DNA of 64,000 nt, taken from Zancudomyces culisetae HAW-14-8 (taxonomy: Eukaryota; Fungi; Kickxellomycota). Of the stretch, positions 1-64,000 are shown piece after piece (the first letter of the stretch is position 1; each line of letters begins with the position of its first letter). The stretch spans positions 2,976,001-3,040,000 of the forward strand of contig JBNJNM010000011.1 in the NCBI GenBank assembly GCA_052426225.1, written 5' to 3'. The notes beneath the pieces were generated by a model. That model saw only the letters and a list, made by a program, of their open reading frames with translations. It searched no databases and was not told the DNA's origin. The position numbers and the translations under genes were made by a program.

Positions 1-971
1 CACCAGAAATCAAGACCGTTGAAGATGTAGTTTCGTATTGCAAGTTTGTACAAGAAAGTGTTAATGAGCATTACAAAGTTATTCCGCATTTGGTTGTAGG
101 AATTGCAGAATGTGTAGGGCTTGTAGAACCAGCACTTATAGAAAGGTTTGCAAGTTCAATGTTGATGACTAGAATATCAAGAAGAACTCTTGCAGAGCAG
201 CAAGTAGCACTTACAAATAAGTTTATTGAACTTGGAGGAGGAGCAACAAACAAAAATAACAATATTGCTAACAATACAGGGAATGATGATGATAAAGAAC
301 AAACTCGTATAGGAATAGTCGATACTAGCTGTAACATATCAAATTTGATCCAAGATTGTGCAGTCAAAGTTCAACGTTCGTTTGAGAAGGCATACAATAT
401 GCAACAAGAGTTTGCACCTCGTGTAATCATTGAGGGTTCTGTAGACACAACAATAATGTGTATTCCTGAATATGTAGATTATATTATGTATGCAATAATT
501 AAAAATGCAATGGGAGTAACTATAAAAAAAGGATTGAAAAATAATACACAATCCAACTCACAATCCAACTTACAATCCAACTCACAGTTCAATTTCGATC
601 CTATTATCGTTACAGTATGCTCAACAAAAACTGATATTACAATCCGAATCTCAGATAGTGGAGGAGGAATGGAAAACGATATGTTAAGCCAGGTATGGTT
701 GTTTGGATCTCCTTTAAAGGTCAATCTGCTATCAAATTTTGAATCTGTAAAAACAAAACAAGCAAAGGTCGATGAAGAAGTCAATATATCTCCTCTAACG
801 TCATTTGGGTTTGGACTCCCCATGTCCAGAACATTTGCCAAGTATTGGGGTGGTGATATAACTATCCATTCGCTTCCTGGATATGGTGTTGATGTATATG
901 TAACTCTACCAAAGTTAGGAAATGTTGCTGAGCATTTGACTGATGAAGATTCTGAAGAAGGGTTTGAGTGA
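1..971 (+). CDS. Mitochondrial alpha-ketoacid dehydrogenase kinase (PDK/BCKDK family), 5'-truncated copy at the window edge
   Basis: Same protein as the C-terminal part of 22986-24323. GHKL motifs KNA, ISDSGGG, GFGLPMSR, GYGVDVYV. Confidence 0.93.
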   Translation, partial: PEIKTVEDVVSYCKFVQESVNEHYKVIPHLVVGIAECVGLVEPALIERFASSMLMTRISRRTLAEQQVALTNKFIELGGGATNKNNNIANNTGNDDDKEQTRIGIVDTSCNISNLIQDCAVKVQRSFEKAYNMQQEFAPRVIIEGSVDTTIMCIPEYVDYIMYAIIKNAMGVTIKKGLKNNTQSNSQSNLQSNSQFNFDPIIVTVCSTKTDITIRISDSGGGMENDMLSQVWLFGSPLKVNLLSNFESVKTKQAKVDEEVNISPLTSFGFGLPMSRTFAKYWGGDITIHSLPGYGVDVYVTLPKLGNVAEHLTDEDSEEGFE

Positions 972-980
972 TATTAAGTG

Positions 981-1052
981 TATGGGTGTATGGGTGTATG
1001 GGTGTATGGGTGTATGGGTGTATGGGTGTATGGGTGTATGGGTGTATGGGTG
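981..1052 (+). repeat. (TATGGGTG)9 G-rich tandem repeat
   Basis: Nine perfect 8-bp units starting about 10 bp after the kinase stop codon. Confidence 0.95.
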
Positions 1053-1175
1053 TATAGCTCCATAGTTCCATAGCCCCATATAATCATGTGGATATCATTC
1101 GTTTGCACAACTTTAGCGTGCTATTATAAAATACATTGTAACAAATCTCCAAATCTCCAAATCTCTAAATCACTC

Positions 1176-2472
1176 TTATTTTTTGATGTACAATACATAT
1201 AAATATACTTCGCTTGATGCTACAACTATTGATGAAAGCATCGATAGTAACACTCTCTATTTCGTGAATACAACATATATTAGTCATATACTAACAATAA
1301 GATCAGCCCAATCTCCTAGTATTTAAATTTGATAATCTGTAATAAATAAATAAATTTGGGTATTTTTATTCGCTTACATATCCTATAGTTTCCATCGCAG
1401 TTCTTGAAACCACAAACACTGCTATCCCAACTCCAATTGCACTTAAAAGTATATTTATTACTGCCGTTATACTTTGTGAAATATACTCATCATCCTCGTT
1501 CGTTGTATAACCAATACTATCGGTGGCTCTAAATATACTACCAGTGTTATGGACCAAAGTATCATTGACTGATGATCTATTGTTTTCAACACTGATACCT
1601 GCTACTTTTTTAGGCCAATGCTCCATCATTTGCCTCCTCGCTTTGCTTGGCCGCTGTTTCTCACTACTCAGATTACTGGTCATACAAAAGTATTCATATT
1701 GCTTCAATTGTATTTCCGTTTCTTTTCGTAGCTTTTTCACTTGTTCTCTTTCTGAAACTGAAGTATGTGGTTTTCTGAACTCAGGAATATATATCTCTGA
1801 TCCTGATAGGTATGTATGCAGCCATTTTCGTTCTATTTTTACATAGATTGGTTTGTTATTTCTGCTATGGATCTATTTGCATCTCATACTTTTCATAATT
1901 TTTTCATCAGCCTTTTATTCGCTGATGTTATTTTCCATCTTTTTCTTTCGTTTTTATCCTCAGCTTTGTTCTTCACCTTCAATACTCATATATCTTTACT
2001 TTCTCCACTTTCTTTACTTTCTTTACTTTCTTTACTTTTTCCACTTTCTCACTTTCTTACCTTTATTACTACGCGTACTTTTATTATACTTGACTATTTC
2101 TAGTATCAAATCCAGAGAAAATGCTATATCCACCAACCCCGTTCCTAATTGTGCTGTCTGTTGAATATCTTTGAGTTCCTTGATATTACTCACGACCATT
2201 GTCCTCTCTTTATACATTTCGTCGTTTCGTGCGTCTTTTTTTCTGTCCTTTTCTTTTTCCTTGTATTCTTCCTTTTGATTTGCTCTTTCGTTTGCTCTTT
2301 CGTTTGCTCCTTCGTTTGCTCTTTCATTTACCTCTTCGTTTTCTTCTTTTGCCTTTTCATTCGCATTGTCAATCACACATTGTATACCTTCTACACAGTT
2401 TGTGTTTGTACTGACTACTTCCAGGCAATCCAGTAAATTGTCTTTGGTTAATCGAAAATAAAACAGTGTCAT
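1176..2472 (-). CDS. VMA12: V-ATPase assembly factor Vma12/Vph2 (TMEM199), copy 1, 3 exons
   Basis: Mirror of 21469-22765. Spliced protein has WLHTYLSGSEIYIPE, AVINILLSAIGVGIAVF and RVLLSMLSSIVVASSEVYLY, typical of TMEM199/Vma12. Confidence 0.85.
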
Positions 2473-2606
2473 TTGTCTTTGTAGGTAGTTTTTGCAAATA
2501 TTGTTATTGGTGTTGTTGATTCTAGCACTGATCCTATCGCTTTGGTTTCCAATATTTTGTTTAATGTTATAAATTATATTTGAACTGTTTTTGTTTTATT
2601 CGATTG

Positions 2607-2740
2607 TTTATAGTTTATAGTTTATAGTTTATAGTTTATAGTTTATGGCTTATAGTTTATAGCTTATAGTTTATAGCTTATGGTTTATAGCTTATGGTTT
2701 ATAGTTTATGGTTTATAGTTTATAGTTTATAGTTTATGGT
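2607..2740. repeat. 7-bp degenerate tandem repeat (TTTATAG/CTTATAG/TTTATGG)
   Basis: Visible array upstream of VMA12. The mirror array at about 21188-21335 is 14 bp (two units) longer. Confidence 0.9.
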
Positions 2741-3559
2741 CAAATCATATTTTGGGAGTTTAAACCTTACAAGATGGATTACAAAACATAACAAAATATG
2801 GCTGGAGTTTCAGTTACACAACAATCCAAGCATTTTCGTTGATAATCATTTTACCATTTTCCTCATTCTTTTTTTTCAGTATAAAATTATTGTATAACTT
2901 CCAAACTTATTACATAACACATACTTTCTTCATGTTAATAATGTCTCTGACTGAATATGTATTCCAATATTCCAGAGTATATTGTGCTCATGTTCTAGGA
3001 TTAATTTCACCAAATTATCATATTGTTGATATTTAATTCTTTCAACATGATTTAATTAACTGTTAAATATATCAAATACAAAACCCCTATTCAAAATATA
3101 CTCCAACTAAAATAATATATCATTCTTTATCAAAACCATTGTACAAATCAATTCAATGTACAGCATACAAATTGGTTTAATTAGGTTATGTGGTTTACAG
3201 TATTTTGTTTTGGATTGACATCTTGATTACTTTCATTAATGCTATAGTGGGTACATTAATTAATGACCAACTTGGTGATGGTGGTACTGGATATACCCTT
3301 GAACTAACGCCCAGTGGGTGTGGAGTCTTTAGAGGGACGGAGAAAAATTATTAGATGGATATTAGATGGATATTAAATGGATATTAGATGGATATTATTT
3401 AGGATTATTTTTTGTAGTTTCATGTGGTACTATGTGGTACTATGTGGTATTTATTACCTTTTACATCTGATCGTTTAGCTGTACTATATTACCAGTTATT
3501 CTAAAGCACATAAGATATAAACCTAGCACTAAATATTTTTTTATTTGTAGGAGCACCAG

Positions 3560-4075
3560 CTTTGGAAGTGCATCTGTATTATATTTTTAAAGTTACTTGT
3601 ATTGATTCACCCATAGAATCATATATTATCTGTATTATTATGTATAAAACATGGGTACAATCAAACGGTTGCACCTTGATATGGGGTATAATAATGTTCG
3701 TGTTTTACACATTCTGGCATACAAAAACAAGATTTGGCAATTTTATATACAGTGTGGGTGGGGTCTATGGTCTTACAATTATGCATGTAGATGGTCAAGA
3801 AACATGTATATGTTCCGTACACAATATCAACCCAGCACGAAGCCAAATTGTCAAATATAGCGTTCTCACAAATACTTGAAACGACAAATAAAGTTGTAGT
3901 ACTTGACGTAATACCAAGAAACTGCTGCGTTTTAATTCTAGCTTTTCTGATATTTTATACCACCGATTTCAATGTATCAACAAGCCTATAAGTATTCACT
4001 ATTTCAGGTTACACCTAACTCAAACGTTGAGCATTACTTTTCAGTAATACATCGGGCTTCATGTACTATACTTTG
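3560..4075 (+). mobile_element. Possible degenerate hAT transposase relic
   Basis: In order across frames: CSVHNINPARSQIVK (CxxH-like), VVLDVIPRNCCVLIL (LDVxTRWNS-like), LFQVTPNSNVEHYFS (ERxFS-like). Frameshifted and compressed. Confidence 0.3.
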
Positions 4076-4369
4076 AATCAAGTTTTCAGCTACTTATTAT
4101 TGACATTGATAGTGGCAAAGGCAGATTTATGGGGTGTTTTTGGAGGCAAGTAGATGTTTTTGACCTACTCTACTTGAAGTTTATTTGATACCACTCTGCA
4201 CGCACCCGTATCAACAGAATTTCACACATTTAGTTTCATACGATACCATGTTTTTTTATATTTAGCTTGAAGTGTATTTTAACTTAGTTATTACATAGGA
4301 TATATCAGTGCCTCGGAAACAATATAGTGCAAAAAATAGTTTTTGTGAGCATTGTAACTTTATCTATTT

Positions 4370-4750
4370 CAGATATTGTGTGGCTAAAAAAACGTATTAT
4401 TCAAAAGTACTATTTCTAAACCAGCTAAATATTCATTTTTAATTTTCTTGATGTTCATCCTCAATCATGCTTTATTAAATTTAAGAATTAAATGATTACT
4501 AATACTTATTCAAGCTCTGAGAAATAGTGCATGTGCTAGCAGTTAAATCATTTTCATAACTTCTTTGATAGCTTTAGATAAGTATTCATGTTTCTGTCAT
4601 CTAGATTTTTTTCTTTAATTTAGGATCATTTTGATTTTTCGCCAAATAAGCCGAAGAAACAAGATCAAATTTTATTAAGCTGTATTGAATGTTCTAATAA
4701 TATTTTAGAATTACGAGAAAATTACAAATATATATTTCTCCAAAAATAGG
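4370..4750 (+). mobile_element. Possible Ty3/gypsy reverse transcriptase relic
   Basis: Ordered degenerate motifs WLKKRIIQK (LxKGxI), CFIKF..LN..ITNTY (CxDxRxLN), FS*L and KLY..VLII (VYLDDILI-like). Confidence 0.3.
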
Positions 4751-5463
4751 TGCAGTGGCGGTTTAAGCGGGTATATATTATTAGATACATGAAAAGTTGA
4801 TGTGATGGTTTTCTGTGATGAATAAGCGAGGAAGATACATGAAGAGTAGCAAAAGTGATGTATAGGACCTTGTCTATGAGTAAGTAAAATAATGTCAACT
4901 CATCAAAGACCTTATGGCTTTACTTTTGTTCTTGTATATGTATACGTATATGTATACATACTTAAATGTGTGTGTGATCGTAGCTATACTGTTAGTACGC
5001 AAGCGCTTCTTTTTTTAGATCATTTCCTTGACCAAAAATAGACAAAAGCAAAATGAGCTCAAAATTTGGCAAACCTGTCTAACTGCCACCGAATTATCTA
5101 ATCACTAAACAATAGCATAGTTATTAGAGAAGGCTTATAAACGAAATAAATGAAATGTTCTATTAATCAATATATCACATTCCATATTTACAATCTGCAC
5201 CAAAAACAACCCCAATATGATAACTTCAAAAGCTAATAGCTAAAAAAAGATTTAGTTGAGATTTGTGTTGCGAGTTTTTTGTTTTGTTTTTTGTTTTAAC
5301 TGTTTTTTGGGGATTTATTACGGTTTTTTGTGGAAAAGTATAAATACAGAGTACAAACAAGTCGTTATGATTTATTCACTATCATAATCTGGCATTTGAT
5401 AAATTTAGTGCAGTAGCAGAGGTCTTATCTGTTAAACTTATTTGGTGGTTAATAGCAGCAAAT

Positions 5464-5506
<43 letters not shown>
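5464..5506. repeat. (AAC)n microsatellite in the probable 5' UTR
   Basis: About 14 AAC units just upstream of the ATG at 5523. Confidence 0.9.
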
Positions 5507-5522
5507 AAGTCATATTGGCATA

Positions 5523-6119
5523 ATGGTAAACATCGGTATAGCATACATATCAACTATGCTTACAATCTTCTCCGCAAACGCCGTGCCGGTTCCCATGCGC
5601 GGTACAAATGTAAGTGTAAATGCACGACTCGAAATCATACCATTTCCAGTTTCAGAAAGTGTTATTACCAGAAAAACGAGTGTTACGCAGATTTTCCAGC
5701 GCCCAATGAAGCCAAGATACAGCGTGTCGGGTCTTGGTAATGCCAGTATATTGAATAAAAACTTGAAAAGTCCAAGAGGTGGAAGCTTAGGTCGCAGAAG
5801 ATTTATCAATAAACCTGACCACAGAATCTTTGCTGACATACTTAAAAATATTGAAGGTAATGTCAGCACCACCAATAGCGGATCAAATACTGCTGTTAGT
5901 GATGACTCCAGTATTGGAACAGGAAGTGTACATGACATCATGGTAGCAGGAACTCCTAGACTGAACCTCGATCACGATTCCAATGCCAATGACGAAGCTA
6001 ATGACGAAGCTAATGACGAAGCTAATGACGAAGCTAATGACGAAGCTAATGACGAAGCTAATGACGACGCCGATAGTAACAATGATAGTGATGGTACTGA
6101 AGAGTATATTGAAGACTAG
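5523..6119 (+). CDS. Orphan putative secreted protein with acidic (NDEA)n repeats
   Basis: From ATG 5523: MVNIGIAYISTMLTIFSANA-VPVP (signal-peptide-like with an AxA site), a basic middle, six AATGACGAAGCT repeats and an acidic tail. Confidence 0.7.
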   Translation: MVNIGIAYISTMLTIFSANAVPVPMRGTNVSVNARLEIIPFPVSESVITRKTSVTQIFQRPMKPRYSVSGLGNASILNKNLKSPRGGSLGRRRFINKPDHRIFADILKNIEGNVSTTNSGSNTAVSDDSSIGTGSVHDIMVAGTPRLNLDHDSNANDEANDEANDEANDEANDEANDEANDDADSNNDSDGTEEYIED

Positions 6120-6570
6120 CTTTACTTTTCGCGCAGTTTGATTAACAATAAAATTTTGTTATCCTTCTTTTTTCCCGTCTGGTTATCAAAAAATAAACAC
6201 AGTCACATTAATTCTTTTACTTTATACCAACAAAAAAAAATACGTTTTTTTCCTTTCCGTTTTCATAAACCTTGGAACCAAAAACAAATAACTGTACCAC
6301 CTCAACTGGACCTTTTACACTACTTTTCTTTATGTCATGGTAATTATTTTAATCTCTTTTATTATTAACTTTTATTTGAAGATTTTGCGTATATGCTTAT
6401 TTATAAGTTAGCTATCTATGTCGAAAAAATGCAATAATATAAAAATTCAAGAATAGATGTAGAGTTGTAGATATTTACAGTATGGACAAGCCGTTCTCCA
6501 ACACGATTGCTTGTGACTATAAATAGAAATCAAAGTTCAAAAAAAAAAAGAAAAGAAAAGAAAAAATAAA

Positions 6571-7867
6571 TTAGAAAAGATTGTTATCTATAGTTTCCTG
6601 AAGCTTTTCCAAGCTAATAGGTCTGACAATTTCTGAATCAAACAAAGACTTTCCCAAACCTTGAGTAAGAGAGTGTGTTGATCCAAAAGTAGATGCAGTA
6701 TTAAGATACTTTGAATCCTGGATTTCACTAGAATATTCACACAACGCAACTATAGGTGTTGTGCGGTTGGGATTATTTGTTGATTTGATCATCCGAGCCA
6801 CCTGCTCGCCATCAATAATAGGCAAATGCAAGTCCGCTATTATCAGTGGAAACTTGGTTCTCCCCATAGCCAACCGAACAAGATCTGCACCAGTGTGGAC
6901 AGTTATTGTGGAGTAGCCTATTGTACTACCGCCGTTTCCAGCGTCAGTTCCACTGTTGTCGCTGGTAGGAACAAGAGCTGACTTCCGCTTAACCCGCTTA
7001 AGCAGGATCTCAAGAATCCTACAAGTAACAGGATTATCATCAGCCACCAGAACACAATTGGATGAGGTATAGTAATTATTTGGAGCATAAGTAGGTTGCG
7101 AGATACTCAGAGGGCTGGTGGTTCCCGTAGTGGCATTTGTGGTAGTGGTGATTGTATTATTAAAACTACTTGGGGAAAGGGATGGGCTAGGTGATAGTGG
7201 TAAGGGATGGGCGGATGAAACTTTGAGAGTAGGGAATGTGGGGGAAGGAGAGTGAATTAATGGCTTTGATGAAGAATCAGAGTTCCTCAGTTGTCGTGTA
7301 GTTACCATTTCCAACAGTGAAACCTCTTTATTTGGAAACTTCTTTTTGGGGTGAAGCGAAGAATCAAGAGTAGGAGAAGAATTAAACACAGAATTATCAA
7401 TAGGCGAACCAGGGTTCAATAAACTGGTGCTGCTTCCACTACTAGCGCTACTTCCTACAACAAATTTGTTGGTATTTGCATAATCATCTAAAAATGATGT
7501 ATTTTCGGGGTTTTTGCGGTTGTGGGAAGAAGTAGAAATGGCCAGAGGGGATGTTGTTGTTGTTGTTGCTGTTGTTGTTGTGATAGAGTCACTGGGGTAC
7601 TTAGGTAAATAAAGATCGGGTTGGTGGTGATGGTGAGGATGATGGTGGAGATGATGATGATGATGATGATGAGGAAAGATATGGTCTTGGCTGGGCATAG
7701 ACGCGGTTGTAGATCTTCTCCTTATCTTCAAGATTTCCTTGTAATTTTCATGTTCTAATACAGGTAGATTTTTAAACAAAAACTTGCCAAACTGGCTATC
7801 ATTAGCATTAGCAGAGTTTTGATTGGCAGGTGATCCATCAAATACTGAAGGGGGCTTTTCCTGTTGC

Positions 7868-7899
<32 letters not shown>

Positions 7900-10800
7900 T
7901 TGGTATACTGTATTTTGTTGTGTTGTACAAATGGGTGAAAATGGAGTATCGCTATCAGCAAAGTTGCCAGAAGATACACAAGGATCCTCATTTTCATTAA
8001 GCAATAACGAATCTATTTTTGCACCTCTAGAATCAAAGTACTCAGTGTCTTCTTCACACACAGTTTCAGGAACAAACTTAGGCCCATGATCGATATTCCC
8101 ACTTCCACTAGCGTTGCCGTCATTAGTATTACCAGCATTATCGCCATTGGCGTCATTACCATTTCCAGCGCCATTTCCAGTTCCATCAGCACTACGGTCA
8201 TTTAAGAAGGTATTCCAGTTGATTCCTTCAAAAAATGGATGAGCCTTAACCTCCTCAATACCTCTTGACCCTAACCGCCTCTGAGGATCACGTTCAAGCA
8301 GCGCTAAAATAAACTGCTTAGCCTCGGAACTGACTTCAATGTCATCATCATAAAATACTACTGGTGCAGACAAAATATTATCAAAAACTTTGTCTGGTGT
8401 ATCGTCATGGAAAGGAGGAATTCCATACAAAAACTCATAGCACATAACACCCAATGCCCACCAATCCACTGCCTGGTCAAACTGTGTACCCAAAATACTT
8501 TCTGGCGCCAAATAATCAGGTGTGCCAACAATGCATGTTAACCGGCCAGTGGTTGAAGAGTTGCCAGTGACAGCTCGTCTATCCAAAAACCCTAAATGAG
8601 ACAATCCGAAATCCGTCAACTTCAAATGACCATGCCGATCTATCAACAGATTGTCAGGCTTTAGGTCGCGATGGACTATGTTTCTGGAATGCAAGTCATC
8701 CAACCCCAGAACCACCTCGGCCAAATAGCTTTTGGCCCAATCTTCAGGCAAACATCCGACCGACTTTAGCAGCGATGCACAGTCTCCCCCATTCAGATAC
8801 TCCATCACCAAATACAAATAATTTTTGGACTGGAAGGTAAAGAACAGCTGTACTACAAATGGCGAGTTGATTTGCGTTATCATAATCAGTCGCTCGGCTC
8901 GGATGTTGCTGACTTGGTTCTTGGCCACCATGTCTGCCTTTTTCAGCACTTTGATGGCAAAATATTCGCCGGTTGTTCTCTTTTTGGCCAAATACACTGA
9001 TCCGTATGCACCTTTGCTGATCGGCTTGATCAACACAAAATCTGTAATCGATGGCATTGTTGGGTTTAGCAGCTGCTGGGTGCTTGGAATCATCATCGAT
9101 CCCGACCTGGTTATTCGGCCCTCTTTATTCTTTGTTCCCGCCGCCCCTGTTTCATTTTCGTCATCATTGTAGCCAAGCAACCCACAGGATGCTGCCCTGG
9201 TGTTTTCGTTGTAGTGCTGCATCTTCTCACCTTGACGGACAATTTCACACAGCGAATAAATGCTTTTAATTTTATTTGAACTAATCGATACCACTGACTG
9301 TGCTATACTCAGCAATGTAGAGTCTATTATATGCTTGGTTTCCGCTATTTTGTTGCTAAGTTTTTCGACTCCAGCTTCAATGTGCAATATCTTTGAAGGA
9401 CTCAAATTTTCTTCGCCAAAAGCACAGTCCTTTACCTGTCTGCATATTTTACTGGTCAGCCTATGTATAGCCATTGAGTCTGCCGAATCCGGTTTATACT
9501 GTTCCATCAATGTCAACATATTTGTCAGTGCCTCATTTTGGAGATCAATCTGAACTGTTACTCTATTTGACTGAGCACAAATCCACGAATGTTGTTCAAA
9601 ACAATCAGCATCAACCAAATTGTCACAAATCCGACAAACCACTGGTGGAATATCCATCTCCGGCTGCATCGTTTCTGCATAATACCCATAATCCCCTCCA
9701 ACAAACCCTGTTTGCAACAACCATACTACATGACTCGGTGCTCTAGTCTCTGGCTCATACATCAACACACCCCTTGCCTCAACATATATCACTTGACCCT
9801 CCTTACCAACGACCTCAAAATGTGTCTCTACAGTCTGTGATTGATCTTCCACCAGCTGCCGCATAGCCATCATGCACACTTCTTGATCGCTTGGTCCCAA
9901 AATCGCACTTATACGTTGTTCTACCAATTGTGTTGCCTCGGTTCCTGTTATTCGCTCCCACGTTGGTGATATATATCGAATTGTTCCATCTAGGCTTAAT
10001 TCCAGCAACACACTTGTACTTTTGTCCATAATCATTGCTTTTGTCAGTTCTGTTTTTTCTTCCTTATTTCCATCAATTTCCCCTAGATCTTCTTTATCCC
10101 TATCCCTTTCTTGTTCAATCCCAAGCCCTCGCTCCTCTTTCCCCTGCTTTTTGCTCCTGCTAGCCATCTCCTGTTTTTCAGCTTCTTTCCAAACTGCTTG
10201 CCCAACCGAATTTTTAACAGCAAACCACCACGAAACAATCCGGTTTAAAGAGCTTATTGTCACCAGCGATCGCACAAACAACCCTCTGCACGGCCATGCT
10301 GGCTCGCCGCCATTCATACTACCTCTAACGGATTGTTCCCATAACCCCCCTAAATATTGTAGTCTATTTACCCAACTTTCTGTTAATGTTTGGTAACAAA
10401 CCTTGCGAGTCTTGTTCGTTGTTTTGCTGTTTAGATACCCAGTATTACTACCAGTTTCTAATTCTGTTTGTCGTTGGTGGCTGTGTTGTTGTTGTGTCTG
10501 TGTCTGTGTCTGTGTCTGTGTCTGTGTCTGTGGATGTTGTTGTTCACTTGGGCTTACAATATCATTATCATATGCGTATATATAATTCTTTCCCAGCAAT
10601 GCCCTGTCAGGTGCATCAAGAACCTTCCATATAACATTAACCAATTCCATTACTGCCCCCAGAAACGGCGTAGGCTTGTAGTATGTATCTTCTGCAACAA
10701 TAGATGCCCCCAGCATCGACTTATGATGCGATTTGCTGTCATCATTGTTAGCTGTTCCTGTACTTTTAACATCATAATCCAGAACATTAGCTTCGTTTTG

Positions 10801-13800
10801 TCGTCGGTTGGTATAAAACATCTGTGGTGGGATCGATATCAAAGTGCACCCTCCACCTGTAGCGCTGCCATTGGTGTTTGTCATTGTATTTGTTCGTCTT
10901 CTAGTCCAACTTTTAGAACTAGTGTTGGTTGTTGTTCTAGAAATAGGAATAGGTACAATCGTTTCTTCTTTACCAGAAAGCGGTGATGCCCCAATAGGTC
11001 GCGATTTGGCTCTGTGTATTTTATGTGGCTTTATCTCTTTATCCAATTTTATACTCCTGTCTTCTTGCTCTCTTTCGCTTTCAACACCTTTATTTTTTTT
11101 TGAAAATTTAGCCTCAGTTTCATCACCGCTCCGTTCGAGATTATCAAGCAAAAAAATTTCGTTTCTTTCATTGGCTTTGCCATCTTGCCATCTACTATCC
11201 ACAGAACGACCTCCACCCGATTGTGGTGACATTGTAGACTGCATACGTACCGGCGAGGGTGACAATACTTTGATGGATGTCAATGCTTGAGGTTTATTTT
11301 TTTGTCTCAACGAGTTCCTACTTGATTCATCACTAAGTTCAAAGCTGTTGTTTCGTGTGATGGTTGTAGACTGCTCAGGTTTTTTCCTTATACTTCTATT
11401 GACACTTGCATTTCTACTTCCTACACTGATACTACTGCTACAACGACCCATTTCCGCCCTTCTTCTAACCCCTTTTGTTGCAGATCCGGCCGCTGATGTT
11501 GGATATACTGGCCTCGATCCATTGCGTCTACCGCTGTTTCTATAGTCACAAATCAACGACGAATCCCTACTTTGTGCTATTTTCTCTCTTTTTTGCGGCT
11601 CCAAAACTACTCCTAACTTCCTATACAGTTCATTTAACTGGTATTTAGAATACGTTCTATAGGGTACATTGGTATATTTTCCTCCATGCCCACGCATTCC
11701 CCTGGCTGCCTTAATTCCATCTCCTCCCGGCCGTTTTACCCGTGAAGTTACTTTTCTTTCTAGCTTACTGCTGTTACTACTGCTACTCATAATTTTTGGC
11801 GGATATCCCATCTTATTCCCTCCTCCGCTTTGCCTTTCAGTATCAATCGGATATGTCTCTGAACCTGCAGTTTGCTCCGATCTACGAAAACCCCCGTCTC
11901 CCTTTTTTCTCCTAATACTGTCTCCCCCACTACCGTTTATATTCATACCCGTTTCTGAGCTATCAATGCTACCTGACCCTAACACGTCCGCCTCGCTCGC
12001 TTTATTTTGCTGCTGGTCCTGTTCTATATCGCTCCACTCCTCTTCATTAATAATTTGAAGCCCTCGCTCTACAAATTCACTTAGCTCGGTTATCACCGAA
12101 ATCAACTCTCTTTCACTCGTGTTTTTTGCCTGTTTTAGTTTACTGTATATATATTTTCTCAGCTTTACAACCTCTGCAACTACATTTTCGTTATATTCAT
12201 CAATTCCCTCCGCACCAGCTTCTTCCCTTCTATCTTTTGTCCTCTTATTGTACTTATTTCCCGACACCTGCGTCTCATCCATACTCACTTCGACCACCCC
12301 CTCTTTTGCTGGTACATAGCATGCTTTCTCCATAATATACATCTTTTCTTTGTTTGCCGTGTATCCAACCGGAATGATTTCCCTTGCGTATCCCCCTGTA
12401 CTTTTTTTGCCTTCGCCTGATGTGTACACATCACCCACTATTTGTCTAATTCCCCCGATCTTAAGCATCTTGCCCAAACCCATATCATTTGCCCTACAAT
12501 CTGTCGGAATTGGTCTAAACTCATCATTGTCATCCATACATGAGATGGACACTCGTTTAAATACTTTATCGCTCAGTACTGTCGTAGCGCTCAGAAACTC
12601 TCTGGCCTTGCTCCCCAACTCTTCTTCCTGTCCCGCTAAATACACTCCTACCACTCCTGTAGATAATATGTCTGTCTGGTTCAAACTGCCATTATGTGCA
12701 TTACTGTTATTCCCTGCTCCGACCTTGTTTATCCGCTGCTCCACTCCATCTAGCGATCCCGACTGTGCCTTCCTACCATCCGGGCTATAAATATGTTTGA
12801 ATAATCTGCCTTTTTGACTGCCTTTTTCCCCTTCACTCGCAGACCCTGCTTCTGACCTGCTATCAAGCCTCGGCATAGCTGCCTTTGGTTTTTTTAAACC
12901 CCGTACATTTGTAATTATCAAATCTTCAGCTGCCTTATATTTGGCCATGGAATTCTGCTCTATTCTCGTTAACCACTCCTCTCGTTCTGGATTCTTGCAT
13001 TCATTTTTCGTATTCACTTCAATCCTGCTAAACATCGCCCCTTCATAGCCCCACCTGGCCGCCTTGGATGCCCGTGACGTTGTTAACAGTTGCTCACATA
13101 CATAATCTGGTGCATCTTCTGTACTCTTATCACCAAGCTGTAGCATCGTCGGAGTCGACGCCGTATATTTTAGACACAACTTTTCTACTGGTCCCATCTT
13201 ACTTTGTCCAGGCTCTGCACCCTTGCCCGCGCTCAATATACTTTGTGATCCTATTTTCCATACATCCAATCTGCTATCTGGAGTCCCAAGATTCGAGTGG
13301 TTTTTTGCTTTTGATTCTATAGTACTAACTCGATGAAGCAAGCTTCGCCTTTTTGGTGTTCCGCTTTTTATGCTCCTTATGAACTCAGACTCAATGTTGT
13401 ATTCTCTATCATTTTCACCACTTCGACTATCCCTCCCTGAACTCTCAGAAAACGTTCCATTTTGCTCGTCTTCACACCCCCTTCCTCTCCATCCCCCTAT
13501 TATTCCCTTTATATGCATCATACTTCCTTTAAATTTTGATTCACTTCCAAATACACCCCTATCACCTTCATCGCCAGCCATCTTGCTTTCTGGTTTAATT
13601 TTAGCTGAGCCATACATTTTTCCGGTGTCTGTACTCGCCGAATCCCTACCAAATTCCAAAGTCAATTCGCTTCCCGTTGCAGAATCCATGCTTGGTCGGC
13701 TGCCGCTGCTGAAAGAATCCGCGACCCTTATTCCCTCAGGAATCAGCACGGACCTGATCCGTGGTCTTTCAATATCTTTCCTCGGTCTTACTACATTCAT

Positions 13801-14235
13801 AATATCTTCGACTCCCAATTCGTGCATCGGATTATCCTTAGTTTTTTGATCAACCACCTCCCAGATATTCTCGATTGTCTTGTTCCTCTTCGAATCTTCT
13901 AAATTGGTGTTATCATTTTGAATCTTTACTACGAACGCTTTTTGATTTACAATTTCGGCTATCTCACTATAAATATCCATAAGTTTAGGCTTACCTTCCT
14001 CCTCAATTTCATTGTTTATCCCCGTAAAAAATCCGGTTTCAATAGCGGGACTCGTTACCTCTGCCTCCGTTTTAGTTTGTTCATGTGTACTTTCTTCAAG
14101 TCGCTCTGGTTTGGTTTTTTTCCCTTTATTACTATTTTTGTTCTTAGCCTTCTCCTTTCCACCCTTTCCTCTGCCTTTAAAACTCCATAGCATGCTTCTA
14201 AAGCTGCCATCCCCCTTCTTTGATTTCTCTTCCAT
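6571..14235 (-). CDS. RIM15: Rim15/Cek1-like AGC Ser/Thr kinase (PAS, C2HC zinc finger, kinase, receiver domain)
   Basis: 2554-aa ORF. PAS (LELSLDGTIRYISPTW), CRICD..EQHSWIC, ISKGAYGSVYLA, HRDLKPDN, DFG, GTPDYLAPE, C-terminal receiver VLVADDNP..IIADLHLPIIDG. Confidence 0.93.
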
Positions 14236-14649
14236 TTTATATTTGCGTAATACCTTATTGTTGTTAGCCTTTATCTTTTTCTGTATTTTTTTAAGATTCT
14301 TCGTTTATATTTTATTGTCCTTGCTTGGCTAGCTAAAAACGTGTTGGACATTCATATCAGGTATTAATACCTTCTTTCTCTATATACTAGTCTATTCCGC
14401 TGTATCGCTGTTTTATCTTTCTTTGTACCTCGTATCCGCGTTAATATGTTTGAAAAGTAAAAAAACAAAAACTCGATATATTTTGATGCGTAGTTTTGTA
14501 TCTTTGTAATATACGCACGTGTTCTGCTACTCTTCTAACCGTAAATGTATTATATGTTTTTCTTATCAGTACACGGCAGTATTCCTGGTTTATTCTGTTG
14601 AATGTCATTTCCTCATCCCTGCTAATCTTTAGTATTGCCTTTTTTTTCT

Positions 14650-15100
14650 TGCTTAAAGCAAATTTGCTGTAAACCTAAATCGCCATTTTTTTTTCAAATG
14701 TATGCTTCTCATTTATCCTTGACCAATTTTAATATTCTGCACAATTGGTAAACTTTTATGTTTAATCTGGCTAGAATGGCCAATAGTATGATTGAATTTT
14801 TTGTTTCCTATAAAGTGCTTGCTGCTAATTTTATTAAAACTAAGCATGATATTAAAAGGATTTTTTTTAATTTACGAGAGCAATGTTGTAATCACTTATA
14901 ATGAGCTATTCCGAGTTTATGTTTATAACCCATTATTCTATTTTCCCAGCTCGTCCCAACCCTATTACATTAGATATGAAATTGCATATCAATACTTTTC
15001 TTTTATTCCAACTATCACGCCTTTCCTTTTTTCTACTTTTCTCGAGGCTCGGGTTGCAAAAACCACAAAAACACCTTTATTTTAAACGTTTCGCAATCAC
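14650..15100 (+). mobile_element. Possible Ty3/gypsy RT-RNase H junction relic
   Basis: MANSMIEFFVSYKVLAAN (GxxNYYRxFIxxYxxxAxPL-like) followed by ITYNELFRVYVYNPLFYFPSSSQPYYIRYE (AFxxLKxxLxxAPVLxxPDxxxPFxLxTD-like). Confidence 0.4.
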
Positions 15101-16032
15101 AATACCTTTAAATACTTTAGTGCTCCTGGGCTACTATTTTGTTATACATGTTGGTGTGTATAGATCCTTTACACAAGTTACTATTGTTTGAAAAAGACAT
15201 TGCTAACAATGAAAAAACAGGAGGGATTGTCCTATCGGAATCAAAATAAAAAACTAAAACACTAGTAATTCTTGTTTTTTGTTTTCGTTGGGGGAGACCT
15301 GCATACCAAAATCCGGGTTTTTTTATTTTGTTGTTGTTGGATAGTCGATTTTGCTGTCTCTATATTGCTCCTCAATTGGCCTGCAGTTTTAAACCAGCTA
15401 TTATTCCTCGTTTTAGTGATAGGTGGAGGCGACAACTGCGAGCAGAAATAGTACAAATTGAATCTAAACCCAAGCAATTTGTACTTGAAGATGTATGAAT
15501 TTCTGGCCTCATTTTTTCCCAGTTTTCTCGTTTTTCCTGCTAAATGGCAAATTACAACCAAAAGGTTTATTTCGTTGATTTCGTTGATTGCATTGATTTT
15601 CTTGGATGAGGTAACTAAAGCTATCCAAGGTTTAAAAAGAAAAAAATAGTATAAACAAAATACGCTAATTGTTTGCAACTGAAAATAAATGTTGATATTT
15701 TTATAACCATGATTCTGAGAGCATGCTATGATTTTCTATGATTGTTGGTTACTGAATCAAACACTAACAACACGTGCAGGCCCATATTACAAAACTCCAT
15801 ACATATTATCTAAGAGCATTTATTATCAGATATATGTTTGAAGGGAACAAAAAGAAGGTAAAACAGAATGATTCAGCTTGTAGTCACGAGGTCAGTTGAA
15901 AACAACTAGGATTAATATCATCCGAAGAATGTAAGTTTAAAATGCGAGTCTTTCTTTTATTTACATGACAAATTTATCAAGTACAGCCACATAAAACGAC
16001 TAAAAAAAACAAAAAGCAACCTGACACAGCGC

Positions 16033-16085
16033 TAATCTCTCCCTGCCCTTCTAGGAACACTGTACCCACTGGGCGTTGATCCAAG
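16033..16085 (-). repeat. Diverged dispersed repeat homologous to 3298-3350 (and its mirror near 20576-20628)
   Basis: Ungapped 53-nt alignment, 37/53 identical, 14-nt exact core AACGCCCAGTGGGT, 15 of 16 mismatches are transitions. Confidence 0.65.
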
Positions 16086-16288
16086 GAGCTCGTTTCATAT
16101 TCACTTCACCTCCGTTCCAAAAAGTGAAGGAATTTTTTGAACCATGATGTACACATCACATGGCATGTTTTTATAATAGCTTTAATGACAAAAATGCTTT
16201 TTATTTAACTCTTACTGTGTATTTGGTAAAATTTGAGACTGAAGGCTCGCAAAAAATAAAGAAAAAAAGGAAGTAACGAAGAACAAAA

Positions 16289-18589
16289 TTAAGCCGCAAC
16301 CGACTGGTATAGTTCATCAATTATGCTTTTGTAGTATTTAGCGGCATCAAATCTCTTTAGCTTCATGGTTGGCGTAAGAAGTTGATTAGTATCCATGTCA
16401 AATAGCACATGTTCCAAATAAATTGCCTTCAACACCTCGAATCCTTGCAACTTTGACTGCTTGGCGTGGTTTTCCATTGTTGCAAGGAAGCGTTTATTTA
16501 CTGCGCTATTCTGCACAAGTTCTTTGAAATCCATCTTTGCAACATCCTCCTTCGTATATCCGCTATCCTTTTCTGACAAAACTGAACGAGCCCAAGGCAC
16601 AAAGGCTTCCTCATCGGGAACAAGAACACCAACTACACAGTTTTTAGTCGAATATCCATGAACAAATGATTGTGCCACCAAGCGATGTTTGGATAAAATG
16701 TTTTCTATTTTTTCGGGTGCAACGTACTCCCCTTGGGATAGCTTGAAGATGTTTTTCTTACGATCAATGATACTAACCGAACCGTCTTCATTAAACGAAG
16801 CTATATCACCTGTTGCAAACCAGCCATCACCGATGAGCGCCTCTTTAGTTTTCTCTTCGTCTTTAAAATAACCCACAAATACGTTTTTACCACGTATCAA
16901 CAACTCTCCTCTAGGGCAGGGTTTGTCAGTGACAAAGTACTCCATCTCTGGAACGTCGCGTAATCTTGCCTCGCACCCAGGTTTTGGTGCACCGATATCG
17001 TCGGCAGTAATCGTTCCCTGTGTTTGACCAATGCAATACGCAGCTGTCTCAGTTAGCCCATACCCTTGTGTAAGATTTACAATCAGTGCAATTCTTAAGA
17101 AATTGTTAACATGTGGTTCCAATGGCGCACTTCCGGATCCCATAGTTGTTAAACGTGAACTAACTACAGCCTTTGTTTTGTTAAACAAGACTGTATCCCA
17201 GAATTCATGTTCAACTCCCTTTCCCTCTTGTAAGTTTTGTATCTTCTCCTCTACTGCTTGTCTACTAACTTTTCCAACTAACCCAGGCGCGTGTATTGTC
17301 TTTGATGTGATGAAGTCGTAGATTCTGTTTAATAGTCTAGGGACTCCAGGGAAGTGTGTAGGCTGGAGCATACGGCAATCATCCATAATTGCCGCAATAT
17401 CCCCACAGAAGTATCCAATCTCTCCTCCTGAAAATAATATTGCGTTCTCCACATTGCGACCGTAACAATGTGCCAATGGCAGATACGACAACAAAACTGG
17501 TATTAAACTTTGATTTTCCATCATATTTGCTGAGCTCGCCAAACAGGCAAAACCATAGTTTCTGTGTGATGAGACTGCGCCTTTAGGGTTACCTGTAGTT
17601 CCACTGGTGTAGCACAGGGTATAGATATCATCTAGTTTTGGTGGGAAGTGTGGAATTGGGTGCTGTCGACCAAATTCCATAACATCGTTAAAATCATACA
17701 GCCCAACATTGTTTGATGCCGCCCATTTTTTCAGAACACTGATAGAGCGTGTGGTAATTGATGGTACCTTCCAAACATCGCCAGCTGTGATATTTGAATT
17801 TATACTGTCAAAGTTATCCATAGAAATAATCACTTTAAGATTAGGCACAGTATCAATGGATTCTAGTATCTTTGGAATCTTTTCTAAGCTACAAATCAAA
17901 ATTACTGCTTCTGAATGGTTCAAGATGAATTGAGTGGATGAGACACCCAATGTATCATATAAAGCAACTGAGTACAGTGATTGGGTAAATGCTGCACGCT
18001 CTGCAATAGCCCACTCAGGCCTGTTTCTTGAATACAAGGCAACACCAAAATTTCTTTTCTCAATCAGCTTTAACCCTTCTATATCATCTGAACGAGTATG
18101 CTTCTTTATGGCATGAATAAGTCCTGAAGAAAGTAGATTAACCTCTTCACCCACCTGCTTGTACGTCTTGAATTCAAATGGCAAATACTTTTTTTCCTCT
18201 CTATCATATGGTCTGTATCCAAATAATTTTCTATCTTGATACGTCTTTACAGCTATTTAGTAGTTTTATAAAGGAGTTGAAATTAATATTATTGTAATGC
18301 TGATATCTTCTGATGTGGTTAAAGTGTCATTTTATTGGCTCCATATACCTACCATACCAAAATGTGTCATATACAGTTTCGATGCCGTTTGTTTCAGTAA
18401 TACCCTTTCCCTCTTTATCATCATTGGCTCTCATTATATCTATATGTTATTGTATATGTGATTAACGGATATTTCACAGAGCTGCTCGTTAGAAACTATC
18501 AGATCTAACGAATAAAATATCTTACAGGAGAAACCAGGTTCAGCAGAGTTTGGAACTGCGTATGAAACCAACTGATCTTTTGTCGCCAT
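16289..18589 (-). CDS. Long-chain fatty acyl-CoA synthetase (ACSL/Faa2-like), 3 exons (18589-18526, 18439-18353, 18252-16289)
   Basis: AMP-binding motifs YTSGTTGNPKG, GYGLTET, GWFATGDI, IIDRKKNIFKLSQGEYVAPEKIE. GT-AG introns extend the ORF to MATKDQLVSYAVPNS. Confidence 0.93.
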
Positions 18590-19039
18590 TGCAAGTTTGT
18601 GTTATTTCACTATTAGCTTCAGAGAATGTTTTTAGATGTCTTCTTTCAAAATACAGGATATGTCTAAAGAAAGTAGAAAAAGAAATGGTTCAGACACAAC
18701 ATATTTATATCAATCGCTCAAACACGCTCCTGCTTTACAAGCGATTTATGAACATGAAATTAGATATGAGGCAAAAATATTGTGACACTGTTCAGCATGC
18801 TTTTTGGGTGTGATTTCAAAAAAATCTGAAACAATTTAAAGATACTACAAACCCGAGCCAAAATAAATAAAAATAACCACGAAACAAGCACTATTTGATT
18901 TCCAGAGATGAAACAAATTCAGGGTTAAGGGAGTTAAGGCAAGTGCAAAAAAAAATATACATTGTAATATAAGCGAAAATGCAATTCCGGAAAATAACTG
19001 AAAGCAGATGCTGCCTGTGAATCTTGGTTCTCGTTGTTT

Positions 19040-19450
19040 GTCATCGTAACACACCTTGCATTGGAGCAAGAGCGAGAAAAATAAATATACTGGGTATATA
19101 TCAGGAAAAATACTCTTGTGGAGGGAAACGAAAAGTCCACAAAGAGGAGATAAAAGTCAGAAAGACCTTCGCAACCAAAAAAAAAAATACAACCCTAAAA
19201 AGCATAGGCCTTCTAGCTTAAACAAACTATAGCATATAGAAATAAGGGACAAGGAGCGTGATAAGTGTCGAATGATTAAATGTGTAAAATAAAAAAGAAA
19301 TCTACAGGAGAATCGAGACTTTTGGATTATGAAAAAATGGATTGGCTTAATTCCGAAAAATATCAAAAAATAAAAATACAATGAAATTAAAAAAAGTGGT
19401 ATTCGGAAAATAGAAAGTAGCAAATAAATAAAAAACAATATCGGAATAGT
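19040..19450 (+). mobile_element. Possible non-LTR (LINE) reverse transcriptase relic
   Basis: Ordered motifs KVHKEE..TKKK, NPKKHRPSSLNKL (NYRPISL-like), SRLLDYEK..KYQ, KSGIRKIES (QxGFRK-like). Confidence 0.4.
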
Positions 19451-21468
19451 CAGAGAAATGAATGAGTGTAATGTATATGAATGGATAAAAATCTAGAAAA
19501 TGCTACATGATGGTAGTAGGTTAAGAGATTGTGCAAAAATATATTTAAAAACTAGCAAAAAAGGCAGCAGAAAAATACAAAGTTTGTAACTGTACTGACT
19601 AGAAAAAAACAAAATGTACCATCCATCACTAGAGTCAGATACTGTATGGATATAACTGAGTTATTAACCTCTTAGGTTCATAAATATTATGAAAATATGT
19701 GTGAAATTCTGTTGATACGGGTGCGTGCAGAGTGGTATCAAATAAACTTCAAGTAGGGTAGATCAAAAACATCTACTTGCCTTCAAAAACATCCCATAAA
19801 TCTGCCTTTGCCACTATCAATGTCAATAATAAGTAGCTGAAAACTTGATTCAAAGTATAGTACATGAAGCCCGATGTATTACTGAAAAGTAATGCTCAAC
19901 GTTTGAGTTAGGTGTAATCTGAAATAGTGAACACTTATAGGCTTGTTGATACATTGAAATCGGTGGTATAAAATATCAGAAAAGCTAGAATTAAAACGCA
20001 GCAGTTTCTTGGTATTACGTCAAGTACTACAATTTTATTTGTCGTTTCAAGTATTTGTGAGAACGCTATATTTGACAATTTGGCTTCGTGCTGGGTTGAT
20101 ATTGTGTACGGAACATATACATGTTTCTTGACCATCTACATGCATAATTGTAAGACCATAGACCCCACCCACACTGTATATAAAATTGCCAAATCTTGTT
20201 TTTGTATGCCAGAATGTGTAAAACACGAACATTATTATACCCCATATCAAAGTGCAACCGTTTGATTGTACCCATGTTTTATACATAATAATACAGATAA
20301 TATATGATTCTATGGGTGAATCAATACAAGTAACTTTAAAAATATAATACAGATGCACTTCCAAAGCTGGTGCTCCTACAAATAAAAAAATATTTAGTGC
20401 TAGGTTTATATCTTATGTGCTTTAGAATAACTGGTAATATAGTACAGCTAAACGAGCAGATGTAAAAGGTAATAAATACCACATAGTACCACATAGTACC
20501 ACATGAAACTACAAAAAATAATCCTAAATAATATCCATCTAATATCCATTTAATATCCATCTAATATCCATCTAATAATTTTTCTCCGTCCCTCTAAAGA
20601 CTCCACACCCACTGGGCGTTAGTTCAAGGGTATATCCAGTACCACCATCACCAAGTTGGTCATTAATTAATGTACCCACTATAGCATTAATGAAAGTAAT
20701 CAAGATGTCAATCCAAAACAAAATACTGTAAACCACATAACCTAATTAAATCAATTTGTATGCTGTACATTGAATTGATTTGTACAATGGTTTTGATAAA
20801 GAATGATATATTATTGTAGTTGGAGTATATTTTGAATAGGGGTTTTGTGTTTGATATATTTAACAGTTAATTAAATCATGTTGAAAGAATTAAATATCAA
20901 CAATATTGATAATTTGGTGAAATTAATCCTAGAACATGAGCACAATATACTCTGGAATATTGGAATACATATTCAGTCAGAGACATTATTAACATGAAGA
21001 AAGTATGTGTTATGTAATAAGTTTGGAAGTTATACAATAATTTTATACTGAAAAAAAAGAATGAGGAAAATGGTAAAATGATTATCAACGAAAATGCTTG
21101 GATTGTTGTGTAACTGAAACTCCAGCCATATTTTGTTATGTTTTGTAATCCATCTTGTAAAGTTTAAACTCCCAAAATATGATTTGACCATAAACTATAA
21201 ACTATAAACTATAAACCATAAACTATAAACCATAAACTATAAACCATAAGCTATAAACTATAAGCTATAAACTATAAGCTATAAACTATAAGCCATAAAC
21301 TATAAACTATAAACTATAAACTATAAACTATAAACAATCGAATAAAACAAAAACAGTTCAAATATAATTTATAACATTAAACAAAATATTGGAAACCAAA
21401 GCGATAGGATCAGTGCTAGAATCAACAACACCAATAACAATATTTGCAAAAACTACCTACAAAGACAA

Positions 21469-22765
21469 ATGACACTGTTTTATTTTCGATTAACCAAAGA
21501 CAATTTACTGGATTGCCTGGAAGTAGTCAGTACAAACACAAACTGTGTAGAAGGTATACAATGTGTGATTGACAATTCAAATGAAAAGGTAAAAGAAGAA
21601 AATGAAGAGGTAAATGAAAGAGCAAACGAAGGAGCAAACGAAAGAGCAAACGAAAGAGCAAATCAAAAGGAAGAATACAAGGAAAAAGAAAAGGACAGAA
21701 AAAAAGACGCACGAAACGACGAAATGTATAAAGAGAGGACAATGGTCGTGAGTAATATCAAGGAACTCAAAGATATTCAACAGACAGCACAATTAGGAAC
21801 GGGGTTGGTGGATATAGCATTTTCTCTGGATTTGATACTAGAAATAGTCAAGTATAATAAAAGTACGCGTAGTAATAAAGGTAAGAAAGTGAGAAAGTGG
21901 AAAAAGTAAAGAAAGTAAAGAAAGTAAAGAAAGTGGAGAAAGTAAAGATATATGAGTATTGAAGGTGAAGAACAAAGCTGAGGATAAAAACGAAAGAAAA
22001 AGATGGAAAATAACATCAGCGAATAAAAGGCTGATGAAAAAATCATGAAAAGTATGAGATGCAAATAGAACCATAGCAGAAATAACAAACCAATCTATGT
22101 AAAAATAGAACGAAAATGGCTGCATACATACCTATCAGGATCAGAGATATATATTCCTGAGTTCAGAAAACCACATACTTCAGTTTCAGAAAGAGAACAA
22201 GTGAAAAAGCTACGAAAAGAAACGGAAATACAATTGAAGCAATATGAATACTTTTGTATGACCAGTAATCTGAGTAGTGAGAAACAGCGGCCAAGCAAAG
22301 CGAGAAGGCAAATGATGGAGCATTGGCCTAAAAAAGTAGCAGGTATCAGTGTTGAAAACAATAGATCATCAGTCAATGATACTCTGGTCCATAACACTGG
22401 TAGTATATTTAGAGCCACCGATAGTATTGGATATACAACGAACGAGGATGATGAGTATATTTCACAAAGTATAACGGCAGTAATAAATATACTTTTAAGT
22501 GCAATTGGAGTTGGGATAGCAGTGTTTGTGATTTCAAGAACTGCGATGGAAACTATAGGATATGTAAGCGAATAAAAATACCCAAATTTATTTATTTATT
22601 ACAGATTATCAAATTTAAATACTAGGAGATTGGGCTGATCTTATTGTTAGTATATGACTAATATATGTTGTATTCACGAAATAGAGAGTGTTACTATCGA
22701 TGCTTTCATCAATAGTTGTAGCATCAAGCGAAGTATATTTATATGTATTGTACATCAAAAAATAA
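21469..22765 (+). CDS. VMA12: V-ATPase assembly factor Vma12/TMEM199, copy 2 (exons 21469-21880, 22109-22563, 22685-22765)
   Basis: GTAAG..AG introns join the frames into a protein with the LSGSEIYIP motif, two C-terminal hydrophobic helices and a terminal IKK. Confidence 0.85.
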
Positions 22766-22888
22766 GAGTGATTTAGAGATTTGGAGATTTGGAGATTTGT
22801 TACAATGTATTTTATAATAGCACGCTAAAGTTGTGCAAACGAATGATATCCACATGATTATATGGGGCTATGGAACTATGGAGCTATA

Positions 22889-22976
22889 CACCCATACACC
22901 CATACACCCATACACCCATACACCCATACACCCATACACCCATACACCCATACACCCATACACCCATACACCCATA
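22889..22976 (-). repeat. (TATGGGTG)11 repeat, mirror copy
   Basis: CACCCATA array, two units longer than the left copy (16-bp coordinate offset). Confidence 0.93.
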
Positions 22977-22985
22977 CACTTAATA

Positions 22986-24323
22986 TCACTCAAACCCTTC
23001 TTCAGAATCTTCATCAGTCAAATGCTCAGCAACATTTCCTAACTTTGGTAGAGTTACATATACATCAACACCATATCCAGGAAGCGAATGGATAGTTATA
23101 TCACCACCCCAATACTTGGCAAATGTTCTGGACATGGGGAGTCCAAACCCAAATGACGTTAGAGGAGATATATTGACTTCTTCATCGACCTTTGCTTGTT
23201 TTGTTTTTACAGATTCAAAATTTGATAGCAGATTGACCTTTAAAGGAGATCCAAACAACCATACCTGGCTTAACATATCGTTTTCCATTCCTCCTCCACT
23301 ATCTGAGATTCGGATTGTAATATCAGTTTTTGTTGAGCATACTGTAACGATAATAGGATCGAAATTGAACTGTGAGTTGGATTGTAAGTTGGATTGTGAG
23401 TTGGATTGTGTATTATTTTTCAATCCTTTTTTTATAGTTACTCCCATTGCATTTTTAATTATTGCATACATAATATAATCTACATATTCAGGAATACACA
23501 TTATTGTTGTGTCTACAGAACCCTCAATGATTACACGAGGTGCAAACTCTTGTTGCATATTGTATGCCTTCTCAAACGAACGTTGAACTTTGACTGCACA
23601 ATCTTGGATCAAATTTGATATGTTACAGCTAGTATCGACTATTCCTATACGAGTTTGTTCTTTATCATCATCATTCCCTGTATTGTTAGCAATATTGTTA
23701 TTTTTGTTTGTTGCTCCTCCTCCAAGTTCAATAAACTTATTTGTAAGTGCTACTTGCTGCTCTGCAAGAGTTCTTCTTGATATTCTAGTCATCAACATTG
23801 AACTTGCAAACCTTTCTATAAGTGCTGGTTCTACAAGCCCTACACATTCTGCAATTCCTACAACCAAATGCGGAATAACTTTGTAATGCTCATTAACACT
23901 TTCTTGTACAAACTTGCAATACGAAACTACATCTTCAACGGTCTTGATTTCTGGTGCTTTTCTAAAGTCGTCAAAGGCTTTCCAGTATAGATTATATACT
24001 TGAATTAAATGTGAGTTGTTACCACATATGAACGGCATAAACTGAAAATCCTTTATTCTATGAGCCAGCCGTACAGGAAGCTCGGTTCGGACGTAGTTAG
24101 CAGATGCGAGTAATTTCGCCTCGGTAATACTCCTACCATAATGTACCAATTGTCGTACTGTTACTTTTTTGATTTGTTTTCTTGTGTATTCTTCGAGAAT
24201 ATTGTTTGTATAAAACTTTTTTGGAAGGTTTTCTATTGATATTGTTATAAAGTTCCTGGCACCAACCACTGACTTTATGGTGCGACAGAGTTTGGTGGCT
24301 ATTGATTTGTGGGATTTTATCAT
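22986..24323 (-). CDS. Mitochondrial PDK/BCKDK-family kinase, full-length copy
   Basis: 445 aa. Basic presequence-like N-terminus, ELPVRLAHRIKDFQ, RISRRTLAEQ, GHKL ATP-binding boxes. Confidence 0.93.
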   Translation of the reverse strand: MIKSHKSIATKLCRTIKSVVGARNFITISIENLPKKFYTNNILEEYTRKQIKKVTVRQLVHYGRSITEAKLLASANYVRTELPVRLAHRIKDFQFMPFICGNNSHLIQVYNLYWKAFDDFRKAPEIKTVEDVVSYCKFVQESVNEHYKVIPHLVVGIAECVGLVEPALIERFASSMLMTRISRRTLAEQQVALTNKFIELGGGATNKNNNIANNTGNDDDKEQTRIGIVDTSCNISNLIQDCAVKVQRSFEKAYNMQQEFAPRVIIEGSVDTTIMCIPEYVDYIMYAIIKNAMGVTIKKGLKNNTQSNSQSNLQSNSQFNFDPIIVTVCSTKTDITIRISDSGGGMENDMLSQVWLFGSPLKVNLLSNFESVKTKQAKVDEEVNISPLTSFGFGLPMSRTFAKYWGGDITIHSLPGYGVDVYVTLPKLGNVAEHLTDEDSEEGFE

Positions 24324-25004
24324 TTGAGGTTTTTTTTAAAATATTCTATTTAAAATATAATTTACTGTGTATATTTTGGTCTATCCAGTCTGTTACCGTT
24401 TAAATTTGTTATAATAACTCTTATAGTTTAGTGTTAGAAATTATTGAATGAAAAGGTGGAGGAAAAGGGAAAGGAAAAGTAAAAGTAAAAGTGAAAGGAA
24501 ATGGCAAAAATAAAGGGACAAAACCAATAGAAATAAAAATACGCGTAGTTATCATTTGGCTAATTGGTTCTGAGTTTCAAAAGGCTTGTGATAAAAATAC
24601 ACAAATACAACATAATGATAACCATATTTATATATAAACGTTTAGAATGGTACTAGCTTTTGGATATATTTTTGTATTTTCTTGAATACGGTAGGATCAC
24701 TTTTATAAACTTGATTTGAACTGTATATAAATATTGGTTTAAATACCAAATTGTAACATTGTAGTGTTCTATTATATGAATTGTTATATTTTGACATTGG
24801 CTTCATTCTAGATGTTCAACACAAATATCAAAGAAAGCATGATACAAGGTACAAGACACAAGATACAAGACACAAGATACAAGATACAAAATCTATTATC
24901 GTTACAACTATCAACAGGTATATTCTCACAGTATCCGCACAGTATCCTCACAGTATGTTCACTATATCCCCACTATATCCACAGCACCACCGCACGGGTT
25001 TTAT

Positions 25005-25950
25005 TCAAATACTCTTCGAAATCACACCAGATACTTTCAAAAGTCGGTCTGTTAGCTGCTCCAATTCATTTTTACTGCTTTCTACTCTTTTTAAAAGTTC
25101 ACTATTCCTTTGTCTTTGTAACTCCAAATCCTGCTTAAACAATGCTAGTGTTTCGGAAACTGTTTGTGATATTCTGCCATATATTATTTCGTTCGGTGTC
25201 AATACCTGTCTATTCAAATATCACAATATCTGTAATATCGGTATAGTCTGGAAACAACAGAAAATATATATTCAAATAGTTGCACTCTACTTTAATTTTG
25301 TTTCGGTGTACACTTACTCAACAATACTGTCATCTATTTGTGATTTTTGTTTAGCTTCACTAATCATTCTATCAAGCTCTGTAAACTTATTTTCAATGTT
25401 ATGCATCACTAGTATCGATGAGAAATCATCCTATAAACCAATCAACAGTAATATACATTAATACCACGCCTTTACCGCAAAGCAGAAATGTAAACGCTAT
25501 TATAACCACTATCTCTGCCACTTGGTTGGTAAATTATTGCTTTATTTTATATAAACACATTGTATTTGAGTATACTTACCTGAGTGTTCTTCAGTAAATC
25601 TCCACATAGTTCGTTGTGTAAATCTTTTAGATTGTCACCCATTTCTTGGTATAGTTGTGGAAAAATAGTTTTAAAACTTTCATAACTATATTATTCAATT
25701 CAAAAGATATTGTTGTGTTAGTTTAGTTTTTATTTTTTCCAAATGTATAACAGAAGGAGTGAGTGGGGAGGAGGGGGGGAGGGGGGGGTAATTCGCACCC
25801 ATGTTGTATAAAACAGTTTTAAAACAAATACCTGAAACTCTGAAGCACTTTGTCCATAGATCGATTAAGAACCGTTAGCAGTTTCTTCATTCTCAGATTT
25901 TCCACTGTTTCGGTGATCGAAGTGTCATTTCCAACGAGGTCTGTTTCCAT
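25005..25950 (-). CDS. NNF1: Kinetochore MIND/Mis12 complex subunit Nnf1/PMF1-like, 4 exons
   Basis: Spliced: METDLVG..LRMKKLLTVLNRSMDKVL / SYESFKTIFPQL / DDFSSILVMHNIENKFTELDRMISEAK / LTPNEII plus a coiled-coil tail. Confidence 0.75.
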
Positions 25951-26589
25951 ATTTGTACAGTGTTAATTGTTAGTTGTTGGAGTAAAAGTAAGTTGGAGTG
26001 AAAGTAAGTTGATTACAAAAAGTGTTATATTTTTTTTTGTGTTTGGTAGTTCAGATGTCTAACTCGGTATATTTATTTGCACTTTTTTCTTTTCCATTAT
26101 GTGAATCAAAATCAATAATACCCTGCGAATAGAATGTCACCAATTGACCACCATTGGTCAGAATTATCGTTTATTGCTTACATTTACTACTCACTAATTA
26201 TATTGGTTTCAACTTTTATTGTCTCTCCATAAACCTTCTACCAATTCACCAACTCTTCATTATGGTATATTCAATGTTTATACTCTTATAATTAATCGTT
26301 TTTACTTTAAATACCAATACATCACATACATACATATAAGAATCACTATTCTACAAAAAAAAAAGTATAAATAATTCCAAATTCCAATAATGATGTTTAT
26401 TTTCTTGAATTTTGCTGCATTTTCCATATAATTAGTTCAACTGTATAATCACCCTTAGTCCTAATATTTCAGCATTCTAAAATATCAATACGCGTGAACT
26501 GCATATCTGTGGATATATTAGACTAATAATTTAATAATCATACACCCACTATTACCTTCTCTACTCACTAATGTATAGATCTTCATCAT

Positions 26590-28597
26590 TTATATTGACT
26601 CGCATCTCTGTGTATTGTTGTACGCTTCCATAATCCTAGCTATGTCAAATTGAAATCCGGTTGGGTTGTTGGTTTTAGTTTTATTCTCGCCGCTGCTACC
26701 ATTTCCATCGTTACCGTTGTTGTTATTGTTTTCGTTATAAACCCGCCCATTGCTTAAACCACACATCCCATTGTTCAAATAGCCGTTTTTTCCTTCTCCT
26801 TTGATGTTCAATATTGGGCTTGGTTTGAATAATCCTATTGTACCTCGAGTATGGTTAGGTGTTTTGACCTTGTCTACTTTTTCTACTTTTTCTACTTTTT
26901 CTGCCCTGCCTGCTTTGTCTAATACATATTTTATATCAATTATTTCAGCTAACCATCATGCTACTTAAATATCTCTCATGACAATTTCTACTTGTATTTC
27001 GTCGAAACTGCAAAATATCATTTAAATGTTTGCCTTAAATAACAACTTTGCCATACCTTTTTGTAATGTGGCCGCTCCTACACTTTTAAAAAAGTCTTGG
27101 GTATTCATTTTGTTTGAATTTGGGTGTTGTGATCCATTCCCTATCGACTTTGTCATACTTCCTGCTCCTACTGATCCAGTTCTGGGTATATTAGTTGGTT
27201 TGTGCTGCTTTGTTTGACCTGGTGGTGTGGTTTTGTTTGATAGCTTTCTCAAAACATAGTGATAAAGAGGCCTACATCATAAACAAATAAATCAAGTATT
27301 CATCCACATAATAGCATTATATATTACACACAGTATATCTCTCGTCATAAACAATGTTGTTCTTACAGTATAAATGGCTTTACAAAAAACAGCATCGACT
27401 CTTTAAGATCCCCTTCATCTCTTATTCTGTCTGGTCGATTAACCGCCAACAATTCCATTATAGATACCCATTTTATTTGGCTAATCTCTTTTCGTGTTTT
27501 AGTTTTGAATTCTGTACTTTCTGGAATTCCTGTGATATAATAGAGCCGTATACGATGTTTTGCTACATTTCTTTCAATGTATTCATTATCTTTTAAATAA
27601 GGTCCAATATCAAAGCCTACTTCCTCCATTGTTTCCCTTTTGGCACAATCTTTTTCTGTTTCATCTTTATTGATTTTCCCTTGTGGAAAACTCCAACCTG
27701 ATCTTGAGTGCCAACCTTTTACCAGTATTACCTATTTATGTATACATGATTTTATATCGGTGTATATGTTTCCTTTATTTTCTTTATTTCTTTTATTTTC
27801 TTTATTTCTTTTATTTTCTTTATTTCTTTTATTTTCTTTATTTTCTTTATTTCCTTTAAATTATGTTCATATCGTTTTGTTTTGTGACTTTTCGATATTA
27901 TTCGATATAATTTTCTATTTCTACTTTTCCTTTCTAACCTTTCCCCCTCAATTTCCGTCTTCTTACCTTATTCATACTCTCATTAAATATTATCGACCCA
28001 CAAGCAGGAACTTTGAATTTGTAGTTCAAAAACGACTGATATACTTCAGAAGGGTTCAGCCTTAATTGATTTAATGCTGGATTCTGTTGTAACATTATTG
28101 CTGCAAAGTTCTTTAATGACATTGATTGTAAATTAGGATTCTGTTCAACTATGAAGTCTTCATAAAACCAGTGGGCTTCTTCGATCTGAAAAAATATCCG
28201 CTCTATCGTTGAAAGCTCTTCTCTTGGAATGTTTATGATGAATCGACTATTGTTTGCAATATAATGATAATGGTGATAAAAATGATAGTGGTGATAAAAA
28301 TGATAATGGCGATAAAAATGATAATAATAATAAGACTGATAAGAATATAAGAAAAAACGTAAGAATAGAATAAATGCAAGGATGCGTGTTTATCTCACTT
28401 TTGCTTTTTTCGTTGCTCTTTTTTTTTGAATTTTTCACTTTAAAATTAGTGCGGACGTTGTATTCTACTCTTACCCCTCTTTCCCCTCTTTCCCCTCCCC
28501 TTATGATAGTAACTGTTTTTTTTACTTACGTAGATAAATCGTCAATGACCTCCTGCATGTCACCATAATTCGTTGCTGATGTTTGTGGTATTTCCAT
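26590..28597 (-). CDS. DCP2: mRNA decapping enzyme Dcp2 (Box A plus Nudix), about 5 exons
   Basis: RFIINIPREEL..ERIFFQIEEAHWFYEDF, YKFKVPACG, WSFPQGKINKDE..CAKRETMEEVGFD. The last exon ends FQFDIARIMEAY..CESI*. Confidence 0.92.
27773..27852. repeat. Intronic pyrimidine-rich (TTTATTT(T)C)n repeat
   Basis: Tandem ~9-bp units inside a DCP2 intron. Confidence 0.8.
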
Positions 28598-30071
28598 TTC
28601 GCGGTAAAATATATCTGATTTATAAAGTATACTGGAAAAACTGTAAACAAAATGAAGGCTAGGCCCCTGTTGTTCCGTTTCGGCTGATTATTTTTTTGGA
28701 TGTGGTAATTTACCCCCTGTAACCACTTGTAGTATGTTTAATTCTCAACAGAAAAGTGGATTTTAAATAATGATATTTTGTTTGTAAAAGCAATATTTCA
28801 AATAATAATTTATTGGGGGATTGAGTTTTTATATGCTGGAATTTATTTTGTTTCATTTTCTTATTTTACACCTCTCAATTATTTGTGTTTATGAACTACA
28901 AATTCTGAATACTCGTAAAATCGAAATACAAAACAATTGTGTAAGGCTACAAATAATCAGTATCAGCAATCCCACAGATGTTGTATATACACGCACTTAA
29001 AATAACAGCTAGTATGTATTCAAACTCTATTAAAATATATCACAGTCTTTTTTTAGAGGAAAACCAAACTGATTCATATTCATCCTTTTTATTTTATTTA
29101 AATCAACACTTTTCAACTTTATATCTCCTAGTTCGCCTCGTTTTTAGAACCTTTTTGTGATTTTTTCATCTAATTGCCTTTTTAAGTGTAAATATTATTC
29201 ATGGGATGATTATTCCACTATATATATACACTACATCCACCCCTTTAGGTTCATTCCATAAATATGTTTTCTACCTTTTAATATTTTACCAACATAAACT
29301 ATTCTAACACCTTGTCTACCCTTTACATTTAGTAGCCATTTCTTACTTTCGATACTTAAGTTTTAATAAACATATCAACGTTTTTAATTCTTTTTTGTAC
29401 TAGATATCTTTTTTTCCTTTTTCCTGTTGCTTTTGGTATAGCTCACTATCCAAGATATTTCAAATAGCTTCTTACTATATCATTTCGGTCCGACATATTT
29501 ATTTCTTGGTTTTAGTGAACCCAATATTATAATCAAAGCTTTTCTATAGCAATCAAAGTTTGTACTATAATATCCACACCTTTTATATTATATGGTTATA
29601 CACACTTTGTAAGGTTAGTTGGCTACCCCTAATATTATGCTTATGTTTTGCATTTATATTACGATTTGATATCCACTAAACCTGGTATGCTTTATTCCTC
29701 GGCATCACACGTACTACCCCCCCCCCCTTTTTTTCTGTAATTCGTTCGTCTAGTCGGTACTTTCACCTTTGATAGCTTTCAAAACTATTTTGTGTTTTGG
29801 TACTTTATTTGTATTCTATTGTGCCACAAACAGAAAAAAGATATATCACATTCTGATCCATCTTTGTGTTCTTTCACAATTATATTTTTTTTATAGTTTT
29901 ACAATTCCTCCTGGTTGGCTTATGACAAAGAAGATATTCTTTTGCCGTTATAGCTTGCACACTACATCCATCTCATTAATCAAAGTGTTATAATTTGACT
30001 TTATTAAGGCAGTTTTTTTTTTGTATCTCTAGTTGAAAAGAATTAGAAATATTTCTGTCCAAGCCCTATGG

Positions 30072-30900
30072 TTACTGAATGTATTTGCTTCTTTCAATAA
30101 GCATCCACACGATACTTGTTGCTACAATATCATTTTTGTTGGGGTTTGGTTAGTTATTGCAGGGCAAATAAGATCATATTTAAAGCGGGTTAAGTTTTGA
30201 ATGTAGAAAATATATCAAAAAAACTAGGAATCGGTTATCGAGGCCAGATTCTGAAGGTTTTTATAAAATTTTTGGGTGTTTACCTGCGAAAAAGAATGTA
30301 CTAAGCACTGATCCGACAATTTTTGTAGTCTTGAATATAAATATTTCGGACAAGAAGTGGGCACCAGCAATCATGTATGAGGAAAGGGTAATGTCGTACA
30401 GTCTACGTTGGTTTTAAATTAAGTGTACAGGGTACGTGTATTATCAATATTTGTCCTGTCAATGCCTATAAGTATAATTAGCTATGTTCATGAAAACATT
30501 TAAAGGCGAAAAATACATACACTTCATTGTTCATATTGAAAGCACATTTGTATCTGACTACGGCTGAAAGTAAAGTCCACGCAGCAAATATATGCGAGCT
30601 AAGCGGCGTAACTAGTTAAAAGGTTGTATTCATGGTGGAATATGTTAGCTTTGTTTTCGTTATTTGAAGAATTATTTTATGAATGGGAGTATGCAAATCA
30701 AAGTGAATAAATCTTTCAACAATAAGATATCGCAACAGTGAAGTAAATGGAATTGTAGACTCACCTTGTTTGTTTTTGCCATTATAGATCATGTTTGGCA
30801 ATTTCAGGGGTGCAACCATGCACTGAGCCGAATTGAAGATCGATAGAACGGAAGTAAACCATATGAATTTAGGCAAGGCGCCAACAGGCAGGAATGACAT
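30072..30900 (-). CDS. ERG28: Ergosterol biosynthesis scaffold Erg28, 4 exons
   Basis: LPKFIWFTSVLSIFNSAQC / VTPLSSHIFAAWTLLSAVVRY / AGAHFLSEIFIFKT / SIVWMLIERSKYIQ*. Confidence 0.9.
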
Positions 30901-31264
30901 TTTTATATAATTGAAGAGAGATTTGCTAGGCTAACTCAAGATTTGAAAAATATTCCTGGCCCAAAATCCCAAGTTTGCTTTTTTAACAGAATCAGATTAT
31001 TTCGAGTTATTTTGATAGTAGAATTTATGAAGAGAAGTGTCTGAAACTTGTTTGGTCGCCGGAAATTCAATCCTCCATACAGATGACTTGTTACAATCTT
31101 TGTTTTTGAATAATCGAATCACTTATTTTGATCATCTTTGTGCTAGGATATTTTTCTGGGCACCTAAACGATAATGTAAAGCTGAGTACGCATTTGCTAA
31201 AAATAAAACGCCATTCCACGCTATACAGCTAAAGTAGGATTTAATGAGGATATTCTGAGAGCAT

Positions 31265-31560
31265 TCCTGCGTGTGCCTCAGCTTTTTGTAAGTAAACTAA
31301 ATAAAACGCAGTCGATGTTTGCAAACTTCAAGAAACAGGGTACTACATCCATGAAACTGAGGATGGTCACGAAGAACGACACATCCAGGTTCACAATAAT
31401 GTGACACGATATTTGCAAATAGTGGGTGGATGATGGCACCATGGAATAGCATATGTGCTATAAATGCTATTTTTTGAGTTACCACCTGTACTATTATGTG
31501 TGTTTGCGAAATACATAGCTGCTCCACCATTTACTCGCTCGTAATGCACAGTTTCTAAAA
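31265..31560 (+). mobile_element. Possible Ty3/gypsy integrase N-terminal relic
   Basis: LRVP.., IHETEDGH (HHCC H..GH), CD..CK, APWNSICA..ELPP (PWxxIxxDxxxxLP) and TIMCVCE, in order. Confidence 0.45.
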
Positions 31561-32038
31561 AACACAAGGACATTGATGCAGAGTTATATTTATCAGCAAT
31601 ATATAATCATTTCAACCCTCAATTCTCAACCATCAACCCTCAACCCTCAGTCCACTACAATCCCCTTTGCCACAGTATTACAAAAAAAAGAGAGAATTCC
31701 ATTCTTGTACTTGTCATTAGTTGAAAAGCCCATCAATTTAAAATGGAATATGGTGAGAAGCAATAACATATATATACTGTCCAATTAACAGGGGGTTATT
31801 ATAAAATTCAATTAGAATTAGCGTAAATGATTTGTGGTTGGGATTTAAAGTAAACAATAAGTACCAGATTTACCGAGTATTAACAAAAAGCCCCAGAAAA
31901 AAATTTTTTTTTCCATACAATGCGCAAGTAAGGAAAATTAAAAGCTGGACTAATATTTTAACATTTGGATTTTTTACATTAGAACTCATAGAAAAATCTT
32001 TTATAGGAGGAAAAAAGCTTAGAATTCCAATAACCAAA

Positions 32039-32925
32039 ATGTCTGAAGCAGAAAAAGTAATAAATGAGGTAAGTAGTAGATGTTACCGCTCTATATAGAT
32101 TTTTACTAACTTTCGTAGCCGAAATCCAATGAGCCCGATTTTAAATTGCTCTCACCCTAAAAAGCCATCAATTCAATTAAAAAATCACAAAAACATGGAA
32201 TAATAGGAGGAGGTTGTCGAGAGCCCCGACGTTCATTTCGAACCAGTCATTAAACTCAAGGAGGTAGAGGTCAAGACCCTCGAAGAAGATGAAGAAACCC
32301 TTTTTAAAATGTAAATTCTTTACTCCATTTGCAATAACAAATTAATTTAGAGTTATCTACAACGTGCCCAAAGATAACAAAATGTGCTTTTTTTGTCAAT
32401 AGGAGGGCCAAACTCTTCCGTTTCGATACTGATGCCAATGAATGGAAGGAGCGCGGTACAGGTGATGTAAAGCTTTTGAAACACAAGGAAACCAAGAAGA
32501 TCCGTGTTTTGATGCGCCGTGATAAAACATTGAAAGTGTGTGCCAACCACTACAGTAAGTTAATTGGCGTTAAATCTACTTTACGTGATTTTATTACCCT
32601 GAAAACCAAGAAAAAATAACCCTTTCAAATATTAATACTAAACCTAAAAAAACACTTTAATATTCTAGTAACCGATGATATGAACCTAACAGCCAATGTT
32701 GGTTCAGACCGCTCATGGGTTTGGAATGTTGCTGCTGATGTTTCAGATGGTGAACCAGAACATCAAATGTTGGCTATAAGATTCGCCAACTCTGAAAACG
32801 CAAACAAGTTTAAAGAAGCATTCGAAGATGCCAGAACCAGCAACTCTAAGCTTGCATCCGCAACCAGCGAGAAGAAGGCCTCTGAGGAGTCTAAGAAGGA
32901 AGATGATGCGTCCGAATCTAAATAA
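32039..32925 (+). CDS. YRB1: Ran-binding protein 1, 4 exons
   Basis: [71 protein letters not shown]. Confidence 0.96.
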
Positions 32926-33787
32926 ACTTTTTGTTTTTTCTAACTGATATATACCCACATGAATAAACTTACACTGCTCTTTTTATTGTATTGCATTGTA
33001 TTATTTCGCTTTAATTCACGCTTTCCTTGGCCTTTGGCACATCCCTGTATTTGTGTATTGCATGTTCAAATCGCTGCCCTAATGACGTGCATCTCAAATG
33101 GATTAATTAATAATATGACATTTGCTTGCCACACCTACTCTTTTCCAGTTATGTGTTTATGTGTTTGGCCAAGATATTACTTCAGAGTGGGTTTTTCTAA
33201 ACCAGCTCGTGTAACTATGAGATTTTTCATGTTACACTCGCGGTCCAGGTTGGTGGTCAGGGAACAAGAGAATAAAGACGTTTTACTGGTTTATCAGGAT
33301 ATTTTGTGATGTTTATTTATGCTCGAAAAAACAAATTGCTAATATTTTTTAGTAAAATATTTTCCACTTCCATATTCTAGTTATTTGCCTAAATAACTGT
33401 TTTAGAGTAACAACCACCCGAGTACATTCGATCGAATTTCGATTAAAGCTATGTTAACAAGACATCAGACAACAAGCGAATATTTTTAATACGAGTAATT
33501 GAGAATAAATAAGAAAAGAAGTAACATTTGAGCTCTGACAGGAAGGGTAAAGTTATAAATCTAGAGATCGTGGGAGCACAAAGGGTAGTATACTGTATCT
33601 ATAGAACTCTTACGTTTTACTCGTTACAGTCAACCACCACCGTTTATTGAATTTTATAGGTAACTATACAAGGTGAATAGTACTAAACGGCAAATACCAG
33701 GAAGACACCAAAAATAGCTATCCTTGCCTTTTGTTGCTAGCAAAAACACATTTCAAGGTATATTAAAATAAGAATACAGAAAAAGTT

Positions 33788-34459
33788 ATGGATACAATAA
33801 TTCAAACGGACAACTTCAAAACGGTTTCGTTGACCATTTCTAAACACAGGTTTCATTACTTCAAGATAAGAGTGTAAGTAGCTGTGTTTTCGATAGCAGC
33901 ACGTGGTAAAACTACATAAAAGTCTATTATAAAAACATGCTTGTTGTTTACTTTATCCCAACCTCCTCCTTTACTCTTTTTTTTTTCTAACAAGATATTG
34001 GAGGAGGAGGGTTTTAATGTTAAGTTAAAGTGACCAAGTTCTTAAATCATATGATAGAGTGGCGAAAACGTCGCAGCAAGTCCCAACGGAAAAAATCTCG
34101 CTAGAGCCGCTATCTTTTCGGGCATTGATCTCTCAGGCTTTGGAGGTTATTCATGGAGTACTTGGGTCAGGGATTAATGTTGATGTTTTACAGTACAACA
34201 AAGATTTGTCAACTGGTATTATCAGAGTACCGCAAAGGTTTGTCGAGTTGTTGTTTTAGCTGCATGATTTATTTACAGTATATAGAGCTGTAGATTAAAA
34301 CGTAATTTTATTGGAATTTACATTGATAGTGAGTACGAAAAGGTGTGGCAGTCGCTTACAATGTTTCGCTCGAAAATTACTGATCGTGATGTCAAGTTCG
34401 AGGTTCTTGCCAACTCAGTTACGATCCTTGGTTTGTCTCACTCTACCAGAGCACACTAA
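33788..34459 (+). CDS. RNase P/MRP subunit of the Pop8/Rpp14 family, 3 exons
   Basis: HYFKIRV / FRALISQALEVIHGVLGSGINVDVL..GIIRVPQ / SEYEKVWQSLT. GT-AG introns preserve the frame. Confidence 0.75.
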
Positions 34460-34699
34460 ACTGTTTATATATCCGGGGATCGGACAAGGACCAATAAGAT
34501 GATAAAACTTCTAAGGGACAACTGTAGTGCCTCTTCTCGCAAAAAAAAAAAACAGATTGTATCCCATCCTCATAGCAATCACCGATTGAAATCAACTTAG
34601 TGGATCAAGTACTGTTTTTACTACATTCTGGACAAACTGCGCTTTTTTTTTTGTAACCCTATTTATGGCCAGCGAAGCATAATATCCTTCATGTAGACC

Positions 34700-35510
34700 A
34701 TTTTTCCTGAACAGATTCATCACTTATTCACCAATAATACTCTTCCGTTCTGCTTTTTGCGCTTTCTCTCAAGCAAAGTGATCTATAGCTCCCGCTGAGA
34801 CCGATAAAATGCCCCACAATCAAATAAACAACCCACAAACAACCCACCTGGTAATCACCACTATATCAGGATTTTGATTTCTGGGATACTGTCAGGGATA
34901 TTTTTATTTGTACATGGTTTGGTTTACTGCTGCGTAATACCTTAGTAATATTCTGAAATACACAGGATTGGTTATTTGACTATTGAACGCATCTTGCAGA
35001 CATCTACTTTGAAGGGACCCAAAGTTTGTAATTTGCATGGTGAACCGTTAAGAACATTTTGTATTAGCATAGTTCTAATACTCTTTTAATTATAAAGTGA
35101 AATCCATATTCTGTTTTTTATCTTAATCAACAGTAGTTCGCTCTCTGTATAGCCGAATCCAATCCTAGATCACCAGAAACTAATCATACTTTTCTATGCA
35201 TTTGTATCTACTTTATAACATGGGTGATCCAATAAAAAAAAAGTTGCGATAAAGCCAGTACCTGACCCAAAGGAGCTTCTAAAATTTTCCAAAAGAAGCT
35301 CGTTGTATGATTGCCATAACTTTGAATAGCTCTAGATGAGTACAATTATCATGAAATATATGACCTAGCTTTACCACAGAGAATATCTTTAAAAGAATAG
35401 TTGGGTGCGCCTTTTATCATTTTTTTCGAATAACAAGGACCTGCAGCCGAGCCAACCTGTGATACGTTACCAATTCTAGTTATCAGGGATGAATAGGTGT
35501 ATGTTTAAGA
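34700..35510 (-). mobile_element. Ty3/gypsy integrase C-terminal (GPF/Y) relic, possibly with chromodomain remnant
   Basis: Minus-strand order: HTPIHP (YHPQ-like), SYN, TG..F..HP, NGSPCKLQTLGPFKV, TNPVYFRILLRYY (HPVFHVSLLKPY-like). Confidence 0.5.
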
Positions 35511-37372
35511 TCTGGTTTTGTTTAATTGTTATACAACTCTGTAAAATAATGGCAAAATACACTAATCACCTCAGAATATCAGTTCACCAACAATAGCATC
35601 ATTAATACGCAGTGTTTTGATGCGACAATTGGTTAATGAATGGTAATTAAGTACATTATTTGGTACTACTGTTTGGCGTGAAGATTGGATGTCTACCTAC
35701 TTGATTCCATGAGATAGTCTGTTCTTTTGAAAAAATAAAAATAAAAAAGAGTTGGTCAACACCAACAGGATTGGTTAACTATTCTCATTATATCTAGTTT
35801 TGTAGAAGCACTGGTATAATTTATCCTTGATGCTTGTATGACACGTATACAAAGCAATCCACAGATACTTGCTTTTTCTATTGCAACAATAGCTGTAGTA
35901 TGTGATGGTTTTTCAATCAAGCATCCTCAACACTCGTCCTTTTTTTTTTGCTTAAACGAATTATAAATAAATACCACATAAATGCCGACCCAGTGAATAT
36001 GCTACAAATGACCAATCTTTCCATTATATTTTTTCTTTTCTTATATTGTATTTTTTAACATTACATGGAATCATAAATACATTATATTTGTAATGCATGA
36101 AGTCAGAACAAAGGAGTGGGCACCCAGGCTTAACAGCAACTACGTCCGATTTCAGCGCTAATCAGTTTTTTCAGGCTGAAGTTTTTGGGGGACCTGGTTT
36201 TTTATAAACATCAAAACATATTTATTGGTCATAAGCTTGCTGTTCAATTACCCAACTAGCCATTTAAGCACAAAAGGCATCTAAAGGCGTTAAAAGGTTT
36301 GCAGAATGTGGTAATGGAATACTAATTTGTGCTGTTTATTTATATCATATCTATAAAGAGCAAAACGTAATAATTTCCAAACATAATCGTCAATCAAAAC
36401 TACGAAAATAACGGAAATTACAATTGCATTGCTAGAGCGTGAATAATAGAATTATACAAAATGTTTCCTAAATTAAAGTCTTTTACAAAATAATAGGCAT
36501 ATACCCATATTTAACTGCGTACATAGGAACAGGATTTTTATGGTTACGCTTGCTCTTTTCCCCCTTCTCAGCTTAAAAAAAGACTCATTCTAAATTGGTC
36601 ATTTTATTACAAAAAAAACTGCCTTAATAACCATTCCTCCTCCAATAAAAGCCTTTTTTGTTGTTTTTTTCGAGATTTTACCAGTTACTTATGGTAGTGA
36701 AACACTCCAGCACCCGTTTTCTGGTTGACCAGCTACGCCTGTTTTTATTGGGAGTATAAAAGCTGACCCATTTTTAATAAGCGAATAAAGCAATGTATTG
36801 GGGGGGAAGGGGGAGGACCAGAAAAAATTAAATGGAAAAATAGAATACAAGTAACGGGAATGGGAATGGGAATGGGAATGGGCGATATAAATATTTCACA
36901 GTATTTATCGAAGGGAGGCAATCAGCGATAAAATCTTGATCATCCGTTTCTTTTTTCTCCTTCTTTTATCTTCTTTCTCCTTTTTAGGATAATTACATAA
37001 AACGTAGATGCTTTACGTTATTTTACCACTTTTGCTAGAGTCAGCTTCCCACTCGATTTGGGTGCAAATAGTTTAAAGCATGAACAGAATAGATAAAATG
37101 AAAATGCCAAAGCGTATACACTTTTGTACTATTGACTGCATAGTCCAAACATCACCCTCCCCCCAACCAACAACATATATTGGCAATTATTACGGAAAAG
37201 TTTTTTTTTATCCATTAAAAACTGAAAATCCAATATTTTTTGCAACTCTCTTTCTACAAACAAATAAGTTTAATACAGTTAACCGTTTACTTCACAAGAA
37301 AACACATAAAAAAGGAGAAAGAAGAGAGACAGCATTGTTCGGGTTATACAAAGAAATGAAAGATTTCGAAAA

Positions 37373-40300
37373 ATGCCAGCCCAAAACCCCCAAAGAAAGC
37401 GAACCCTGAGGTTTGTTCATTATGTTGATCCAAGGCAACCTCCGCAATCAAACCTGCGCGAAATCGAGTATGTATGGCACCATGCCTCAGCAGAAAGCAT
37501 GAGAGAATGTATCCATGGTAGTCCTAACCCAACAACCAAAATCGATGATAATTCCCCTACTGACGATATGTTTTACAGTAACAATGCTACCGAAAAATAT
37601 ATAGAGCGACAATCAATTTTGGGAATCGATTCTCCAAATCCCAGTACAAGTTTTGTAGTAAAGGATACCAACGATAGTAGTAATAATAATAACGATAATG
37701 ATATCAATGGCATGCTGCTTCGTGAAACAGATGGTGATACATTGCCTTATCCTAAAAAATCTTTCAATATCCTATTTAGTGTACAAGATACTGGGAGTCA
37801 TCCAGGGTTTGGCAGAATGAGGCTAAAAAAAGTTCTTATTCCGCAAGCTGTACATAAGCCTTTGTCGAATATGCGCATAACACCCGATGGCACAATACCA
37901 ACACGACCCGAATATTCCAGTGGCTATTCTATGAACACAACGCCCCAAATCTACCACAAGACTAACATCGATACCTTTAAAAGTAATGCCAATAGTATTC
38001 AGAAGTCTTTGCCTCTTTTTGCGAATAACATTATTACACACCACTCTCTTGTTAAGTCCAAGTATGCAAAACGACGCCAGTACCGACAAAGAAAGAACAA
38101 ACAAGATTTAAAATTAAACTCAATTCCAAACACATATGCAAATACAAATCCAAATACAAATCCAAATACAAATACAAATTCTGTTTTAAATTTTAACTCA
38201 AACCAAGCCCAAAAAACCGACTGTTCTTTGCACAGGATTACTCCACATTCAGAGCACCTGTGTCATGAACACACTACGAGTAGCGCTACCCAGATTGTTG
38301 AGTCAGATGAATCGCCAAATACTCTGAAAAGTGTACCCACGATAAGCTCAGCGGGTGCATATATCCCAGACCTGGATTTAAAAATGAATGCAGAACCCAC
38401 TTATTCCGGAAGAGCCGATCCCGGGGATAACATGTTTTATCAGAGAATTTCTCGGCCTACAGTGTTTGAATCTTCGCACAAAATCGATCATGAGTGTACT
38501 GCAGATCATGTAAATAAACGTACAGTACGCTTACATGATACTGAAAAGCCAAAATACAGCAACTATGCGTTTGAGACCGTATGTAACAAATTGGACAATA
38601 AATCTAATACTTTAGACAACTCGGCCTCCGTTACTAGCAACAGCTCTGTGATGGGAGTCGAGATTAGCCCAAAAGAAACGTTCAGTATTAAAAGTGCAGA
38701 AAGCGCAGAAAGTGCAAATACCCTTTTCTCTAGAGACAATAATAGGAACGAGCGTGATAGAAGGGCTGTAGATCAAAGTGAAGATAGCATGCACCAAGAA
38801 GCAGAGGACATGAATGTCACTAAAAAATTACAAAGTGACATTTATAATCTGTTAAACACGGAAAGCCCTGTGAATATATGGAACAAGCTTGGAAAAGTTG
38901 ATACTAATGAAGTGAAAAGTTATGGTCCAGCTCTATCAGGTCTTTATTCAGATGTCCTTGTAAACGCGACCAACAAATATGAGGCACCGTACCGTAAAAA
39001 TTCTTCTACTAATGCCTATGAAACGGAAGATAAACAAATGAAGAGTGGAACCCTCTATTCGCTTTCATTTGAGAGCGATAATGAGAATGAATATGTATTT
39101 ATAAAAGACCTTGATAACGAGAAACTAAGGTTACCAGACTATGACGCCGAAATGGATGTGAGCCTGAAAAAATACAAAGAATTGATACTTATGGCGTTAC
39201 CTCAACTGGAGCTCAGGTGCAATAATCTGTTACTACCAATTAGGACTACGCTGGCCATACAAAATATTAAAAAGAACATGATACCTAAGTATGTGTTGTA
39301 TGCGTTGGTCCTTGTATCATCAAAGTGTGTTGTCCCGCCCTATGATATTGGTTTATTGGCAGATAAGATAGAATTGATAAAAAAATCGCTTTTGAAATAC
39401 ATAGAAAGCTTTAAGAATGAATTGAAAAAGCAAAAGACTAGTAGTTCAGATAGAAAAGTGTATGATTGTAGATTTTTGAACTATATATGGTGTCTTGTGG
39501 CAGTCTGCTCCTATTATGAGCTCTGTGCTGATAGAGAAGCGTTTACAGTGTACTGTAGTAAAGCGATCGACATTTGTTTCCTTTACAAGATGCATAAAAT
39601 GGGGGTGGCTCGATGTGTCAACAAAGAAAATGACGAAAACATCTGTGCGACTTTGGACAAAAATGCCAAAGTGGACGACAATAGGACTTCCAGCAGCACG
39701 AACAAAGTTGAAAGTGAGTGTAAGAAGAATGGGATGAACGATGTCACTTCGATACTAATTGAATACAAAAGAAGGATCTGGTGGATGGTATTTCTGCGAT
39801 ACAGCGGTTTGTATAGGTATTTCGGGCTATATTCTGATAACGATCCCAGAGATATCACAGCAGAACTGCCACAGTGTGATTGCGTGTGGAATAATAGTAT
39901 TGGAAATGGATGTCTGAATAATCAAGCGGATACTTTTGATGAGAATGCTCACAAGTCGACGCTAATGCCAACATCAACATCAGAATCAACATCAACATCA
40001 ACATCAACATCAACATCAACATCAACATCAACATCAACATCAACACCACCTAACTCTGGACTTCAAGCGAGCACCACCTTTAAAAGAACTGACACCAGTA
40101 ACACCGAATTTGGGGTTTCTGGTTATAGCTTGGGGCTTAGTTCTCTGCGGATTCAAATAGACTTGCTTCTTAATGAAGTATACCATTACACTAATAAAAG
40201 AGTGATATCACAAGTAGCTACTGTGGAAGATTCAAGAAAAATGCTAGATTTGATCAAACGGGTGAATCATCTTTCACACGTTCTCGAAACTTTAACGGTT

Positions 40301-41428
40301 AACAACATTGAAAGTCTACTAGAACCTCTGGAGGATGTCAATAAAAATAATAGCATCGAAAAGAATCCGTACAGGAATAAACACGGCGTACAGAAGCTAA
40401 TTATGAGGCTTTGGACCCTTCAGTTGATGGTTAGAGAGGCAAAGCTGGTGCTCATCTTGCTTGAACTGTATAAATTTGACAATCTCACACCAACACAGCA
40501 AGAAGTGGAAAGAATCAAGGGCTTGAAGTCGATGTGTATTGACATTTCTTTGCAAATAGTTGAGCTGTGTAAGTGGTGGTGGGCTAACGTCTCTATTACG
40601 GAATGGGATCCAAATATTAGAGCCACAATTGCGATCGCTAGTTTGGTTCTTTCGTTTGTCATATTGATAACTGATCATCCTCTCCTACCTGATATTGCTC
40701 GCGGCTTGCTTCTTATGCTTGATATTTCTCATAACGGGGCCCGCATCTACCGCACCTTTAGCTTTACTACTAAAATGGTCAATCTTTGCTTCAACTTCTT
40801 TGTTTATCGGTTCAAACACGGCATATTTTATAATTATCCATATTCCACATCCAACACTAGTGCCACGTGCTCTCTCACCAAAAATGATTTGCTAGCTTGG
40901 ATATTAACACCAAACGTGTTTTCTTTTGGTTCCTGGGCTTTTAAAATTTGCTTTGAGAGATATAACATTGTCAATCGTCAGCTTTCACACGACAAGACCA
41001 ACACTAGTGCCACTAGTACTAGTGTTGATACCGAGAACAGTGCTGATAAAGCCTCAAACCACACGCAATACCCCTCTCTTCTTGATCCCACACTATTAAG
41101 CTCACAAAGTACGCCTTTTGTATGTGGACACTTCCTTCCAGAAAAGAGCTATTTGGTTTCCAGGTTTGTTGGATATCTGGAGCTATACCTCGCCCATTGC
41201 TCTCCATACGATGATGCTTTTTTTCTTTCAATCGAAAAGTTCAAACCAACGAATACCGAGTGCCCTAACTCTGATGAAACCTTCCAAAACACCAGTTACC
41301 TGGAAATAACACCTAACAATAACACCAAGCCATTCAAAATAATTGAGGTCCACAAATTTCTCAAATCTATATGCCATTTGGATAACTGTGAAATAGAAAG
41401 CGCTATAAAATCTGTACTTAATTCATAA
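37373..41428 (+). CDS. Fungal-specific transcription factor domain protein (no Zn2Cys6 cluster visible)
   Basis: 1351-aa ORF. YVLYALVLVSS, AIDICFLYKMHK, IEYKRRIWWMVF and ELPQCD resemble the Fungal_trans middle homology region. Long low-complexity N-terminus. Confidence 0.7.
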   Translation: MPAQNPQRKRTLRFVHYVDPRQPPQSNLREIEYVWHHASAESMRECIHGSPNPTTKIDDNSPTDDMFYSNNATEKYIERQSILGIDSPNPSTSFVVKDTNDSSNNNNDNDINGMLLRETDGDTLPYPKKSFNILFSVQDTGSHPGFGRMRLKKVLIPQAVHKPLSNMRITPDGTIPTRPEYSSGYSMNTTPQIYHKTNIDTFKSNANSIQKSLPLFANNIITHHSLVKSKYAKRRQYRQRKNKQDLKLNSIPNTYANTNPNTNPNTNTNSVLNFNSNQAQKTDCSLHRITPHSEHLCHEHTTSSATQIVESDESPNTLKSVPTISSAGAYIPDLDLKMNAEPTYSGRADPGDNMFYQRISRPTVFESSHKIDHECTADHVNKRTVRLHDTEKPKYSNYAFETVCNKLDNKSNTLDNSASVTSNSSVMGVEISPKETFSIKSAESAESANTLFSRDNNRNERDRRAVDQSEDSMHQEAEDMNVTKKLQSDIYNLLNTESPVNIWNKLGKVDTNEVKSYGPALSGLYSDVLVNATNKYEAPYRKNSSTNAYETEDKQMKSGTLYSLSFESDNENEYVFIKDLDNEKLRLPDYDAEMDVSLKKYKELILMALPQLELRCNNLLLPIRTTLAIQNIKKNMIPKYVLYALVLVSSKCVVPPYDIGLLADKIELIKKSLLKYIESFKNELKKQKTSSSDRKVYDCRFLNYIWCLVAVCSYYELCADREAFTVYCSKAIDICFLYKMHKMGVARCVNKENDENICATLDKNAKVDDNRTSSSTNKVESECKKNGMNDVTSILIEYKRRIWWMVFLRYSGLYRYFGLYSDNDPRDITAELPQCDCVWNNSIGNGCLNNQADTFDENAHKSTLMPTSTSESTSTSTSTSTSTSTSTSTSTPPNSGLQASTTFKRTDTSNTEFGVSGYSLGLSSLRIQIDLLLNEVYHYTNKRVISQVATVEDSRKMLDLIKRVNHLSHVLETLTVNNIESLLEPLEDVNKNNSIEKNPYRNKHGVQKLIMRLWTLQLMVREAKLVLILLELYKFDNLTPTQQEVERIKGLKSMCIDISLQIVELCKWWWANVSITEWDPNIRATIAIASLVLSFVILITDHPLLPDIARGLLLMLDISHNGARIYRTFSFTTKMVNLCFNFFVYRFKHGIFYNYPYSTSNTSATCSLTKNDLLAWILTPNVFSFGSWAFKICFERYNIVNRQLSHDKTNTSATSTSVDTENSADKASNHTQYPSLLDPTLLSSQSTPFVCGHFLPEKSYLVSRFVGYLELYLAHCSPYDDAFFLSIEKFKPTNTECPNSDETFQNTSYLEITPNNNTKPFKIIEVHKFLKSICHLDNCEIESAIKSVLNS

Positions 41429-41594
41429 TGGCTACTAGTCCCAATGATTGTTTTGTTTTAAATATATATTTTAATATGTGCAATACAACGCAAATGTAGA
41501 TAGATATTCAAAAGAAAAGCACATCATTATTGTTCTGCATTGTAAAATAAAGCGTAATAAAGAGCCAGATAAAACAAATGAAAATATTCTATTG

Positions 41595-42146
41595 CTACTC
41601 GTCTTCTTCAAACACTGCCAGTATACACATGAGAACTAGGACTACAAATTTCAATTGTGGATAATCACTAAAATATATTGTTGCCATTCCTACATATGGA
41701 ATCATCCCATACACCCTCCCAAAAATCATATCTCTGCTCAGCCACAACTGACCATCGTTATACAATCCTCTGTCATCTACGGCGTTGTTGTCGCCTTTGG
41801 TTAATAGATATTGCTTTGTTTGGCCGTCATCCTGTTTGACATCGTGCACTTGCATCACCCTGTGTACTATTGGAATTTCTTTCCCTTCGACCCGATAAAC
41901 CACTATCTCGCCAACTTCTATATTGCTACTCTTTTCCGAACCATTATACAAAAATAATACATCTCCTCTATAGAAAGCAGGCTCCATACTTCCACTGAGC
42001 ACAACTACAGCTGGCGACTCGCAGTTTGTCATCACACCAATCGTTCTCCATAGCATATAAGCAGATGTTAGGACACTTATGAATGTCAGCCCCTGCTTCA
42101 GAAAATTTCTGATTCCGTTTCTTTTGATTGATTTTACTATATCCAT
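41595..42146 (-). CDS. SEC11: Signal peptidase complex catalytic subunit
   Basis: ESPAVVVLSGSMEPAFYRGD, IPIVHRV, LTKGDNNAVDDRGLY. Confidence 0.97.
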   Translation of the reverse strand: MDIVKSIKRNGIRNFLKQGLTFISVLTSAYMLWRTIGVMTNCESPAVVVLSGSMEPAFYRGDVLFLYNGSEKSSNIEVGEIVVYRVEGKEIPIVHRVMQVHDVKQDDGQTKQYLLTKGDNNAVDDRGLYNDGQLWLSRDMIFGRVYGMIPYVGMATIYFSDYPQLKFVVLVLMCILAVFEEDE

Positions 42147-42299
42147 TCTCGAGATTGTTTGTTTGTTTTTCTGTAAGAATTGCTAAGGTGGTACTTCTTT
42201 TAATACACTGTGGTTATTTGTTTTCTTTTATGTGCGCTATTTTAATTTCAGATATACGTAAAGTTTAATTATTGGTAAACGTGCAAGGTTGTAAACAAG

Positions 42300-43900
42300 G
42301 CGTGCTTTTGGCTTTGTTGAATAATGGAATAGTCGTAATTTCTCGCATTTGTATGGACAATTTATTTACAGCAAAGAGTTTAAATGCACAAATTTAGTAC
42401 TTGGTGCAGAATGGTCATAAAATCGCTAGCTATACCTTATTGATATTGCACCTGGACCTCAATAAGGGGGTTGTCAGGATGATAGCCGTGAGGTGATGCT
42501 CAAAGACTTTCACAAATTTTGCTTTAAATAGGAGTGGATAAATAGATCTAGGGGGTATTAATAGAGTTTTTTATGATGTTTTTTACATGTAAAATAACCA
42601 TTTTTACGAGTTTTTAGTCACATTGTGTACAAAAAGTACAAAAGAAAGAGGTGAAACGAAAGTCTGGAATTATGAACTTATCTCCTGGAGGTCGCTATGT
42701 TACCTATATTACTGTCTCTTGTCACATAAAACATATGAGTATTCATTTGACATTTTAAAAATAAAGATATATCAAAGTATACGCTTTTTTTTACTGGGAA
42801 AAAGGGTTGGATTTTGTTCGCATATTTTACCTTCTGCTGAATATTTTGTGTGATGGTAAAAACACATATTTAACATTCAAAAATGGATAGCCATCCGCAA
42901 TATTAATCGCTATTGTATCAAAGTAGATATGTACTTTGTGGTGCTACCCTTTTTCTTTATATTTATGTTTGTGGATTTCTTTGTGTTTATTTACTTTCAG
43001 CTACAAAGCACCACAATTTAAGCCCACGGGATCTTTAAAAATATTTATAGTCAAAGGATAATACGCAGTTCTAAAAGTGGTACAAAGTTAATAAAATAGC
43101 TTTACGCTACGCTTTGTTTAACAATCAACATTAGTTATCTTTACACTCTCATTGCCCCGCTATAGCCTTTTAAACAACGTTTTTTTTGTAATTTCTCACC
43201 AATGCCCATATATACATATATATTTTATTATAGCACTTTTGCGTGACTTGTGACAATGCGTTGGTATCCAAAACTACTAAAATGTAGGTGATTAAGTATG
43301 TTTAAACTAAAAAATTATTTTTTGTGTATTCCTGAGTATCTTTAATAATCTAAGTGTGAGTAATTGTGAATATTGGAGGTGGTAAGGGTTGGAGCCTTTG
43401 CGTCTAAACTTCGATTCAATGTGTTTATTCAATTCTAGTAACATATATGCAAGATTTAGGAAGCAACTTTTTTTTCACTACTTAATACACATTTAGGTCT
43501 TTCAGAGGCGCATCAGCAGTCTCAGCGTGTTAGCCATTCAGATACAACCAAAATATGTAGTTATCCTTACCACTGGTTCAAATTCTACAAATCTAGGCTT
43601 TTTTTATCGATATGGCCTCAATGGGTAAAGAAGTATAATATATAAGAGTGGGTCGGTTGGTGTGCTTTTAAACGCAGCTACAAGGTATTTGATTGTCACA
43701 GATATAGGATTATGTATTGTTTCTACTGAAATGGGGATAATAACAGGCCTTTTTATATATTTGAATATTAAGGTGGTATATTTGAAGCTCCGTTATATAT
43801 TACGCAATAGAGAAAATTGGCACTATCACCTAACAGGTTTTAAAATACCAATTTATAAATTAAGGGTGTATGATTCGACAAGGTTTTGGCTGGAGGGAAA
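42300..43900 (+). mobile_element. Compacted Ty3/gypsy pol relic (RT-RNase H-integrase)
   Basis: Ordered motifs ALLNNGIVVIS, RICMD..SLNAQ, LHLDLNKG..KT..F, EFL(G)HIV, SLCYLYY, CGATL, IVTDIG, ENWHYHL across frameshifts. Confidence 0.55.
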
Positions 43901-44918
43901 TTAACCTATACAGTAGATCGAATATAAACAAAAGCTGGCATTTATCTTGGGCCAAACAACTACTGGGAATTTGATGAAAAAATGCGAGAAACAGGCGGGA
44001 AGTTGTAATAGAAATATAGGTGAATCAAATAGCATTTTCTCAATGCCCGAATTTATTAAATTAGTATCTTAGTTTGGTATAAAATCTCAATTAGGTGTAG
44101 TGTAAATATCAGGGATTAAATTAAATGCGGATAAATGAAAAAAAATGGATAAATCGGCAGACACAAATTTTTGGGTTGTGAGTATGGAGCTCAAAAACAG
44201 TTCTGCAATTACAAAATCAAAAGTTGTGAGAGATCCAGTCCTGGAAATCACAACTTTTTCTTTTCTTTTTTTTTGAATCTGGGCCAATATCTCTACATAC
44301 TAAATTCAGCTAAATTAATGCCTGAAATGTTAGGCTGAGAAACTAAAATTTATCTAAATTCATCAACATCACAACTATAGTAACAAATGGGTTTGAGAGT
44401 CGTGCTATATATGACTTCCAAATTGGAACATGTATATACCTGAATAGTTAAGTACAATTCCAACCACAAACAAGTTGCACGAAAAACAAAAAGAGTAAAA
44501 AAGTAAAAAAGTAAAAAAGAAAATAAAAGGGTACGCTTTTAGTAACGCTATCTATGAGAGGCTTTTCAAAACTCTCAAGGGTATTTACGTCAAGTATTAG
44601 CTTGAATTAAATAATTTATTTTATATACGGGTTTTATCCCAAAACCCGACTGTTTAGGCGACAGAAAGAGCATAAAAAATTATAAAAAGCGAGACTGTTA
44701 TTATTTTTGTAACTTTTTTTCTATTATTTCTGTCAAAGTGATCAAGATAGGTCGTACTATTTAACAAAGAAAAAAATAAAACACTATTCCAGCTCGACTT
44801 TCCTTCACACTTGGAGCTGATACATGGAAAGGGTGCATTTCCTATTATTCGAATAAAAGAGATACGTATAGAAATAACACAGAGAGAAAAAAGAGAAAAA
44901 GAGAAAGAGAAAAAGAGA

Positions 44919-45648
44919 ATGGGGAATTCAAAGAGTCTTATGTGTTGTGGCGATGCGAGTGACGATAGGACAGGAGATACTCGAACTACCACCATAGAAA
45001 AGCGCAAAACAGAGAGAAATGAAAACGAAAGAAGCAATCTAGTGCATGAAAGAGTAGAACCGCAGGAGAAAAGAGACAACGTTGCCCCTGTATCCGAAAA
45101 TACAGAAATATCTGAAAAGGTGAATGATCTTAAAATCGAAAACGATCAGGTTAGAGATTCTAGTGAAAAAGACATAGAGAAGCAGACAGAAGAGGTATAC
45201 ATTGAAAAAGATGAACCAAGGGCTTCTGCAGAGACAGGCACTCTGGATAAAAGTACAGAAAATATAGCGTCTGAGGAGGTTTTAAGGGCAAGTGCTGAGA
45301 TGCAATCGCTGCTACCTGATGTTGCTGAGGTAGACAACGAGTTCACCAGTGAACTGATGCGTGAGATTGAAGTTAAGGCACAGGGTATGGGGCAAGAGGA
45401 GGCGGAAGCTTTTCAAAACATTCGTATGCCGGTTGCTGAAGATTCAATAGATGCACAACAGCCCCAGAGCATGCTTGATCAACGGTTTTCAGGTAGTAGC
45501 CAAGACGGAGACAATGAGGGAGAAAACATGTTGGTATTGGCAGAGGTAGACGCAGATGGCAGTGGTGAGCTTTTTAGAGAAAAAAGCCTGAAAGAGCATA
45601 TGAACGGTAACGAGGTGCAACCAGGTATGAATTATAACATTTAAGTAG

Positions 45649-45681
<33 letters not shown>

Positions 45682-46606
45682 GGAAGTAAGGGAGGTTTTT
45701 TTTTGAAGGGGTCTTTATTATATTAAGGAGTGTTTAGCTACAAAATATCTTTTATAACAAGAGACAATTTTAACTATAGAAGTTGAAATACTGAAAAGCA
45801 CAAATGTTTCGGATCCCCTTGCAGTAGATTCGCGAAGAAGTGCAGATTTCAGGAGAAGTTTGATCAAGAAGAGTGAAGACACAAACAGAAGGGCCTCAAA
45901 AAGCATGAGTGTCAATACGAGGAATAGTACAAGACCACATAGGAAACCAAAAAGCAAAAGTGGCTTTACACATGAAAGCAGCGGTTCGACTCCAAGTTTC
46001 AGCGTAAACAGCGCCAAAATCGATGTAGATAGTCGTGTGGACCCAGCAGGGATGAGTAAAGAGAGTGTTTCTGGAAACCAGTATTCTTCTAGCACGGAGT
46101 ATGTTTTTAGAAAATCGCATTATTTGTCAATATGCGAATCGGCGATGTACTTGGATTTTGCTGATTTTTTGAAGGAGCAAAGAGTTTCTGGTACTGATAC
46201 CGATAAACACCAAGGTGCAGTTCAGGAAGAAGTCAAAAAAGATTTCGCCGGAGACGCATCCTCTTACCAAAGCCTCGACCCTACAAAAACAAAAATATTT
46301 GAGAATTTAACCACTGGTAGCGATACAAAACATAATTTCGTAGAAGAAAAAGCCTCTGCTGTCTCACAGAGTGACAGGGCCTTGGAAGATAGTGTTAGTG
46401 CTAGTGATAAATACGCAGAGGATGAAAAATCATCATTCATACTCTCGTTGGAACGCAAGAACCACAATCGTATGGAGCCGGATAATTTCTCGAGATCATC
46501 TAATAGCATTGTTTTGGACCTGGTCCTAAACAACGATTCGACTTTTTTACTTCAAAATAATTCCCTTTTTGCCTCAGAATTCGGAAAAGATTTTAAGAAA
46601 TTATAA
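44919..46606 (+). CDS. Orphan acidic protein with N-myristoylation/palmitoylation signal, 2 exons (intron about 45625-45761)
   Basis: Starts MGNSKSLMCCG. A GTATGA..AAG intron containing (TTG)n joins ORFs 44811-45644 and 45860-46606 in frame. Confidence 0.65.
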
Positions 46607-46985
46607 TCTCAAATCCTATTGTTAGTCTTTATTTCCATTGTTTCTGATTCCCATAATCAACTAACTACTAATGTTATTTTACAATATATTATCGATAATA
46701 GGCCATTAGACTTTTGGCTTTTACTATACTCGTGGCACACTCCCACAAAATAATAAACACATATACTAATATTTGCGCGATAAAAAACCCAAGAATTGGT
46801 GATTGGGGATGTACAGGTGGTTATTTGGCTGTTGATCAGCTATGCATAAGCGACTGCCGTACAGAAAAGAGTTTTGATCATAGAGTTTTGATCATAGAGC
46901 TTTGTCAACAGTTTATAGAACCCCATACAATCTCTATTTTTCACATATCCCCACCTGAGGTATACCCCCACTGCCTTCTGTTCGT

Positions 46986-48181
46986 CTAAAAAAACACTTC
47001 TCCAATAGTTATGACGTCTGGATCCACTAGGCCGTACTTTGTCGTTAACTGTGTGTATCTGGAAAACAAGTAGTTCATGTGCTAAGTGTGAAAATAAATA
47101 TAATATTAGCATTCGTGCTTTATAAAGACCATTTGTGCAGCTTCAAAAGTCTGAATATTTTTTGAAACAAATAAAGGATGTCACAAGAACTAATGCATAA
47201 ATGTATAAACAAGCAAACAAACCTCAAAGCGTTCAAACGACTCTCTATGGCTGCAGTAGGCATGAGAAAATACTTGGTATAGCCGATATGAAAACTCGGA
47301 AAATAATGGTTTGCAACTTTCCTGAAGAGCTATTGGACTCTGGAAAATATCGTCGGTATTCAATTTATGTATAATATAGTCTATCATGTGAACGATACAC
47401 TCAAAGGCTGAACAGTTCTAAGGCACATATATGTGGATAGTATATATTATATACACACGCAGTATTGCCGAATCATGGGGCTGAGGAAGAATTATATTTC
47501 TATTTACATCTAAACTTGATCTATAATACACAATTCTATCTTTTCATTGCTTTCATATGTAGACTTGTCAAATACCTACCCTCTTTTCATTATGTAGATA
47601 GCATTCGGCGGTCTTATCTTCAAATACGAGTTTAGGACATGATTCTTTATCGCATTCGTGTGCCAATAGTAGAATAAGTCCGTTAACTTCTATGCAAATT
47701 TGGCTGGATAGAATAATTTCAAGACACATACGTTAATTATTGCACAGTACTACCTTACAGCAAAGGCAAAGAAAAAATAAGGATGAAGTTGGTCATGATA
47801 TGAAAATAAAAATACCACACGTATATGTGTGTGTAGAACTGTGTGAATATGATTTAATAGTATTTTGGAGGCAGTAATTACCAGAAATGCTCATATATCC
47901 AAGTATAGGTATTACAGTGTGTTGGTGTTTGTACAATAAAATCTACATCGTCCGATTCTGTTCTTATGAGGTACTTTAGATACTCTTTTAAGTATAGCCC
48001 ATCCTTCGATTTTAATGAATCCGGTGGTTCTACTTTCCAACTATAGCAATCCTAAAAATGCACAAAGACACACCATTGTATAAACAAAAGCCTTTTATAC
48101 ACTTTTAGAGTAACGTTTATTATGAACTACCTCTTCAGTCATTCCAGGTATGTTTACTTTTAGATTTTCACTCAATTCCAT
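46986..48181 (-). CDS. MOB4: MOB4/phocein (Mob3, STRIPAK subunit), 5 exons
   Basis: NIPGMTEEDCYSW..LKEYL..WIYEHFCQICIEVNGL..ECDKESCP..RLYQVFSHAYCSHRESFERFE..LFSRYTQLTTKYGLV follows the phocein pattern throughout. Confidence 0.88.
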
Positions 48182-48556
48182 TCTTTATTATTATCTTTTG
48201 TTAATTGAGAATTCTTTACAAGAAATCCTAACCAAAATGAAATTTTTTTAGGTGCTTTTGTTTTGTGCTAAAAAGAAATACAGGAATATATACTTTACCC
48301 AATATATTTTGAAACTAAGCATACTTGATTGTTGATAATACTAGTTGATACAAAACCCAATAACCATTTGAAAGCGTGAGGGAGAAGGGGGATATTAGTC
48401 GAGTTCAAGGCACGCCAATTAAATTTAATGTTACTTAATACACTGAAAATTACACAATTGACCCTCTTTCTTTAGGGGGAAGAAGAGGATGAGGTATGAG
48501 AAAGGGAAAGATCAATTTTTTTTAGTATCAAGAGATATTTCAAAAAAGTTACTGGG

Positions 48557-49719
48557 CTATGAGACTGCTTCGTAGCTAGTAACATTGTTAATAAGCATCA
48601 ATACCGCAATTCCACACTAAAAACACAAAAGATTCGTTCATACCGAGAGCGTTAATGAGTTTTTTCTTTATTTATTTCGCTCGGCCTGGCCCCCAAAGCC
48701 CACTACCCCCGTATACATCATCTTTGCCACTAGCATACGTTTTGTCAAACTGGTGAGCTCACTGGGCCCCACACTGGCCCTTAAAATACAATCCCTATTT
48801 AACAGCTGGTGAACGCAAACCAAACATCTAAAAACAATACTCGATAAATCAAAAACGTCCAACTCTACGGTGGCAGTATTTTTTGGAATTAAATAAAACA
48901 TTGGAGGGTCTATAATTACAATAAATTTTAAGACAGGATCGTCTTCCTTAGTACAAAAATACTGAAAAATAACAAAGGATGTGGAAAAAAAAAGGATTCA
49001 GTGGTTAACCGTTAAACGATCAGACTCATCTATCAGGTTTTTCAAAAATGATAGTCTGGACTCAAGAGCAAGAGGATCAACACAACTGTTGCGATTGCAG
49101 GCAGGGCTTGCCAAATTTTCATATTTTAATGCTCTTAACTCGGACCTTTGCGTGTTTCTAAAGTTTATATAATTTGGTGTATTTTAGTTTATACTTGGCA
49201 GGTGATAGGAAACATTGGGAAAAGAAATAAAACGTAGTAGCAATAACTTGCGAGTTACCTGTGCGCACCCGTGTTTGAAATAGAATACAGTGCAGATGGT
49301 TCCAGGTTGTCTGTTTTCTCACGGATGCCATTTACATACTCGTAAGCTCCTCGCTTATTTGTCACAAAATCCTGACCTTCATTGTTGTTATACATTTCTA
49401 CACACTCCACCATATCTACAAGATACCTTTCTTTTTGCTTAAGGTTTCCTAAAGTGAAAATAGTTAATTATCTGTTATAATCCCACTCCACCATAAACAC
49501 AAAGATATGCTAAAATAGCAATATTTTTCGTTTTCATTGTTACTTACCTTTACTTCTAAAAAAAGAACTTTTCTCTCTATCGAGATCTACGGAATACATA
49601 TCACTTTCATCGTTTATACGACTTCCAGCAGGAAAGGTTGAGATTACATTAAATCCATTGTCTGAGCAGGGATCTCTCAGATACATGTCCCAATAATCAG
49701 CTTCAGTCTCTTCAAACAT
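48557..49719 (-). CDS. Hypothetical multi-exon protein (about 5 exons; start uncertain)
   Basis: Open exons joined in frame by GT..AG introns: MFEETEADYWD.. / GNLKQKERYLVD.. / NTQRSELRALKY.. / EDDPVLKFIVIIDPP.. / CGIAVLMLINN. No family recognised. Confidence 0.5.
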
Positions 49720-50469
49720 GCTGGCTTTGGTTCTTTTTTTCGTGTACCCGAGTTAATTGTATTAGAGAACTTGTCTTCTTAGTAAGAAAAAAATTTTTAA
49801 CTGTCTAAATATCACAGAAATAACAAATATTTAAATAAACACCAGCTGTTCTTGATAAGTAGTAAAACTCTCAGTGTTTGTGCGTTTAGTATCTGTGTGT
49901 TTGTACCCTTTTATATTTTGTTTTTTTTAATTCCTCAAAAGCCTCTTTACTTTTGGAGTATTTCGTCTAGGTAGTTAATAATTGTTTGCGTATTTATACG
50001 TTTAAATATATATCGTCGTACAGTATTACCATCTCCAAACTAAAAATTTGAAGCTATAGCCAGGTAAAACGTGGTCATTTATACCATTTTATTTTCAAGT
50101 GGTCATGCATCAAACAACCTTCCACATATTTTAGTGCAGTTTTTTCCGCCTTTTCAGCTTTGGCCTTTTTTCCCGGATTTTTATTTATAAGTCAACAAAA
50201 TTTCCTGATTCGTTCGTTTAGGCGTGTGCTCCAAAAATATCAAGCATAATTGAAAAAATTGGAAATTGTGTATGAATTGCCCCTAGATGATATAGAAAAA
50301 GGTGAGGAGAAAATACTGTTGAACTATTGGCTAAGCTCATGTTTGCACGGATTCGCTATAACCTGATGTGTTCTTGTTTTGCCGTTTTGTTTGCAATTTT
50401 TCGCAACCTTCTTATCTAACCAATGTTATAATAAAACGGCTGTTTACCAATAGCTGTTTCAAAATAACC

Positions 50470-51260
50470 AGTTCAACAGGAGGGCTAAGGGCTCCAATCG
50501 CATTTATGTTTTAAATTAACGTGATTTAAACGCACTTGCAAACGCATTATTTTTCAACTTGGTCATTGCTTGTATTCAACCACTCAATGAAAAGCGCTTT
50601 TTCTGGAGTACTAAAAATCTTAGTTGCTGAGCATATAACTTCCTAATAATAGAAAAGTCTACAAAAGCTCCAGAAATCTTTGAAACGCCAAAAGGTGAAA
50701 GTGGAAGAGCTAGAAGGGTTATTAACAAGAAAAAAAAAGTAAATAGTACGTAGCACCATTCTCTATTCAGAATTCCTGTAGTGGTATCTTTTCCAATAGA
50801 TATACGCTTTATTCCCTATAAGTATGCACACAAAAGTAAATACATGTCTGTGTAAATTTTGTTGATTGTAAGCATTGAGGGGAAGATAAAAGAAGACTCA
50901 AATCCCCCCTAGCATGACTGAACCTCCAAAGTAGCCAGCATACACTGCACAACATCTACAACGCTTTTGCTAACAGACTTTGAAAAAAGGCATACGAACT
51001 GGTAAGTCAAGGTCATGGAAAGTGTGGTTCAGGGATATTTCTCAAAACATCAACCGAAGCTCTGCCAATTATCTGTATCGAACTAGACTCAACATCACAT
51101 GATTTTTTGGAATTTCAGTATTTAGTGAACTTGAAAAAAAAAAACACAACAAGAGCCTGTTTTTCTAGTTGTATATACATTGTGAATCCAACATTGATTC
51201 CCAATGCGTAGAAAAACGTTGGGAGTTTTACATAATCATGAAGGCTGCCAAGTTCTGTTT
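50470..51260 (+). mobile_element. Non-LTR retrotransposon RT relic A
   Basis: RAKGSNRIY (KAPGPDGI-like), ARRVINKK, PFSIQNS (RPISL.N), RFIP, TLLLTDFEK/AYELVS (LDFEKAYDxV). Confidence 0.45.
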
Positions 51261-51264
51261 AGCT

Positions 51265-51870
51265 AGTAATACGTGGCAGTGAAAATGCACCTAGAAGGTT
51301 GGATGGGATTTCAACCACTGGTGCATCATAAGCTTACATTTGTCATTTTACATCACTATATTTCAAGAGCAAACAATTCACAATGTCCTTCATTCGTATA
51401 TTTTTCTTGCAGACTGTAGGTTTAAGTGTTTTATACCTTATTTACGAGTGCAGAAACAAGCACGTGATGTACAAAAAAGCTAAACATTAAAAATAATAAA
51501 TAACAAAACCTTGGTATATTTTTTTAGCGTAGGGCGATGTTGACACCACTACAACAAGATTAAAAAAAAAGTTAGTCTAGATCCATCCATGTGATGAAGA
51601 ATTAAATACTGTAAACAGCCAGTACCCTCGTCCTTTTTCTTATTTAATGTACATTTGGTGATACGATGACTCGAAAAGTAGTATATACTGCAATTCTTTA
51701 ACAAAAATATGGAAGTGCACCTAGTTTCAAAATGTGCAACAGTTCATACTCTTTAATGGGGTGAGAGGAGATTTCGGATTAAATAATAGTAATGATAATA
51801 TCAGACCTTTTGTAAAAATGAAATATTGAGAATCCATAAGATTATCGCATATCTGAGTATGACCAAAGTT
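51265..51870 (+). mobile_element. Non-LTR retrotransposon RT relic B
   Basis: AP..DGI.NHW, D-YKKA, LGIF..(Q)GD.LTPL, HL..DD.K, ME..SKCATVH, Y.YL(G) in canonical order. Confidence 0.5.
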
Positions 51871-53095
51871 TGGATATTTTTCGATTTTTTGATAAAACAA
51901 AGATATATAAAAAAGTGAATTGGAACTAGAAATGCTAGATAATTGATATTGGTAGCAATAAAAATTTCTTGCTTACTGTGGTGAAAATGTGATGGAGTAG
52001 CTCAGCTATTCATAAACTATGGGTTTATCCATAAATATGCGACTTGTTTTTCTTATCAAAAAGTTCGCAGATATCTACTGATAACGGCTTGAAAAGTAGG
52101 ATGTAGGTGTGTGACTTGATACTAACGGCCCTATTCTACGCAAAAATATGAGGGTCTACCCCTACATATATCTATTGCTACTATATACGATTATGTGTAC
52201 TTTATATATAGATGCAAGTATATTCATTTTGACAACTATTCTGTCAATCTGTATTTACAAAGCACACATAAAGTTGCATCATTGTTTAATATAATTGAAT
52301 GCTACCATTTCAGTCGAGTGCATAAATAGCATAGCTATCGTTTACACATGTGCTATAGGCTAGTTATTAATCGAAACCGAAATACACCTTGTACATCCCA
52401 TAAGCAACGAAATATTGACCAATATACAAAACCAGTAGTATTGAGTGAAAAAAAAAGTTCAAGGTATCTGTCAGTTGGTGGAGATAAAATCACACATAAA
52501 TTTGTACCTGCTGAGAGGTTTCAACGACCAACACTTCTAGCTGCTCAAACAGGTGGATGAGTGGGGAGGGGAAAGTATGAGGGCCAAAAATGGCGGTTTT
52601 GCATATTTGTTAATTTTGACCCACCACTAATAGGTGGGGGAGATTATTTTATTTGAGAAAAAACCGTGGATTAAAAAATACACTACTTGAAAATAATTGG
52701 CTCAAGTAGTTCAGCTGGTCACATTACACACATGGTAATTGGCATTTTAGGTATATTAAATGTGACAAGGCACAAAAATGCGTTGCGAATCTAAGAATAA
52801 GGGAAACTTACTTGTATTTGGTGATAAATGTTGTAAATTAATGAGGGAACTTAAAGTATCATACAAGAATATACACCAGCAGGACAGATACTTGTGACAC
52901 AGCAGTAACTCTGTAGTGATATTTTTTAAAAAAGGCAATTCAGCAAAAACTCGAAAGAGAAGGAGTAGACAAATACAACCGTAAATATTTTAGGATAAAT
53001 GTAATTTGACAGATTACCCCTGTCTATACTTAAGAACGAGCGAAGGTACACATATTAGAGACTGAAATACGTAAAATAAAAAAGTGTATAATACA

Positions 53096-56000
53096 ATGTG
53101 GCCAAGCGGATGGAATTTGAATCTATTCCCCGACAGGGGGTCCCTACAAAAAAGACTGATGAAGTACATATTGCAAAGGTTTATAGGGAGTTTTATTAAG
53201 GATGAATTGGATTGGAATAGAGACTTAGAAGTTCAACTAAGCGAGGGTGTATGTGAGCTTCGAAATTTGAAGATTAATGAGGAAATTCTCGAAAAGGTTA
53301 CAGAAAATACCCCATTTGTTGTGGAAAGCGGTAGTTTGGGTAAAGTGAAAGTGGAGATAGCGTGGAGTAAGCTGTTGACAGGTGGATGTATGTTAGAAAT
53401 AGATGGAATAGATATAGAGTTAAGGCTAGAACAATCAAAAATGGGCTGTTCAGAAGACGAGGAGGATATGGTAGAATCCTGGTATTCAGAGGCGGGGAGC
53501 ATTGTATTAAAAAATAGCTCAGCCAACATAGCTGATGCCTTTCTCAGACAAGAGACACGCTCAGGGCAAAAAAATAGCGATAAAATAGCTGAGAGAAGAT
53601 ACGTAGACGGCAATGGTGTTGAGTTTGTTAGTGATTTGGTAGATAGGATAATATTCGGAACCCAAGTAAAAATAAGCAATGTTAGGATTTCCATAAATTA
53701 TGGTGATAAGGAGGAGAGCAAAGCTGTTGTGGTCGAGATAAAGTCTATAGAGCTTAAAGAGGGCAAGACAGGAACCGAAAGTGGTGAAACTAGTGGTGGT
53801 GAAGAGGAGGTACGAGGAGGGAGCTGTAGATATGTAAAAATTGAAGAGATAAATAAAATTTTAATAATGAAAGGGTTGAGGTTGCAGCTGAAAAATGGAA
53901 GAAAGGTGAACACACTAGTTACAGTGATAGAGAAGCAGCCAGTTGTTCGAATCAAATTAAGGAGGCAATTGCCATATGCGCACATAGAACGTCTAAGCGG
54001 AACAGGTAGGGATGAAAGTGGAGAAGTGGTTGTGGCAATGCCTGGAGAATTTCGAGAATTTCCCATAAAAACAAAAAAACCTGCTACAGAAGGGCAGAGA
54101 GGCGATGATGGTGGGGGGCTGAAGATACTTGGATGGGCGATAGAAATTGAGTTGGGGGTTATAGGAGTGGTTATAACACCAGACGACCTTGTGGATATTC
54201 TTGAGCTGATAGGAAAAAACAAAGAAAAGAAAGAAACAAAGAAAAACAAGAAGGATGAGTTTGACGAGGAACATGGTATGCAGCAACTATATGAGTCTGG
54301 TAACCAGATAGACGGGGCAGTATCGTTAAATATACACAAAATACTGGTGTGTATAATAGCACCTGGAGCAAAGAAGAAGCAATGGATGAACGAGCTGAAT
54401 AGAGTAAACGCATGGGACACAAGTCGTAACTATAGAGAGATAAAAGATAGGTTGGAAATGCACAAGTATATACGGATGGAGGCGAGCGAAATAAGCGGAA
54501 ATCTTTTTGGAGAAGTCAGTGTGCAACAGTTGCAGATAGTTGAACATGACATAGCCCAGAAAGATGAAGAAGAAGTAGAGCTGGTAAAGTGGGATTGGGG
54601 CCTTTCGTCTTTGCAAAAAGATACGGAGAGCGATAAACCCCATATTTTGGGGAAAATTAGCAGTGGAAAGATAAATATGAGTCCAGTGCAAGTAAAAATG
54701 AACATGAAACTTGCAGAAAGATTGAAGTCTTACGGAAGACTGTTTGAGGGGCTTAGAGGAGATGAAGGTAGTGAGGTTCAGGAAAATAATGCCCAGGAAA
54801 CAATAGAGGAGGGTGGCTTTTCAATGGTTGTTGAAACCCCGCTTTTGAGAGCATGGGTTACGTTACCAACAGTGGAAGAAATGGAGCATCAGGTATTTGA
54901 AGAGTGGTTTAAAATGGGAACAAGTATTGGTGGAGGTAGCAGTAAATATCAACATGTGATAGTTGACTTGGAAAACGTAGAGATAGGACGCAAGTTGGGT
55001 AAAAGCAGTGGGATTAGGGTACTGGGGGGTATGATAAAGGTTAAGCTTCGTGTCGAGAGTATTCGTAAAGCAGATCACCAGGGAATTCCAGATTCAAATT
55101 GGAGGATTAAAGAGGTGGATGTGGCAGAAATTAGGAATAGAGAGCAGCGTATGTATTTGGATATAATTACAAGTAAAGGGCATGCTTTAACACACAAGAT
55201 AAAAATGCTTCAACGAAAGCCAAGTAATATAAATGAGGAGGATGAAGATGATGGTATCCTGCGGAGGGAAACAATCGGTCGAAAGACATTTGAGGCGGAA
55301 ATAGAAACAACTAGAGAGTTTCAGCGTAGTTGTCAAAAGGCAGCCCAGTTAAAACTTGAGTGTTTCCTGCCTTTACTAGCTGTGGAGTTGAATGAAGAGA
55401 AGAACAAAGTGGTAAAGGATGTAATGGACGTAGTAAATTTGTACATGAATAAGCTAAATATGGAACAAGCTCAGCAACAACAAAAACAAAAACAACAACA
55501 ACAGCAGCAACAGCAGCAACAGCAGCAGCAAAAAGGGGAGAGTGGTAATAAGCAGACATTATGTTATATGGAAGTGGCGATTCCTGAGATTCAAGTAAAA
55601 GCAAATGCGGATGTTAATATAAAGCTAGTGGATACTTTAGGATTTGGAGTGCTTGGTGTGGAAGAAAAAACATATTTTCATTTAGATAGCAAGACAATAT
55701 CAGTGGGTTTTGGAGAAGACGGACATATAAAATTGATTGAAAGTACATTTGAAGAGGGTAGCAAGAGTGAGCGACCCCAATTGAGCATGGATTATTTGGT
55801 GACACCTCAACTAAGCATGGAGAATGAATTAATGGTAAAAGTGGATTGGACTAGTATAAAAATTGATGAGGATTCTAGGCAAATGATCGAACTGATGAAG
55901 GATAATTACATAGAAGCCTCGAAGAATGGCGGTGGTGATGATCCAAAGGGCGAAGACGCCAATAGAAGCAATTATACCAATGGTGGTAATAGCAACAATG

Positions 56001-58672
56001 TTAGTCCGTTGGTGGCGGAGGTGAATGTTCGAAATTTGTCAGTGATTGTGGATAACAAGGTGGTGGGAGTTGATGGGATAACATTGAATGTGAGTAATAA
56101 GCAGTACAGTGCAAGTGTGAGTGGTGTTTGTTTGCTGTTAATGTCTGAATTATCGGGAAAAATGCGTGTAGGTGAAGAAGTGGATGATAATGATAATGAT
56201 AATGATGGAAATGGTAATGATGGTGGTAGTGGTAGTGGTAGTGGTAGTAAGCAAGTGATATACAATAATCCTGAAAAATATTGGAAAACAAAGATGGGGT
56301 GTGATTTTGTAGGAAGAATAGTTTTAACAGATTTGCAATTTGCCAATGATAAGGTACTTAAGCAATCATGTTTTCTGATTGGTGTAGAAATAACAAGCAT
56401 CAAAGTGGAGCTTGGAATGCATACTCTAGAAAAAATGCTAAATAGCGGACAGAATGGTTCGTTCGGTAAAAATGTGTCGAAGGATAATAACAGGGATTCT
56501 GGTGCGAGTGGACGCCCCAAAACGAGAGAAGCACAAACTGATAAAGATAACAAAGAAAGTGAGGATATAAAGGAAAGCATTAGCCAAGCGATTAGTATAG
56601 GTATGATAACCAACACAGACTTAAATGTCAAAAAAAGGGCTAAGAATAAAGAGGAGTTTGAAGACATTGAGATTGACGATGACCAGGTATACATAACTGC
56701 CATGAAGGATGTTTCGACCAATAATGATGATAGTAACAATAGTTACCCAATGAAAAATTTTATTTTGGAGGACTTTGATTTTAGTTTTGATGATGAAGAG
56801 GATGAGTATAGCGACCAAGATGAAGACAGTCTTAAAACTGATCATAGCAAACATGCCATGAGCAGAAGCAGCATTGAGAGTAATTACGATGATGAGCTAG
56901 AACAGGATATAGAGAGGGATTACTCAATTTCAAGGTTTCCAACAAGTTTTAATGGTAGAAAGGGTAGGGTATCGCGAAGACACAATCACACGGCCAGTGA
57001 AATAACTATTAAAAAAAATGAAAATGCACACGAATTTGAGTTTATAGAGGATTATTTCGATACAAAGTCTGAGCATGTAAACATGGAGAACACACGAAAA
57101 CAAAATATTATCAAAGTGACAAAAGCGCTGGGGGATGATAAAATGGTGATAGACAAGCTGATAGAGTTGAAAATTAATATTGAAAACATTCAAGTTAGTA
57201 TAATGGATGAGGTCACCAAAGGCAGAATAGATTTGCAGATCAAAAAATTAAGAACGGAGATCAACCAGTACTCAGACCAATCGGCGTTTAGTTTTGATGT
57301 CTCGGCACAAATCAACCAATTTGAGATTATGGATTTGATGCCAACGTCCACCTGGAACAAGTTTATGACCAAACAGCATATATCAAGACACAACAGAAAA
57401 AAAGCACATCCTCTGCTTTTGTTGCAAAACAAAAAAGTGACGATACTGGAGTATCCAGAGTGGTTTACTGATAGTAGGTATATTGATCCACTAGTAGCGG
57501 ACATGGTGAAGTTTCGAGTTGAGGCCATCAATGGTAGAGATGGGCTGGAGTATCGGGTGGATTTATGCATTGTTCCGATTCGGTTGTTTGTAGATCAAGA
57601 TGCGCTTATGTTTTTGAATAGGTTTATAGCGGATAATGTACAGGCTCTTTCGTCAGCACAAAATGAAGACAGCGGAAATCAACTGAAAACAAAAAAAGAT
57701 GACAGAAAACGGCATAAGCAGGAAATATATTTTCAGGCATTTAGTACATCTGTGATTGACATTATTGTCGATTACAAGCACAAATCGCTTAAAACAAACA
57801 CGGTGTTGGATGTATTCAACTTGGCATCGCTAGAGGAGGCATATATTCAGCTATTACCAGTGAATTTACGAGGAGTAGATGGCGTTGGGAAACTGGTAGA
57901 GAAAATGACCGACACTTGGCTACCGCATATTCAATCGTCGTCACAAATATCCAACATTGTAGGCAGTCTGGTGCTGTTGAAGCCAATTTCTAATGTGGGC
58001 GGTGCAACAGTGGACCTTGTGTTGCTACCAATTAAGGCATATAAAACTAATGGAAAATGGTACCGAGCTGTTCAAAGCGCCACAAAACAGTTTGTGAAAG
58101 TAGGAATAAAGGAAACGGTTGGCATGGGAACCAAGTTGTCCTTTGTAAGCGTTGGGTTATTGGAACAGGCGTGCGAGCTTTTCAACGTTCCATCTCCGCC
58201 TTCGCAAAACCAACAGCGGTTGTCATCGTTATCACCACCAACATCGCAGCACTCAACTAGTACCAATACGAATACACCATCTTACTTGACCTCTGGTGCT
58301 GGTAAGAGCAAGAGTAGGAGCAAACACTACTCTAATCAACCCAAAACTGCAGGAGAAGGGATAAAACTGGGATACAAAGAACTGGCCAAAAATCTCAGTG
58401 AATTAAACTCCACTTTGAAGGTAACCATGGGTGGAGCTGGTGCAAATAAGAGCAGAGGTGGTAATAGGAGTAACACTGGGGTTGGAGGTAGTGGAAATGA
58501 TCATAGGTACAGCAATAGTAGCGCCAGCGGAGGAGTGGTCAAGTCAGTACCAGCAGCAGTTCTAAAACCAATGATAGGTGCTTCTGAGGCTGTTGGAAAG
58601 GCATTGTTAGGGCTAAGGAACAGCCTTGACGAGAGTGTCAAGAAGAGCGAGCTAGATGACAAGTTTAAATAA
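53096..58672 (+). CDS. ATG2: Autophagy lipid-transfer protein Atg2
   Basis: Chorein-N-like N-terminus (LQKRLMKYILQRFIG), PIRLFVDQDALMFL, VDYK, ATG_C tail (VPAAVLKPMIGASEAVGKALLGLRNSLD..DDKFK). First ATG at 53096. Confidence 0.93.
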   Translation: MWPSGWNLNLFPDRGSLQKRLMKYILQRFIGSFIKDELDWNRDLEVQLSEGVCELRNLKINEEILEKVTENTPFVVESGSLGKVKVEIAWSKLLTGGCMLEIDGIDIELRLEQSKMGCSEDEEDMVESWYSEAGSIVLKNSSANIADAFLRQETRSGQKNSDKIAERRYVDGNGVEFVSDLVDRIIFGTQVKISNVRISINYGDKEESKAVVVEIKSIELKEGKTGTESGETSGGEEEVRGGSCRYVKIEEINKILIMKGLRLQLKNGRKVNTLVTVIEKQPVVRIKLRRQLPYAHIERLSGTGRDESGEVVVAMPGEFREFPIKTKKPATEGQRGDDGGGLKILGWAIEIELGVIGVVITPDDLVDILELIGKNKEKKETKKNKKDEFDEEHGMQQLYESGNQIDGAVSLNIHKILVCIIAPGAKKKQWMNELNRVNAWDTSRNYREIKDRLEMHKYIRMEASEISGNLFGEVSVQQLQIVEHDIAQKDEEEVELVKWDWGLSSLQKDTESDKPHILGKISSGKINMSPVQVKMNMKLAERLKSYGRLFEGLRGDEGSEVQENNAQETIEEGGFSMVVETPLLRAWVTLPTVEEMEHQVFEEWFKMGTSIGGGSSKYQHVIVDLENVEIGRKLGKSSGIRVLGGMIKVKLRVESIRKADHQGIPDSNWRIKEVDVAEIRNREQRMYLDIITSKGHALTHKIKMLQRKPSNINEEDEDDGILRRETIGRKTFEAEIETTREFQRSCQKAAQLKLECFLPLLAVELNEEKNKVVKDVMDVVNLYMNKLNMEQAQQQQKQKQQQQQQQQQQQQQKGESGNKQTLCYMEVAIPEIQVKANADVNIKLVDTLGFGVLGVEEKTYFHLDSKTISVGFGEDGHIKLIESTFEEGSKSERPQLSMDYLVTPQLSMENELMVKVDWTSIKIDEDSRQMIELMKDNYIEASKNGGGDDPKGEDANRSNYTNGGNSNNVSPLVAEVNVRNLSVIVDNKVVGVDGITLNVSNKQYSASVSGVCLLLMSELSGKMRVGEEVDDNDNDNDGNGNDGGSGSGSGSKQVIYNNPEKYWKTKMGCDFVGRIVLTDLQFANDKVLKQSCFLIGVEITSIKVELGMHTLEKMLNSGQNGSFGKNVSKDNNRDSGASGRPKTREAQTDKDNKESEDIKESISQAISIGMITNTDLNVKKRAKNKEEFEDIEIDDDQVYITAMKDVSTNNDDSNNSYPMKNFILEDFDFSFDDEEDEYSDQDEDSLKTDHSKHAMSRSSIESNYDDELEQDIERDYSISRFPTSFNGRKGRVSRRHNHTASEITIKKNENAHEFEFIEDYFDTKSEHVNMENTRKQNIIKVTKALGDDKMVIDKLIELKINIENIQVSIMDEVTKGRIDLQIKKLRTEINQYSDQSAFSFDVSAQINQFEIMDLMPTSTWNKFMTKQHISRHNRKKAHPLLLLQNKKVTILEYPEWFTDSRYIDPLVADMVKFRVEAINGRDGLEYRVDLCIVPIRLFVDQDALMFLNRFIADNVQALSSAQNEDSGNQLKTKKDDRKRHKQEIYFQAFSTSVIDIIVDYKHKSLKTNTVLDVFNLASLEEAYIQLLPVNLRGVDGVGKLVEKMTDTWLPHIQSSSQISNIVGSLVLLKPISNVGGATVDLVLLPIKAYKTNGKWYRAVQSATKQFVKVGIKETVGMGTKLSFVSVGLLEQACELFNVPSPPSQNQQRLSSLSPPTSQHSTSTNTNTPSYLTSGAGKSKSRSKHYSNQPKTAGEGIKLGYKELAKNLSELNSTLKVTMGGAGANKSRGGNRSNTGVGGSGNDHRYSNSSASGGVVKSVPAAVLKPMIGASEAVGKALLGLRNSLDESVKKSELDDKFK

Positions 58673-59523
58673 AATAGCCAATGGCTTTCTCACTCTTTTT
58701 TTCCTCGTCAAATGTATATATTTTACATGTAAATTGGTATTACTATTAAAAGTCTTGTGCCTTTATTTAGCGATTAGGTTTGTGAAGAGGAAGGTCTGCT
58801 ATCACTGGGACTAGTATTTTCTAGATTGTTATTACTATTTGCAGATATTTGCACAAATACACTTTATTTTTAGATTGATACAGGACCAGGGCTAGGACCA
58901 GGACCAAAATCAGAATGAAAATTAGTAGCTTAAAGTTTAAAAGCAAGGGAATCTGAGCAGAGTTTCCCGTAACGAAGGAAGGGAGGGAGTGTGAAGTTTG
59001 CGATGAACGCGAGTGGGCTTACTTGTGAGTGTACCCCATACATCTATTTTTTTTAGCTGACCCTGTCCCCATCCCTGTCCCCGTCCCCGTCCCTGTCATT
59101 CGTTTTGTTTTTTCAATTTACAAAATTAAAAAAAAATTTTTTTACCCTCTCAAAAGGATGTGGTGCACCATGATTAATATTCCGCAAAAAAAAATTGACG
59201 ATTTGTAAAAAAAAATGAAAACAGATATTAAAGTTTTCCAACAGAAACCAAGCAGCAAAAAAAAAAAGGTGATTCTATCTTTAAGTGTGTCTCAAATCAA
59301 ACTACAAAGTTGATTATTTTTTTCTTGACAAATATCCAAAAATTAATGATATTCCAGAAAGAGTTAGACAAGCGAAATCAGTGCTTGATACACATTTGAT
59401 TTTGAATACCATTCTTTCCAAATTCAAAAGATAGTTCTACATATATTAGTGTTAATTCAATCATTTAATAGAAATTACAGTTCCAAAAACAAATCAAAAG
59501 CCAAGATAAAAAAATAAGAGAAA

Positions 59524-61179
59524 ATGCTGCGAAGGATACAAATCACGCCAAGAAAGATACAGGCTATCCAAAGGCTCATCGTGACATCAAAGCACCACTA
59601 CAGCGACAAAAAATCCGATTCAGATAACGGTGCAGCGGACGAATCTCTAAACAAAAACAAGCCAGGGGCGGCACCTGTTGGTGGAATTGGTGGTAATTTC
59701 GGCGGATTAGCAAGCAAAATCCTCGCTCAACAAACTGGGCAGCCAGAGCCAGAACAGAAACCAGAACCAGAGTCGCAGCAGAATAAACAAGAAGATGAGG
59801 CAAAATCAGAAGAGCCCAAGGCGACCACAGCAGAGGAAAGGCGTAGAGCACGAAGACTTAAAGCGAGCAATTCCGAAAAGTACACAAAGAAGGGCTCAGC
59901 ATTGTCTTCGGGTCTTGATTTTTTGGGATTCAAGGGGAAGGGAATCATTGATCAGCATAGTAAAAAAATAATGTACTGGGGATTAATTATTGGACTGCTC
60001 CTTGGAGCATTTGGATATTATGGAAGCCCGTATACTGACCAAGAAATCGATGAGATGGGATTAAAGGATGACGAGGAAGATAAAGATAGCAACCAGGTGG
60101 TGGTAATGTCAAAGCGGATATACAATAGAATGAAAGAGTCAACCAAAGTGCTGACAGAACCACCAAGCACAAAGTTACTTCCAGATCTTGTGGATATGAC
60201 GAATGGACAATCAGGAGGGGCAGAGGCAGGCCAAGATCAGCAGCAAGGGCCACCACAGTATACTTTGGTGGTAAGTTTGGATGATTTGTTGGTTCATACT
60301 GCATGGGACAAAGAGTATGGATGGAGAATAGCTAAGCGTCCATTTTTGGAGCAGTTTTTGGCGTACATGGCATCAATGTACGAGGTGGTAATCTTTTCAG
60401 ACCAACCACAATTCAGTGGAGAGGCAGTGATAGCAAAGATAGATCCATACGGATACAGCCCATACCGACTGTATAAAGAACACATGAGACATATCAAGGG
60501 AGCCAATTATAAGGATTTGTCATTGCTGAACCGTGATATGAGCAAAGTGATATTTTTGGATATTATGGGTAATGAAAAGGATGATAGTCAGTTGTCGTTG
60601 CAACCAGATAACACATTGGCAATCCGACCATTTAACAACCCAGATCCAAAGGACAATGAGTTGGCCAGAATCATTCCGTTATTCGAATATATATACATGA
60701 CCGAGCCATCAGATGTCCGTAAGGCACTTAAGCAATTTGTGATTTCCGCAGACAAGAACATGGACTCAGCACAGAAATATACCGAATGGGAAGAGGCCTT
60801 TGTTAAGCAATTGGCCAGCAACTGGTATGAAAAGAATAACATCAATCCAAATGCTGTAAATGAGGTACAATCCCAGGAATTGCAACAGCCACAGCAACGA
60901 CAACAGTCCTGGATAAGCTATTTGTTGTTTGGCGAGAGCAATGCTGGAGCCAAAGCGGATACCAAATCAGCTGCATCAAACACTCCACCAACACCCAACT
61001 TTATTGTTATGCGTAACCGAATGCGGAAAAACTTCCAACAACAATACAAAAAGATGATTGCGTTGATAAAGGCCGAAATGGAGAAACAAGAACAAGAAAA
61101 CTTGAAGACCATGAAGGAATCTACAATGCTGTCGATGGCACAGGACCTGATGAATGGGCCTGGACCACAGCAAAATTAA
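59524..61179 (+). CDS. TIM50: Mitochondrial import translocase subunit Tim50
   Basis: Presequence, one TM helix, EPPSTKLLPD, YTLVVSLDDLLVH..GWRIAKRP, KDLSLLNRD (FCP1-like domain). Confidence 0.95.
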   Translation: MLRRIQITPRKIQAIQRLIVTSKHHYSDKKSDSDNGAADESLNKNKPGAAPVGGIGGNFGGLASKILAQQTGQPEPEQKPEPESQQNKQEDEAKSEEPKATTAEERRRARRLKASNSEKYTKKGSALSSGLDFLGFKGKGIIDQHSKKIMYWGLIIGLLLGAFGYYGSPYTDQEIDEMGLKDDEEDKDSNQVVVMSKRIYNRMKESTKVLTEPPSTKLLPDLVDMTNGQSGGAEAGQDQQQGPPQYTLVVSLDDLLVHTAWDKEYGWRIAKRPFLEQFLAYMASMYEVVIFSDQPQFSGEAVIAKIDPYGYSPYRLYKEHMRHIKGANYKDLSLLNRDMSKVIFLDIMGNEKDDSQLSLQPDNTLAIRPFNNPDPKDNELARIIPLFEYIYMTEPSDVRKALKQFVISADKNMDSAQKYTEWEEAFVKQLASNWYEKNNINPNAVNEVQSQELQQPQQRQQSWISYLLFGESNAGAKADTKSAASNTPPTPNFIVMRNRMRKNFQQQYKKMIALIKAEMEKQEQENLKTMKESTMLSMAQDLMNGPGPQQN

Positions 61180-61448
61180 TCAAACTACTCTATCTCTCTT
61201 TTCATACACAAAAGATAAATAATTAAGCTTAATATTACTATTTCATCCATTTCTTTAGTTTGTCTATACCTTCTAAATACTAGTAAAAAAATAAAAAACA
61301 AAAGTTGTCTATACATCTACCATGAATAAAGAGATCCTTTTTTTGTTTTGTTTTGTCTTGTTTTTCTGTTGCTTCGCCTTGGTTAGCTTTACTCCAAAGG
61401 AGCGAGGAGGGGAAGGGGGGGGTGAGCATTGGAACCTCATTCCGAGTT

Positions 61449-61706
61449 TTATTTCATTGTGGTAATGTTGGTAATACTTCCGCTCTGGATGTACTTTTCG
61501 TATTTACGCTTTCCCATGCGTAGCAAATAGCCAATTGCGTCTATCTCACCACGCTTGATCCCAAGATTCTTTCGAAATTCCATTCTAACTCGGTCAGTCA
61601 ATTTAGTTCGCAATTCGACAGATTCAACTCGTTGTGCTGATCGTATACAGTTTCTGTACAATGCTAGGACTTCTTTTTGCAATCCCGAATAATGTCTCTG
61701 GGCCAT
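61449..61706 (-). CDS. SDH6: Succinate dehydrogenase assembly factor 1 (LYR protein)
   Basis: SGLQKEVLALYRNCIR..EF..IGYLLRMGKRK matches the Sdh6/SDHAF1 pattern. Confidence 0.88.
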   Translation of the reverse strand: MAQRHYSGLQKEVLALYRNCIRSAQRVESVELRTKLTDRVRMEFRKNLGIKRGEIDAIGYLLRMGKRKYEKYIQSGSITNITTMK

Positions 61707-62966
61707 TTTTGCAAAAGTTAGATTTGGAAAACTGGTTGATAAGTAATGAATATATGAGTGTTCAAATATAAAGAGAGTAGTACAAAATGGAAAATTTCAC
61801 AACAGCTCGCAAACTGTTCAAATTGATAATTTAGATGTAAACAAAGTATATGCGCATAAAAGATAGATTATGTATTTATTATTTATTCGTTGGTTTTTAA
61901 TTTTGATTTTTGATATTTGATTATTTTGGTGATTAAAATGTTAATAAACAGGTGTAAAAATCAGCAGCATTTGAAAATCGCAGAAAAAACCAAGAAAAAA
62001 AAAATAGAGATAATGTAATGATAATATCTGTTGATTGTGTACCAAACAAACAATCTCGATTCAACTTGAATGATATGAGTATGGTATGTAATCCATTCCG
62101 AAATACAACTTATATACGATGACAACAAAAAAAATTTATGCAAGTAAGAGTCAATACAACGGGAGCAATGCAATGTACAAAACAGTTTTTACGTGGAGAA
62201 ACTCAAGTGCGACGTATATTGTACATAGTTTTTATTTTTTAAAAAGTTTATTCAGTAGTAGAGAATTCAAGTGTGAAAAAAGGAAACAAAAGAGGGAAAA
62301 ATCACTACACTAAATATCAAAAATAACCAGGTTCGACATTCTATTATCATGAATCAGAAAATATTGTTTAGTATATATCTTTTTTTACCCGTAAAAGTAA
62401 GAGAAAAAGTATTTATTTTCGTCAGAAAGAATTTGATTCTATTAGGCAATAATAATATGTTTCTTCCGCATATATACCACACAATGGTATAATCGGAACA
62501 GGTCTGAATATGATGTTCATCATTTGTAGTGAAATTAATCTTCCATATCAACTAGCACTCTCTATCTTTTACTTGTTGACAAAGAGGCAGTGAAAGGAAA
62601 CTTAAAAAAAAAAGATATAGCAATAATTGCATTACTTACACCTTAGCGAGCACTAGAGAACCGAGTCTTAACAGAGTAATTTTTCTTGCATATTCATACT
62701 TGACACTGACTTTATTTCTGATACTTAAAAAGGAAAAGTTTTAATCGCTACGACTTTGCCTTTTAAATAAATCGAAAAAATATTTAATAAAAAATTTTCT
62801 AAACTAAAAAAATTTTTTTTTCATTCTCCCTTTTCCTCTTCATCCCCCCCCCTCTCTTCCCCACTTTTCCTTTCCTCTCCTCCTCTCACACAATTTTTAT
62901 CCTTTTTTTACTTTTTATTTAATTTTTTTTTTTTACAAATAACAAACAGTTATGTCAGTATAATTA

Positions 62967-64000
62967 TTATTTAGTGGTTGGAAACATATCGTCCAATGAT
63001 ATAAGCGATTTATGTTTTACCCACAAATTGTTGGACTCCGATGCAAGTTGGTGTCCATCATCATCCAATAGTGACCTGCCTACAGTAGCGCTCATGGAAG
63101 TGTTTCTAGTTCCAACATCAACACCAACATTAACACCAACACCAAGTCCAGTATCGATGTTGGTATTAGAATTGACATTGGCATTGACATTACCATGAGT
63201 ATTGGTTGTTGCTGCTGTTATTGGAATTGATTGAAAATCACCCCAATCATCCTCATCATTATTCTTTTGTACACACCCAGTCGTATCTTCAGTTTTAGAT
63301 TTGCTATTTCCCAAACTTTCCCAAGGATCTTCATCTAACAAGGTGTTTTTAATGTTTTTTTGGGGGCTTTTATATACGCTTGGGTTGGTACTAGTGTTGC
63401 TATTACTATTAGCTGTATCATCAAAGAGCAGCAAGTCATCAACTGGGCTCGTACCCGTGGATTGCGGTTCTGTCTCTGGTTCATATCGCTCTGGCTGTTT
63501 GCCATTATTATATGTATTCCTGTGTATACTACTGATCTTACTACTGGCCGTATGTGTTTCAAATCTATTAGTATCGCTGGTATGTTCATAACTTGTCGTT
63601 CTGGCATTTGTTTTTGGAATTGAACCTTTGATATTATAGCCACCACTACTTCGACTGCCACCACCACTGCCGCCATTACTATTGCTAGTATTACTACCGA
63701 TACCACTACCAAATCCACTCGAAAGCGACTCTGAACCAACACCCTTGTATTTATTACGGTTCTCAATTGCCTTCTTGCGTTCCTCTTGTAAAAGCGGGTT
63801 GTTGGCCAACAAATCAACAATTTGTTTAGACAACACCCTTACTATTTACCAGACATGAGAAGATAATATATAAAATGTTTTAAACTTGCTAATATGTTAA
63901 ATAGAAAAAGAGTTTTTATTAAATAAAAAAAAGATAATAAAACGAACAGAGAAAGACGTACCATTAACACCTCTATCGGTTTCATTTTCTTCTAAAAATT
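62967..64000 (-). CDS. ENT3: Epsin-related ENTH protein (Ent3/epsinR), 3' part
   Basis: ENETDRGVN/VRVLSKQIVDLL..LQEERKKAIENRNKY (end of ENTH), DLLLFD and DDWGDFQS adaptor-binding motifs. The gene continues past the window end. Confidence 0.85.

Follow-up and report, generated by a model that had tools for sequence, protein, structure and literature searches.

A four-gene inverted duplication around a RIM15 block in Zancudomyces culisetae and its probable homogenisation by gene conversion

Two near-identical arms of 9.35 and 9.38 kb, each with whole genes, lie in opposite orientation around a block of single-copy DNA in the fungus Zancudomyces culisetae HAW-14-8, which raises the question of whether this block is a segment that is switched by inversion. 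An earlier note on this DNA had left 3 options: an invertible block like those in the mating-type systems of Ogataea polymorpha and Komagataella phaffii, a palindrome kept alike by gene conversion, or a heterozygous inversion assembled as arm-block-arm. We found no published description of the locus in the literature. In our assessment, the inverted-repeat structure is very probably real, and the locus is likely to represent an inverted segmental duplication of a four-gene unit, the copies of which have been homogenised by conversion.

Extent and gene content of the arms

The window, a stretch of 64,000 bp from contig C11 (C11:2,976,001-3,040,000; negative coordinates refer to DNA upstream of its start), contained a single large inverted match in a BLAST search against itself, with 98.6% identity between positions 1-4240 and 19688-23956. 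The left arm was truncated by the start of the window, and the extent of this arm, here called arm A, was measured after adding the upstream DNA. The near-identical inverted arms of at least 4.2 kb described in the earlier note were borne out and proved to be larger, covering 9,349 bp in arm A (C11:2,970,881-2,980,229) and 9,379 bp in arm B, with exact inner ends at positions 4229 and 19697 and 99.0% identity (Table 1). The alignment of the arms contained 6 indels and 54 substitutions in 9,344 columns (0.58%), of which 40 were transitions and 14 were other changes. A match of 9.4 kb at 99% identity is far beyond chance.

Both arm ends fall in intergenic DNA, and no transposon or dispersed repeat was found at any of the junctions. 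The suggestion that the inner boundary fades out found no support, the decayed homology past the arm ends not being significant (p = 0.05 to 0.93). It was also noted that a weaker relic of the dispersed repeat listed in Table 1 was present in the block, at about 16050-16100.

Each of the arms contained 4 genes, located in arm A in the order DCP2, NNF1, PDK, and VMA12, with the first 3 on the plus strand and VMA12 on the minus strand. Domain matches confirmed that VMA12 (PF11712) and the PDK/BCKDK kinase (PF10436 and PF02518) are contained in each arm, and added DCP2 and NNF1 to the genes previously recognized. The spliced genes were located exon by exon, without joined gene models. The arm genes are complete, with no premature stops in PDK, VMA12, and the DCP2 exons compared, and with NNF1 located inside a tract that is free of substitutions between the arms. 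The kinase proteins encoded by arms A and B were identical, and there were a few residue differences in VMA12 and in the DCP2 exons compared. Exactly 2 near-identical copies of the kinase were identified genome-wide, both of which were located at the inverted repeat.

The arms were also confirmed to flank a single-copy RIM15 block, since a search of the whole assembly identified no second copy of these 15,467 bp, nor of either flank. Besides the RIM15-like kinase, the block encodes an AMP-binding enzyme, which is probably a long-chain acyl-CoA synthetase, and an orphan protein of 198 amino acids, which is possibly secreted, judging by its hydrophobic N-terminus. The locus is situated in the middle of the contig, at 2.98 of 5.24 Mb (contig size 5,239,357 bp), and the inverted duplication was the sole one within the 324 kb examined around it.

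Table 1. Features of the inverted repeat and of the block that it encloses, in window positions.
Feature	Position	Strand	Remarks
Arm A (left, original copy), part in the window	1..4229	+	Whole arm -5119..4229; original by Furculomyces gene order
PDK/BCKDK-family kinase, 3' part, arm A	1..971	+	Whole ORF -366..971; protein same as arm B copy
VMA12, arm A copy	1363..2472	-	Two exons
Single-copy block	4230..19696	.	15,467 bp
198-aa ORF, hydrophobic N-terminus	5523..6119	+	Sole relative found: COL-18-3 protein AX774_g6419
RIM15-like kinase, 2554 aa	6571..14235	-	PAS, kinase, and receiver domains
AMP-binding enzyme (PF00501)	16289..18591	-	5' end adopted from COL-18-3 gene call
Arm B (right, derived inverted copy)	19697..29075	-	9,379 bp; inner junction also in COL-18-3 contig LSSK01001407.1
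Decayed short dispersed repeat within arm	20497..20630	.	Mirror copy near 3300-3430; away from junctions
VMA12, arm B copy	21469..22578	+	Intron 21881-22108, GT-AG, phase fits
Substitution-free tract, covers PDK and NNF1	22532..26161	.	3,630 bp; two repeat-length differences
PDK/BCKDK-family mitochondrial kinase, 445 aa, arm B copy	22986..24323	-	PF10436 and PF02518
NNF1-like kinetochore gene, spliced, ends approximate	25005..25950	-	tblastn with Furculomyces and Smittium PF03980 exons
DCP2 mRNA-decapping gene, spliced, ends approximate	26590..28597	-	PF05026 and PF00293 on different exons
Outer edge of arm B	28640..29075	.	14 substitutions in 433 columns (3.2%)

Polarity of the arms and comparison with strain COL-18-3

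The best relatives of the kinase were proteins from Harpellales and Kickxellales. The gene order was VID27+, HMG+, NNF1+, PDK+, VMA12-, DCP2+, POM152+ in Furculomyces boomerangus and NNF1+, PDK+, VMA12-, POM152+ in Smittium simulii. The immediate left neighbors of arm A in Z. culisetae were VID27 and the HMG gene, both oriented as in Furculomyces, and POM152+ was located 43 kb to the right of arm B. Because Furculomyces shares its gene order with arm A and the DNA to the left of it, arm A occupies the original site and arm B is the derived inverted copy, a polarity that is shown by synteny for the arms. No comparable repeat was observed within 10 kb of the kinase gene in Furculomyces, 2 Smittium species, and Coemansia, which are distant relatives represented by short stretches and in which the neighbors differ. 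An AMP-binding gene beside DCP2 in Smittium culicis was considered as an orthologue of the block gene and rejected, with an identity of 29%.

The second strain, Z. culisetae COL-18-3, for which an Illumina assembly with the LSSK prefix is available, was judged to be probably diploid, with 0.64% SNP sites (PMC5954228). A kinase protein with 99% identity was identified in this assembly (GCA_001969505.1), and a contig that begins inside the arm runs for 4.95 kb through the arm, across the inner junction of arm B and into the block without a break, providing independent support for this junction. The COL-18-3 assembly contained one copy of the arm with one kinase gene, and of the 4 junctions only the inner junction of arm B; the contigs stop before the other 3. 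On the left side, one ends 295 bp short of the outer junction, and about 1 kb is missing up to the inner junction. The C-terminal piece of RIM15 was not recovered in the search of COL-18-3, and exact look-ups with the kinase, orphan, SEC11-like, and transcription-factor proteins of the window yielded no further contig.

In 4,245 columns remaining after masking, we counted 19 differences between arms A and B, 36 between arm A and the one COL-18-3 arm sequence, and 32 between arm B and COL-18-3. In the inner arm (2,309 columns), COL-18-3 was no closer to arm B than arm A is, with 21 differences to B compared to 19 between A and B. Of the discriminating sites, 7 agreed with A and 11 with B, in an interleaved manner. 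A COL-18-3 arm that is about equidistant from A and B fits conversion after the strain split, and would also fit a duplication after the split. With repeats masked, the divergence between the strains was 0.75% in the arm versus 0.51% in the block (p = 0.13) and 0.36% in the left flank (p = 0.002), but this excess is weak evidence because the values near the orphan gene reach about 1.9%. An abrupt change in the divergence between the strains where the arm ends had been considered as support, and was weakened once tandem repeats were masked.

Gene conversion, young duplication, or misassembly

No substitution was observed between the arms over the 3,630 bp from 22532 to 26161. This tract holds 1,553 non-coding bp, for which 12.5 substitutions were expected and none was observed (P = 4e-6). 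Since 11 of the 1,936 masked columns within the tract distinguish COL-18-3 from both arms, selection alone fails to explain it, and the 2 differences in repeat length inside the tract show that the arms were assembled separately and not collapsed. The outer edge, on the other hand, had a divergence of 3.2% (433 columns) versus 0.8% in the other non-coding DNA of the arms, an approximately 4-fold difference (Fisher p = 1e-4). We infer that the tract represents a recent conversion event, and an identical center with diverged edges is the pattern that gene conversion between the arms would predict. On the strength of these 2 features, homogenisation of a palindrome by gene conversion has the best support among the 3 options.

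According to this explanation, the unit DCP2-NNF1-PDK-VMA12 is still present at its original site beside the HMG-box gene, as arm A, in line with the synteny, and the inverted second copy 15.5 kb away, arm B, was probably created by a staggered-break inversion or a template switch, after which the arms would have been homogenised by copying onto each other.

A real but young duplication that has not evolved in concert has a low but appreciable probability. The allele carried by the homologous chromosome would then have served as the template for arm B, or would have taken the place of arm A at a later time, so that the differences between the arms would correspond to heterozygosity and the identical tract to shared ancestry, and COL-18-3 may have kept the single-copy state. 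This is consistent with a mean divergence between the arms of 0.58%, close to the SNP rate of 0.64% in the species, with local values of strain divergence between 0.36% and about 1.9%, and with COL-18-3, which has one kinase gene and a contig unbroken through the B junction, and which behaves as an outgroup would at the sites that differ between A and B. However, a collapsed short-read assembly would likewise give one copy in COL-18-3, and a young duplication leaves unexplained that divergence peaks precisely where the arm has its outer end (p = 1e-4).

Misassembly of the inverted repeat is unlikely. The HAW-14-8 assembly is based on PacBio HiFi reads from a library of >20 kb (PMC12611240), which exceeds the arm length and was counted in favor of a real structure, and the transition-rich differences between the arms (40:14) were counted in favor of a real duplication. 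An artefact could have arisen if a heterozygous inversion of the block, with one arm per haplotype, had been assembled as a fold-back and then falsely joined to the right flank, for example in the FinisherSC step. The assembly is indeed a primary hifiasm assembly followed by FinisherSC, haplotig purging is unmentioned in the text of the assembly paper, the species is probably diploid, and duplicated BUSCOs amount to 6.2% in the HiFi assembly versus 1.5% to 1.8% in the Illumina and CLR assemblies. However, if arm and block had been inverted together in one haplotype, the arm would adjoin only one end of the block, which excludes a simple heterozygous inversion of this kind as the source. An inversion of the block alone would yield both inner junctions, but the fold-back would continue into the reversed left flank and not the right flank, so that a false join at 29075/29076 is needed. 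A simple inversion would not produce this junction between the outer arm end and the right flank in either haplotype, which makes the heterozygous inversion proposed in the earlier note unlikely, and no repeat is present there to cause a misjoin. Furthermore, homopolymer indels are the typical HiFi error of a thinly covered contig end, whereas the differences at the outer edge are substitutions, and no other copy of the flanks or the block is present in the assembly.

The block as a switch and known inverted repeats

A genome-wide search yielded 17 HMG matches. The MATA-type HMG protein among them is identical in HAW-14-8 and COL-18-3; the neighbors of its gene are VID27, an unnamed gene call of 85 amino acids, and DCP2/NNF1. 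In the sex locus of the Mucorales (SexP/SexM), the HMG gene is flanked by genes for a triose-phosphate transporter and an RNA helicase, and the alleles are idiomorphic. The HMG gene adjacent to arm A was rejected as a sex locus of this type, having other neighbors and a protein that is identical in both strains.

It is highly improbable that the block is an environmentally induced, regulated flip-flop of the Ogataea/Komagataella type, which would alter the long-range expression of RIM15, the putatively secreted orphan, or the MATA-type HMG gene and, if true, would be the first in Zoopagomycota. The geometry and size are alike (19 kb for the region in O. polymorpha), RIM15, a nutrient-signaling kinase, is contained in the block, and only 530 bp separate arm A from the end of the HMG-box gene. 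However, no HMG or homeodomain gene is present in the block or the arms, as indicated by the lack of matches to the PF00505 and PF00046 profiles in C11:2,970,881-3,005,075, where the block proteins are RIM15, the AMP-binding enzyme, and the orphan; the PF04769 profile had no match anywhere and is uninformative. The HMG gene is located outside the arms, has kept its ancestral neighbors, and would not move in a flip, which would leave the sequence unchanged up to 9 kb from either end of the block. Frequent recombination over the full length of the arms is also hard to reconcile with the 54 fixed differences between them. The site is in the middle of a contig, and the surrounding 324 kb are ordinary in GC content and gene density and lack a cluster of retroelements. 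No telomere was found near the locus, the contig ends being at least 2.2 Mb away on either side, and the stretch from -60 to +200 kb showed neither a trough in AT content nor a gene desert nor clustered retroelements, although the centromeres of this fungus are unmapped and a cryptic one is possible. The nearest intact retroelements were a single tandem pair, located 62 kb from the locus. With no MAT-type gene in the block and no repressive site seen nearby, the mating-type analogy drawn in the earlier note finds no support.

The mating-type flip-flops FF1/FF2 of O. polymorpha and K. phaffii (PMC6692504, PMC5720833) resemble the Z. culisetae locus in that an inverted repeat surrounds a segment of 15-20 kb, which is in principle invertible by homologous recombination. 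Such flip-flops are marked by two sets of MAT genes (HMG, alpha-box, homeodomain) on the segment, by a repressive centromere or telomere next to one end, and by inducible switching between the orientations. Unlike in these budding yeasts, the segment in Z. culisetae, a gut fungus of mosquito larvae in the Harpellales (Zoopagomycota), is without MAT genes, and a centromere or telomere was not seen nearby. The FF region on chromosome XIV of Saccharomyces cerevisiae is the better match, with gene-bearing inverted repeats of 4.2 kb that are homogenised by conversion and a 24-kb segment that inverts as a rare by-product, its orientation being stable over about 53,800 mitoses (PMC9731477). Both loci consist of an inverted repeat with whole genes (in FF, also promoters) around a single-copy block. 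However, the two differ in that both orientations and conservation across 8 species are documented for FF, and the FF arms contain sporulation genes near a centromere, whereas the Z. culisetae arms contain 4 unrelated housekeeping genes in gene-dense DNA. A precedent for the origin is provided by the inverted duplications associated with inversions in Drosophila, which arose from staggered breaks (PMC1885836). There, as here, a segment is bounded on either side by inverted copies of a gene-bearing sequence that was ancestrally unique, and the junctions are free of transposons, but the Drosophila copies are about 88% alike, whereas those in Z. culisetae are intact and 99% alike.

As in the FF region of S. 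cerevisiae, a crossover during a conversion event would invert the block, and rare, unregulated flips would be expected. The block can be called invertible in a passive sense only, in that any inverted pair of 9 kb with 99% identity can recombine. Little or no effect would be expected of a flip, because each block gene would again be bordered on either side by about 9 kb of nearly the same sequence.

Three long-read data sets from HAW-14-8 exist under PRJNA1254182. These reads make both conversion and flipping directly testable. Although this kind of structure is already known, the present example, which combines inverted copies of whole genes with a tract that clearly resembles the outcome of conversion, comes from an early-diverging fungus and had not been described, and in Z. 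culisetae the duplication doubles the dose of DCP2, NNF1, the PDK kinase, and VMA12.

Gene order in the two arms

In both arms of the inverted repeat, arm A (left, the original copy) and arm B (right, the derived copy), DCP2 lies upstream of NNF1, whereas it is located downstream of the PDK gene in Furculomyces and Smittium culicis, in the same orientation. Judged from gene order, the unit of four genes is circularly permuted relative to those two fungi.

Features in and around the inverted repeat and on other contigs (window positions unless a contig is named; negative values lie upstream of the window; L007 is the stretch including that upstream DNA)
Feature	Position	Strand
MATA-type HMG-box gene, 530 aa, intronless	-7240 to -5648 (L007:2760-4352)	+
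PDK kinase, arm A	-366 to 971	
PDK kinase, arm B	22986-24323	
Perfect 8-bp tandem repeat, arm A	978-1055	
Perfect 8-bp tandem repeat, arm B	22886-22979	
DCP2, arm A	mirror of arm B	
DCP2, arm B	26590-28597	
ERG28, RanBP1 and POP8-like genes, right flank	30600-34500	
Head-to-tail pair of poly(A)-tailed retroelements, 6.0 kb each	C11:3,067,470-3,079,463	
HMG gene pair	C6:2.43-2.79 Mb	
HMG gene pair	C12:0.09-0.43 Mb	

HMG-box genes and repeated sequences

The MATA-type HMG-box gene is located outside arm A, ending 530 bp from its outer end, and is preceded on its 5' side by about 4 kb without long open reading frames. Furculomyces has kept an HMG-box gene at the same place, between VID27 and NNF1, and the counterpart in Z. 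culisetae COL-18-3 encodes an identical protein. A close paralog was identified at 68.6 kb on contig C22. The HMG pairs on C6 and C12, which have equal scores, similar spacing and opposite order, probably stem from a second haplotype that was retained or from a large duplication.

The 2 retroelements on C11 are 99.3% alike, each with an open frame of 1281 amino acids containing a reverse transcriptase. Contig C24 is concatemer-like, with 5 short matches at 11.5 to 105.9 kb, 4 of which occur in pairs or runs at 26,032-bp spacing, with one switch in orientation.

The PDK kinase

The 8-bp repeat directly follows the kinase stop codon, with 11.8 copies in arm B versus 9.8 in arm A and fewer in COL-18-3. 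The N-box (E-x-x-K-N) glutamate is present in all 9 relatives checked, but both arms and COL-18-3 encode alanine at this position, a substitution that may reduce kinase activity.
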